Source of the DNA: Rozella allomycis CSF55
Lineage: Eukaryota
Reading direction: 5' to 3'
NCBI GenBank assembly: GCA_000442015.1
Contig: KE561347.1
Span: 1-64,000, forward strand
DNA: 64,000 bases
In this document: positions 1 through 64,000 of the stretch, one piece after another
How positions within the stretch are numbered: the stretch's first letter is position 1
How the letters are laid out: every line of letters begins with the position of its first letter
Notes under the pieces: model-generated
Databases searched by the model: none
What the model saw: the letters and a program-made list of their open reading frames with translations, nothing else
Told to the model about the DNA's origin: nothing
Made by a program: the position numbers and the translations under genes

Positions 1-25
1 AGATCAGTTTTCAGAGAAAAATACT

Positions 26-706
26 GTGATTATTGATGATAGTACAGACAAAGTTTGTCAAAATGGTATTAATGCTCATGTTATTCCTGAATACGATTTA
101 AGTAATGCGTCTTACAATGCGCAGAAAGATACCGTTCTATTGCAACTAAAATCTCACCTTGAAAAATGGATTTTGTCAGACTATTGTGATGTAAGTGAAT
201 TTTTTTGCAAGAATTTTGATTATGTTGTCCCGATAGAAAATGCTGAAGGATGTTTAGTCTCGGCACTTGAAACAATGGTATTGACAGATTTAGAACCATC
301 CGTTGATCCAACGGTAAACTTAGTGATACCTAGTGTTTATCCAACCACGATTTTAAATGAATCGGAGTCGCATTCAGAGAATGAATCCTTAAATGCAGTG
401 AATACAGAAGATACTGACCGAGAATTGCTATCGAAGGAACAAAATTTGGATATTAATATAAACTCAAATGCACCAGGAGCGATGCCTATGTCATTGAAGA
501 AGTCTCATGTACAATCAGAAAAAATATTAGGTTTAAACGAGCACCCAGAAATAGATTCTATTTTTAACGAGTCAGATAAGCATAAAAACGACCCAGAAGA
601 ATTGGGTAAACGAAACAATGAAAACATTGTCTCAAAAGAATCATGTGTTCCGGAGCTAAAATTGGACGATCCAGAATTAGAATTGAAAATTACAAGCACG
701 CAGTAG
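26..706 (+). CDS. 3' part of an acidic low-complexity protein of unknown function (5' end probably outside window)
   Basis: 226-aa open frame, E/S/N/D-rich, no recognisable motif. Confidence 0.55.
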   Translation: MIIDDSTDKVCQNGINAHVIPEYDLSNASYNAQKDTVLLQLKSHLEKWILSDYCDVSEFFCKNFDYVVPIENAEGCLVSALETMVLTDLEPSVDPTVNLVIPSVYPTTILNESESHSENESLNAVNTEDTDRELLSKEQNLDININSNAPGAMPMSLKKSHVQSEKILGLNEHPEIDSIFNESDKHKNDPEELGKRNNENIVSKESCVPELKLDDPELELKITSTQ

Positions 707-796
707 ACATTCCAAATAAATTCGGTTTTGTTAACAGTGATTAATTTACGATGATTGTTTCTTTATAGTACAGTGCGATATTTTCATATTTCCAAA

Positions 797-2066
797 ATGA
801 CAAAATCCTCTCTCTTTTACAATATATCCCAGCCTGCTAAAAGTTTAACATCTGTGTATAGTGAGAATGAAAGGCAGCTTTTTCTAGTTGGAACATGTGA
901 TATTCAACAAGACAATGAGGTAAGCAATTTATGGAATTGATTTAGATACATTTGATTGATTATGATGAAGATGAGCATAGATTCTATTCTTCTATCTTTG
1001 ATCATCCAAATGAAGTAATATCTATTGCGTCGTCAAATCACAACTTGAAGCTAATTGCAACTTGTTCATCGCTAGGTATTAAGAAAATTTAGTTAGCTTA
1101 GCGACATCTACATTAAAAGAAGAAAATAGCGCTGATTTATTTCTTTTGTCAGAATGTGATCCGAAAGGCTCCCAAGACAATACATCAGAATTAAAGCCGC
1201 TTGGCAAATTGACATCTAAAAATGATCCTCATGCGTAAAATCTAGTTATTTAAGATTAAAGAGTTATATTTTCTCCTTTTGATGCTAATATTGTCGTCAC
1301 TTTGCACAAATCTAATGCAATTTTGTATTCCATAAAGCAAGGCATAGTAGAAATTGTAACAAGTTAAAGTATAAAATATAAAGGATACTATAAAAAATAA
1401 TAACGTTTCAGGAGAGTGGAAGAAGACGATTTTCCATCCCTCAAAAGAGAATGAACTCTTGATTTCCCACCAAAATAGTATTTCCTTGATAGACATTCGA
1501 TCTCAAGTGTATTTATTTTAATAGGAAGCAAATATTAGTTTCTCGTTGTCATTATCAAGTCAATTCAAGGAGATACGTGATTTCGATGTAAATCCCATGA
1601 GAAGTAATTACATTGCCACCTGCAGCGCGAACGCTGTTGAAATCTGGGACGTTAGAAATTCAAAGACGTCAGTTGAAACTTTAAATCATCATACGCATTG
1701 GTAAATGTAGATTTTTATGAAAGAGAGGATTTGTTCTGTTTCGTTTAATAAATTCCATGACATGCTACTTTTAACTTCCGGAACTGATGGCTTGGTGAAT
1801 TTGGAAAATCTATTCACATATTCGTCGGCAAGTCTTTATGTTACTCAAGATGACCCAGATTTCCAAAATTTCCAGTAAAGGGTTTTCATTGATTTTGTAG
1901 AAAGCCCACAAATGGGTTAGTGAAAAGTTACGATCAATTAGAAGATAGTTGTTACGGTGTATCATGGAGCGCTGTCGACCCTTGGATTTTTGCTGCCCTA
2001 TCTTATGATGGCCGGTTTGTTATAGATCATGTCCCCAAAGAAGAAAAATATAAAATCATACTCTAA
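797..2066 (+). CDS. EIPR1: EARP/GARP-interacting WD40 protein (TSSC1/EIPR1), multi-exon
   Basis: N-term FYNISQPAKSL..FLVGTCDIQQDNE and C-term EDSCYGVSWSAVDPWIFAALSYDGRFVIDHVPKEEKYKIIL* match the family; short GT-AG introns. Confidence 0.85.
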
Positions 2067-2069
2067 TTT

Positions 2070-3131
2070 TTATTGTTATTTTCGTTTTGAAAAACTTGTT
2101 CCCGCCCTCGTAGGTGCTAATGACGCTTCGTTAAATTAATGCAATTTAGTTACTAGTTGTGGACATTGTATCCAAAAGTAAGCGCAATGCATTCAAATCT
2201 AAGTTGTCAATATGAATTAATTTTTACCAAACATCTCTGGTGATTGCATCGGTTTAGAAACCAGCTCGATTTTATCCTGTATCAATTTAGCCTTTGGTTT
2301 AGTTTGTACAGTCTTTTTAATACATGAAGCTGGAATCTGCCCTACTAAAACACATGGAAACCTTTCTGCGAGTACTTTAAGACCTCCAGATAAAATATAG
2401 ACGTTGCAAAATTCCCTTTGGGCATAGAAGGTAGCCACCGTTTGGGCTAGAGTTTCATCTTCGTCGTAGAATACGATAAATCTATCTTCCTTGTTTTTCT
2501 AATCAAATATCCAACGAATATTTACGTATTTGAAAATGTCAGCAGGTACTGTTCCTCTCTTAATGGCTGCATGAGGGTAATGTGCCGCTAAAAATAGTAA
2601 TTAGAAGAAATACCTCCAAGAATGTGACATTTTTCAAAACATTCTCTGTCTCGGACATCAAGTAAAAGCAAAGGAGGGTCGTCATCTGTAATTATCCAAT
2701 TCGATCCAGCGTCAGTTTCTTCTTCTGTATGTAAAAATTCATTTAGTAGACCATTCCTTTTAGATTCTGCTACTTGGTTGGTTATTTTTGGCGCGACAGA
2801 GTTAGAAACTATCGTCATTGATTTTTTATCTCGTTCAATTAAAACGTTTGAGCATAAACACACCTGCAATATAAAAGTAGCCAAGGTTGATGCCTTCATT
2901 CGTTGAAAAATTTCATTTTCTTGAAACTTATAGTCTTTTATCATTGTATATTGTAGCGTTACTAGTCGCTCGTTCGGAAAGTCTCTTTAGGTATCTAGAT
3001 AAACTTTGTCCGGTATCCACAATTGGCTCAAAGTTTTCATATCTTGGATTTTTCTTTATAGGTATATTTTTCTTGACAATTAGAATTAACTTTGTTACTT
3101 TGGGTGCGGATTTTACAGAAGATTTCAACAT
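2070..3131 (-). CDS. CEP41: Centrosomal protein 41 (rhodanese-like domain), multi-exon; 3' end approximate
   Basis: IPIKKNPRYENFEPIVDTGQS, EIFQRMKASTLATFILQV, LLLLDVRDRECFEKCHILG, FIVFYDEDE, NVYILSGGLKVLAERFP. Confidence 0.85.
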
Positions 3132-3298
3132 TTGCACAAAATTGAAATTTCTGCGTTGCTGTGTTGTGTAACAAATAAAATATTCTTTCAAGTCCAAACA
3201 ATAGATTTTTCATTAGCAATAAAAATATCATATATTCGATTCAATTCTTTCATTCAGAAATTTGATAGTTTCTTTGAGAATTTTGCTCGACAATCTAC

Positions 3299-6200
3299 AT
3301 GGAAAAGCAGCGAGTTATTTTCAAATACAACGCAATTTGTCATAGACTGTATAATTCGAATGAAAAGGATTCTTTAAACAAACTATCACACCTATTTTTT
3401 CCTTTGGCCACTTCGTTGGAGCCCTTTCGGAAAGCACAGGTGACAGACCTGGAACCAGATGATATCGTTTTTAAAGAATATATACAAGAACCTGTAAACT
3501 TTGTTGAATTTTGTTGCCTTTCTTTTATTCCTGGGACAGACCTTATATGGTTGCAATATTTCATTTGTACGGTATTGATGGAAGCATTTATTACTAAATG
3601 CTTTGATAGGCTTGAAGCGGAATCAATAAAAGCTTTGAGTAATTTTGATATATTGCATTAAGAGGAAATAGTATTTGCAACTGCATCTCTAACGATTTGC
3701 CGGGTTTTGCACAAAACGCATTTAATTCGGTATTGGCTTTGATTATCAAAAAATCATGGAAGAAAATTGATGAAAAAGACGGCGACGAATTTGTGGAAAA
3801 TATTATAGCAATGGTATGAATTTTATTATATCCGGAGATCATTAGAATCAGTATAAAACCCTAAAGGCTATAATTGAACGATTTTCAAATCATAATGAAA
3901 TCTTTTCTATTACCGAAAAGAGGTATATGAATGTCTTCAAAGAAAAATGGATTTCCCGAATATTTGTTTGTACTGTCGGAGCAATAAAATCAAATAACTT
4001 GAATAATGATCTCATAGATATAATAACGTTATGCTTAAAATATGATATGAGGGATATTGAAGACTCTGATGAAACTGATTACGAGAGTATCTCGGTAACA
4101 ATGATTCGGTTGTGTAAAAGATCCCCTCGTCCTGGAAGAAACATTTGTTAGATTCTAATTTCATGAATTGCGTGAGCCATGGAATACGCCGCTCAGAATA
4201 TTCAAGTTCTGTAAAATTCTTAAAATTGGATTACTTTTTAGATCTTGAGGCTTGTTTGTGCAATGATTTCAATTAAGAAAAATAGTGTTTTTCGTTCAGA
4301 GGAAAGAGTGCGATTCTTAAATTGGTTGATTGATGTGATTACTAACGGGATGACTGACCCTGGTAATTAATTGATTTTTTCGTCAAAGCTAANTTTGATG
4401 TGATTATTAACGGGATGACTGACCCTGGTAATTAATTGATTTTTTCGTCAAAGCTAATTTAAAAGAGCTTTTGCATGCCTTTCATATCATTTCAAAGTTC
4501 ATATCAGTGCAAGAATTGTTTACCTTGTCTAAACATGAGACAATAATTAATACGTTGTTAGAGCTAACAGAGTTGTTTATAAGCAATAATGACTTGGTAC
4601 AAAACATCCATAGCTATTATAGTTTGAAGTTTGTGAGCTTTCTACAATATTTTCGACGTGGCGAAATTGGTGCATAAATTTAAAAGAGAATGAGTATTTG
4701 ACACTAAAAAATGCATCAAGAAAGGTTATTTAAATCAATAGTTCTAAGAAAGGCACTATTTAATTTTATTAACTCTTCACTTCTCTCTCCACACGTAAAT
4801 GATGTGGATTATTCAAACAATGAAATCTTAAATTTTTTTGAATTGGTTAAGGGTTTAATTTACGTTCACAAATCAAGCATCCGGGAAGACTTGAATTATT
4901 TCTTTCAAGGCATTTTAAATCAATGGAATGAAAAGCAAGGGATTTTCTTGATTTTTCTTTGTTCGGCTGGCCTAAACCATAACCATACCAATAAGGATGA
5001 GTATCAGTCATTTGATGCCTTTATTGCTTCCAATGTCATTAAACTTTTGCAAAAAATAAGTGACGAAAGAAATTTGTGTTTTACGTCCTTGTATTTTTAT
5101 GAGAATTTTCTCTTCTCCTACTTTGACATGTCTGTGCCATCTTGTCGTCTATTTTTTGACGAATTGTCAAATCATCTAGGCTATCAGGTTAATAATCAAA
5201 ACATGTTTAAAAGCATTTTCGATCAAATGTAGATTTATTAATGCTTTGTTTACTAGAATTAAATACATATCTACGTCTGATAAGGCAATCGACATAATAT
5301 CCAGCTTGTGTCAATCAAATGTACTTTCCAAGCAAATTGAAGAAATAATAACACGAGAAAAGTTTTTCTCCACATTTACGCTTTCCCAAATACCCCTGAA
5401 ATCTCGCTCAAAAATATGTGCAGCGTTTACAGGTGTCATTCAANATGTGTCAATCAAATGTACTCTCTAAGCAAATTGAAGAAATAATTACACGAGAAAA
5501 GTTTTTCTCCACATTTAAGCTTTCCCAAATACCCCTGAAATTCCGCTCAAAAATATGTGCAGCTTTTACAGGTGTCATTCAACATAACCGCGCAGCTTTT
5601 TACGAGCTATTATTTCAGATCGAAAAAGAATTCGAAATTGATGTAATTAATCAATTTATTTAATATATGATTATAGCCTCAATAAAAGGCATTGAGGGGA
5701 TCTCTGTGAAGCTAACAGGAGAATTATTTGAAGATTTTGTTGAATGGAGTTTATTAATGATTGATAAAGCAATGAATACAAATTTTAACAATGATGAATT
5801 GATTATTTCTTTATTGAAACTGCTTTCAAAAATGTCGCTAAACAAAAGCCAAAGACTTTCTTCTGCAAGACATCCATATGGAAATTTCTTTCTAAAACAA
5901 GGATCTTCTTTGTTCAATACTTCAAGTATTTTTATTTAATGTTTATTAACTTTTAGATCAAAGCAAGAATGACAAAATTGAATACAAAATAAAGGTCTTA
6001 AAACATTCCCTTTCAATACTACGAAATTTAATTTTGGGAAAGTATGTCGATCTTCGATTACCCAAATTGTATGGCGATTCCACTTTNTAAAATTGAATAC
6101 AAAATAAAGGTCTTAAAACATTCACTTATAATACTACGAAATTTAATCCTAGGAAAGTATGTCGATCTTCGATTACCCAAATTGTATGGCGATTCCACTT

Positions 6201-7210
6201 TNCGGAATTTTCTTTCTTAGACAAGGATCTTCTGTGTTCAATACTTCAAGTATTCTTATTTAATGTTTATTAACTTTTAGATCAAAGCAAGAATGACAAA
6301 ATTGAATACAAAATAAAGGTCTTAAAACATTCCCTTTCAATACTACGAAATTTAATTTTGGGAAAGTATGTCGATCTTCGATTACCCAAATTGTATGGCG
6401 ATTCCACTTTCACCGAATGGTTAAAATCAACTATAGAAAACTGTTTATCAATCCCACCAAATGAATTCTTGGGATATAAAAGTCTTTGTGAGACTTTTTG
6501 TGATTTCATGGAATATTTTATTCAAGATTATTTTGAAGAATTGAACTTATTGCCAAAGCCTCTAATTTCGTCTCTTTTGAAACATTTAACATTTCTATTC
6601 GAGTATTCAAATGATAATAATTTTCTAAACTCTTCGCTATTGTCAATTTTCGAAAGTATTTTAACCAAATACTTGAATAGCCTGTTTGAAAAGCAAAATA
6701 CTTTCGCTTTAAAGCGTCATTCGTTTTTTATTCCAAAAACTGAATTATTTGAAATTATTTCATCTGATAATGAGTTTGTTATACAGTGGTCCACAATTGC
6801 TATTGAAAGAATCTTAATGGTAAATTGCAATCATTTCTGGGGATTTTCCAGGGTCTTGTATCTATTGATATTGATTTATCCTGAAGTAATAAAAATCAAA
6901 ATATACTATAAGATTGTGCATAAGGTAATTATAAGTGCCTGTGAAAGTTACAAACTACGGTATCAAGACTTTGAAATCATCCTAAATGACACATTGGCTG
7001 AACCAAATAAGACTCTAGAAACGGTTCTTTCAGAAAAAGAAAAAGAAAAATTCACTCAAAAAGTTTCCGAATTACGTTCCAACTTGTTGGGNCCTGAATG
7101 ACACATTGGCTCAACCAAATAAGACTCTAGACACGGTTCTTTCAGAAAAAGAAAAGGAAAAATTCACTCAAAAAGTTTCCGAATTACGTTCCAACTTGTT
7201 GGGTCAATAA
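3299..7210 (+). CDS. XPO7: Exportin-7/RanBP17-like karyopherin, multi-exon, with internal assembly duplications
   Basis: C-terminal GKYVDLRLPKLYGDSTF..LSIPPNEFLGYKSL, WGFSRVLYLLILIYPE and KEKFTQKVSELRSNL resemble the XPO7 C-terminus; helical HEAT-like composition. Confidence 0.75.
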
Positions 7211-7256
7211 AATCTGAATCCACATTCCATATGCATTAATTTATTTACTACAAAAT

Positions 7257-7782
7257 TCATGAGCAACTAACTTTTCTTTTTTGACGTTTCCTCCAGCATT
7301 CCCTTTCAAAGTCAATCTCAAAAATTAAAAAAGTTTCAGTTTTCCTGTTTAGGTCATCATACTCGATCTTTTCCTCTAACAAAATGTCCAGCTGACTCGC
7401 CATATCATCTGGCTTTTCATAGTTTCCTTCGAGTACTTGTGCGATAATCTCCTTTTCTTTTTCAGACACATTGGATCCCTGCACCAAAGCATCCACTACG
7501 GACTTGGGTGGAGGTGCTTCTCTTTGTTCTTCCTTTTGTTTTCTCCTTCTTCTTTCTGATTTGACCTTTTTTGGTTTTGAAACTTTCTTCTTTTCACATT
7601 TTGGAGGATCTTTGTCTGCTTCCTGAGCTTTGGACAATAATTTGAGACTGTCTTCCAAATCCAATGCACTAGTTAATGGTTTTTGCTTGTAATTTTTAAC
7701 AGCTTGCAATGCATCCTGTTTTTGACTATTTTCTCTCAAATTAACATTGAAATAGCTTACCTTTAAACAAGCAAAAATCCAT
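7257..7782 (-). CDS. Hypothetical K/E-rich protein
   Basis: 160-aa ORF plus a probable short first exon (ATGGATTTTTGC...AAAG|GTAAGC). Confidence 0.55.
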
Positions 7783-7821
7783 GGGAATGCTAAACTTTAA
7801 GTCTATTTTATACCGAAAATT

Positions 7822-9916
7822 ATGAAAGTACTCTGGACTCCCGTTTTAGTATGTATCACAGCATTTTCTACCAGAAAACGCATGCATTGCGATCAATTAG
7901 ACAATCCATATAAATGGAAACCAAATCAATTCGCGCAATTATCATACCAAATTTCATCACCAATTAATCGCTCGAACATAAGATGGCTAATGTTCAAGAG
8001 ATGGATAATTAGACCACAAATGAATGTGTTTCTTTTTCTAGCGATCTCTGCTACATCGATTGGCGGTTCCTTGGCCTCATTGTACATTCCTAAATCTATT
8101 GCGTCAATGTTGTTGCTGGGAGATAATAATATGAACATGAAATCCCGCCCAATCCTAAGATGCTTGTCTTTACTGCTAATGCAGGGTAGGCTAGTTCTTT
8201 GAACCTGGACAATAGGTGTCTGTAACACTCTCTCAGCTGTTGTGGTTAGCCTTTTGACAGAATCCATAGCTCATAAGATGAGAATCGACCTAATGAAAAA
8301 CTATATTTATCAAAACGCCGATTTTTATGATTCCAACAATTCTCAAGAACTTGTTCAAAATATTACAAATGACATTAAAGAATTTAAGCAAGGGCTTAAG
8401 AAATGCATAACACAGGTAATTGAGACACATCTATATCACAGGGACTATATTGCACAACCCAATTATTTGCGGGTTTGAAAATTTTGTATTCCATCTCACC
8501 ACTTTTAACAAATCTATTCATGGCTACCCTGCCAACATTATATGTCATAGGATCTATGTATGGAGTCAAAATTCGTTCATTGATTTCAAATTTAAAGAAG
8601 GGTGAATTATGCACGGTTACAACCTCCGAACAGGTGTGTAAGATATGATTGAGATAGTTCAGATATTGGCGAACAATAGAGTGGTGAAATCATTCAGCGC
8701 CGAAGAATACGAACTGGACAAGTTTCAAATTGTTAGCCAAGATCTTCAAAATCAGTCCATGCTGTTAGGAACTCATTTTGGCATTTTCCAAAGTTTGAGC
8801 GGGCTCGCTGTTAATGGTGTTGCAATAGGCATGATTATATTCTCCCGGTATTTTCTTGGAGCTAATGAATTAATGGATAAAGATCTATTCACATTCCTAA
8901 CCGCTTCCCAAGCGACGCAAAAAGCATTCAGTAACTACTCTATATTGTACTAATTTGGATAGTCTAAGTTCAATATTATTTACAGGTTTAAAGACCAAGC
9001 AAACCTTTATAAAAATTGCAGATGCAATGTCTCACACACCGGCAGATATTTATCAAGGATTATACTTGAAAGACATTAATGGAGATATTTCATTCAAAGA
9101 TGTTACATTCTCATACAAAGGAAGGAAAGACAATAAAGTTCTTGATGGCATAAACCTGGATATAAAGGCAGGCCAGGTGGTGGCCCTGTGTGGTTTATCT
9201 GGTAGTGGAAAATCCACAATAGTCGGAGTAAATGGATTATTTTTTAGAAACTAATAGTTGATAGAAAAGTTTTACGAATGCAAGGACGGCAATGTTCTGA
9301 TTGATGGAATTGATATTGGGACAGTATCTACCAGGTAACTAACGCACTATGTTATAATTAGATCATTGAGATCTCAAATAGGGTGTATCCATCAGGAGCC
9401 TGTCCTGTTCAATACAACGATAAAGGACAACATATCGTATGGCGTGGATCGATCCATTGATGAAATTGAAAATGCAGCAAGACTGGCCAACGCCCATGAC
9501 TTTATAATGAAATTAGAGAATGGTTACGACACCCTAGTCGGAGAGCGTGGAAGTAAATTGTCAGGGGGACAAAGACAGAGAATTGCCATCGCCCGCGCAG
9601 TAATCTCGAATCCTTCCATTCTGATTCTTGATGAAGCGACCTCGGCACTGGACTGTAAATGATATTTTTTATTCTTTTATAGCGCATTCTGAGCGACTTG
9701 TTCAAGATGCAATAGACAATATTAGCAAAGGGAAGACGGTATTGGTTATTGCCCATAAACTAAACACTGTGAAAAGAGCGGATAATATTTTCGTGTTGAA
9801 GGAGGGCAAAATAATTGAGAAAGGTAATAGACGTTTCTGATTATATTAAAGGAACTCATGATGAATTAGTTGCATTGAATGGTCATTATTGTAATTTATA
9901 CCAACAATTAATATAA
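7822..9916 (+). CDS. ABCB half transporter, mitochondrial ABCB8/ABCB10/Mdl1-like, multi-exon
   Basis: TM domain, Walker [11 protein letters not shown]-loop [11 protein letters not shown], signature [14 protein letters not shown], Walker [14 protein letters not shown]-loop IAHKL, C-term GTHDEL. Confidence 0.9.
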
Positions 9917-10106
9917 ATATGTATTTAAAATCTTGATATCATTCTATCCCAACTTTTCAATGTCTTATAACTTCTAGATTCAAAACTCCACGATTTAGAT
10001 TAGAACTTCTCAAAGATCTTCCTTTTATTTTTAATCTTCCATCCAATTTAATGAAATAGTGTAATATTTTTCAATTCATCCCTTCTCGAATAAATGACCC
10101 TTGCAA

Positions 10107-13100
10107 ATGTCCAAGCGAAAAATCCCTCAAACATTTTCCAAAAATCCGCGAAAATCAACATCCACAGTGCAAACGCGTCTAGATTCCGTGGCCTCCGCCC
10201 TTAGCTGCACTACATTTGAGATTGAAAACATTACTGTGAAATTTCCATACGAGCCATACGATGTGCAGCGCGACATGATGAAGCTGGTAACAATAACTAA
10301 AACATGTGAATAGATGATCCAAGCGTTTAAATCTGGCCAGAATGCGTTATTGGAGTCGCCAACAGGCACTGGCAAATCGCTGTCGATATTGTGTGCGTCG
10401 CTGGCATGGCATGAGAGTCTGAGGGGTTTGAAGGGTGAGGAGAAGCGGGTGAAGCTTCCAAAGATATATGTTGGGTCTCGGACGCATAAGCAGTTGAAGC
10501 AGATGATTAGGGAGCTCAAGGAGAAGACGCCGTATCGGCCAAAGATGGCGATCCTTGGCAGCAGGGATTTCCTGTGTATTGAGCCTGATGTGATGAGTTC
10601 TGTGAACAAGTCTGAAGAGTGTTTGAGCCGGCTGCGGTTTGAGGACAGAGTTGTGAAGAATGCTGATGGGTAAGTGGATTGTTGTTGTTGGATGTAGGAG
10701 CGAGAGTCGGCAGGTTAGAAAGTGTGAGTATTATAGAACGTTCAAGGATGATGTTCCGCCTATTTGGGATATTGAGGATTTGGTGAAGATTGGGGAGAAG
10801 AAGAAAGGGTGTCCGTATTTTACTGCGCGGGAGATATTGGAGGAAGCGACGATAATATTTTGCCCGTATAATTATATTGTGGATCCGAGTATTTAAATTA
10901 ATTGTTGATAAAAGTGATTAGAAAGACGATGGATATTGAGTTGAAGGGGAATGTGTTGATTATTGATGAGGCTCATAATATTGAAGATGTTGCTAGAGAT
11001 GCAGCGTCGTTTATAGTTAAGCAGGAGAATTTGGTTGCGGCTATTTTGGCGCTTGAAAAAATAATTGTAAAGAATTCATCGTTGGGGTCGGCGTATGCGG
11101 ATGTGAAGAGTATTCTGGCATCGTTTAATAATTTTATGAAATCAGATTTTCAGTTTGAGAAGCAATCAATTGATAAGAAGAGTACAATGTAAGATTATGA
11201 GGGAAATGTTAGGATAGATGGAACGGGGGTACTATGAGAGAGAAATTAAGAGATTATGGGATAACGCCGTCTTTTATAGAGATTGGAAGGAAAGCGTTGC
11301 AAAAGATAATTTCTGAAATTTCTAAAAATGATTCTCAAGGGCGAAGATTTAAGTTTGACAAGGAGGAAGAGACGATTGAAGTTTATGAGAATGAAATAAA
11401 CAATATGACGATAACATTTATAGAATCATTGTTGATATCGTTTAGCAATTTGTTTAATGAAGAGTATAAGAATGATTTCAAGTTGATATTGAGTGAATGT
11501 ATGATTAGGAATAAGCAAGGACAAAAGACTATTGGAATGAATAATAAATTGAGTGATTTTCACGTTGAAAGAGAGTTTCAATTTCTGTGTTTGAATGCCA
11601 GGGTTATATTTAATGAAATTTCAGAATGCAAAAGTATAATTTTAGCGTCAGGAACATTGTCGCCAATGAATACATTTGCTGGTGAATTGGGAGTAGAGTT
11701 CCCGTTGAGATTGGAGGGGAAGCATGTGATAGAAAAGAATAGAGTATGGGTTGGGNTGCCAATGAATACGTTTGCTGGTGAATTGGGAGTAGAGTTCCCT
11801 TTGAGATTAGAGGGGAAGCATGTGATAGAAAAGAATAGAGTGTGGGTTGGAGTTAATCCGTTTGGCAAGAATGGAGGGTTGTTGCATGGAACGTTTAAGA
11901 ATACCGAAACGCTGGAATATCAAGATGAGATTGGAAAAATTATTTTAGAAATTGTAGAAAAGGTGCCATTTGGAGTTTTATGTTTTGTGACATCGTATAG
12001 TTTTCTGGATAAGGTTTTGGAGAGATGGAAGAATACTGGAATTTTAGAAGAAATAAAAAAGAGAAAATATATTTTCAAGGAACCCAAATCTGTGGATAAG
12101 ATTGGATTTGAGAAATTGTTGAATCAATATGAAAAGAAATTAGATTGTGGCTTGACTAGAGATCTAAAAAAAGATTCAAAGAAAGATTTGAAGAATGGGT
12201 GTTTATTTTTTGCAGTTTTTAGAGGCAAAGTTAGTGAAGGGATGGATTTTAGAGACAACAATTGTAGAGCTGTAATATCAATTGGAATTCCATATCCATC
12301 AGTGACAGATATGCAAGTATCATTGAAAAAGGATTATAATAATAAATATTCAAAGATGAGAAATTTGTTGAATGGAAGGGAGTGGTATGAAATTCAAGCG
12401 TTTAGAGCGATTAATCAAGCGTTGGGAAGGTGTATTAGACATAAAAATGATTGGGGAGCCATTTTGATTCTTGATGATCGATTTAGAAATAAATCAATGA
12501 GAGATAAATTGTCTAAATGGGTTAATCAAAATTCTATTGTTTATTCTTCCTTCAATGACACATTGTCTTCTCTTAATACTTTTATTCAATCAAACAGAAC
12601 ACAAAAGGCTTTGGAATTGGAGGTTTTTAAATCAGAGGGTTGTAAAGTGGAGTATAAATCAGAGGCGTGTAAAATAGAGTGTAGTGATGATAAGAGTGAA
12701 GTCAAGACAAGTAATGATAAAGGGCTTGCTGTTGAGAGTACAAGTGAGGTTATGGGCGCTACTGTTAATGATGATAAAGACAATGTCCATAAGGATGAAA
12801 ATATTTCAGTTGTTGATAGTGATGATGATTTCGTTCCAAAAAGAAAAAAGATTAATTTTCAAGATTACTCTTTCAATTCAAATTTAAATTCAAATACAAA
12901 TATAAATTCAAATATAAATTCAACTTCAAACTCAGATACAAATGAAACACCAAAAAGTAATAAAACTTTGAAATCTTTACCTCTGATGACACCAACAACA
13001 AAAGCCCTCCAACAAACAGTTTCATCACCATCAACTAGCCCTCAAATAAGATCAGTGATAACGTGTCTCCAATGCAACAAACTATTATTTCAATTCCCAT

Positions 13101-13552
13101 TCAAACCCTTCAACAAAGACACTTCCTACTCTCACCTAACATGGGAATCAATTCAATTCTCTTTTCTTTCTAAAATTCAAAACAAAATCCAAACGAGAAT
13201 CGATAATTCATTCCTCTCTTCAAACTCTCTTTCAAATAATCTAAAAGATCAAAATGTTTTGCTTGTTTGCAATCACTCATCCTCAAATCAAATCCACGTT
13301 GTTCCTGCTGTCCCTTCAAGCTCAATAGCTTTGGAAATTTCTGAAAATATTCTGGATTGTTTATTTGATTCTGAATCTCAAGTTTGTTTCTCTTTAGTGT
13401 CTTGTAAATGGTGTCAACAAGCACCCCTGTTCTGTCATCCCATGGATGCTATCGTTGGTGTAAAAATGACAAGCAAATCTTTCAGTTTTAATGATTTTGT
13501 ATTTCTATTTCCAAACGCTATCAAAAGTACTGATTTCTTTAAAGGTTTATAA
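10107..13552 (+). CDS. XPD-family Fe-S DNA helicase, FANCJ/BRIP1 (or RTEL1)-like
   Basis: [10 protein letters not shown]-motif, [17 protein letters not shown], Fe-S cysteines (LCI..EEC..KCEYY..GCPYF), [39 protein letters not shown]. Confidence 0.92.
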
Positions 13553-13632
13553 CAATAACTATTCATGTATTTAATAAAGTCATTTTAGTATAGATTATAA
13601 TTAGAGACTATCATAAAATTTTAAATATGTGT

Positions 13633-15129
13633 TTATTTGAAATGGGGAAATAATGCTTCTATTTCATCAACCTCTTTGGGAACCTCTTCAGTCAAATTAG
13701 TGCAAAAGTTGGGTCCAACCAAAATATCATCTTCTATTCTTATCCCAATCCCCCGATACCTACTTAAAACCATTTTTCAATCACTTACTTTTCAGGAAAC
13801 CTCGTATCATTCTTTCGCACATAAAGTCCAGGCTCAACTGTAACAACCATTCCAGCCTTCAACGGCATTTCCTTGCTCGCAGTCACACAATCATGCACAT
13901 CCAGCCCCAAATAATGCCCAATATCATGTGGATACACATCTGGAATTTCCTTATCAACATCAAATCACTCAATTACATGATGTAGGATTTTAATGTCCAG
14001 TTTCATCAACGCTTCCCGCAAATAGTCTCTGGAATAATCGTACAACTGATTAATAGAAAGTCCACTCGTTTCCTTGCACTTTTCTATAATCTTCTTTTGC
14101 ACGTACAGGACGGCATTATACAACTCCATCTGGGCCCGTGAATAGGTTCCGTTCACAGGCCATGTGCGCGTAATGTCTCCACAGTAATGTTCATAGTCGC
14201 TGCCTGCGTCTACCAAGACTAGATCGCCATCTCTAAACAATTCATGCCGTTACATTGTACCTGAGTTGTTGAGCATTGGATACGTAGTGAATTGTATTGG
14301 CATTTTCGCCTCCTGCACAGACAGGAACATATGCAAGTCCATTAGCACCTCTTATTTTTGCTTCGTATTCTAATTTGGCTTCTAATGCTCTTTCAAACAT
14401 CCCTGGCTGCGTAAATTTTATAGCCTATTTCAATCAACTATTCTCTCTACTTGTTTCATTGCTTTTGCAGAAATTGAGCATGCTTTGGTCATCAAATCTA
14501 TTTCAAATTCGCTTTTAACAACTCTCTGCATATCAAGCAAGTCATGGGCCGATTTCATTTCAACCCCTATCATACCAACTATTTTATGCATTACCTTTCA
14601 CGGACGGCAATTGCATTGAATCGGGTTTATATACTTTATCATATTTCTGTATATTATTCATCAGATACGCTCCCAGAGACCCAATCGGATGCGCCTGGTC
14701 CGCCATAAAACTGCGAACCGCTCCATCAGTCCCACACATCGGGCCTTCCCACAGCACCTTGTGTGCATCATACGGCTCCACAAACAAGATCATCTGGTAC
14801 CCCTTCCTAACACTATCGTCTCTCTTCAGAATCATCGCCGCATTGGGTTCATTGAAGCCCGTCAGATAGTAGAAATCAGACTGCTGGCGGAACGGGTAGC
14901 TAGTAAATGCACAGATTTATTGTTACAAAATGTGCGGGCTCTTGTAGAACATTTTGTGGCCCGAAAGAAGGATTATGGAATTTTGGTCGAGATGTCGCGT
15001 TAGTCGGTACCGGCGCGAGGATAATTCTTCCGGTGGGATTGGAATGCTGAGAGTTGCGAGGGGTTGTTTGGAAGCGGTTTGGGAGAAGTGGCGAATTGGA
15101 ATTGAGAATGGAAACTTTTTGCTGATCAT
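13633..15129 (-). CDS. ICP55: Mitochondrial Xaa-Pro aminopeptidase (ICP55/XPNPEP3), multi-exon
   Basis: Presequence-like N-term, FRQQSDFYYLTGFNEP, LWEGP, LVLVDAG..YCGDITRTWPVNG, YPHDIGHYLGLDVHD, TVEPG, GIRIEDDI. Confidence 0.9.
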
Positions 15130-15367
15130 TCGAAAACGGAAATGGTATTTCTAAATTTCGCAGTTTGAATGTTTGATGAAACGATTCACTCAGGATTCAG
15201 AATGTATTGATTTTGAGGAATATTATTAGTGTTGTGTAATATTTGCGCGTAAATATCTTCAAAAATTATCTGCCTATAATTAACTCGATCTAAAAATGCA
15301 CACCTCCTGTTTTACTTGTGCTATAAAAACAACCCCTAGGGAATGAAACATCAGACTAGTCAAAACA

Positions 15368-16429
15368 ATGGGATCCTTTCTTTGGCTTTTCGTTCTGCTG
15401 TCCTTTACTTCAATGCTTCAATCACGCCCATCTCCGGATAAGACAACCGATGTCATGGTAGACGATAAGCTCCGTTGGACTTTGAACTATTTTCTTCACT
15501 TGGATGATGATAAGAAGAAAAGTTTTACAGAATCCTTTGACCAAGTTAATTCAGCATTGACTGACTCTGCCAAAAAGGTGTACGATTCAATATTCAAGAA
15601 ACACGGGAAANTGTTAATTCAGCATTGACTCAAAAAGGTGTACGATTCCATATTTAAGAAAAACGGGAAATTCAGTTTCGACTCTGTTGCTAGTAAAGCG
15701 GATATCGGTATAATCTTTTTTGACGATGCACACGGCAAGGATATTCCTGTGCGGTTTACAGATCAAGCTCTCTGTTTTGTAGGAGGAAAGTATTTTGGCT
15801 GGGATGCATTCTATTGTAAAATTAAAGCAATCGATGACATCAAGAAAGATCCCGCTGGATTTATGGGTGTAGCGGTTCATGAACTAGCTCATCTTTTTCA
15901 AGCATTAAATTCTGGAAGTGGAGACTTTAGGGAAGCGATTGCTGACTGGCATCGAATCGACTGTGGCTTCCCTTCGGAGAAAATCGAGTACACCATAAAA
16001 GACGCACTTTCCAAGAAATGTGTTGACCTGTCTTATCAAACAGGTGCCTTCTTCTGGGATTTTGTAATTAAGAGTTTAAATAGGAATATTCTTGTTGAAT
16101 ATGGAGATCGTGATAGGAGCGGAATGGGTTCCTTTGAGTCGATAATGAAATCTCTGACAGGACTCGATAATTTTGACAAACTTTGTGACGACTATCGCAA
16201 TCATTTGCTAAAAGAAGTTGGTATAACTGACGGGACAAATAATATTTACCCCGAAAAATATAGTGAATGTAAGGCGAAAGGGACAGCGCCTAGCTGTACG
16301 TTTTGGCCTGGAAATACTGCAGATTGCGATGAAGGATGGGAAACGCCAGGTGATGTGAAGTGGGACAAAGACGCGATGAGTAAAGGGTGCGTTGTCGGTT
16401 ATCGTCGATATTGTTGTAAGCGTAAATAA
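15368..16429 (+). CDS. Secreted BSP-family (basic secretory protein-like) zinc metallopeptidase with Cys-rich C-terminal module, paralog 1
   Basis: Signal peptide, VHELAHLFQ (HExxH), EAIADW, SYQTGAFFWDF; ORF split only by the n-join duplication at 15611. Confidence 0.75.
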
Positions 16430-16658
16430 ACGTAGTTTAATATATCAATCTGTCTTCTGAATATTATGTCATATTTTAAAACAAACCAAGTCACGTAAAT
16501 CACTTAAGCAGTACCGAAGGCGTTGTCGAAGAGTATTTTCTCGCCAGTAGTTACAACACCAAAAATAACATGACTGTAAATAGAAAACTCCTGTTTCATT
16601 GATTCCATATATCCAACCCCTAGTTGATGAAACGAGAGACTTGTGACTTGTCTTTACA

Positions 16659-17773
16659 ATGGAATACTTTTCTTGGCTTTTAGTTCTTCTGTCGTTTGCT
16701 TCCATGCTTCAGTCACGTCCATCTCCGGAAAAGACAACTGATGTCATGGTAGACGATCAACTCCGCTGGACCTTGAACTATTTTCTTCTCCTGGACGACG
16801 ACAAGAAGAAAAGTTTCACAGAATCCTTTGACCAAATCAACTCGGCACTGGCTGACTCTGCCAAAAAGGTGTACGATTCAATATTCAAGAAACACGGGAA
16901 ATTTAGTTTCGAGCCGGTTGCTAGTAACTAGTAAGGGAGACATCAGTGTAATCTTTTTTGACGAGGGGCACACCAAGGATCTTCCATTGCAGGTTCCAGA
17001 TAAATCAATTTGTTTTGCAGCAAAATATCTTGACTGGGATGCATTCTATTGCAAATTTGACGCCATCAACAATTTTAAAAAAGATTCCGCTGGATTTATT
17101 GGACTAGTGATACATGAACTGGCTCATCTCTTCCAGGCGATAAACTCTGCAAGTAGAGATTTTAAGGAAGCAATCGCTGATTGGCATCGAATCGACTGTG
17201 GTTATCCTTCAGATAAAATTGAAGATTCCATAAAAGATGCCCTTTCCAAGAACTGCGTCGATCTGTCCTATCAAACAGGCGCCTTCTTTTGGGATTTTGT
17301 CATTAAAAGCTTAAACAGGAACATTCTTGTTGAATATGGTGATCTCGATAGGAAAAAATTCGGTTCATTTGAGTCTATAATGAAAGCGCTGACGGGGCTC
17401 GACAATTTTGACAAACTTTGTGACGACTACCGACGCCATTTGAGAACGGATANGCGATAGGAACAAAATGGGTTCTTTTGAGTCTATAATGAAAGCGCTG
17501 ACGGGGCTCGACAGTTTTGACAAACTTTGTGACGACTACCGACGCCATTTGCGAATGGATATTGGGATAAAAGACGCAACCATCAATTTCTTCCCTGAAA
17601 AGTATAGTGAATGTGTAGCAAAGGAGTCGGGGTCTACCTGTGCCAGTTTGCCTGGAAATACTGCAGATTGCGATGAGGGATGGGAAACGCCGGCTGATGT
17701 GAAGTGGGATAAAGATGCGATGAGTAAAGGGTGTATTGTTGGATATCGCCGATATTGTTGTAAACGTAAATAA
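16659..17773 (+). pseudogene. BSP-family metallopeptidase paralog 2, frameshifted as assembled
   Basis: Colinear with paralog 1 but carries a 7-bp tandem duplication (CTAGTAA x2, 16921-16934) giving a stop at 16929-16931; n-join at 17453. Confidence 0.6.
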
Positions 17774-17966
17774 ACCTAATTTTTTTTTATATAATATGAA
17801 TTGTTATGATCCATTCATTCGCCAAATCCATGTGCGTTCATCTGTTGAATCGTCTCAAATTTACCAAGCGTTTGTTTATTTCCCCATTAATTTTATCCAT
17901 TTTTATTACGATAATTATCCTTCTTCTCGTTATTGTATAGAGTATATCTAGTTCATAGCACCAAAC

Positions 17967-20900
17967 ATGTGGCTAAGTTCCAAGAATTTGCCTATGGTTA
18001 GTAGTAAAACAAGCGGAACATTTTCACGGGCATTCCATCTACTGTGTACACTTCCGCCTACGCGTGCAAAGATGGTAGAGCAGCAGTACTGTGAGGAGCG
18101 GTACGTAGAGGAGATGCAAGAGCTTTGTGGAATAATGGAAGGTAGTGGCGAATTGCTGTCGTATTTTGAGAGTGAGAAATATACGAGTTTGGAGAGTGTT
18201 GATGGCGAGATTGTTGAGCGGCTTGTTGGAGAGTTGGGGATGGGGCGGGGGCAGGCTGTGCGAGTGTTAGTTGATTGCTGTAGGGAGCGGGGTGAGGTTG
18301 ACAATGGAAGATTTGGGTTTGATGAAGCTGTGATGTATTATCATGGGGAGCGGGTGGCGATGTTGGAGTGTTTGAGTGCGTTGATAGGGGTGTGTGAGAA
18401 TGAGGAGAATGAGTTGAGTGTTGTTGGGGATGAGGTGTTGGTTAGAATTGAGGGAGGGTTTGTTGAGCGGTGGATGAGGGATTTTGGGAAGCTGGTGAGG
18501 TGTAAGCCAAAGGGGGTGAATGTTGGGAGTGTTGGGATGATTTTGGAGAATAATTTGCGGGAGATGAAGAGTATGCTTGTGTGTTTGTTTTGTATGGTGT
18601 ATCGGAGGGTGGTGTTGAGTGGGAGGGAGATTGGAGAGATTGTTGGGATGTTGATTGAGAATGAGTTTTTTTCGAGGGTGGAGTATTATGGGATGTTGAG
18701 TGAGGAGGGGAGGAGGGAGAGTGAGGAAGTGAAGCAGTGGGCGATACTGTTGTTTGTTGAGATGATGAATTTTGAGAATTTGAATGAGGATGGGATGAAG
18801 GAGTTGAAGAGAATGAAAGTGTGTTTGGTTTCGGATATAAAGGTTGTTGCAGAGATTAATGAGCGGTTGAAGGGGATGAATTATAATTTTGAAGGGAGTA
18901 GTTTGATATTGTTTNAATGGGATGAAGGAGATGAAGAGAATGAAAGTGTGTTTAGTTTCGGATATTAAGGTTGTTGAGGAGATTAATGAGAGGTTGAAGG
19001 GGATGAATTATAATTTTGAAGGGAGTAGTTTGATATTGTTTAGTTGGGGTTGTTTTTTGGCCAAGATAGATTTGATGAATGATGAAGAGTATGAAGAATT
19101 GGTGAGTGAGAAGCAAGTGAATAGTAAGAATGAGATTTATAAGATGATGATTGTGAAGGCAGTTGAGATGAAATGTATGAATTTTATTAGAGAAGTGATA
19201 AAGAAGAAGATAAATTTGGGTGTTAAACAAATAATAAAAGATTTGTTGGATGTTTTTGTTGAATGTTTTGAAGTTAATTTTATTGAAGGGTTTGAAGATT
19301 TGGTTGAATGTTATTCAGATTTGTTTAAGCAAGAAGAAGAAATGATTGAAATGTTTTGGAGAGATGAAAATTTTAGTAGAGGAATGAAGAAAGTTTTAGA
19401 GTCTTGCATTGTAAGATTTCCAATTCAATATGAACCCTTGTTTAAATTTATGAAAGGGATTGGAAATGAAAATTTTTATGAATTTTTTAATAATTTGGAA
19501 TATTTTAGTTGTTTTTGTGATAAAAATAGATTTGAAATTTATGAAAATAATTTTGTTGTTTGTTTGGAAAGTTTTAATTGTTTTGGAATAGAAATTGTTA
19601 GAGGAACCAATGGAATTTTGATTGGAAATGAAATTATTAAATGGAAAATAAATTATTCTGGTTGGGAAATTATTTTTAATCTTTTAGAAAATTTTTTATT
19701 GAAAAAAGATGAAAAAAATTTCTTATTGTGTGGCTTGGAGATCTTTGAAAAAATAGATTTTAAGAAGAATGAAATTGAAAAAATAGATTTATGGATTGAA
19801 TATTTAATAGAATTATTAGAAATTAATGAATTAGATTTAATTTCAACATCTTTGAATTGTTTAAAGAAATTAATTTTTAAAATGAATTTTCAATTGATAA
19901 AAAGATTGATAAATTTTAGTTTGAATTTTTTTAATATTTTAGAATCTGAAATCAAAATTGGAGAATTTAAATTTTCTAAAATTTATTTTGAATTTATTTT
20001 AAATTTAATAAAAGAAATTAATTCAAGAAAATTCATTAAACAAACTAATTCAGTTGAAATTGAGTTATGTGAATTATTTCCATTGATTTTAAATTTGAAT
20101 ATTAATAAATGGAAGTTTAGCAATTTGAGTGAAAAATGGATTATTTTAAAGTTATTTTCAAATATTGTTTATGAATATTCAAGATTAACAAATAAAGAGT
20201 TTAAAATTGAATCATTGTATAAAATTATTCTGCAAGGAAATGAATTGATGAATTATTTATTTAATAAACGTAAAATTAATGAATTAAATGAATTCAAATC
20301 TTGTTTAAAACAAGTATTAAAATGTTGTACGTTTCAATTTGTGGTTGAAGGGGTTGAAAGGAAAGAAAGTGAAGTAAATGTGGGAATAGTTGAAAGGGTT
20401 AATAGTAATCAATTTAACTATTCAGCTGATTTGATTCCCTTGTTGATTGATTATTCATTTGATAATGATCTTGGCTTGGACGCTTTAAATTTACTAGAAA
20501 AATTGATAAAAGAAAATATTTCTTTAACTCCATTTATAGATTCATTCTACAATCTAATAGTAAATTTACAAAATAGATCTTTTATTTATAAACTTTTATC
20601 ATCTTTAATTGAATACCAAAAAGAATTTTCTTGTTTATTATTAAAAAGAAATTTAAACATTATTTCAGATCTAAAAAATTCTACTAAAAACATTAAATTA
20701 GAATTTCACATTCTAAATTTCATTAAATTAATCTATTTAAATGATCTTTCTTTTCTTATTCAATCTTTTAAATCTAATGATCTTTTAAGTTATTTGAAAA
20801 ACAGATTAAAAGATTTAAATAATACAATTAGTTTAACAATTTCAACTGATTCAAATAGAATTTCAAATGATTCAAATAGTTTATCATCTTTGGCTTATTG

Positions 20901-22434
20901 GTTGGATAATAAAGCTACAATTTTATACATTTTTAGCTTAGAAAGAATTATTGTAGATTGCGTTGATTACTTGAAAGAATCAATTTCAGAAATCAATCTT
21001 TCAATTTTAGATGAATTTAAAAATTTCAATCTAAATTTAATTAAAAATAATTCTTTAAATTATGGAAATTCTTTTCTTTATGATCCTTTTGTTTTCACAG
21101 ATTATTCTGATAAATTAATTCAATTAAACAATTCTTTATCTTTAATAAACGCAAAATCAAATCTATTCAAATCTTCTTGTATTCTTCTTTGCTTGTCTAA
21201 TCTATCAAACTATGAATCTATTCTAACCACTCTAATTCAAATAGACTTAAACAATTCCCCTGTGAAAGATTACTCTTCTATTCTTTTATCTTTAATCTGT
21301 TTAAAGAATAGAAATCTTCCATCCAATCTTATCAATTCTATTCTTGAATTATTACAAAAATCATTTCAGAATTTTACTAATTATTCAGATCTATTTTTAT
21401 CTGTGGCTGGGTTAGACAATATCACAGAAAAACAAATCGTTGAAATTCTTTTAATGATAATAAATCATCCAAAAACAATTGAATCTCTAAATATAATCAA
21501 AATCTGTTGTTTAAAGAGCTTCAATAATTCTATTGAAATTTCATTAATCTTTCAACACAATCATTTTATTCCAAATTTGTTAAGTTTATTAAAATCAAAT
21601 TCATCTAAAAAATTATCTTCAAACATTCTAGAATTTTTATCTGATATTTCTCAAATAGATTCACTAGCTTTACTTTTATTGCCTCATCTTCATTCATTAA
21701 ATACTTTCAGTCTTGATTCAGTCATTTCTATTTACATCAATGTACTTTTGCTAGTAGGCAAAGAAGCTGTTCCAAGTGCTCTTCAATTATTCAATCGCTA
21801 TTCTGATGATTTCAACACAATCTTTGAAAACTTTTCTTCCAATCTAATCCTCTTAGAACAATCAATTCTTTTAATCAATCTTTTATCAAACTATTATTCA
21901 GACTGGAAAATAGAATTCAGCCACATTTCAAACACATTTGTTCTAAAATCAATCATCATTCTAAAACACCTGATTTTACTCTACACAAACTACAATGAAT
22001 TCAAACACGAATACTCTACAAATCTAACAGAACCAACAACCAAAAACATCCTCGAGTCAATCTTCACAAACGGCATCCAATCACTCTTGGTGTTTCTAGA
22101 AGCTCCACTAACAATCTCCAATCCAATCGAAGACTGGCCGCTCCATTTGCAGCTCATCTCGCCCAGTCTCAAATCATCGTCAGATGTTCTATCATTCGGG
22201 TCGCTGGTGTCGCTCTTCAATTCAACAAACAATGTGCTGCTGAAACACGAGATACTGTTCATGCTGTATTCACAATGCGTGCTTTGCTTGCTGCTACAGA
22301 ATAACCAGAATATAGATTTGCTCGAATTCAGGAATGAAGTCGTGCCGGAATTGGCCGCTTGCTTTGGGAAGGATGTTGGGGATCCTTTTGTTGCGCAGTT
22401 GAGTTTGCTGTTTGGTAAAGTTGTTGGGAATTAA
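17967..22434 (+). CDS. NUP188: Nucleoporin Nup188-like
   Basis: YYHGERVAMLECL, ILLFVEMMNF, RFPIQYEPLFKFM and GTNG..IKWKINYSGW resemble Nup188 N-terminal motifs; about 1450 aa once the n-join duplication at 18915 is collapsed. Confidence 0.7.
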
Positions 22435-22619
22435 TGGAATAAATGTTAATGAAATAAAAGGTTTTTTCTTTATATTTACATTTACAAGTAATTAGGGTTT
22501 CAAAAGATTTTAATGGATGTTACTTGGTTTTAACTTTCATTGGCGGCTATATTTAAATTCTCCTATAATGTTTCATATTTTACCCACAAATACCGCCGAT
22601 TAAGGGGTCAAGACTCAAC

Positions 22620-23198
22620 ATGAAACAATATTTCACTCTACTAGTTACTCTATACGCATCGATCATCCTCTGCATTAATCCTCAGCCAAGACCGCAACCA
22701 CAGGGTATAGCTAACCGACTCAAAACCTCTTGGAAGGCTGCCAAAACAACATACCAAACACGCAAGTTGATGCGGAACGATGTCGCCCAATCCGCTCGTC
22801 AAAAACCAGCCCAGTCCTTGACCAAAACGCCAGCACAATCCACGGCCTCCAATATACTGGCTCAGAAATACTTGGAAAAGATAAACAGCATAAATCTAGC
22901 AGGTGATCTCAAAACGCTGAAACGCACGGACGAGGCCTTGGGCATTATGGCGAAAAATGCGCAACGAAATGGTATGACGCAGAGAGATGTTGAGCCAGTG
23001 TTGAGAAAACTTTCCGAATTGAATATGAGGGCTGATATTAAGCAACGGGAAACATGGAATGTGTTTGACAAGTATCGCAGAAGCGCTGGGGCTGATATGA
23101 AGGTTACTAACAATTTGATGGAAAAATTTAGGGGCGATGCAAAGACATTTAAGATGACGGAAGATTGGATAAAGATGTTCAAGGCGCTTCCTGCATAA
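22620..23198 (+). CDS. Secreted cationic helical protein, candidate effector, paralog A
   Basis: Signal peptide, then NPQPRPQPQG, then K/R-rich helix; intronless; homologous to 24250-24822. Confidence 0.75.
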   Translation: MKQYFTLLVTLYASIILCINPQPRPQPQGIANRLKTSWKAAKTTYQTRKLMRNDVAQSARQKPAQSLTKTPAQSTASNILAQKYLEKINSINLAGDLKTLKRTDEALGIMAKNAQRNGMTQRDVEPVLRKLSELNMRADIKQRETWNVFDKYRRSAGADMKVTNNLMEKFRGDAKTFKMTEDWIKMFKALPA

Positions 23199-23340
23199 AC
23201 ATGTTAATAATTAATAACGAGTTAATTATAATTTAAACTGTTAATAACCGTTAATAACGAGTTAATTATATTNGAATGGATTTGTTTCTGTGGCCTTACA
23301 ATGAAAAACTAAAATTGCTAAGCCATGGACAGACAAACAG

Positions 23341-23372
<32 letters not shown>

Positions 23373-23582
23373 CCACAGAAACCATTCGATAACTACCCCG
23401 GTCAACGATATAAATCCCTTAAAGTGAGTGTGTTATCGAAGTGAAAATGGTATTAACACGATTTTCAATAATCGTGTCTGGAGTCCGGGTCGTACCTCCC
23501 CGTCCGATAATCGTGAATAACGAGTCAATTATAATCTAAACATGTTAATAATTAATAACAAGTTAATTATAATCTTAACATG
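23197..23582. repeat. AT-rich ~38-bp repeat units flanking a CA/GACA microsatellite and an inverted-repeat-rich segment
   Basis: AAACATGTTAATAATTAATAAC(G/A)AGTTAATTATAAT-like units at ~23197-23272 and ~23516-23582; microsatellite at ~23328-23378. Confidence 0.7.
23466..23510 (+). repeat. Dispersed repeat copy (reverse-complement partner at 62058-62103)
   Basis: CAATAATCGTGTCTGGAGTCCGGGTCGTACCTCCCCGTCCGATAA vs revcomp CAATAATCGTTTCTGAAGTCCGGGTCGTAAACTCCCCGTCCGATAA. Confidence 0.8.
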
Positions 23583-24249
23583 GTTTAAGTGACAACAATA
23601 AAATCGAATAAATACTGCTTGTCATTTTGATAGCAAATAGATACATGCATATTTTATAATATTCTTCTACGGAATCCACGATACTTGAAGTGAAGTGATT
23701 ATAGTAAAAGGACTTAGTCGCTCCGTGCGCTTAATCCTCATAAATTGGATAGTAAGTTAAACGATAAATGAGAAAACGGATATCGATTGAGAATGGATTA
23801 TTTATTGAATATCTCCTTGGAGTTTTATATGGTTGATTCTTTCTGTACATAGTAGATCTATCATTATCAAGAGATCCATATTGAGTCCTCATCCAATGAG
23901 TATAAATCTATGTTAGTTGTCAATAGAGAAACCTTAATCGTTGTATAAAGGTTGTGAACTCTATGCTATCGTCAATGACCCTGACAGGGCATACTGGTAG
24001 TACCTTAAGATAGAGTCAGGGATTGAGTACCTATGCTATCGTCATAGACCCTCTTTGGGTCAGTTATGACAGACTTAATGGAAAAGTGCAAAGATAATAC
24101 TAACTAAAGAAGGAATTTAAGGAATCTATGGTTAAATACTCCCAATTTTAATTGTATCATAAATTAATCCTATTGGATGCTATGTATAGAATCTCCTATC
24201 GTGTAACATCTGTGACTCATATAAATATTTTTGGCATACAGGGGTCAAT

Positions 24250-24822
24250 ATGAAACTATATTTCACTATTCTATGTACTCTTTACGCATCGATCATTCTT
24301 TGCATAAATCCTTCTCCAGCGCCTAGACCACAACCACAGGGTATGGCTAACCGATTCAGAACTGCTTGGAAGGCAGTTAAAGGAAAGTTCCAGACGCCAA
24401 GGCTGGTTCGAAACAATGCTTTCCAATTCAACCGCCAAAAGCCATCTAAAAACATGGCTTATCAAAAACCCATAGTCGATAATCGTAAGATGCAGGTTCA
24501 GCACTTGGAGAAGAGCGTGAATGAAATAAACCTAGCAGATAAACCCGAAATTCAGAATTTCAAGATCGTTGAAATGGTAAATTATGCCCGATCCAATGGT
24601 ATGTCGCAAAAAGATCTGCAACCTGTGATGAAAAAACTATCTGAAATAAATAAGGCGGCTAATATTAAGAAAACGGAAGCATGGGAAAACTTCAATCGCA
24701 ATCTTGCAAACGTGGACAACAAAGTTCCAGGCAAGTTGATGGATGAATATACTCGCGAAGCACAAACTTTTCAGAGGACTCTAAACTGGATTAAATTGTT
24801 CAAGACGCTCCCAGAAAAATAA
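24250..24822 (+). CDS. Secreted cationic helical protein, candidate effector, paralog B
   Basis: Near-identical signal peptide to paralog A, NPSPAPRPQPQG leader, shared INLA, NGM(T/S)Q and WIK(M/L)FK motifs. Confidence 0.75.
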   Translation: MKLYFTILCTLYASIILCINPSPAPRPQPQGMANRFRTAWKAVKGKFQTPRLVRNNAFQFNRQKPSKNMAYQKPIVDNRKMQVQHLEKSVNEINLADKPEIQNFKIVEMVNYARSNGMSQKDLQPVMKKLSEINKAANIKKTEAWENFNRNLANVDNKVPGKLMDEYTREAQTFQRTLNWIKLFKTLPEK

Positions 24823-25087
24823 TCAATAAATTGTTCTTTATAACTTTAAACATTGGATTGACCTTTTATCATTTTGTGTAGGAAATGCCTCACACCCTAG
24901 AATAGACTGATCTCATCCCTATCTACAATTGACTCATATTTTTCTTGTTTTATAATAGGCGAATTCTTAAAATTAATTCAAAGCTCATTCAATTTCGGCG
25001 ATCATCATGGGATGGGATGGGATGATTTACCCATGCCATAAATACAAAAACAATTCGGCGGGCTTCTACCCTGGTTAAATGGTACAN

Positions 25088-25427
25088 CAAGGTACAGGCT
25101 CGGCAAAACTTGGAGAAGAGCATCAATGAAATAAACCTAGCAGATAAACCCGAAATTCAGAATCTCAAGATTGTTGAAATGGTAAAGTATGCCCGATCCA
25201 ATGGTATGTCTCAGCGAGATATTAAGCCTGTGTTGGAAAAACTTTCTGAAATAAATATGGCGGCTAATATTAAGAAAACGCAAGCATGGAACAATTTTAA
25301 CCGCAATCTTGCAAACGGGGATAACAAAGTTCCAGGCAAGTTGATGGATGAATACACTCGCGAGGCACAAACATTTCAGAGGACTCTAAACTGGATTAAA
25401 TTATTCAAGACCCTCCCAGAAAAATAG
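25088..25427 (+). other. Partial second copy (allele or third paralog) of paralog B after an n-join
   Basis: Same C-terminal ~105 aa with several substitutions; downstream flank also repeats 24823-25086 in diverged form. Confidence 0.6.
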
Positions 25428-25669
25428 TCAATAAATTGTTCTCTTAACCTTAATAAGCGTTTGACGTTTTATACCTTTCAACTTTCAAGTACATTCCGGG
25501 AATAAACTATAATCAACTCTTTCTAAAATTGAATCATTTTTTTCTTTGCTTTAAAAAAGGGGAGTTCTTAAAAATAATTCAAAGTTTATTCAATTTCGGC
25601 GATCATGATGGGATGATTTACCCATGTCATAAATACAAAAACAATACGGCGGGCTTCTACCCTGGTTAA

Positions 25670-26827
25670 ATGGTACAAGCTTTAGAAAGTGAACGTGACG
25701 TAGTCGATCAGGAAGAAATTGATGAAGTATTAAAGTTATGTGAACTAAACTAGGATATTCAGAGTGTTGATCTCCTTCAATCACAAGGAATAGGCGTTGC
25801 CGACATCAACAAGCTGAAAGCTGTGGGTATTTGTACGCTAAAGGTAAGTTTTAAAGAGCAATGTTAAAGGGTCTCTTGATGACCACCAGAAAAGCTTTAG
25901 GAAAGGTGAAGGGTTTGTCGGAAGCCAAAGTGGACAAACTACTGGAAGCTGCAGCAAAGTTATCTTCGGGAGGATTTATTACAGCAATGGAGTATGCTCA
26001 GCGTAGACAGGCGGTTTTGAAGATTAGCACTGGAAGCAAGGAGCTAGACAAGCTCATTGGAGGTAATTGTTACTATTTAATAATATAGGCGGAATTCAAA
26101 CCATGTCTATAACTGAAGCCTTTGGTGAATTTAGAACAGGAAAGACTCAGCTGTCACATACGCTGTGTGTAACATGCCAAATGCCGGTAGAAGAGGGAGG
26201 GGCCAACAGTAAGGTAGCTCTTATTGACACCGAAAACACTTTGTAATAATGCTCTCTTATTATTTATAGCCGCCCGGATAGGTTGAGGGCGATTGCAACG
26301 AGATTTAATATGGATCCAGAGGAAGTTCTTAACAATGTATTGTATGCCAAAGCATTCAACACTGATCAACAACTTGATTTGATAACAGCTTTAGCTGCTA
26401 AGTTTTCTGAAGAGCCTGGGGCATACAGATTGATTATTATCGATTCAATCATAAATTTGTTCCGCACTGACTTTTCTGGACGCGGAGAGCTTGGTGAGAG
26501 ACAACAAAAGCTAAACACGATGATGAGTAGATTAATGAAAGTAGCAGAGGAATTTAATGTAGCTATTTTTATTACCAATCAGGTAAGCAATGAATAACAT
26601 TTTAGAACTAGATGATGAGTGATCCATCAGGTGGATTGACATTTGTGGCTGATCCAAAGAAACCAGTTGGCGGTCATGTTTTAGCACACGCTAGTACTAC
26701 AAGGTTGTATTTGCGAAAAGGAAGAGATAATCAGCGTGTTGCAAAACTGTATGATAGTCCAGATATGCCAGAAGCAGAGGCAACTTATGCGATCACTGAA
26801 GGCGGTATAGATGATGGCACAGGTTAA
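25670..26827 (+). CDS. DMC1: Meiosis-specific recombinase DMC1, 6 exons
   Basis: [53 protein letters not shown] and [15 protein letters not shown] fit DMC1 rather than RAD51; five introns of 26-29 nt. Confidence 0.92.
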
Positions 26828-26848
26828 AATAAAGTCATTTTTATTCAT

Positions 26849-27764
26849 TTATGAAGAGTTATTATTCCATGGACCCTTGTCGCTTCTATCACAGCCATTA
26901 GCACAAGCACAGGAGCCACCTAATGCAACAGGTAGATGACTTGAGTCTATTTGTTCTAACAACTTCTTTTCATAATCAGACCCAAGGATGTGAATTTTAT
27001 GAACAGTAACTTCATCAAGCATTGGCGTAACTAATTTCCAAACAGAAGAGAAAAGAAATGGTGCATTGATTATAAACATTTTGCCCAAACTTTCAGGATA
27101 GTAGTTTTGTGAAATTTGTGACACTTGTTTAACAAAGCTGTAAACACTCTTAAACTGCATTAATCCGACATCCTTCAAATCTAAAATAGTCGTTGATGTT
27201 TCAATGTATTTTCCAGCTTGCGTTGAACATGCTGGCATGCGACTACGATATGTCTTTTCGTATTGGTAAACATAGTCTTTTATCACTCTGTCGACAGTNG
27301 CCAGCCTGCGTTGAACATGCTGGCATGCGACTACGGTATGTCTTTTCGTATTGGTAAACATAGTCTTTTATCACTCTGTCGACAGTAGTAACTTCCATCA
27401 GTTTCTTTACATTAAGTTTTCCAAAATGCTCAATATAGACTGGTCTTCCTTCTTTATCCACCCCATGATAGTAGCGTGGATACAACTCGTGAACTTTGTC
27501 ATATTCAGTGAATTCAAAAGTTTTCACAATATCATCTACTTGGAATTCTTTTCTCCATTTTTCATAATCAAGAAGCATTTTCAAGGCCTTTGCTAAATCA
27601 AAACGTCTAGCACGAAGGAACCTGCAGAGAAACTGATCAGTGTGACGGGCAGAGTCAAATAGATTTTGTTTTACAAGTTCTTCTTTAAGCTTATTTAAAG
27701 TTTCTGCTTGCTCTGGACTGAGATGACCAACTCTTCCTGTATAGGGCTCTGTGTTTTCGGTCAT
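26849..27764 (-). CDS. SEC14: Sec14 phosphatidylinositol transfer protein
   Basis: GRVGHLSPEQ, RFLRARRFD, YPRYYHGVDKEGRPVYIE, QNYYPESLGKMFIINAP, SDKGPW; n-join duplication at 27299. Confidence 0.95.
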
Positions 27765-27846
27765 ATCAGTTATCGAAATTTCCCTATGTGTCTTTGTCAT
27801 CTTTTTAAAAAAATTAAAATTAACTTTAAAAGAAATATCTACTGTT

Positions 27847-29466
27847 TTATTGGCCTTGAGCTAGCGTAAAACCCTTTTTATCTCCAATCTTGATGAGCAT
27901 CTCCAACGAACAAACACGCAATTTCTTGGACACAGCCTTTGCGACATCACTTAATGACATTTTAATATTGTGCTTACAGCATATTTTCTTCACTAACAAT
28001 CTTGTTTACATCAGTGCATTCAATGCGAGCTCTGTAGTGATTAACACATTCCGTCAAGAGTGATGATGTAGGCCACACTTGCGTACCTCTGTTTGAAAGC
28101 TGTTATAACTAAATGTGTAAACTTACCATTGTTAATTTGTATCCAGAGGGAATCTGCTCTTGGATTATTTTTGCAACTTCATTCGGAGTTTTGCCAACGT
28201 CAAGAAACAAATCGACACCGACTGTTTGTTGGCTTTGAGGTTTAGAAACTCTAACAATATGATCTTTTGGCATTTCAGGCGCAGAATATTTAAAATTAAC
28301 CTGTATTTGAGATTGGGTTAACTTTGGAGGAAATCTCTTAATAATTGCTTCTGTGAATTGAGTGGTGCTCAATGCCACTTGGCCATGCGGTGTTAAATCC
28401 TTGGTTCTTTCGCCAGCCTTTAAACAGTCCACCAAAGCTTGATTAATTAGTTCCGCATGTTCAGCCAAATTCAAATGACGTAGCATCATCAACCCAGACA
28501 AAAGCAATGCTGTTGGGTTGGCAATGTTTTTTCCAGCAATATCTGGGGCTGTTCCATGGACAGCTTCAAAAATAGACACGTGATCGCCAATATTAGACGA
28601 AGGAGCCATACCTAGCCCACCAACAAGCTAATTAGAAATACTCAGATTATTTACCCCAGCGCAAAGGTCAGATAAAATATCACCTTGCAAGTTTGGAAGA
28701 ACAATAATATCAAAAGAATCCGGCCTTGAAACCAGCTTCATGGCAAGATCATCGACAATAGCGTCATCAGCTTTAACAGTTGGATACTCTTTGGCCACCT
28801 GATAAAACGTTTCCAGAAACAGTCCATCAGTGATTTTCATGATATTAGCCTTATGACCGCAAGTCAATCGCTTGGCGTTTCTTGATTTCGCCAACTCAAA
28901 CGCATATCTGTGGACCTGCTCACATCCCGGTCTGGTAATTAATCTTCTACATTGCGCGACATCCTGCATCAACCAAATCAAAAAATCATACCTGTGTCTG
29001 CATATGTTCTATGCCGCCGTAAGTATCTTCGATATTCTCTCTGACCATTGTCAAATTGATATCCAGTCCAGCCTTGGAAAACACAGTATCGACACCCGGA
29101 TAAGTCCTAAACACTCTTTTATTAGCAAAAGTATTCCAAACTTTCCGAGCCGTAACATTGATTGACTTTACACCGCCACCTTTGGGCGTTTCCATTGGTC
29201 TATATTGCGACAATATGCAATTTACCCTTTGAACAAGATTCCCAATTTTTCAACAGTTTTCTGCGCATCGGCCGTCTAATTAGAGAGATGACTTTGTTGT
29301 GTACCATGCCGTTTGATCTACCTGCTAGGTAGACAGATTTGCCCATATCAACATGCCGGTATTCTAGAGGGACGTTGGCGGCCTGGAATATTTTTAGGGC
29401 GGAATTCATTATTTCGGGGCCGATTCCATCGCCTTTGGCTACTGCAATTGGGAGTTTGGTAAGCAT
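27847..29466 (-). CDS. icd: Isocitrate dehydrogenase of the bacterial long type (PRK09222/TIGR02924-like), intron-containing
   Basis: [65 protein letters not shown], plus C-terminal domain [24 protein letters not shown]. Confidence 0.88.
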
Positions 29467-29780
29467 TTGTTGATATGCCGATTGATTATTGGAAATTTCA
29501 GAATATTGGAATTTGAGCGCTATGAGCCTTTGAAACAATTTGGCTAGAATACCACCAATCTATAATAAATCTATCATTTATTTAATAATAAACAATAAAC
29601 ATATCGTTTGTCCTGGATTAGCAAATTCACAGCCTACAAGGAGATCATACTCGCGCCGATAACGCCATTTCCTGGACCACATAATATAATGCCATTCCCG
29701 CTCAAGTTTCATCAATAACAGAGCAGCAATATCAATTTTCAAATAATTTTCCTTTGCAAAGCCACCCACCGCAAACAGGT

Positions 29781-32700
29781 ATGGACAGTATCTGTACGCA
29801 ACTCTGTTCATCAAAGCTAAAAGAGCGCGTGCAAGCGTTAGAAAACCTTGTCCAATACCTCCAAAGCGCACCCAATCATGTGAACATGAGCAGTTCGCAG
29901 GTGCGGTCACTATTAGAATCAGTGATCTCCTTTGCTGGCCAAAAGAGCAGTGTCAAGTATGCGACGAATGTCAAGTTTGCAGTTTTGAGTTTATTGAAGA
30001 TTAGTGTGAAGGGGTTTAAAAAGTGTGTGCGTGGGATTAGCGGTGTGTTTTTGGGGTGGATGCGGGAGGATGTTGGGGCTGTAAATGTGTGTTTGAAGAG
30101 TTTGGTGGAGATTGTGAGGAGGNGAAGTTTGTTATTTTGAGTTTATTGAAGGTTAGTGTGAAGGGGTTTAAAAAGTGTGTGCGTGGGATTAGTGGAGTGT
30201 TTTTGGGGTGGATGCGCGAGGATGTTGGTGCTGTGAATGTGTGTTTGAAGGGTTTGGTGGAGATTGTGAGGAGGAGGGAGGTGCATGGGGTTTTGCGGCA
30301 GTATGGGCTGCATGTGCGGTATTTGGAGGCGACTGTGACTGCGGTGTGTGGATGGGAGTTTCGGGTTGGTGGTGGTGGGTTTGAGGAGGTGGAGGGTGGA
30401 ATTTGTGGGAGGGCTGATATGATGATTGTTGGGGAGATGTTGAATCTGGTGTGTTTCCTTGATACGAGTTTTGTGGCGAGTGAGGTTGATGTGTTGGTGC
30501 GTGTTGTGTTGTGGATGTGTGAGGGTAGTTTGAATTGTCCGGTTGGACTGGCGCAGTGTTTGGAGCATTGCTGGCGGGTGTATGTGGAGGTGCGGGCGGG
30601 GGAGGTTGATGGGGCGTTGGTTGAGCGGGTGGTTGGTGTGGCAAAGAAGTTTGTTGTGGTTGGGAGTACGAGTTGGTATGGATTGCGGATGATTGGCAAG
30701 TGTGTGGGGAGGAGGGGGATGAAGATGTTTGAGTTTGTGAGGCAGGCTGTGAATAGATTTAATTTTTTGAAGACGAGTCCGTTTAAGAGTTCGACAGAGT
30801 TTAAGGAGTGTTTGAGGGGTGGGGGTAGGAGTAAGGAGGAAATGATTAGAATTGAGTTGTTGGAGTTGATGAATTTGATTAGAATGGAAATGATTGAGGA
30901 TAAGAATGATAAGAAGAGGAAGGTTGAAGAAGGAGATTTGTTTGAAGAAGAGGTTAGATTTCATTTGGAGACAACAGAAGATGTTAAATTGATTGTGGAG
31001 TATATTTTCATTTATGGTTGTTCTACAGAGATGAGGAATGAAGTAGCGAGTAAATGTATGAATGAAGAGTTGATTGATTATTTGTATTTAATAAAAAGAG
31101 ATAATGTTGATTACCAGGGACTGTTTAATGTTATCCAAAAGAAGCCATTTGAGGGTCCAATAGAACTAGCGATGGAAAGGATGAATGAGATTTCGTACGC
31201 GATAAGCAAAAAGTTTTTTTCAGTGATGAGATTTGATTATTTGAATTTGAATATAATAAAACTTTATAATTGTTATGCTGAAATGATGAGTGAAAAGGAT
31301 GTTGAGAATTTGAGTGAAATGATTTTGAATTGGACTGAATTTTCGTGTAATGATTTGATTGAGATTAAATTTAACGCAAGAATAATCAAAGGAATTGAAA
31401 AGTGTTTAATACGTAATTACAATAAGATAAGTGATAGTGGGATAACGACTTTTAACTTTAATAAGAATTGTTCTAATGATAACACCACTAATGATAACAA
31501 CATTAATGCTTGTGTGGATTTGATTTTGAATGAATGGATATTGATAGCATTGATTGATAAGATTGAAATGTTTGAATTTATTAAAGAAAGGTTGTCAAAG
31601 AATAGAAATCAAATAAAATTGTTTCATATTAAGAGGATGATTGTTAGAATAACAGAGAATGAGAAATGTAAAAAGTATGTTGAGAATGTGAGGAGAATGA
31701 TTGATAAAGAGACGTTGGATCATTTAGTGAATATATGTGAGTCATTTGAATGGCAGAATGTGAATGAAAATCAAATTAAACATAAAGATTATTTTATTCT
31801 GTTGAATAATTCAAATGAAAGTGATCCATTGCGTTGTTTTATTTGTATGATTGACCCATGTAGATTAGATTTCAATGAAAAAAGTTTAGAATTTTGTAAT
31901 GAAATGTTTAAAAATAGAATGATTGGATATGAAATGTTGATTCAACAAACAGAGAGAATGTTGGAAGTTTATGAAATTAATGATTTTATTTTAGATTGTA
32001 TTTTGATGAATTCTTTTAAAGATGAATTTTATTTAAAGATTGGCGATTGGATTAAAACTTTGGTTAAAAATAAAATAATTTCTGATTTTATTTTATTGAA
32101 ATGTTATGAAAATGGAATAGTTGAAGATTGTGAAGAAATGTTGATTAAATCTACAGATGAAAGAATAAAAATAAAATCAATCTATTCAATCTTTAATAAA
32201 AATAAAAATAAATTAAAAATTATTGAAAAATTAAATGCGTCTATAAAAATATTTCAATCTTTAATTAAAATTGGTTATCTCAATTGTTGTTTTTCTTTCT
32301 TTAAAAGATTTAGTAAATTTAATATCAAAATAGATTGGATTAAAGATGTTTTATTTTCATTGTATTTTCAATTAGAATTAATCAATCAAGGGTTTAAATT
32401 AAAAGATCTAGTAGATCTCAATGATCTAAATGATTTAAATTGGATCAACATTTACATCAACTTATGTATTGAAGGTAGTAGAGATAACAACATGGATTTC
32501 AACTTGAAAAATACTCAATTGAAAGTACAGGATGGAATATTTCTTAATTTGTTACTTTTTCTCTCAAAAGATTCAACAGATAAAGCAATTGCTTCTAGGT
32601 TGGAATGTTTCTTGAAAAAAAATGAATTACTCTTTAATAGTTCATTCATTAATAATAAAAAGGAATTAATTCTCTTGTCATTGTTTAAACTTGTTGATTT

Positions 32701-35700
32701 AGATCACGAAGATTTCCAAATAGATTACAAACCATTCAAGCATATTTTAACATTTAAAATTGATTCAATTTATAAAGTAGCTGATAAACTTTCTTTAACA
32801 AGTGACAATCTATTACTAACAAGAGTTTTAATTCAACTATCAACATTCTACTCTCCTAAATATTATTTGATCTTATTTGAATTAATTAAAAATCAATTTA
32901 AATTGGAAATTGAATTTTTAAATCTTTTTATTTCTTCATTCAAACAAAGATATTCTATTTCAAAGTCAACTAATTCTGCTATGTCAACTATCTCTGAAAT
33001 TTCGTTATTTGATTTTATTCAAAGATTCAATTTTAATGGTTTCTCTAATCTATTTCTTTTAATTCCAAATGATATTCTAATCAAAATGAAAATTAATAAT
33101 AAATTTATTAATCAATTGAAATTAGAATGGAATACTCTAACTTGTAATGAAAAGTCTATTGTTTATCATAAATTATACAATTTAAATGGAACTGGAGAAT
33201 TAATCAATTTTATCATTAATGAAGAATCTTTATCTGAATTACATTTATTTGATTTTAGTTTGGATTTAATGATTTCCTATTTGATTTCAATGGCTATGAA
33301 TAGTGACTGTAAAAAGATTTTAGCTAGTTTGGATTGTTTATCTTTTTTAATACCCTTGTTTGATATTAAATCTAGTGAAAATAAAATGATCAATCTATTC
33401 ATTGGATCCAAAAAGAATATTAATAGTAATAATGATTTACATGGGAATGTTTATTCTATTCAATCTCTTCTTCAATCTAATGCTGATAATTGGGTTTATG
33501 AATTGATTAGAGCTTGTTGCTTTGAAAAGAAGAATGAATTAATGGATTTCATGGGATGTCTTTCCTTTTGTCAATTAGATTACTCCTTTTCTTGTCTCTT
33601 ATTCCCAGCTATTCTAAACAGATTCATTTCTGTATCTTCAAAAACTACTTTAATCCACATTAATACTTTTCTATCGAATATTTCAATAACGTCTATTCAA
33701 GAAGCAAGTCTTCTAGTTCAATACTTGAAATTCAATCACAAATTTCCAATTCAAATCAATTGGCTAAATCTAATTGATTCTTTAATAAACTTTAATGCTA
33801 TTTATGAAGCAATCTATGTCATTGAACTCGCTTTAACTAAACAAAAAGATATTGAATCATTAACACTCTCCTTTTCTATTTCTCCTCTAAATGATTCAAC
33901 CAATTCTCAATTAAAAGAAAGACTAAAAAATTGCTACATGAAAATACCCAACAAGGATTACATTTATTCAGTTCATTTAGAAAACCCACAAGATTTCGTT
34001 TCACTTCTTGACAAACAGGGCTACCATCAACGTGTAATTGAATCTGTCATTCCAAGCAAAAACTATGCGTGTGTTATTTCTTCCTTGTTGAATTCACATC
34101 AGTATGAATTGGCTGAACAGTTTATAAACTCTATTGTTGATAAAGATGTTGAATACGAAACTCATTGGAAATTAAACAAGTGGGATCTGCCTATAAACTA
34201 TTCTTCTCAGAATTCCATCATCTATTCATTCATCAAATCTGGTATTTACATTGTTTTAACTTTATCTAGGTGGCCATGTAGATTGCGGCTTGGTAGATAG
34301 ATCTAGAAAATTTACGTTTGAAGAAATAAGAAACAAGGGTTTTTTGTTGCAATCATTGAAGAGTGGCAAGATGGACAAGGAAATTGAGATTAAATTTTAT
34401 GAGAAGATGTATTTTGATAATCCAAGTGTTGCCAGTAGAACAAAGTTTGTGGATTCAATGATGGGAATGTTGGAAGATGTTTTGAAAATGAAGGATTATG
34501 GGATGTGTTGCAGACTGTTGGATAAATTGAGTTCATTGGAGTTAAAGAATGATTATAAATCTTTAATAAATTTCTATCAGGCAAAGACATTTAGTTTGAT
34601 TGATAAATCGTTTGCTATTCAGTTTCTGAATAAAATTAAAGATGAAAAAATTAAAGATGACAAAATTAAAGATGAAAAAATAAATTTAAAATTTCTGTTA
34701 ATGGAGTTGCTGGTGGATTCAAAGCAAATGCCATTTGAGAAGGTTTATGCAACCCTTGTCAAAGATATTCTGTCGAGTCAAGATGAAATTGTTAAACGGA
34801 ATGATTATTACTTTCTAATTGCTGAATACGCTGAATCTGAGCATCGATCTATCATGTCTTCTGATTCTCTGAAAATGGCGCAAGAAATGTTTAATATCAA
34901 GAAATCACAGTATAATGAAATCTTGTCGCTTAAACGAAACAACGCTGTAATCAAAATGTCAAAGGAGAGTGCAAAGCAAGTGAATATCCATGAACAGAAC
35001 TTCACTAATCAATTGGAGAATGCTGAAAAGTTTAAATTGTTGGCGCTCGATTGTTATCTGAAATCTATTGTTTATTCTGACGTTCATTTAAATGCAGTGT
35101 TTAAACTTGTTGATCTGTGGTTCACTCACTATGCCAGTTCATCTGTCAATTCTATTGTAATGAAATATGTTAATCTTTTGCCGTGCTACAAGTTTATTGC
35201 GTTGAACTATCAGTGCTTTGCTAGACTGGATCCCTCTGAAAAGGAAAACGAATTTCAAGCTGTCCTCTCTACTTTATGCAAAAGAATGACTATTGAACAT
35301 CCATTCCTTTGCATACTTGTATTGATGCTGCTACAAAAGGCTAAAAAGGAGACTGCGTTCAATGAATTCCTCACCCCAGTTCAACAATTGTATTCTGAAT
35401 TTTATAAATTGAGTGACGCATACACGNTCTCTCTACTTTATGTAAAAGAATGACTATTGAACATCCATTCCATTGCATACTTGTACTGATGCTGCTACAA
35501 AAGGCTAAAAAGGAAAATGCGTTCAATGAATTCTTCACCCCTGTTCAGCAATTGTATTCTGAATTCTATAAATTGAGTGATGCTTACACGGAAGTTGCGT
35601 TTCTGCCCGTCAAAATGCAGGATGGCCGGCCAGTAGATCCCAAGCCTTCGTTCAAGCCAAAAGTCAGGTTAACAGCTTTTGAAAATTCAGTGTTGCCAGT

Positions 35701-36851
35701 TCTGACGAGAATTATTCCAGCAAGGCCTGACGGGTGCTACGATGATATTGTGACGATAAAGTCGTTTCAGAAAGAGTACAAGATTATGGGTGGGATCAAT
35801 ATGCCCAAGCAGATTAAATGTATTGGCTCGGATGGAAAGGTTTATGTGCAGTTGGTCAAAGGTAATCTTTTTTTACTNACTGCTTTGTAGGCAATGATGA
35901 TCTCAGGCAGGATGCTGTGATGGAACAGGTGTTCAGGCTAGTCAATATTCTCTTGAAAAGGAATGCTAATTTATCCATCAGAACTTACAAGATTATTCCA
36001 CTGACAGTGCAATGCGGCGTTATCGAGTTCCTTCAGAATGCTAAATGTGTATGGCGGACTATGGCAGAGATGCACAGCCAGTTTTATCCCAACGACTATT
36101 CACTCTCCAAATGCCGTGAAATAATGTCAAATGTAGACGAAAGCAGCCGATTAGCAACCTTTGAAGATGTACTAATGAACCACCATCCAGCGTTCCACCA
36201 CTACTTTAGTAAATTCAATTCATGTTTCGAGTGGTTCAAGTACCGCAAGAATTATACGTGTTCAGTTGCTGTCAATTCTATGGTCGGCATGATTGTTGGG
36301 CTGGGCGACAGACACTGCCAGAACAAGCTGCTGGACAAGGCCACGTTTGAGATTATCGAGATTGACTTGAACCTGATCTTTGAGCAGGGCAAGCTGCTGG
36401 CGGTGCCGGAGGTGGTGCCATTCAGACTGACGCGCAACATGATCACGCCAATGGGCTCGTCGGGCGTTAATGGGCTGTTCAAGCGCAACTGCGAGGCGAC
36501 GCTGGCGTGTCTGCGGGAGCAAAAGGATACAATCATAACGATCCTCAAGGTGTTCAAGCACGATCCGCTGTACCGGTGGACGATCACGTAATTGCTTTTT
36601 GGGTTTGGGATAGGCCGTCGACGATAAAGAAGCTGAAGAGCAGGAACATTGAAACGGATTCCATTTCGGAGAGCGTGTTTGACCAGAATCACGAGGCGAA
36701 CCAGGTCATTCACAGAGTCGCGGAAAAGCTGATGGGTGTGGAGCAGGGGTCTTTGTTGAGTGTGGAGGGGCATGTTAATTATTTGATACAGATTGCGACG
36801 GATAAGGATAGGTTGAGCAGGATGTACCATGGGTGGCAGGCTTGGTTGTAA
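29781..36851 (+). CDS. ATM: PIKK kinase ATM/Tel1
   Basis: N-terminal TAN motif LCSSKLKER, GGINMPK, QLVKG..DDLRQDAVMEQVF, GLGDRH, PEVVPFRLTR, FATC LSVEGHVNYLIQIATD..MYHGWQAWL*; n-joins at 30123, 35427, 35878. Confidence 0.92.
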
Positions 36852-36986
36852 ATAAATTTATTGCATTGTTAATTGGGTTGATACATTGAATATTGATTTC
36901 ATGAATGGACATGAATGGTACATAATTTAATGATATATGTGTGACAATTATATATTTCGTTTTATAATTTAATGTTTATTACATGG

Positions 36987-37707
36987 CTAGAATTTTAAAT
37001 ATATCTTTTTGTTGTCGCCAAAGAAATCGAGCGCTAGGTTGCCGCTTTGTTTTGCGTTTATCTTTACAAACACTCCGTTTAGCTCTCTCATCAACGTAAA
37101 ATTATTATCTGCCTCGTCGATTTCCTTTTGAATTTCAGTTAATTGCTTACTTGTTTCAACTTTTGGATAACGTCAGTTATTTTGTCTGAATCGGAAACCT
37201 TAATTGAGCCCAAAAGATCTCCATTGATGGACATGACTAGAATATCATACATTTGGGATTGCGTTGAGTCGTTCTTTTCAACAGGATTATCACCACTGGG
37301 CCTCAAAACTGCGTCGGAGGGTACTGAAACACTAGCAATTAATTCTGGATAGAGGAGGTAATTCGGTTTAAATTCGTCCTTCTTTTCTACAATCTCGTCG
37401 TCTTTTATTTTTATTCCAAACAATTCTTTGACTTCATTGGAGGCCAAATCGATCGCTGTTTTCCCATCGAAATTTGTTATACTAGGATCTCCTCCGTGAT
37501 CTAGCAAGTACTTAACAATCTTGAAATGACCCCGATGTGCTGACCAGTGCAAAGCAGTCCTAATTTTCACGCAAAATTTTCTCTGTACCATTTGTTCACC
37601 TTGTTTTGCGAGTTGACATCTACACCCGCTTCTATAAATTTTTGTACTGCTTCAAGATTGCCTAAAGCACATGATTCCCGTAACAACTCTTCTCGGTGAT
37701 CAACCAT
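36987..37707 (-). CDS. ANKRD40: Ankyrin repeat protein, ANKRD40-like
   Basis: EELLRESCALGN..GVDVNSQNKVNKW|TALHW..FKPNYLLYPE. Confidence 0.75.
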
Positions 37708-38550
37708 CAAAATTTTGGAATTCTCGCGAAACGAAAGTTCAAAATGCAACAGTGAAAACGTCACATTTTCATCATTCATGTTATGATTTTATAAAGACAT
37801 TGGTAGTAAAAACAATTTTTGAATGTTTCAATAATTGGTCCCACTTGGCGAAGGCCAAATTAAAAAATGCTCAGACTGTCCGATATTTGCAGATTTGGAT
37901 TTGTTTGATTCGCATTTTGGCCTTCGGCTAATACTTTGTAACTTCAGCTCATGTTAGTTAAAACCAATTACTTGAGTTGGACAAAGGATTTGTGGTTAGG
38001 ATGATAATGTAATTCGTTCAAGGCAACCGACTTTTTATTGCTTATTTGTAATATATATGGGTATATCAGAGAACTCGATCAGAAGTCTTAAATGCTTAAA
38101 TGATTTAGATGATTGCGAAAAAATTAGTTAGCCATTTCAGAATACCATGGCGGTATGCACCAAATTGGAAGAAATTATGATTTGCATTTTTATTTTGATT
38201 GATAAGGTAGAGGTACTGCAAGAGGATATGTATGAGTTGATTATCGACTTTCAAAACTATTACAACAATATTTTGCCATTCGAATACTTCTTCATTTATT
38301 GAGACTAAATTCCTTTGTTTTTCCATTCACCGCTAGCATCAATCCCATATCTGTTANTTAATTCTTAAATGATATAGATGAATGTGAAAAATTTAGTTGG
38401 CCGTTTCAGAATACCATGGCGGTATGCACCGAATTGGAAGAAATTATGATTTGCATTGATATTTTGATTGATAAGGTAGAGGTGTTGCAAGAGGATATTT
38501 ATGAGTTAATTATCGACTTTCAAAACTATTACAACAATATTTTGCTTTCT

Positions 38551-39090
38551 TTATTTATTGAGAGCAAATTCCTTTGTTTTTCCATTCACCGCTAGCATCA
38601 ATCCCATATCTGTTATTGAGTCCATTCCCAGAACATTGACATCAGCAAAGTGGGAATGCTCTGGAGACAAATGACACTGAATGGCTCTTTCTTCATCTTG
38701 AATCAGCACATAAAGACTACTTGGAAAATTCTCAACCTTCTTTCCTATCAAGGCTTCCACAGCATCTTTAGACAGAAAGGTGTCAGGCGAGCCAGTGTCA
38801 ACTACGAAAATGATGTTAACAGCAGGTGCTTCCTTTTCTGTCTGCCGGCTACATGCAAGATTTATCATCAAGCGATGGTTTTTCCCAAAGATATGCCCTT
38901 TAACTGGAAAGGTTGATGGAAACACAGCGGGGCTAAGATACTGAACTTCAAGGGCTTGGGATATGTCATTCTTCAGTTCCACCATGCCGACATCTGTCAA
39001 CTGAAAGTCTTGCATATTTGGCTTGATATATCCTGGAGGATCGTGAAGTAAATCCTCGCTTGTTGATGGGGAGATTTTGTTTGATGACAT
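38551..39090 (-). CDS. Single-domain clan AA (retropepsin-like) aspartic protease; may have an upstream exon
   Basis: IIFVVDTGSPDTFLS catalytic motif and VNVLGMD C-terminal motif. Confidence 0.7.
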   Translation of the reverse strand: MSSNKISPSTSEDLLHDPPGYIKPNMQDFQLTDVGMVELKNDISQALEVQYLSPAVFPSTFPVKGHIFGKNHRLMINLACSRQTEKEAPAVNIIFVVDTGSPDTFLSKDAVEALIGKKVENFPSSLYVLIQDEERAIQCHLSPEHSHFADVNVLGMDSITDMGLMLAVNGKTKEFALNK

Positions 39091-39517
39091 TTTGTGGCAC
39101 AGCAAATAGAGTAAATAGCAAACAGACTATTTATTTTTGTCACTTCACAAAATATATATAATTTCAGGCTTTTAGGCGACAAGAAGTGAACACATTTGAC
39201 AACATCAGGCTGCCTTCGCAAAGGACAACAGATTATATGATTGTCTGACATACCTGAAGCAAATTTGTATCACGTTATTTGATACCTATTTGATATTGTA
39301 CCGCAGTTTTTCAAATCTCTATGTTCCTCTTCTTTAATTTTTCTGCGGTGAAAGGGAGAGATTATTTCGAAACATACGCACCAGTGGCAAAACATACATC
39401 AGTAAAGGCCGCCAACCCGCAAGGCTCATCTCACACCTTTTAGGACATGTGGTGACCAGCTGGCAACTGCGGAAAACAGATTTTTGAAAAAACAAGTTGA
39501 TGAGGACGGGGAATATA

Positions 39518-39998
39518 GATGTGCTGACCAGTGCAAAGCAGTCCTAATGTTTCATGCAATATTTCCGTGTACCATTTGTTGACCTTGTTAGTAACTTAGT
39601 TGTTTTGCGATTTGACATCTACGCCCGCTTCTAAAATTTTTTGTAAAGACATGATTGCCGTTTGACCGTATCTTCTCGGTGATTAAGCATCAAAATTTTG
39701 GAATTCTCACGAAATGAGAGTACAAAATCGCTCGTCTCGTTTTCAATGTTCATATTAAAAAGTAATAGNCCCGTTTGACCGTATCTTCTCGGTGATCAAC
39801 CATCAAAATTTTGGAATTCTCACGAAATGAAAGTACAAAATCGCTCGTCTCGTTTTCAATGTTCATATTAAAAAGTAATAGTATTAAAGACATTGGCATC
39901 AATAAAATAGTTTTTGAATATTTCAATAATTGGTCCCGCTTGGCGATAGCAGCCACAAAGAGCAAATTCAAAAATGCTTAAACTGTCCGATATTTGCA
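39518..39998. repeat. Diverged direct duplicate of 37534-37891 (decayed ANKRD40 5' fragment, bidirectional promoter, Elongin A start)
   Basis: GATGTGCTGACCAGTGCAAAGCAGTCCTAA...AAAAATGCT(C/T)A(G/A)ACTGTCCGATATTTGCA is present in both places, with indels. Confidence 0.85.
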
Positions 39999-40678
39999 CA
40001 AAATATTTAAAGGGAAGGAGATACCGTAAGCTTTATTATTCGTAAAGAAAGTTCTAAACGAAGCTGATATGATACCATATACCGTATTTAATGATCTTTT
40101 GATGTTCTGTGATCTTAATGATCTCTTAAAAATAGAAAAGGCCAATCAAGTATCGTATAAATTGCTTAAATTTGAAGGAGATCGTCAATTTAACAGATAT
40201 TTTTTGGAAAAGACATGTTTACTCCGACTTTGCTATTGAAAAAAATAACGCTCAAGCAATATATTCGGAAAATGGATCATGGAGAACCACTTACAAAGTA
40301 TATTTTTGTTAAAATCAATAATCTAGGCCCTTGAAAAACAGAGGAACAATCTCATGGACACAGCTCGAAAGAGAATGCGTGAGGAATACAGTAATATTGA
40401 GGAAGGTATATCTCATTTACTAATGAAATAAGATAAAAAATCAAAGCAAATTAAGATAACATCGAAACAGCCGATGAAAAAGAAGCTAATAGCTTTAACA
40501 AGTCGAACTCCAAGAAACGAGAGTTTGATGGCTAAATCAAGACGGGAGGCATTACAATTAACGTAAAATTATAAATTTTAATGCATGTAGGAATCGTTTA
40601 TCTCAAGATAGACAGTTTAATCATGAAAGGCATATTCTTCCCCCTTCAAAGCCGAAGTTCAGTCTTTTCAAAAAATGA
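39974..40678 (+). CDS. ELA1: Elongin A-like protein, multi-exon (not in ORF track)
   Basis: BC-box-like MLKLSDICTKYL, ADMIPYTVF..LLKIEKANQ, FWKRHVYSDF, SWRTTY, RMREEYSNIEE..KKSKQIKI, LMAKSRREAL. Confidence 0.7.
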
Positions 40679-40789
40679 AATGAAAAGCTATTCAAAGATG
40701 AAATCAACAGTCAACAGATACGAATATGCTTTAAATTCCAAATTTTATAAAAAATAAATGATATTATTTGTAAAGTTCCGTTAACTGCG

Positions 40790-41215
40790 TCATCCAAACT
40801 TTTTCCGATCATAGAACCGGTCCGCTCGAGCACTACCTAGGTTAACTATTTTTGGACATCCTTCACGCTACTTGTAGTATAACAATTATTTTACGTCTTT
40901 CTCTAATAATGTGCATTCCTTGCAATAATACGCATCAGATACACCTGGACCTCCACAAATCACACATCGACCTTGAAAAGTACCATAATTACACTCGTCA
41001 CAAACTCTGACTAATGTAGCAGGGCGTACATGAGTATCACAGACGGGGCAACGGCCGTCGCAATGTTCGCATAGTTTTCCAATAGCTTATATTAGTTTTC
41101 TCTCACCAAAATCTTTGAATAACAAATTTCAGATATTATAAGCTTAAAATAAAAGAAACTTACCTATTCCAGGCTGTTTTCTGCAGAAAACTAAATCAGC
41201 ATGATGTCTGGCCAT
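40790..41215 (-). CDS. PHF5A: PHD-finger splicing factor PHF5A/Rds3 (not in ORF track)
   Basis: [64 protein letters not shown]. Confidence 0.95.
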
Positions 41216-41256
41216 TTCGAAAATTTCGTAAAATGTTTTTATTAACGTTTAAAATT

Positions 41257-42682
41257 TCACAAGACGGTCTTAAGATTTATGGTCTCTCTTTTAACAATGG
41301 GATTTGTCTTATTCAAAACTTCATCGATTGCTTCATCTGGTTTTCCTGATTTAACAAAGGATTTATACGACGAACTCCCTGGAGAAACTCCAAAATTGTT
41401 TGAAAATGTACCAAGATCCTAAAATTAAAAATAGGAGATTGCCTACTTTCCTTTGTATTTTGTCGCCTCTCTTTACAATCTCGCCTTCTTTATAGACAAC
41501 GCCGTTAGATATTTTAATAACATCAATGGTGTTTGGAGAATCAAGATAGCTATCTTGTACGAAAGCTGGAGGGCCATTGTGAATATCATTGTTTCCACTT
41601 TTGTTGCTTATTTGAATTTGCGATGTTGAATCTTTTGAAGAAACTTGTAATGGTTTGCTTTCCTTCAAATTCGGTGACATCCAAGGTACAGGGTTAATTT
41701 CGTCGGCATGATCAACAACTCTTGTTCGTATACTATGTGCGGGAGTTACTCAAAGTGTTACTTTTGCGTAACGAATTTGGATTTTGATGGTTTCCTTATG
41801 AAAACTAGTTTTCCCTCTTGGTCATATGTGTAATCTGTGACGGAACCTTCCTTTTCAAGTTTTCTCATTTTTTGAAACATTCTAATGTTTTCCTAGTGAA
41901 GAGTATGTAGATTAATTACTTCTACCATTTCTTTTGTTAGTATCCTTTCTTGCATAGTTTTTTGCTTTGTTCGCTTATTATCAATCGGAGGTAATAGTGT
42001 CAATTTCTTCACTTTCTCTGTCTCAGGTTCATCTTTAGCCTCAATAATGTTTCCGCTTTGCCTTCTTGACGTAGACTTCGTACTTCCAAGACCAAAATCG
42101 GTTGCCTATAAATATTAAACACATTATGAGTAATACCCTCGAGGAAAACCGTCTTATCTTTTCCGTACTTTGGAATCCATTTTTGTTCTTTGGAAAAGAA
42201 TTATTTTCCTGTATCCTTTTTATTAAAAAATCCGGCTTACTTCCTTAACAAGCGGTTTGGTTTGAATTGAGGTTTCTGGGACTTGTTTTGCCAGCGTAAC
42301 TTCAATTGGGGATTCCGAAGCCTTGTGATTATCCTGATCTGTATTTTTCTTTTGTACTGAAACGACTCCTCGCGCCCATGAGTCACAAACACAATTTTCA
42401 GGCTCTTCATCTGGGCTCCATTCTTTGAACTCACATGTACCTTTATCCCTTTTAAAAAATTCAAGCTCAAATTTAGCGATATTCTTATTTTACTCTAATT
42501 AAAGATAAAATTGCATCCTTTGAAAAATCAACAGCGTATGGAAGCACTTGACTTTCAATGTGTTTTTCGAATATAACATTTTGTGTTCTCTTTATGATAT
42601 CATCAACGACAGAGTCTGCTGTTATTTCCGCGGCACTTTGTTCAAGGGCGTATGAAAGCCAATCATCATATTGGTCCGACAT
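41257..42682 (-). CDS. C2orf81-like protein, multi-exon
   Basis: IESQVLPYAVDFSKDAILSLI and WSPDEEPENCVCDSWARG resemble the C2orf81 motif W..DEEP....DSWA.G. Confidence 0.55.
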
Positions 42683-43200
42683 TATAGTGATAAAAATCAA
42701 AACAACAAACAAAGTATTGAACTCATGAAAAAAAGTTTATTATTATGCAGCGAGAAAAAAACCTTCCGCGATGTCAACCATGGGCTTGGCAACTTTCATC
42801 ACAGGTTTACCTACATATTTATAGAAGCCGGACGCTTTTTTTACTTTTCCTTGAGATTCTGTAAACTGGTCATGGTATGCATCATGTTCAGGTTCTGTGT
42901 GCATGTTGTTGTTGGTCTTGGTCGACCCTTTGAATGGGTATTTCTTGGAGTTTATTTGATTTTGGATTGTGGCTTTGAGGTTACTTGTTGACCAACCTTT
43001 TAATATTTGGGCCTTTCCATTGTTGAATGTGGCCTTTCCATTTTGGACAGTNATTTTGGATTGTGGCTTTCCAACCTTTTAGAGGCTTCAATATTTGGGC
43101 CTTTCCATTGTTGAATGTGGCCTTTCCATTTTGGACAGTNTTAGTGATAAAAAATCAAAACAACAAACAACGTATTGAACTCTTGAAAAAAAGTTTATTA

Positions 43201-43824
43201 TTATGCAGCGAGAAAAAAACCTTCCGCGATGTCAACCATGGGCTTGGCAACTTTCATCACAGGTTTACCTACATATTTATAGAAGCCGGACGCTTTTTTT
43301 ACTTTTCCTTGAGATTCTGTAAACTGGTCATGGTATGCATCATGTTCAGGTTCTGTGTGCATGTTGTTGTTGGTCTTGGTCGACCCTTTGAATGGGTATT
43401 TCTTGGAGTTTATTTGATTTTGGATTGTGGCTTTGAGGTTACTTGTTGACCAACCTTTTAATATTTGGGCCTTTCCATTGTTGAATGTGGCCTTTCCATT
43501 TTGGACAGTTGCTTTAATGTTACTTGGTGACCAACCTTCTAGGGGTTTTAATATTTGGGCCCTTCCATTATTGAATGCGGATTGAACTTTGTTGGCTTGA
43601 TTTTGGAATGTTGCTTTCATGTTATTTGGTGTGAATTGGTTTTTCAATTGATGGATAGCTTCATTAGCATTCATTTTGGCTACCTTTTCACGGGCTATCT
43701 CCCCATATCTCTTTATGTTTACCTTCGCTTTGTTTATTCCATTTGTAACTCTTGTATTCAGCCTTGATGAATAAGTTGATGCAAAGAGCAATAAGGACAA
43801 AAGAATAAAGAGGATATGTTTCAT
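43201..43824 (-). CDS. Secreted basic protein with internal repeats, candidate effector
   Basis: Signal peptide MKHILFILLSLLLFASTYS; repeats FNNG(R/K)AQILK..GWS.SN.KAT.QN; 3' part duplicated at 42684-43139 by n-joins. Confidence 0.7.
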   Translation of the reverse strand: MKHILFILLSLLLFASTYSSRLNTRVTNGINKAKVNIKRYGEIAREKVAKMNANEAIHQLKNQFTPNNMKATFQNQANKVQSAFNNGRAQILKPLEGWSPSNIKATVQNGKATFNNGKAQILKGWSTSNLKATIQNQINSKKYPFKGSTKTNNNMHTEPEHDAYHDQFTESQGKVKKASGFYKYVGKPVMKVAKPMVDIAEGFFLAA

Positions 43825-44005
43825 AATGGGCCCTAATTTACGATGGTATTTAAAGGGCTGATGAAACAAGGGGTCGGGGAAGGTTACAAATTGAACCAAT
43901 TATAGTAACAGACAAAATTTCTTGAAAGGAAAAAATGTGAGACAGTCAGAAATATTTAAGGACTTATCGTTTTTTGATAATGATTAATTTATTAGATTGA
44001 TGGTA

Positions 44006-45255
44006 TTAATGAATAATCGAATATAATGACAATGAGTCTTCTTCAGTCCCATTAGGAGAGCATGAACGGGTAGTGGTATTACTATGTGATTGTATCTGTA
44101 ATGTATCTAGGCTTGGCGATCCATCATGGCAAACTAAACTACCTACGGCACCTTTTGGAGCATCATCGATATTCTTTAACGTGTAATAGTTTGATGGAAA
44201 AGTTTGCAGTAAAGTGGTGGCATCAGGAACAACAATAAAATCTTCCGCACTGGATGATCCTAAATTGATGTAAACCACTTCATTGTACTGTCTAAAGAGT
44301 TCTTGTTTTTCTTTTTTCCTATTCTCTTTCTCTTTCCTTGTTCATCAAATGCATGCCGATATTCTGGGTTTATTGTCCAATACATACCCTTTCCAGGATC
44401 TTTTTGATTCCGCGGGACTTTCTGAAAAGCCCTATTGAGAGACAAGTTGTGTCGGATGCTATTCTTGAACAACTTTGTATTTACAGATTACCTGCCACCC
44501 TGATGGATTAGTTTCCTTAAAATAGGTGTACTTATTTTTTATATACTCATAAATTCCTCCCAGAGTAATCTTTTCTTGCGGGGCTTGAAGAATCGCCGAT
44601 GCGATCAATGAAGCATATGAAAGGTCAGGTTTGTTGCTCTTTACAGTATTATTGTTGCCTAAATGTGGTTTCCTGGGTCTTGGCTTTGAAAGTGTCACTT
44701 TTTTGGACGGTTTCTCGAAATCTTTAGTGATACTTTCGTTCTCTGTGACCGTGCAATCTGAGTCAAGGTCTAAAGCATCGGAAGGTAGAGACATGAAAAA
44801 TAAATTGACGTCAACAATTTTGATTTGGCATCTTTATGTGTAAAATTTAAACATACATACCTGCTGTTTAAAGGGATAGGAATATCCGAGGGTGCGTAAA
44901 AGGCCCCATCAATGACCACCCCATTACGCCCATGACAAATTATTGACCATGTATTGTTATGAGCATCAAATTGCAGCGTTGCATGTCTTCTTGAAATTTG
45001 TTTGGAATCGCTGAGCATGACATCTGTGCCATCATCAGATGAGGCTCTTCCAATGATGGTGCAGGTCTTATGCACTGAATATGACCAGTTGTCGAATATT
45101 AATTTAGCACATGGTTGTTCTTCCTCATCTGGCAAGGCGACAAAATTTGAGGGAATCGGTGTATTTCTAAATGCTAGTAGTGCTTCAACAAGAGAAACAT
45201 CCTAAAATAAATTCATTCTTTAAATATTTACAATGTTCGTTGTACCCACGTCCAT
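44006..45255 (-). CDS. FHA + forkhead transcription factor (Fkh1/2, FOXK-like), multi-exon
   Basis: FHA IIGR..ISRRHA..GRNGV; forkhead [37 protein letters not shown]. Confidence 0.9.
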
Positions 45256-45275
45256 TATTATGGCCTGTCGCAAAT

Positions 45276-45342
45276 GTAAACAAACAAACCCTGGTGAATT
45301 AAGAAACGTTTATTACTAATTTGATAGCGTGAGGTAAACAAA
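45276..45342. promoter_or_regulatory. Two forkhead consensus sites (GTAAACAAA) upstream of the forkhead gene
   Basis: GTAAACAAA starting at 45276 and 45334, within 90 bp of the predicted ATG at 45255. Confidence 0.5.
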
Positions 45343-45451
45343 TTTAGTAATTAATGATTTAGGTCTTTAAAACAGTGCTTGGATACATTTTTCCAGAGGT
45401 TGTTACAATCGATCAACAAAACCAAGATTTAACAGAATGCAAATCAATTTA

Positions 45452-46056
45452 TTAGAGAATGTTCCTAAGCATACTCATATGATGCCATAGGGGCCGTTCT
45501 TATGTGTTCGGCTCTGAACCTTGGCAATTGTTCATATTTGGTAGGTAAATGTGCGTTACGAATCTTTTTTCCAAATGGCCACCTAAATAAATTCTACAAG
45601 AGCAAATTACAATGCAAATAATGAAAGTCTCAAATTTTGTATAGCTGTACCAATCCCGATAATAGTAATGAATTGAATCATAGCGGTGACAGCGTGCATC
45701 AAAGCTATCGGTATTCCAATGACTATCAGCCAGATGACATTCGCAACAATAGTGTATGGATGCATGGGATTTGTTCTTGGGTTGGAGTGTACGTCAAGTT
45801 GAACCAGCTCAGAATACGGTTCGCGCCCGATCGGCTGAAAAGCAAACGTCGCAAACTTTAGAGCTTGAATGCCTAGCGGGATAAATATTATAGTTGCAAA
45901 CATTAGCAAGGCACCCATCAAGTACATGAGAAACAGCATCCATCCACCTAAGAATATCCAAATCAATTTGCGAATGTTCAAAATAAATGGCTGGTTTTGC
46001 CAGATAGTATACCTTTCGTAGAGTGTTGGCTTTAATGTGGTCGGTGCAACTGACAT
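45452..46056 (-). CDS. Stand-alone YccF-family membrane protein (two YccF repeats), one short intron
   Basis: IWIFLGGW..TIIFIPLGIQALK..FQPIG and ANVIWLIVIG..TIIGI..AL|WPFG. Confidence 0.8.
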
Positions 46057-46415
46057 GGTCTTTGATCGTTCTTGAGATCCGATTTATTATCAATAACTGA
46101 GATATCATTGATTCAATGCAAGGAGCATAATTTTGAACTGTATCTATGATGATCATTAGATTCTAAATACTCACATATAATAGGTGAAAAATGAGTTATT
46201 ATTGTTTAGCCCCAGAGTCTTGGGTCGAGTCCAGACCATTCCATATCAATTTCTGACAGGCAACCATTAAACATATAGAATCACATCACTTTCTTTTGCA
46301 AATAATCCGTTTAAGTTATATCTAGTTAGTAGTTCTTAACTTATAGTACCGGTTTTAGTTTTTGAAGGTGGTCATTTAGGATCATCGAGACTTGAAATTT
46401 ACCAAATTGTCACAA

Positions 46416-49400
46416 ATGGAAATGGAGTTTCCAGTGCACGGACTGATGCCCAAGCAAGTACAAAAAATCCAACGATAAAATAGGAAACGGAAGCATCAAA
46501 CTTTGTCAAAAAGCACGCTACGTGGGACGGCCGAGGTATTATTGTTGCGATTTTAGATACGGGTGTTGATCCTGGAGCAGCTGGCTTGCAAGTAAAAATG
46601 AAATATATTAATAAGTAGAAAACAAGTGATGGGAAGCGCAAGTTGCTTGATGTGATTGATTGTTGTGGGAGCGGAGATGTTGTTTTGAGTGAGCCATTGA
46701 AGGTGGACGGAGAGATGAAGGTTGAGGGGTTGGCTGGATATAGATTGAGGTTGAATAGACAGTGGAATATCAAGGATGGACTGGTGAGGGTAGGACTAAA
46801 GAGAGCGTTTGAATTGTATCCAAAGTCGTTGATTAAGAGATTGGTTGAAGATAGGAAAAAGAAAACTGAAGTTGATCATGTTAGTTACTGTGGAAAAGTG
46901 CTGGAGGAGATTAGTGAAATGAAGAGAAAGAACTCTGATTTATCTAAAATGAATCAAGAGGAAATAATAAGATACAATGATCTGAATACAAGATTGGATA
47001 TATTGAAAGAGTTGAATAAAGAGGAAGATGTTGGCCCCTTGATTGATGTTGTTGTCTTTAATGATGGAAGTAGATGGAGGGCTGCAGTTGACATTAGCGG
47101 CACTGGAGATTTTACCAATTCCAAAGCGTATGCTGATTATTCTCTGGAACATGAATATGGGACATTTTCAAAGGATGATTGTTTGAATTATTCCATCAAG
47201 TTTTATGATAATGGAAATGTGCTTTCAATCGTCACTAATGCGGGATCTCATGGTACCCATGTAGCAGGGATAGTTGGCGCGTATTTTGAAGATAACTTGG
47301 AGTTGAATGGAGTTGCTCCTGGATGTCAAATGATTAGCTTGAAAATTGGGGAAACCAGATTGGGGTCAATGGAAACTGGAACTGGATTTTGTAACAAATA
47401 ATCATTTAATTAACTTAGCACGAGCGATTAAAGCCATTGCAGATTATGAATGTGATCTAGTGAACATTAGTTACGGAGAAGCACCGAATGTGCCAAACAA
47501 AGGTCACATTGTAGAATTGTTAAAGGAATTAAGTTTAAAGAAGAATGTTGTTATTGTAAGCTCAGCTGGAAATGGAGGTCCTGCCTTGTCAACAGTTGGC
47601 GCGCCTGGTGGTACAAGTGACACAATAATTGGAGTTGGTGCATATGTGACGCCAGCTATGATGAAGGCAGAATACGCTCTAGTTGACAAAATAAATGAAA
47701 CGTCTTATACTTGGTCATCAAGAGGACCAACTGCTGATGGAGATGTGGGAGTGAGTGTTTATGCACCTGGTGCTGCAATTACAAGTGTCCCTACATGGAC
47801 ACTACAACCAAACCAATTAATGAATGGAACTAGCATGTCTTCACCAAACGCTTGTGGTTGTCTTTCTTTAATAATATCAGGTTTAAAACATGAAAAAATC
47901 AATTACACGCCAATGAGCATAAAGAGAGCTATTGAAAATACAAGCAAAGCCATTAATGATGAATTCAAAGTAGGATTAATTCAAGTTGAAAAATCATTTG
48001 AATATCTAGTTAAAACTCGTTCTTTTGTTGATTCTGATGTTGATTTTCAAATTGAAATTTCGGAAACAAAAGGCCGGGGTGTTTATATAAGGAATTGTAG
48101 AGAAGCCAATAAAGTTAATCAATATACAGTGAATGTGAATCCAGTGTTTAGAAATGACGAAGATAATAATAAAAAATATCAATTGGATGTTAAAATGGCG
48201 ATTACAAGTAGTGAACCATGGGTTACAGTGCCTGAATATTTACAGATTAATAATGGAGGAAGAAATTTTAATATAATTGTTGATGCGAGAAATATTAAAG
48301 AAGGATTAAACTTTTGCCAAGTTGAAGGATTTGACGTTTCATCACCTTGGAGGGGTCCTCTATTTAAAGTCCTTATAACTGTTTGTAAACCAATACAGCC
48401 AAAAGAATCAAATCAATTTTCATGTTTATTTAATAATCTAAAGTTAAAGAGTGGTGATATTCAACGTTATTTTATTGAATGTCCTTTAAATTGTTCATAC
48501 GCAGGTAATAACGTTTGTTCTATTAGAAAGATATTGACTTGAAAGCTGAGAATGTTGAAAAAACAACGAAATTTGTTATTCATACATTGCAAATACTTCC
48601 AGAGACTAGATACTCGAATAGTGAGGATCAATTTTATGTTAATATTGGACCAAATGAAGTTTTTAAAAAAAGAATAATTGTTCAACCAGGTGTGGTCATG
48701 GAAGCGACTGTGGCGCCATTTTGGTCTAGCGGGCTAACTTCTGAAATTTCTTTCAATGTTTCATTTGGCGGGCTCTCTCCAAATTCTAAATTTATTTTAT
48801 CTCAAGCAAATAATTTTGCTAAATTTGAAATGTCAAGTTTAAATAAATCAATAGCATCACCATCTGGTTCATTTGATTGCTATAACAAGACGTTAAAGCC
48901 AAGTGAATATTCAATAAATGTGTTGAGTGAAAGAGATAATCTCATTACAGGAAAGGCAATGAATGAATTAGTTTTAACGTATAAATTCAAAGTAGCTAAT
49001 AGTTGTTCGATTACACCTTCAGTACCATTGTTTAATGATTATTTGTATGATTCTCCATTTAATAGCGTTGTTTCTATATTATTTGATAAAAATAAAAAAT
49101 ATTTAACGTTTGGTGACATTTATCCCAAAAAGACAAAAGTAGACCCTGGTCAGTACATATTTAAGCTTCAATTGAGGCACGAATCGTTTGAATTTCTTGA
49201 ATCATTTTCTAATTTAGTTTTAAATGTTTCTTTTACTTTATCCAAAGAAGTTCCAATTGAATGCTACAAATCTCTGCCTGATTTGATTAACAAGACAAAG
49301 TTTGGTTCAGCAACTGTAAAGCCAGAGTATCCAATATCTTTATTCATTGGCACGCTAGTTGAAGATTTAAACGATGAAGTTCAACCAGGAGACTTTCTTT

Positions 49401-50203
49401 CTGGTTCAATTTACTTGGAAAAGAAGCAAGATGCCAGACCAAAACCATTTCCAGTGCAATTATACCTGTCGTGTCCTGTAAAGAAGGCTGATAAGAGTAT
49501 TTCAATGAAGCCTTCGGATGACAAGAATGAATTTGATAAATTGAATGAAAGTCTTTTGGAATCCAAGATTTCTGCATTAAGCAAATTAAGTGAAGATCAA
49601 TTTAAAGAAATTATTTCAAATCTAAGGGAAAAGGAATCAAGTTCTCCTGTATTTCTATTGGCTCTTTTGAAGAGATTGGATAATGCAGAAAATCGCAAGA
49701 ATGAGCCGCTTAAAATTGTTAACGCTGCAGATAAAATTATTTCGTCTATCGATGCTTCTGCGTTAACTGAACATTTCGGAATTAAGAAGCAATCGTTTGA
49801 TAAAGAATTTGTTAAAAGAAATGCAGAGTTTAATAAACTTAAAGACTATCTTGTTGAATCTCTTGTAAGAAAAGCAAGATCCCAAATTTCTATTTCAGTA
49901 GAAGAAGTTTCAAAAACTTTAAAAGAATTGGGCAAATGGGTTGATGTTGCTGAACATTCCGACGCTCTTGTTCCATTCGTTTGGGTCGAGAGACAAAATA
50001 AAAGGTATGGCAATGCTATTAAAGCTATCAATAAATGTATCAGTGCTGTTAAATCTAAAGAATCTTCTGATTTGATTCCTTTGGAAAAAGAACTTTATGA
50101 ACTTCGTTTGGAAGTGTTGGAGCAACTTGGATGGAAGGCCTTGGCTGACAATGAACGTAGATGGAATGTTCTTAGATTTCCTAAAGAATTTATGGGATTT
50201 TAA
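46416..50203 (+). CDS. TPP2: Tripeptidyl peptidase II
   Basis: [52 protein letters not shown] subtilase triad and long C-terminal extension. Confidence 0.95.
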
Positions 50204-50299
50204 TAAATGTTTTTAGAATATAATATTTTTTTTTATTGATTGATATTGTTCATTACTTTTACTTTCAAAGGCGTCAGCGTAGCTATTTGAAGAATTAAG

Positions 50300-51048
50300 G
50301 TACTACATCTTTGTCAAATATCTAAGTTGATGCGAGAACTTTTCGGAACGCAAATAGGGGCTAAGGAATTCTTTCGAGTTTTAATAGCAAATAAAGATAA
50401 AGATTGATNAGGCGTCAGCGTAGCTATTTGAAAAAGTAAGGTACTACAGCATTTTCAAATATCAAAGTTGATGTGAGAACTTTTCGGAACGCAAGTAGAG
50501 GCTAAGGAATTCTTTCGAGTTTTAATAGCAAATAAAGATAAAGATTGATTACTCGTTCATCACACACTAGTTTATTTATTAGCTAGGGATTCCAAAGCCG
50601 TAATAGTTTGAATTAATTCTTCGCGCACTAGTTGTAACTCTTCTTTATTTTTCAATTCGACAGTTTTTCCAATCAAAAGCTGAACAAGTTCTTCGTCTGT
50701 TATGCCTTCTCTAAATTGAAGATCAAGATATTTATTGGTCGTGAAATCTCCTACATTTTCCTTGAGAGCGTCTAGTCCTTAAAAGATTAATTCATTACGC
50801 AAATATGGATTTTTGAGAGCACTGCTGGGAAATAGCATCATGTCACCTGAGAAATGAAAGAATGGGCTCAATTCAAAAGTTATTAATCGCAAGCCGTACT
50901 CAAGTCTTGCCAATTTCTTTGCTATAATCTCAGGCTCACTTAGGTTTGTTAACGACTGATTGGGATTCGAGGGCATTGGTCGTGCTGACAAAAAGGAAAC
51001 CATGATAAATGTAATAAAGGTTTGCAGAAAGAAAGAGGTGAATTTCAT
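50300..51048 (-). CDS. Putative secreted protein of unknown function; 3' end uncertain
   Basis: Signal peptide followed by RPMP; short intron at ~50779-50799 continues into an open exon (LDALKENVGDF...). Confidence 0.55.
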
Positions 51049-51162
51049 AGGTCTTAATTTTAAATTCCTTTAATTTCTTCGTCTCAGTTTTGCTTCCAAT
51101 GACAGGGATAGATGTAAACATGTCAATGCGCCGCAAATGTCAATCAAGTTAACCAAAAAATA

Positions 51163-54100
51163 TCAAAATTCATACCATTTTTTATTTTCTTCCTTTTCTC
51201 TCAATTGTTTGGCCAAATCAAGAAATGATTTCGCATTTTCAGCCATATCCTCTGTCTTCTTGTCCAGATTTGACAATTTCTCGCCTCTTTCCAATGCCGC
51301 CTTTATTAATTGATAAAAATTTAAATACATTTCCAAGGTCGGTAAAAACAGAATTGGAAGCAGAAGATTCAATGTTTACTTTGGAAATGGAAGAAGACCG
51401 TGAATTGTCTATTCGAGCTCCGGATACTTTAATTTTGAAAACTATGTTTTACATAATTCTTCTAAATCTTTCATTGATGTGCCTTTTCTTAACTGAATTT
51501 CTGGAATCTTTAAATCTTCATTGTAAAGCAACACTGAAGGCCTATTTCGCAAATTATTGGTTCATTACCCATTACGAGGATTGAAGGTTAATTCACAGAC
51601 ATTATTTTCGATTATAACATAATCAGAAGACAAGAGTTTAACATTTCCAGATGACTGAAAAGTAATCAGCTCACATTTGGGAAGGGAATAAACAGAAAAA
51701 GCACTTGTTGAATTTGTAGCTAAAACTAATCCATGATCTGTAGAAATAATNTAAATTATTAATTAATTACCCATGACGAGGATTGAATGCTAATTCACAG
51801 ACATTATTTTCGATAATAACATAATCAGAAGACAAGAGTTTAACATTTCCAGATGATTCAAATGTAATCTGCTCACATTTGGGAAGGGAATAAACAGAAA
51901 ATGCACTTGTTGAATTTGTAGCTAGAACTAATCCATGATCTGTAGAAACAATTTCAGCTTGAAGTAACATTTCTTTTTTAAATTTCCTGTGAATTAATTG
52001 CGAGATGCTTGGCGGCTCATGATTTATTAACTTATCGATTTCATAAACGTAGTAATCACTTTTAGTAGTGAGAATAAGAAATATCTTGTCAAGTTCTTTA
52101 ATGGATTTAGATGAAACGCTCCTTTTTGGTAAACTTGGCATACTATTTTCATTGTCAGCATCATTGTTAGAGTCGTTATCATGGTCAAGAGAGTTATTTT
52201 GAAGTAATTCAATATCATTATTAATATTGTGTTTTACCATTTGCCCAATGCCTAGTGTCTAATTCTAGAGTCTTTCCAACTTGATTGCAAGTATGAAGCA
52301 ATAATATTTCTTCCTTTAACGAAAATGAGTAAACTATTCAATAAAAAAATAAAATATACCTTGTATAAACACACCTTCTTTGAGAATGTAAAACAAAACT
52401 CTCCCAGTACTTGTTCCAATAATGAATACCATTTGAGATTCATATTCATAGCAAGCAGAACTACTCAAATGTTCATCAGGCATAAGACCATTAGGTTCTG
52501 ATAGATGAAGTAATAGGTTATTAGAGTAATCAAAAGCAACTAAACTGGCTTCTTTTGACTCCAACACCATACTATTATTTAGGGTATAATAAAGTTACTA
52601 ATTCCCATTTAATCTTAGACTCGCCCTATTTACCAATAAGTTTGAAATTTTAAACTTTAGCTGAAAGCCCGGAGATGTGCAATTTTCGAGATAGTCCAGA
52701 GTGACATTACTACAAACAGATAATGCAGTAACTTTATCTATTGAATCTCTATTAACAAAAGAAAACTCGTAAATATAAAAGAATTCTGCTGTTTGAACAA
52801 TAATGATCCTCGGCTTCGGATAAAATTGGTGGTCCAATATTTTCTCATTAACATCCAATGAAAATAACTCCAGATAGGATATTTTGGGAGTGTAAACCTG
52901 TAATCGACTTTTATTATTGATAAAACAAAGATCTGCATCGATAAATGGTTTAAATGGCTCTGGATACATGCTAAACTTTGAGGTGGGGCTTTCAAAACAA
53001 CTTATAATATCATCTATTAGGTTTTCATCTAAATTCTTATAAATTTTAACGTTTGAATCTGGCAGTATCGGATTTAGAGAATAGGGGAGCGGTATAAAGG
53101 GGAAGTGCTGATGGGAAACGTCTATAGCCTCAAGATTATTTTCTCCACAAACTGTTAGCATTTCAACATAATTATCTGAAGTAGAAATCGTAATAATATT
53201 ATAAACTTTAAAAGAAACGTCNAATTAGCATTTCGACATAGTTATCTGAATTAGAAATCGGAATAATATTATAAACTTTAAAAGAAACGTCAATGTACTG
53301 CAATTGAGTAATATCCTTAAAGTTATCTTTTTGAAATTGCAATATTTGTATTCCTTTGTCAAAATCTTTTGAACACCCACCAGAAATTATGATAATTGTA
53401 GTGTTCATAGTTGATTTGGCCCATTTCATATTTGAAAATTCAATTACAGTTTCTCCTTTGAACGCAGACATTCTTTCTTCAGCTGTAATTTTTGCGTAAA
53501 CTTTTAATGAAGAACTTTTGTAAATAATTATTTCTCCATCTTCACATCCCAGTGCAATATAATCCCCTGATGGATGCCAACATGCGACTTGCGCCCTTTT
53601 ATCCACGATTGTACTGCAATGAAGCTTACTTTTTCTGATATCCAAAATCCCGATAAAGCCATTGGCATGTACGAAAAGTAATAGTGATGGATCAGAAGGG
53701 TTGAACATCTGAATTAAAATATCTGATTCATTGTAATATTGAAAAGAAGCACTTGACCAAATTCCATTTTGCACATTCAACAATCTAATAGAATCTTTAA
53801 AGCTCACAAACAACCATTTTGATAAATTTGGTATCGCAGCTTCTAAAATATTCGATTGATTTGAAATGATATGCAGAATTCCTTTCTGCGCAATGCTCTT
53901 TTGATAATCAGATTTTACAATGGTCCTCGTTTTAATATTTTCATGATTTAAGTTCCATATATAAATAGTATTTTGATTATTTATCGCTGCGATTCTTCCA
54001 TGCCCCTCCTCGAACACCAGTCTGACAATGGGATGAACTGATTCTTCATGCTCCAAAATACAGAATTCATTTCTCCCTACAAATATTTTGCCATCATTAA

Positions 54101-54301
54101 ACCCAAATGCTAGTAATTTTTGTATAGGGTCACTCGACACGCTAGTAATTCTCTCGCAAGGAAAATGATTTCCAACCTATATATTTCAACTAAATAACTT
54201 ACATATCTACAAAATAATTCTTTTCCTTGGCATTTTGTAAAGTCTGCATTTTTCAGAATTGATGAATCTTGAGTCAAGGCATCTAGTATTTTGTTAAACA
54301 T
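51163..54301 (-). CDS. Tomosyn/Lgl/Sro7-family WD40 protein with C-terminal R-SNARE motif, multi-exon
   Basis: DPIQKLLAFG, FNPSD..LLF, CWHPSGDYIALG..DGEI; C-term ALERGEKLSNLDKKTEDMAENA..KKWYEF*. Confidence 0.85.
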
Positions 54302-54429
54302 AGGTGGCTAAGCAGTATCCAGGTTGAAATCTTTATTGTTTTTTCATTACTTGACATTCAAATTAGATGAGGTCTAAATTTAGCTCACATGAAAATTCAC
54401 GGCAAAAATAATACCCTGGCCTAAGACTA

Positions 54430-55525
54430 ATGCTAGGAAAATTTTTGTGCAGTTTACTGCGTAAAGTTAATGAAAAGCCATCTAAAGTATATGGCAAGGA
54501 AGAAACTCTAGCAAATCATCAGCTACATCGAAAGAATGAGATTTTGGCAACTTCTTTCGCTGCTGAAATACCCAGAACCATCACAGAAGGCGGTCTTGGA
54601 ATTTCGGAAAAATTAAACCTTAACCCGATTAGGAAATTCAAAAAATCATCTATTATTTTGGAAGGAGAGAGAAGCGCGGGCTTTGTTAATATAACTTTTG
54701 GAAAATCTTCTTGCACTATAAATCCCGTGGGTGCAACAATCGTTGATTATTCAGTCGACGGAGTTCCTGTCTTGGGAATTTATAAAGAAAGGGAAATTCT
54801 AAACTCCGAACATGTTAATGGAGGCATTCCAATTATTTTCCGTAATCAAAATAGTACACTTTTATTTAGCATTTGGAACGAGGCCCGGCGAGGATATTTC
54901 CAGTGGGCAATTGTGGATTTGGGATGAGAAAGTTTTGGAAAATTCAAATTTTACTGAAACATCTTTTATATTATGCGATAATGAATCGACAAGGTCAATT
55001 TGGCCACATTCTTTTAAGCTTACATACACTGTTATGTTATACGAAAACGTGTTGAAAACGAGAATATACGTTGAGAATATGTCTTTGCAAACTTTTGATT
55101 TCACGATTCTATTTCATAATTACTTAAATTTATATTTTACCCAATTTGCAGCATTAGAAGGTGTGAAAGGGGCGTTATTTAATGAGTTTGGTCTCGATTA
55201 TGAAGAAGTAAAAGACTGTAGGCCCAGCGTATTTGTGCAACGTGAAATTGATAGGATATACTGGGACATTAAGAGGCCATTAAAATTAAATTATGATCTT
55301 GGATATGTGAATATTACATTGCAGGGTTTTCCCGATATAAGTCTGTGGAATCCTGCAATTCAAGATCATCATTATCAAGACAAAAAAGAAGTAATATATC
55401 TAAGACTTTTTGAGTAGTTTAAAAAAATGATTTGCGTTATTCCAGGAAACTTTACGAAACCTAGCGTTCTCGAACCAGCTGGTAAATGGCAAGGTGAACA
55501 AATTTTGAACCCCGTATTCCAATAA
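54430..55525 (+). CDS. D-hexose-6-phosphate mutarotase / aldose-1-epimerase-like protein
   Basis: GATIV, GGIPIIFPFG, WPHSFKL, FHNYL, EIDRIY, LWNPA, MICVIPG. Confidence 0.75.
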
Positions 55526-55586
55526 ATTCAGCTTTTTGATCTGAATGTAGTTTTGTTTAGTATTTCATTTCATGCGCCACATTTGA

Positions 55587-56666
55587 ATGGGCATATTTGA
55601 CTCTCCGTTCGCTTGGATATGCTATTATTTCTTGGCCAACTTAGGTCTCACAATCCATAACAAATGGGTTCTAAGCCAATTACACTTTGATTTTCCGTGG
55701 CTTTTAACTGCAATCCATATTGGCGTGTCAGGTTTAGGCGCGTTTGTCACACTAATTCGTACAAAGACAATATCTGCACCTTTGAACGCTCGTGAAACTA
55801 TAAAATTGGTACTGTTTAGTTTGTTATACACAATCAATATAGCAATCAGCAATGTGTCCTTAAATTACGTCAGCCTTTCATTCCATCAAATTGCAAGATC
55901 TATGACACCATTCTTTACCGTCTTAATAGAACTTTTATGGTTTACAAAGTTTCAAAAAATGGTAACATACCTCTCATTGCTTCCAGTAATGTAATAGTTG
56001 AATCAAAAGGAGGTTGTGATAGGAGTAATATTTTCAACTATAGGTGAATCCAAAGCTATAAACTTCGACTCTTATGGATGTATTCTTACTTTTATTGGAG
56101 TCTTTCTATCAGCATTGAAGGGAATTGCCACAAATAGAATGATGAGCGGAAATCTGAAACTACATCCGCTTGAATTGCTACATAGATTGGCACCATTAGC
56201 TTTTGTTCAATGCATAATCTATGCATATTGCTTTGGAGAGATTGATAATTTAAAGATATTTCTATTTGGAGGGTCAGATTCAATTTCCTTTGGCACGAAA
56301 AATCCACAAGAAAGAACCGTTTTATTGATGAAACTTGTTTTTAATGGACTTTTAGCGTTTTGGCTAAATTACGTTAGCTTTACTGCAAATAAGAAAACTT
56401 CAGCCCTTAGTATGACAGTTGCGGGAAATTGCAAACAAGCATTCTCAATAATACTTGCCATTTACATTTTTGCAACCCCTGTGAGCGCCATTAGCGGTGT
56501 TGGTATTTTTATAACCTTATTAGGGGGTGCTTGGTACAGGTACTTCAAATTTGTTCCCTTGATTAGTTATCTAGCGTACTTGGAGAAGACAAGAAAGTAC
56601 AATGTCATTCCGAACGAAATACCTGAAACAAAATTTGACAATAGTGTTCAAGTTATAATAAAATGA
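55587..56666 (+). CDS. TPT/nucleotide-sugar transporter family (SLC35E-like)
   Basis: LTIHNKW, FPWLLTAIH, SNVSLNYVSLSFHQIARS, NYVSFTANKKTSALSMTVAGNCKQ. Confidence 0.9.
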
Positions 56667-56703
56667 ATATTTCAACATTATTTTAAGCAATCACAATTCT
56701 CCG

Positions 56704-58356
56704 ATGCCTGAAGATGATAGTCTCCATTCTTTAGAAAATATGCCTGTGGATTATCGAGAAATAGTTCAATTAGCAGTTAAAGATGTCGAAAACATGTACT
56801 CTCATTCTTTAGAGCCCCACGCACTGTTCCAATTAGCCGAATTCGGACAGCAAGGTATGCCTTGAAAATTGGATTTTAGAGATCAAAATTTGATACCATT
56901 AATTGAAAACCTCTCTGAATACTCTATAGTAGATCATCCACACAGCATGGGTGCATTGACTCTAATTCTTGGTTGGATTCCGACCCCAGCTAAAGAAAAG
57001 CGAACGGAGTTAAAGAATTTTATCAAATCCATTATCAAATCATACACTATAGAATTCCATGATTCTAAGGAGCCTAATCAAAAAATTATTAATGCCGCAA
57101 GAATTCTGTACATTTTGTTGATTCGGTGGGCGGGGCAAATGAGTGATGAGTTGTATGATTCAGAATTAGTCGAGCAAGTTATCTCCATACTAAAAGAATC
57201 TCATAACTCATTATTGATGTTTTCATGTTTAAATTTGCTTGATGGCATTTCACATACAAGTAACATTAACATGGTACTAAGAAAGAAACATCAAAGTTGA
57301 AGTTGATAGAAAATAAATCCGTACAGGAATATTTCGAAGAGATTAACATTTGCAGTGAAACAATAGATTATAATGATGTTCCAAAGAGGCATTTCTCGTT
57401 TTTGCTAAAGCATTTGGCTGAAAAGAAATGTAACATATTTCTTTGCGTCAATAGAAGTTAAATTCTTTCCTCTAAATGAATTCTGCCCCGGAAATGTTAG
57501 TATTAACGGCAAAGATAAAACTTCGTCTCTTAAATTAGGATCAACTCTTCTCGAAGTATTGAATAACTCTCAATTTAACTAGTTCAGGAATGATTCTTTA
57601 TTCTTTGAAAGTGCAAGAGCGTCATTGCCGTGTATATCTGGCTCAACGTATTATGAAGTTACGATTTTGAGCAATGGGATCTGTCAAATTGGATGGTCTA
57701 CTAAACAATTAGTTTTCAACCCTGAAGAGGGCGTGGGTGTCGGTGATGATGATTCATCATTTGGATTTGACGGCTGTCGAAAAAAATTATGGCACAATGG
57801 TCAATCTGTAGATTATGAGAATACAATTGTCTGGAAGGCCGGAGATGTAATTGGATGTTTCCTCGATTTAAAAAATGGATTTGTGCTATTCTTCTTAAAC
57901 GGAACACCAATAGAGCCAATGTTTTATATCGAAGAAGAAAAAGTTCAAGAAATCAAAGAAAAAGGAGGTTTGTATCCTGCCTTTTCCCTATTAACATACC
58001 AGCACGTAATGGTGAATTTCGGACATGACGCATTTGAATATTCAGACGATTTAAATATATTTTTGCATAAAGTATACGGAGAACAATGCGATGCGGATGA
58101 AAGGTGGAAAAGTTTAGAAGAGCAAGCACCTCAAATTACAACACTACGGCAAACAATGAGCAACTTAAGTATCCTGTCTCATGACAATACATGCACCGTT
58201 TGTTTTGCTTCAATCGCTAATTGTACAGTTTATCCTTGTCTACACAATTTTTGCAAAGAATGTTCGTCAAAAGTGGTCAACTGCCCATTGTGCAGGACCT
58301 TTCTGCATAAGAACATGACAGAGTTAGTACTTCCAAATGTATGTAATAAACAATAA
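56704..58356 (+). CDS. SPRY + RING E3 ligase (RSPRY1-like), multi-exon
   Basis: RNDSLFFESARA, YYEVTILSNGICQIGW, GVGDDDSSFGFDG, NFG; C-terminal RING CTVC..PCLH..CKEC..CPLCR. Confidence 0.85.
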
Positions 58357-58358
58357 TT

Positions 58359-59075
58359 TTAAGCGGTGACTTTATTCTGATCTAATTTTTGTGGTTCGGG
58401 ATTGGTCTCCACGTATGCTGGCTCTGTATCGTCCAGATAACTAGGTTCTCCTTCAAATTCAAAATCGGCTTCATTTTGAAGAGCCTCCAATTCTCATTAA
58501 ATGTATCAGAATTAATTACCTGCTTCCAATTCATCCTCATCAACATCATCAGGCAGTCCATAAGAGCGGCCCAACGCTTCTTGAACTTCATTTGATTGCT
58601 CAAGGAGATCCTCAATTTCATCTTGCAAATTGTCGATTTTATCTATGTTGATAGCCTTGAATTGTGTTTTCATTTCTTTAGCTGCAATTTTCATAGCGTC
58701 AACGGTAGTAACAGTACTTTTCATGCTTTCTAATGCAAAATTAGTCTGATCCATATTGAAAGACTGTTGCATCATCATGTCTCGCTGTCCTTCATATAGT
58801 TTCTTTTGTTTAAGCACACGGAGGGCCTTTGATTTTATAGCATTCTAAAAATAAATAGAAAAATAGATACCTTGGCTGGACCATCTTTCATTTTAGACAT
58901 TTGATCTTTGTATCTTGCAAGTTCAGCATCCAGCTTCTTAACTTTTACTTCGACACTCTCAGTTCTGGAATCCATCTATCAAGTTTAAGGATTTCATAAA
59001 TATTACTTTTTCAATTGCATCGTTGAGTGTTGGCTTTGGTGCTTTCGGTTTTGTTGAACCGAAGAATCGATTCAT
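58359..59075 (-). CDS. VPS60: ESCRT-III Vps60/CHMP5, multi-exon
   Basis: [56 protein letters not shown]. Confidence 0.93.
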
Positions 59076-59090
59076 TTCGCAATTTTCTAA

Positions 59091-59825
59091 ATGTATCAAT
59101 TTAGATTTTATCATTCATTTGCTAAGCGCCCGCCGCTCACAGCATTCATCTTACAAAATAAGGATAAACTTAGAAAAATAGTAGCAGCACTACCAGTTAC
59201 AATGTCATTTACATGCGCAGTGGGCTCATTATATTTTACGGGACTTTATTTCTATCCTTTGGACCCAATGTTTAAAGGAGCCGATTATCCATTGATGGTC
59301 AAAAAAGATATTATAAAGGGGACATATTACAGAGACTTTAATTACATATATACATACTTCAAAAAGGCAATATCGAGGTTGACGTTTAAAGGGTATGATG
59401 AAAACTCACAGGAAATCATTAAAATCAACATTTTTCTTGCCCAAAGAATGCTGAATACCATCGATGTTCCTTTAACTCCAATGCTGGAGCTTTTCGAATT
59501 TCTGTCTAGGAAGACACGACCGGGTATTAGTTTTAATACTATAATATTAGGGGAAACACCAGAAAATGAAGCTATTCGAATTTATACAGCAATATTAGTG
59601 GCTAACCGAATGGCTGGCAAGTATATTGATCGTGGTGACTTTTTAGCATCACGAAAATGTTTGAGTTGGGCAATGAAAATGATAGTAAATGAATGAAACC
59701 TATAATTTTAGTTAAATACACCGGAGCATTTAAAAGATCACATTCACGTAGAATTCGATGTCATCAAGAATTTAAAAGAAAAGGCGGCAGTACTTAAACC
59801 ATATATTGAGCTTTTGGAAAAATAA
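59091..59825 (+). CDS. Hypothetical protein with presequence-like N-term and one TM segment (possibly Mgr3-like)
   Basis: R/K-rich N-term, hydrophobic segment, helical remainder; family call is weak. Confidence 0.45.
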
Positions 59826-59866
59826 ACAAAGTGGTATCTAACGATTACTGCAATTTATAGTTTTCG

Positions 59867-60646
59867 ATGGACCAGGTTTTTAATTTTTCTAGTGATCAGA
59901 CCTCACGAAAGCGGACATTAATTGATAGTGTAAAGAGGCGCTCGAAAATCAATAGACCCACGTCCTTATTTATAGCATCACCAGTCTCCGCGGAGCCTCT
60001 TACAACTACCAGAAATGAAAAATCCGTTAAAGAATTGTCCTTAATTCTAGAAAAGGAAAAAGAAAATGTAATGCGGAAACGTGAAAAAGTCGCTTTGATT
60101 AAAAACAGTAATGAATTTATTAATAAGCAAATTGAAATTTTGAAGACAAGGCAGTCATCATTATTGGATACCTTAGCAAATGAAAAGGCTGTAATTAGAC
60201 GATTGGAATCAGAAATCGAGCGTGAACGACAAAATGTACGCGGCATGAAAGACCAGAATGAAGGTGAAAAAAATAGGATAGAAAGTGTAAAAAAGAACTT
60301 CTTAAAACAAATTGATTCGGAAAGAGAAGATCTCAAGGCTATCATAACCAAACTACAGGAGTCAATTGAAAAAAGAACAGTACAGGTAGACCAAATGAAT
60401 AAAATATCGGAAAAGCTGACAGGAAGGGAATATAAAATCAGCAGCCCTAGAAAATACTCAGATGTTGCCAGAACTTTAGGGAAATCAGATTTCCGCGAAA
60501 GCCTTGAAAGCAGGGTGAAAGCACTTTCCATTGAAACTCATGTCCGGCGAGAGTCACTCGATATTATAGAAATGGCAGACAGAGCTCAAACACCTGGTTC
60601 TCTTGACCTTCAATTAAATAACATTTCCGAATTCATGGAAGATTAA
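59867..60646 (+). CDS. Coiled-coil protein of unknown function
   Basis: 259-aa ORF with a long E/K/R heptad-like stretch. Confidence 0.65.
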   Translation: MDQVFNFSSDQTSRKRTLIDSVKRRSKINRPTSLFIASPVSAEPLTTTRNEKSVKELSLILEKEKENVMRKREKVALIKNSNEFINKQIEILKTRQSSLLDTLANEKAVIRRLESEIERERQNVRGMKDQNEGEKNRIESVKKNFLKQIDSEREDLKAIITKLQESIEKRTVQVDQMNKISEKLTGREYKISSPRKYSDVARTLGKSDFRESLESRVKALSIETHVRRESLDIIEMADRAQTPGSLDLQLNNISEFMED

Positions 60647-62057
60647 TATGTTAACTTGTTTGTATTTCATAATAAAAAAGAAAATTTTGATCTTCTAAGA
60701 GCATTTTTCCAATCCACATACATATTTCAAATTTAGAGCTATGATAGGGCTAACGTTGGAATTGAGTATACCAGAGTATGCTATAAGCAATTAAATATTA
60801 AATTCGTAGTTCCAAGCTACTATTGTAGCGGTTTTCAAAACTGTGCATGTTGGAAGTCCGTCAGGCGTCAAGAAATTTTCCAAATACGTAAATGTAAAAA
60901 ATCTTCCCTTGCTTTTGTAGCTTTTTAGAAAAGCCTTATTTACTTTAGCTAGAAGATTTTTACTATATAAAACTGTTTCTTTTGATTGACTTTACGACTA
61001 AAGCTAAGCGTAAAGACAGATACGAGAAATACATAACTATTTCACTATTTTTTGTGATTTAATTAATCTTTGTTTAAGACAAGACATAGTTAACTGGTAG
61101 TCCACTTTGCTAACCTGACATTATCCCCTTCTCTGTCTCATTGAGATTTATTTTAATGTAATACTTTATACTAGCCGGTAAGTTGAATCTCAATAGGTGA
61201 AAGAATCCATTGGTTCACGAAACCATTATTTGGATAATTCAATCTTACCTGTGGCAAAGTTGTGCTAGTTTCTCAGAGTTAGTTGCAACATTTTATAGTG
61301 GCTTCGTCACTACATAGCAACTTTGATGGGATAATGGAAATTCATCATCATTATAAGTCGTTTGAAAGGATTCCCATTGATTAATTAAATATCCATACTT
61401 CCATAGAGGAATTAATTCTTATCACCATAGACATATGTTGAAAAGGAGGTGACGAGCAATAGAACTAATTAAGCAGAGTTATTATAATCGATGATTCGAT
61501 GGTTCTTCAATTTTACGATTTCAAACGCCGTTCATTATTTTTATATCATTTTTAGTATTCTCTTTATAGTTACATCATTTTGTCATTTGTGTCTGTTGTA
61601 ACCATTTTTACTCTAACATATCCAACACAATTGGTTTGTAAGGTGGAAAATCCATTTGAATGTCTCTAACTTTTGCATGGTCTTGCTTAAACCATGTTCT
61701 TATTTTTGCTTCGATTGACGATTCCTTTGATTCGTGATTCTCTTCTCTAATGAAAAATGAAACTAGCAAATTTTGAGATTGAGGCATTATATTCTTATTC
61801 TCAGTTGGTGGAGTGATTTGTCTGGTTAATTTCGAGTGCTACTGTGCTAGTTTAATAAACGGGATAAGAAAATACAATTATAGATTTGAATATTGTGAAT
61901 AATTAAAGCAACGCTTATCATTCCATATGTGATGTTTGGATAAAAATTCAGTATAACAGCGCTCGTCCCTCAAACCTGATACTAGTGAGACGCAAAGGCG
62001 AGAATGGCAGTGGAGTAGAGAGTACCCGTTAAATATGTCTGATTCATAAATAAAGAT

Positions 62058-62103
62058 TTATCGGACGGGGAGTTTACGACCCGGACTTCAGAAACGATTA
62101 TTG
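62058..62103 (-). repeat. Dispersed repeat copy (partner of 23466-23510)
   Basis: Reverse complement matches 23466-23510 with few differences; truncated by n at 62106. Confidence 0.8.
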
Positions 62104-62106
62104 GCN

Positions 62107-64000
62107 TAGAAGTATTGAGTGGATTAGAACAACACTTCACATTGGCTCTGTTGAAAGTGCATTTGACAAGTGGATCAAGTTGACCAATGCTGCATATGAA
62201 GTGACCAGTGATGCACGGCCAGTGCTCTTACTTGATGAAATTGGGGTGTTTATGGGCATGACTAATAGACCGTCTTCGACAAAGAATGATGCGAATGGTA
62301 ATTTCCTTATTCATACCTATCTTTCTGATGCTATTACTACTTTATTGAACCGATGTTATGTTATTGTTTCTGGGACTAGAGATGTCAATCTGTCTGCTTT
62401 GAGTGACTATTCCAACTTTGTTACCAACAATTTCTCACTGACACCGTTTTCAATGGAGGATGCCTATCAATATGGAGTGAATTATTTGACCTTGAAGGAT
62501 TGCAGGGATCAATGGCCAAATACCTTTGATGATTTCATGAACGATTCGTCCCTTCTTAGCCTCTTCTACCAGACTTTGCAAGTGCCAAGATTAGTCGTCT
62601 TTGCTGTTGAAGCGTTTTTTGAAAGTTCATCGGGCAATCCTGCTTGTTCGTCATTTGAAGCAAAAACCCTCAAATGGTACAAAGATGCCNACATCCTCCA
62701 TTGAAAACGGTGTCAGTGAGATATTGGTGGTAACAAACTTGGAATAGTCAGCAGTCAAAGCAAACAGATTGCCATCTCTAGTCCCGGAAGCAATAACATA
62801 ACATCGGTTCAATAGAGTAGTAATAGCATCAGAAAGATAGGTATGCATAAGGAAATTAACATTCGCTTTCTTTGTCGAAGACGGTCTATGTGTCATGCCC
62901 ATAAACACCCCAATTTCATCAAGTAAGAGCACTGGCCGTGCATCACTGGTCACTTCATATGCAGCATTGGTCAACTTGATCCACTTGTCAAATGCACTTT
63001 CAACAGAGCCAATGTGAAGTGTTGTTCTTATCCACTCAATACTCCTGAATTCAACTCCATCAACTACGCATCCCTCAAAAATTTTCCACAAATGATCAAG
63101 AATAATCTCCATCCAAAGATCTTCGGCAAAATTCTCATGCTCTAAAACTTTCTTATATTTGCTCAAATCAACAACTGCCAGCCGCCCAATAGCACGAGCC
63201 GCACTCAGCTGAGAATTGTCGATCTCCACACCAAATCCTTCAGGATCGACAAGTGCTTTTAAAACAGTCGTCTTCCCTAGCCCACGAGTAGCACATAGAA
63301 CTCCAACTGATGTCTATATCGGTGTATCCACCAAAACTTNCTTCTTTCGAAATAGCTTCAATCTGTGTTTCTCGTCCAAGAAGAGGAAGTGTGGGTCCAT
63401 TCTTTTGAAGGCATTTAATTAGAACATCTCNTGAAGCGTTTAGTGCCAGTTCATTGGTCATTGCTGCTTGTTCGTCATTTGAAGCAAAAACCCTCAAATG
63501 GTACAAAGATGCCTCGCAGTCGTTTGGGTCCTACTCTGATCATGATCTTGTTCACATCTTGTTTGCTTGTGCATCTGGCTATCGCTTGTCACAGAATGAT
63601 TGCATTCCAGGTACAGACCTCTTAGTTCGTGATTTTATTGATGGAGGAATGATTTTTCATTATGTTGATGGTCGATTTACGACCCTGCTGTGGATCTTTG
63701 CCAAAGAGAGGTTAGTTGATCTTGATACTTATGCCAAAACTTTGATTCCAAATAACGATCTCTCCAAGTGCTTTTTTTCATTCGATTCTTGGCTCAACAA
63801 GTCACTGAATCTACATTCAATTGGTGTGGAATTCGAGGCCATCTTTGCTCATTCTCTTTGCATCAAGTATTACCTCCATTCTCTTGTGAACGGTGAAGGC
63901 CCTTTTAGCTTTTCTGCTNTGCTTGTCACAGAATGATTGCATTCCAGGTACAGGCCTCGTAGGTGGTGATCGTATTGATGGAGGAATGATTTTTCATTAT
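62107..64000. other. Jumbled fragments of a multicopy P-loop NTPase gene, Crinkler (CRN)-type NTPase + nuclease-like
   Basis: Minus strand LPLLGRETQI and CATRGLGKTT (Walker A); VLLLDEIG (Walker B) and QVPRL in fragments; GVEFEAIFAHSL; diverged copies in both orientations separated by n. Confidence 0.55.

Follow-up and report, generated by a model that had tools for sequence, protein, structure and literature searches.

What makes the long genes of a parasite's nuclear DNA start nearly free of C, pass through a very AT-rich middle and end poor in G? We addressed this question in the window, meaning the whole 64,000-nucleotide stretch of Rozella allomycis CSF55 contig KE561347.1 that was analysed, where a sequence-only reading had described a saw-tooth of G/C strand skew. 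The saw-tooth proved real, with 33 of 255 500-bp windows exceeding the largest |GC skew| (0.379) obtained in 200 shuffles of the window. On the + strand, GC skew peaked at 0.89 (18751-19250), with further highs of +0.79 (30001-30500), +0.58 (11751-12250), +0.54 (46501-47000) and +0.48 (34251-34750) and minima of -0.43 (21501-22000) and -0.40 (12751-13250; 500-bp windows throughout). The longest runs without C spanned 169 nt (19438-19606) and 166 nt (30796-30961), and the two strongest lobes held 45-46 GGG per kb versus 1-19 elsewhere. Per tooth, GC fell from ~0.50 at the edge to 0.16-0.20 at the centre and then rose again, and the lobe at the gene's 5' side was far stronger than the 3' lobe. 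As a control, |skew| never exceeded 0.31 at 16 loci for distant helicase relatives in other eukaryotes. Our literature search found no published description of such a pattern, which resembles directional mutation bound to individual genes and not to replication origins.

The flips, taken as cumulative-skew minima or as the point where C begins to be lost, lie at ~10259, 14839-14880, 18060, 22135-22306, 29877-29960, 34239, 36221 and 46560, within ~0.1-0.2 kb of where they had been read by eye. Several of these points had been called GC/CpG-rich; GC is indeed high (0.45-0.54), but CpG observed/expected is ~0.9-1.0, with no enrichment beyond composition. The change described as C/A-rich to G/T-rich amounts mostly to a gain on one strand (of G right of the flip, or of C left of it) over an AT-rich baseline. 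The genes and segments concerned are:

10107-13552, + strand: XPD/FANCJ-type helicase gene, ATG to stop (Pfam Helicase_C_2, 2.8e-52)
10260-12750, + strand: helicase 5' lobe, G-rich and C-poor, GC skew +0.38 to +0.58
12750-13250, + strand: helicase 3' lobe, C-rich and G-poor, GC skew -0.40
13650-14860, - strand: aminopeptidase P (ICP55-like) gene body (Pfam AMP_N 1.3e-26, Peptidase_M24 4.5e-18)
14860-15250, - strand: first ~270 bp of ICP55 and promoter side, sense C-rich, G-rich on the + strand
~17968-22434, + strand: Nup188/Nup192-like gene, ATG to stop (family lead Nup188/Nup192, scores 0.92-0.94)
18065-19400, + strand: Nup188-like 5' lobe, nearly no C, G up to 46%, skew up to +0.89
19400-20500, + strand: Nup188-like tooth centre, AT-rich, GC 0.16-0.23, GC3 0.09-0.20
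20500-22135, + strand: Nup188-like 3' lobe, G-poor, C increasing rightward, skew -0.16 to -0.43
22135-22434, + strand: final ~300 bp of the Nup188-like ORF, G-rich again, R3 0.69, Y3 0.42
29781-36591, + strand: ATM/Tel1 gene, ATG to stop (PI3_PI4_kinase domain, 1.5e-45, at the 3' end)
29965-34240, + strand: ATM N-terminal tooth, with a G-rich lobe, an AT-rich centre and a weak C-rich lobe
34242-34269, + strand: ATM intron of 28 nt, coinciding with an internal flip (cumulative-skew minimum 34239)
34270-35300, + strand: second, weaker ATM tooth, skew +0.48 (34251-34750) down to -0.06
46417, + strand: ATG of the tripeptidyl-peptidase II gene (Pfam Peptidase_S8, TPPII_Ig-like-1, TPPII)
46560-48300, + strand: tripeptidyl-peptidase II 5' G-rich lobe, skew +0.54

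The Nup188-like ORF holds the skew peak; where it aligns with the Rozella allomycis CSF55 protein O9G_002787 (NCBI), the blocks are identical. Two successive bins of its 5' lobe had C at 0/75 third positions and G at 44-46/75, giving 150 consecutive third positions without C and a skew3 of 0.9-1.0. Toward the 3' end the composition is reversed (third positions at 21841: A32 C25 G3 T15; Y3 0.64 and R3 0.11 over 21835-22134). The end of the ORF is G-rich again (G32 and C9 in the 100-bp bin from 22350), and this flip therefore lies inside coding sequence. In the ATM N-terminal tooth, skew reached +0.79 and GC fell from 0.54 to 0.20. We take the ATM start to be real because what we presume to be a TAN-like motif, within the first 23 residues, lies upstream of the flip. 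In the helicase, three of three tiny introns in the 5' lobe (10670-10697, 10889-10914, 11189-11212) contain no C, and the 3' lobe lies in a low-complexity S/T/N/P-rich tail, with C at 22-24/75 and G at 3-6/75 second codon positions. The ICP55 body is sense G-rich, hence C-rich on the + strand (+ strand skew -0.14 to -0.31); its flip at ~14.86 kb falls 250-290 bp past the ATG (15129), and the pre-flip segment has Y3 0.71 and R3 0.34. At +300..900, third-position R3 and Y3 were 0.95 and 0.04 in ATM, 0.86 and 0.17 in the helicase, 0.69 and 0.25 in ICP55 (sense), and 0.52 and 0.20 in tripeptidyl-peptidase II.

The flips had been held to be independent of gene orientation, given that minus-strand ICP55 shows the same + strand polarity. 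This independence is a symmetry artefact: a G-rich-to-C-rich tooth is unchanged by reverse complement, and the polarity in ICP55 is therefore uninformative on gene independence. Relative to genes, the layout is fixed. The sense strand is C-rich over the first 0.1-0.3 kb; a gain of sense G follows, taken from A and T and falling e-fold per ~0.43 kb, then an AT-rich centre and a weaker mirror lobe near the 3' end, with the initial flip falling 95-290 bp past the ATG, within the coding sequence. The sign of the skew depends on the coding strand and on how far a site lies from the start: at ATG+300..+900, sense GC skew was positive in 21 of 24 genes (15/16 plus-strand, 6/8 minus-strand) and sense R-Y in 18 of 24 (binomial p = 0.023). 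Among minus-strand genes, third-position sense R3-Y3 was +0.44 in ICP55, +0.31 in AAA, +0.25 in IDH and +0.19 in Ank. Meta-profiles gave a sense skew of -0.14 in short genes (n = 19) and -0.18 in minus-strand genes (n = 8) over the first 100 bp, and +0.12 to +0.21 in both groups over +300..500; the weak positive skew of short genes is expected in part from codon structure alone. Long genes (n = 5) showed +0.5 to +0.68 over +200 to +1200. GC3 was U-shaped along long genes, and short genes were uniformly GC-richer. At many gene boundaries in the window, no tooth was seen.

All five long, strongly skewed genes of the window lie on the + strand, and orientation dependence for this strong class is read from the weaker minus-strand genes.

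Rather than vanishing at synonymous sites, the skew is strongest there. Its strength at third positions, together with the C-free introns, means that the bias arises from mutation or from biased fixation, and not from selection on the protein. At 4-fold sites of the Nup188 and ATM tooth centres (19591-20790, 32081-33280), base shares were A.42, C.06, G.05 and T.47. From centre to 5' lobe, G rose from.05 to.50, at the expense of A (.42 to.17) and T (.47 to.28); purines together went up from.47 to.68 (p = 1e-5), and C/(C+T) was the same (p = 1.0). The T share fell in six codon families with at least 5 centre sites each (GGN, GTN, GCN, ACN, CTN, TCN); CCN, with 6 sites, went the opposite way, and CGN had one centre site. 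Replacement of A by G was greatest after T, both on the sense strand of 5' lobes (0.83 vs 0.50-0.54) and on the antisense strand of 3' lobes (0.54 vs 0.17-0.27), and the same preference appeared, more weakly, in background genes.

Which process could act in this way? Recombination offers the best-surviving alternative to a transcription-linked one. Hotspots of recombination or breakage near gene ends, acting through strand-asymmetric biased gene conversion or error-prone repair synthesis, would leave heteroduplex or refilled resection tracts in which one strand per hotspot side is preferentially corrected or resynthesised toward G, and therefore the strand running 5' to 3' away from the hotspot would gain G. 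G:C pairs are indeed added without extra C>T, with a decay of 0.3-0.45 kb like that of a conversion tract, but G is gained from T besides A, which is not a simple two-strand AT-to-GC bias. The flips are local GC maxima, although the sources sit in coding sequence and not in promoters. Two-sided flips within coding sequence at 34.24 and 22.14 kb also fit hotspots, yet the two strongest sources are one-sided, BSP2 and IDH being without a mirror lobe. The GC3 profiles of long and short genes agree with conversion, and source strength differs widely among genes, as does hotspot strength; strand-specific biased conversion itself was not found in our literature search. We consider this explanation possible but rather unlikely.

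The sequence-only reading had offered dense, stable replication origins or a localised strand-specific mutagenic process, and our results support the second and do not favour the first. Fixed, efficient bidirectional origins every 2-5 kb at the flips, with leading-strand G/T enrichment declining toward random termination sites, would match the polarity (C-rich left, G-rich right), the GC-rich flips, the descent of skew through zero between them and the roughly two-sided flips at 34.24 and 22.14 kb. We compared a symmetric linear fork-polarity model with two unequal exponential sources fitted to third positions, under assumed equilibrium and hand-made gene models. The symmetric model was worse by AIC 134-208 (1253 vs 1119, 1511 vs 1303, 1104 vs 945). 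Fitted 5' source strengths for the three teeth were 12.3, 17.2 and 4.5, and 3' strengths, in the same order, 1.8, 0.4 and 2.3; by these fits each tooth's 5' lobe exceeds its 3' lobe in strength by a factor of 2 to 43. Decay lengths were 439 bp (Nup188), 433 bp (ATM) and 849 bp (helicase). The two strongest sources, at 18.06 and 29.96 kb, are directed into the gene, and mirror C-richness is absent from their left neighbours BSP2 and IDH. Pre-flip coding segments (R3 0.34-0.47, Y3 0.54-0.71) are not the mirror of post-flip ones (R3 0.78-0.85, Y3 0.11-0.16). Moreover, minus-strand genes take their skew sign from the coding strand, many gene boundaries lack a tooth, and the spacing would be far denser than that of budding yeast origins, which is roughly 20-40 kb. 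Origins are thus a very improbable source of the teeth.

Selection on the nucleic acid itself, through avoidance of G-C pairing in each gene half or through regulatory G-rich 5' regions, seems extremely unlikely. A stretch without C, or without G, is unable to form internal G-C pairs, the effect is limited to genes, and G-runs are concentrated in the lobes. However, the smooth exponential decay, the common dinucleotide context on opposite strands, the affected introns and the drastically reshaped amino-acid content look like pressure and not design, and searches suggest no function.

The flips had also to be weighed against assembly joins, which do not coincide with them: 27 single Ns, marking unmerged contig overlaps, are scattered over the entire window. 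Two such artefacts, both unstranded, lie in the Nup188-like and ATM teeth:

18865-18991: duplicated overlap left unmerged around the N at 18915, away from flips; X1, X5 and X6 contigs omit 127 bases, and the copies differ at 6/125 positions
30099-30251: duplicated overlap left unmerged around the N at 30123, ~140 bp to the right of the flip in ATM; X1, X4 and X5 contigs omit 152 bases, and the copies differ at 10/150 positions

Contigs of four public runs, which are said to stem from separate studies and which include a divergent strain and perhaps the window's own source, reproduce the sequence, each kb-scale piece showing 0-3 differences, and span the flips. Single contigs, X1 (17522-18478, zero differences) and X6, bridge the 18.06-kb flip, and X1, X4 and X5 contigs cross the 29.96-kb flip, omitting only the duplicated overlap at 30099-30252. 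An artefact of chemically converted reads, chimeric joins or amplification errors is therefore barely credible despite the 27 joins, since contigs of these four runs carry the lobes and random base conversion would put stop codons into very long ORFs, yet ORFs of 1175 and 1419 codons remain open.

Our best reading, which we give an even chance of being right, is that mutation linked to transcription drives the non-template strand toward G. Several points count against it, besides the shared + orientation of the five strongly skewed genes. High transcription is not expected of ATM, a FANCJ-type helicase or a scaffold nucleoporin, and a simple rule of more transcription, more mutation predicts the reverse of what we found, the metabolic gene IDH being weakly affected and these three the most. 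The flips fall within coding sequence and not at the transcription start. Finally, the 3' lobes and the two-sided ATM flip at 34.24 kb need putative antisense or internal transcription.

The analysis shows how the teeth are laid out, that they are strand-specific, that silent sites and introns are affected, that G is gained from A and T, and that the strong sources are one-sided. We nevertheless infer that transcription is the driver, and propose that each tooth corresponds to a single transcription unit among the nuclear genes of Rozella allomycis. Over a strongly AT-biased local baseline (equilibrium GC3 about 10-20%), a strand-specific process adds G to the sense (non-template) strand, setting in 0.1-0.3 kb past the start codon, where it is strongest, and declining e-fold per ~0.43 kb. 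Its conversions are mostly A to G, above all at TpA, but also T to G, with no added loss of C. A weaker copy, active on the antisense strand and setting out ~0.3 kb upstream of the stop codon, would produce the C-rich 3' lobe and would need antisense transcription from gene 3' ends. Long genes would expose an untouched AT-rich centre, and in short genes the lobes would overlap and largely cancel. The non-template strand, single-stranded in transcription bubbles or R-loops, may suffer base loss or damage; if the lesion is bypassed or patched by placing C opposite, the lost base would become G on that strand. Because hybrids with G-rich RNA are more stable, the process could feed on itself, which would account for a few genes running away to skews near 1. 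The step in which C is placed opposite the lesion resembles the action of Rev1/Pol zeta at abasic sites in yeast. One account (PMC6063437) describes both this insertion of C opposite abasic sites and transcription-dependent T>G mutation in yeast, which originates in lesions of the non-transcribed strand and which loss of RNase H raises further.

GC skew in 500-bp windows followed the saw-tooth course that the sequence-only reading had described by eye, and its size is remarkable: three very strong teeth (each a G-rich 5' lobe, an AT-rich centre and a C-rich 3' lobe) and several weaker ones were present, and 33 of 255 windows exceeded the maximum |skew| of 0.379 obtained in 200 shuffles. The strongest tooth (18.06-22.14 kb) began with a sudden rise to +0.62 to +0.89, crossed zero near 20.5 kb and reached a minimum of -0.43, while its GC content went from 0.50 to 0.16 and back to 0.41. 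Teeth of like shape occupied 29.96-34.24 kb (peak +0.79) and 10.26-13.25 kb (peak +0.58), and C-free runs of 169 nt and 166 nt were present. The same profile contained the following weaker teeth:

34.27-35.3 kb, weaker tooth
36.2-37.0 kb, weaker tooth
46.56-48.3 kb, weaker tooth

A long plus-strand gene at 3300-7100, for which no Pfam match was found, carried a mild tooth: at a GC content of 0.28-0.31, skew was +0.18 to +0.20 over 3.5-4.75 kb and about -0.1 over 5.0-6.75 kb.

Twenty-seven single Ns are scattered through the whole window, nearly all of them between abutting duplicate copies of 58-590 bp that are 90-98% identical. Examples of these pairs are:

18790-18914 and 18917-19041, duplicate copies at an N join
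24503-25086 and 25108-25677, duplicate copies at an N join
35265-35426 and 35429-35590, duplicate copies at an N join

These duplications resemble haplotype or contig ends that were left unmerged. Exactly these segments were missing from the contigs of four public runs, which otherwise agreed with the teeth to within 0-3 differences per kb-scale piece (197 differences in all); the runs are listed under different studies, one possibly having supplied the window itself and one being visibly a different strain. The flip at 18.06 kb, where C-rich sequence jumps to G-rich on the plus strand, was spanned by one contig from each of two runs (X1 and X6), and that at 29.96 kb was crossed by contigs from three (X1, X4 and X5). 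Two long reading frames (1175 and 1419 codons) stay open across DNA of 16-25% GC; random base conversion would break them. An artefactual origin of the skew was rejected on the strength of the bridging contigs, the spread of the joins over the whole window and the intact reading frames. Copies at the joins differ at about 2-13% of positions, differences that are few and unpolarised, and the duplications introduce false frameshifts and repeated peptide segments into gene models. Separately, contig word depth at 23200-24100 was 30-100-fold that of the flanking sequence in each of the four runs, and many loose ends occurred there; this segment, flanked by 43-nt direct repeats (23196-23278 and 23499-23579) and without an Rfam match, probably represents a mobile or repeated element present in high copy number.

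Besides a nucleoporin-like gene on the plus strand (ATG about 17968), the principal genes were identified as follows:

XPD/FANCJ-type helicase, plus strand, ATG 10107 (Pfam Helicase_C_2, 2.8e-52)
ATM/Tel1-type kinase, plus strand, ATG 29781 (Pfam PI3_PI4_kinase, 1.5e-45)
tripeptidyl-peptidase II (TPP2), plus strand, ATG 46417 (Pfam)
aminopeptidase P, called ICP55 in the sequence-only reading, minus strand, ATG 15129 (Pfam AMP_N and Peptidase_M24)
isocitrate/isopropylmalate dehydrogenase (IDH), minus strand, 28.1-29.6 kb

Introns are tiny (24-28 nt) and of the form GTA...AG. The ATM start codon is secure, as the first 23 residues contain an LxxxKxxERxxALxxL pattern, which we take to be the TAN motif of Tel1/ATM. 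Assignment of the nucleoporin-like reading frame to the Nup188/Nup192 scaffold nucleoporins (language-model atlas scores 0.92-0.94) is a lead only. Its segment 18991-22431 is identical, block by block, to NCBI O9G_002787 of Rozella allomycis CSF55. For this gene (17700-22434), the public model has 871 residues although the frame stays open for more than 1,450 codons: it begins in the upstream gene, takes in a duplicated join, excises in-frame sequence as introns and terminates within the AT-rich centre, with the open frame continuing about 600 codons further. The inclusion of the join and the stop in AT-rich sequence indicate that the gene is mis-modelled, and the change in composition seems to disrupt gene prediction at this locus. 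No close relatives of its product were found in metagenome contigs, and the sole protein match was its own O9G_002787 record. Elsewhere in the window we found tandem duplications at 15347-17773 (a pair of BSP-type peptidase genes) and 22620-24822 (a pair of small genes with predicted products that have a hydrophobic N-terminus resembling a signal peptide and share 72-78% identity in their repeated parts), and no tRNA genes or Rfam families.

Using 24 hand-built gene models over the 64 kb (16 plus-strand and 8 minus-strand), we found that the sign of the skew follows the coding strand, as in transcription-associated asymmetry. Sense GC skew between 300 and 900 bp after the ATG was positive in 21 of the 24 genes, including six of the eight on the minus strand, and the minus-strand meta-profiles agreed. 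At third codon positions of minus-strand genes, the excess of sense R3, G/(A+G), over Y3, C/(C+T), was +0.44 in ICP55, +0.31 in the AAA gene, +0.25 in IDH and +0.19 in the Ank gene. The flips had been held to be independent of gene orientation; their like polarity on the plus strand stands but is uninformative, because a pattern that is G-rich at the 5' end and C-rich at the 3' end of the sense strand looks the same on the plus strand either way and yields a C-to-G jump at every gene boundary.

Meta-profiles of short, minus-strand and long genes ran in like order. The initial 100-200 bp were C-rich on the sense strand (-0.14, -0.18 and -0.11, respectively), after which the sign switched and skew peaked at +300 to +500 bp. 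Short genes had a weak peak (+0.12 to +0.21), the five genes of at least 3 kb a very strong one (+0.5 to +0.68 from +200 to +1200), and lobe strength rose with gene length (Spearman 0.46, p = 0.023, n = 24); no minus-strand gene in the window belongs to the strong class. Flips lay 95-290 bp downstream of the start codon in five genes. The outermost segments were sense C-biased at the 5' end and sense G-biased over the last ~300 bp. The flip within ATM (cumulative minimum at 34239) falls at the intron 34242-34269, and this part of ATM showed no other intron. An intron is likewise found no more than about 60 bp from the 5' flip in the helicase, ICP55 and TPP2 genes, but introns are dense in those regions. 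A search for a motif at the jumps gave two ACGCGT sites in the window versus 2.46 expected, which is not above chance, and no clear enrichment of ACGCG or GCGCG in the window. As a post hoc lead, both ACGCGT sites in the 64 kb (10173-10178 and 18060-18065) lie within about 90 bp of strong flips, and ACGCG cores lie near three others (14996, 29826 and 36430). This placement, which resembles a cell-cycle promoter box, might mark shared regulation of the affected genes.

The skew is a bias of mutation or fixation and not of protein selection. It was largest at third positions, so that it extends to neutral sites as transcription-associated asymmetry does, and it strips C-requiring or G-requiring amino acids from the encoded proteins. 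In two successive 75-codon bins of the nucleoporin-like gene, third positions comprised 0 C, 44-46 G, 4-6 A and 23-27 T, and near its 3' edge they comprised 32 A, 25 C, 3 G and 15 T. All three introns within the helicase lobe were without C; four introns outside lobes had 3-4 C each.

We fitted an equilibrium model of third-position purine and pyrimidine states, with a symmetric background and one-strand sources at both edges of each tooth. The background was AT-rich (AT-to-GC over GC-to-AT rate 0.09-0.21). In units of the background GC-to-AT rate, the sense A>G source had a strength of 12.3 in the nucleoporin-like gene, 17.2 in ATM and 4.5 in the helicase, with decay lengths of 439, 433 and 849 bp, and the antisense source at the 3' edge was weaker (1.8, 0.4 and 2.3). 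Extra C>T on the same strand was unneeded, the best C>T to A>G ratio being 0-0.5. From tooth centre to 5' lobe, fourfold-degenerate sites went from.05 to.50 G, from.42 to.17 A and from.47 to.28 T; the purine share rose from.47 to.68 (p = 1e-5) and C/(C+T) stayed the same (p = 1.0). The T share was lower in the six codon families with at least 5 centre sites; CCN, with 6 sites, went the opposite way, and CGN had a single centre site. This spectrum indicates that the core event is a gain of G on one strand from A and, to a lesser extent, from T, and the absence of C from the lobes is simply the AT-rich baseline.

The shift from A to G was strongest after T, on the sense strand of 5' lobes (0.83 vs 0.50-0.54) and, across codon boundaries, on the antisense strand of 3' lobes (0.54 vs 0.17-0.27). 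The TpA odds ratio was about 4 in both kinds of lobe and about 2 in background genes. The lobes analysed were:

18069-19890, 29961-32053, 10314-12700 and 46619-47398, 5' lobes
20941-22134, 12788-13237 and 33431-34240, 3' lobes

Given this common context, a single process seems to operate at both ends of a gene but on opposite strands, and the TpA preference resembles the WA hotspot of DNA polymerase eta. GGG occurred 45-46 times per kb in the two strongest lobes vs 1-19 elsewhere, giving the G-rich non-template strand of R-loop-prone regions, and the window held no canonical four-run G-quadruplex motif.

Strand-asymmetric biased gene conversion is a serious rival. It would add GC, decay over the tract length and give GC-rich flips, and GC3 indeed rose from 0.09-0.2 in tooth centres to 0.5-0.65 at the edges, with a decay of 0.3-0.45 kb. 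However, it predicts two-sided sources and equal gain of G and C on one strand, whereas fourfold sites in 5' lobes reached.50 G at.04 C.

Fixed bidirectional replication origins at the flips, densely spaced as the sequence-only reading had suggested, are not favoured. A bidirectional source of the strength seen at 18.06 and 29.96 kb, be it an origin or a break hotspot, predicts strongly C-rich DNA for about 1 kb to the left. The right lobes at these flips had R3 of 0.85-0.95 and Y3 of 0.03-0.11, but their left neighbours were balanced or opposite: the peptidase gene BSP2, left of 18.06 kb, had R3 of 0.39-0.51 and Y3 of 0.40-0.44, IDH kept its own gene-relative pattern, and coding segments directly before flips had R3 of 0.34-0.47 and Y3 of 0.54-0.71. 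In the absence of mirror C-richness, the strong lobes point one way, into the gene and with transcription; the flips at 22.14 and 34.24 kb were roughly two-sided. Linear fork polarity between two equal origins fitted poorly (AIC 1253, 1511 and 1104 vs 1119, 1303 and 945 for two exponentials). Nor was the sign independent of orientation, since it tracked the coding strand in six of eight minus-strand genes (R3 minus Y3 up to +0.44), with a strong class that is all plus-strand.

Other sources were rejected. Single-strand deamination with C>T far above A>G was worse by 10-24 lnL at a ratio of 30, and would not leave C/(C+T) at fourfold sites unchanged (p = 1.0). Resection and deamination around a break at the tooth centre would have the right polarity, but intensity was lowest there. 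RIP would raise TpA/ApT (threshold about 0.89) and lower (CpA+TpG)/(ApC+GpT) (threshold about 1.03), and the indices of the AT-rich centres did not fit: they were 0.68-0.70 and 1.88-1.96, near or past the background (0.73-0.74 and 1.36-1.40). A search for a palindrome or inverted repeat as the source of the mirror composition gave only short AT-rich chance matches. In 16 loci encoding distant helicase relatives in other eukaryotes (30-71% identity), |skew| never exceeded 0.31, so the pattern is not a property of the gene family as such.

Two known processes have the right polarity: transcription, in which the non-template strand becomes G/T-rich, and replication, in which the leading strand does. 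Direction, one-sidedness and gene-relative phase favour transcription. The other proposal of the sequence-only reading, a localized strand-specific mutagenic process, is thereby supported and can be sharpened to one that is gene-directed, G-ward and confined to one strand, with a decay of about 0.4 kb. This verdict covers 64 kb, 24 hand-made gene models and equilibrium fits, with a strong class made up of plus-strand genes.

For a transcription-linked process, we hypothesized that in certain genes the non-template strand would be left exposed by R-loops in the first kilobase. Placement of C opposite lost or excised bases on this strand would turn any base into G, which is the one-strand outcome expected if C is inserted at lost bases. 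G-rich RNA may then stabilize the hybrids, a positive feedback by which a few genes would run away, and a mirror process driven by antisense transcription could act at 3' ends. Three points stand against this mechanism: the affected genes are not obvious high expressers, the flip sits within coding sequence, and the 3' lobes would require antisense transcription. That Rozella allomycis undergoes self-reinforcing gene-directed hypermutation, in which R-loop exposure and C insertion took silent sites to ~60% G and 0% C, recomposed essential proteins (ATM and a scaffold nucleoporin among them) and, through antisense transcription, produced the 3' mirror, is a tentative proposal that we judge rather unlikely to hold in full. 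In yeast, Rev1 and Pol zeta place C at abasic sites, and transcription-dependent T>G changes arise from lesions on the non-transcribed strand, are enhanced by R-loops and increase after removal of RNase H (PMC6063437). In mammals, A>G changes are likewise in excess on the non-transcribed strand, and an asymmetry that resembles hypermutation occurs close to transcription start sites (PMC2927911).

We found no published description of such a pattern in Rozella or any nuclear genome, and the Rozella genome paper or its supplements may mention it. Known strand asymmetries of eukaryotic nuclear genes amount to a few per cent and need thousands of genes for detection; in Rozella a single gene displays the asymmetry by eye, one base vanishes from silent sites and protein composition shifts along the length. 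One small published genome therefore allows a direct test of the shares of transcription-coupled damage or repair, recombination and replication in gene composition. If the hypermutation proposal is right, this would be the first nuclear genome with a transcription-linked mutational gradient at mitochondrial-scale skew, and the boundaries of sense and antisense transcription units would be readable from composition alone. In practice, gene finders break skewed genes, and phylogenies and homology searches with skewed proteins will be biased. Rozella parasitizes the water mould Allomyces from within its cells, and GC- or skew-based binning of single-cell or metagenome data could misplace skewed contigs of such parasites.

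Among known systems, replication skew domains (bacterial oriC-type switches and mammalian N-domains) share the upward jump from C-rich to G-rich and the fall through zero until the next jump, but the Rozella teeth span 2-5 kb rather than hundreds of kb, have unequal lobes, decay exponentially rather than linearly and depend on gene orientation. Single-strand deamination gradients of vertebrate mitochondrial DNA, in which C>T dominates and A>G comes second, are comparable in silent-site skew, in grading by position and in effect on protein composition; in contrast, Rozella needs no extra C>T (kappa at most 0.5). R-loop regions with GC skew at the 5' end occur at mammalian CpG-island genes and immunoglobulin switch regions. 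They share with the Rozella lobes a G-rich non-template strand containing G-runs, which starts soon after transcription start and continues for about 1-2 kb. G and C are both abundant in those regions, whereas the lobes are nearly C-free and protein-coding.

Mammalian transcription-associated asymmetry, reportedly treated previously by Green and by Polak and Arndt, produces skews of a few per cent. One study gives an excess of A>G over T>C, and of G+T, on the non-transcribed strand, with a local component 1-2 kb past the transcription start (PMC2927911). Rozella is similar in its G/T-rich sense strand, mainly sense A>G change, onset just inside the gene, decay over about 1 kb and presence at neutral sites. 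It differs in a silent-site skew of 0.9-1.0 that rewrites amino-acid content, and in its T>G contribution, 3' mirror lobe, AT-rich centre and restriction of strong skew to some, mostly long, genes. To our knowledge, no comparable compositional footprint has been reported for yeast genes. Yeast abasic-site mutagenesis predicts that lost or excised bases of the non-template strand become G, which fits a rise in G at the expense of both A and T without additional C>T, but that result is a reporter phenotype in repair-deficient strains and ours is a genomic composition pattern (PMC6063437). In unicellular fungi, another study describes a per-gene skew with opposite signs at the two ends that involves fourfold sites, amino-acid usage and flanks, as in Rozella (PMC3315797). 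Its sign, C-biased at the 5' end and G-biased at the 3' end, agrees with the outermost ~0.1-0.3 kb of Rozella genes, whereas their interior lobes have the opposite sign.
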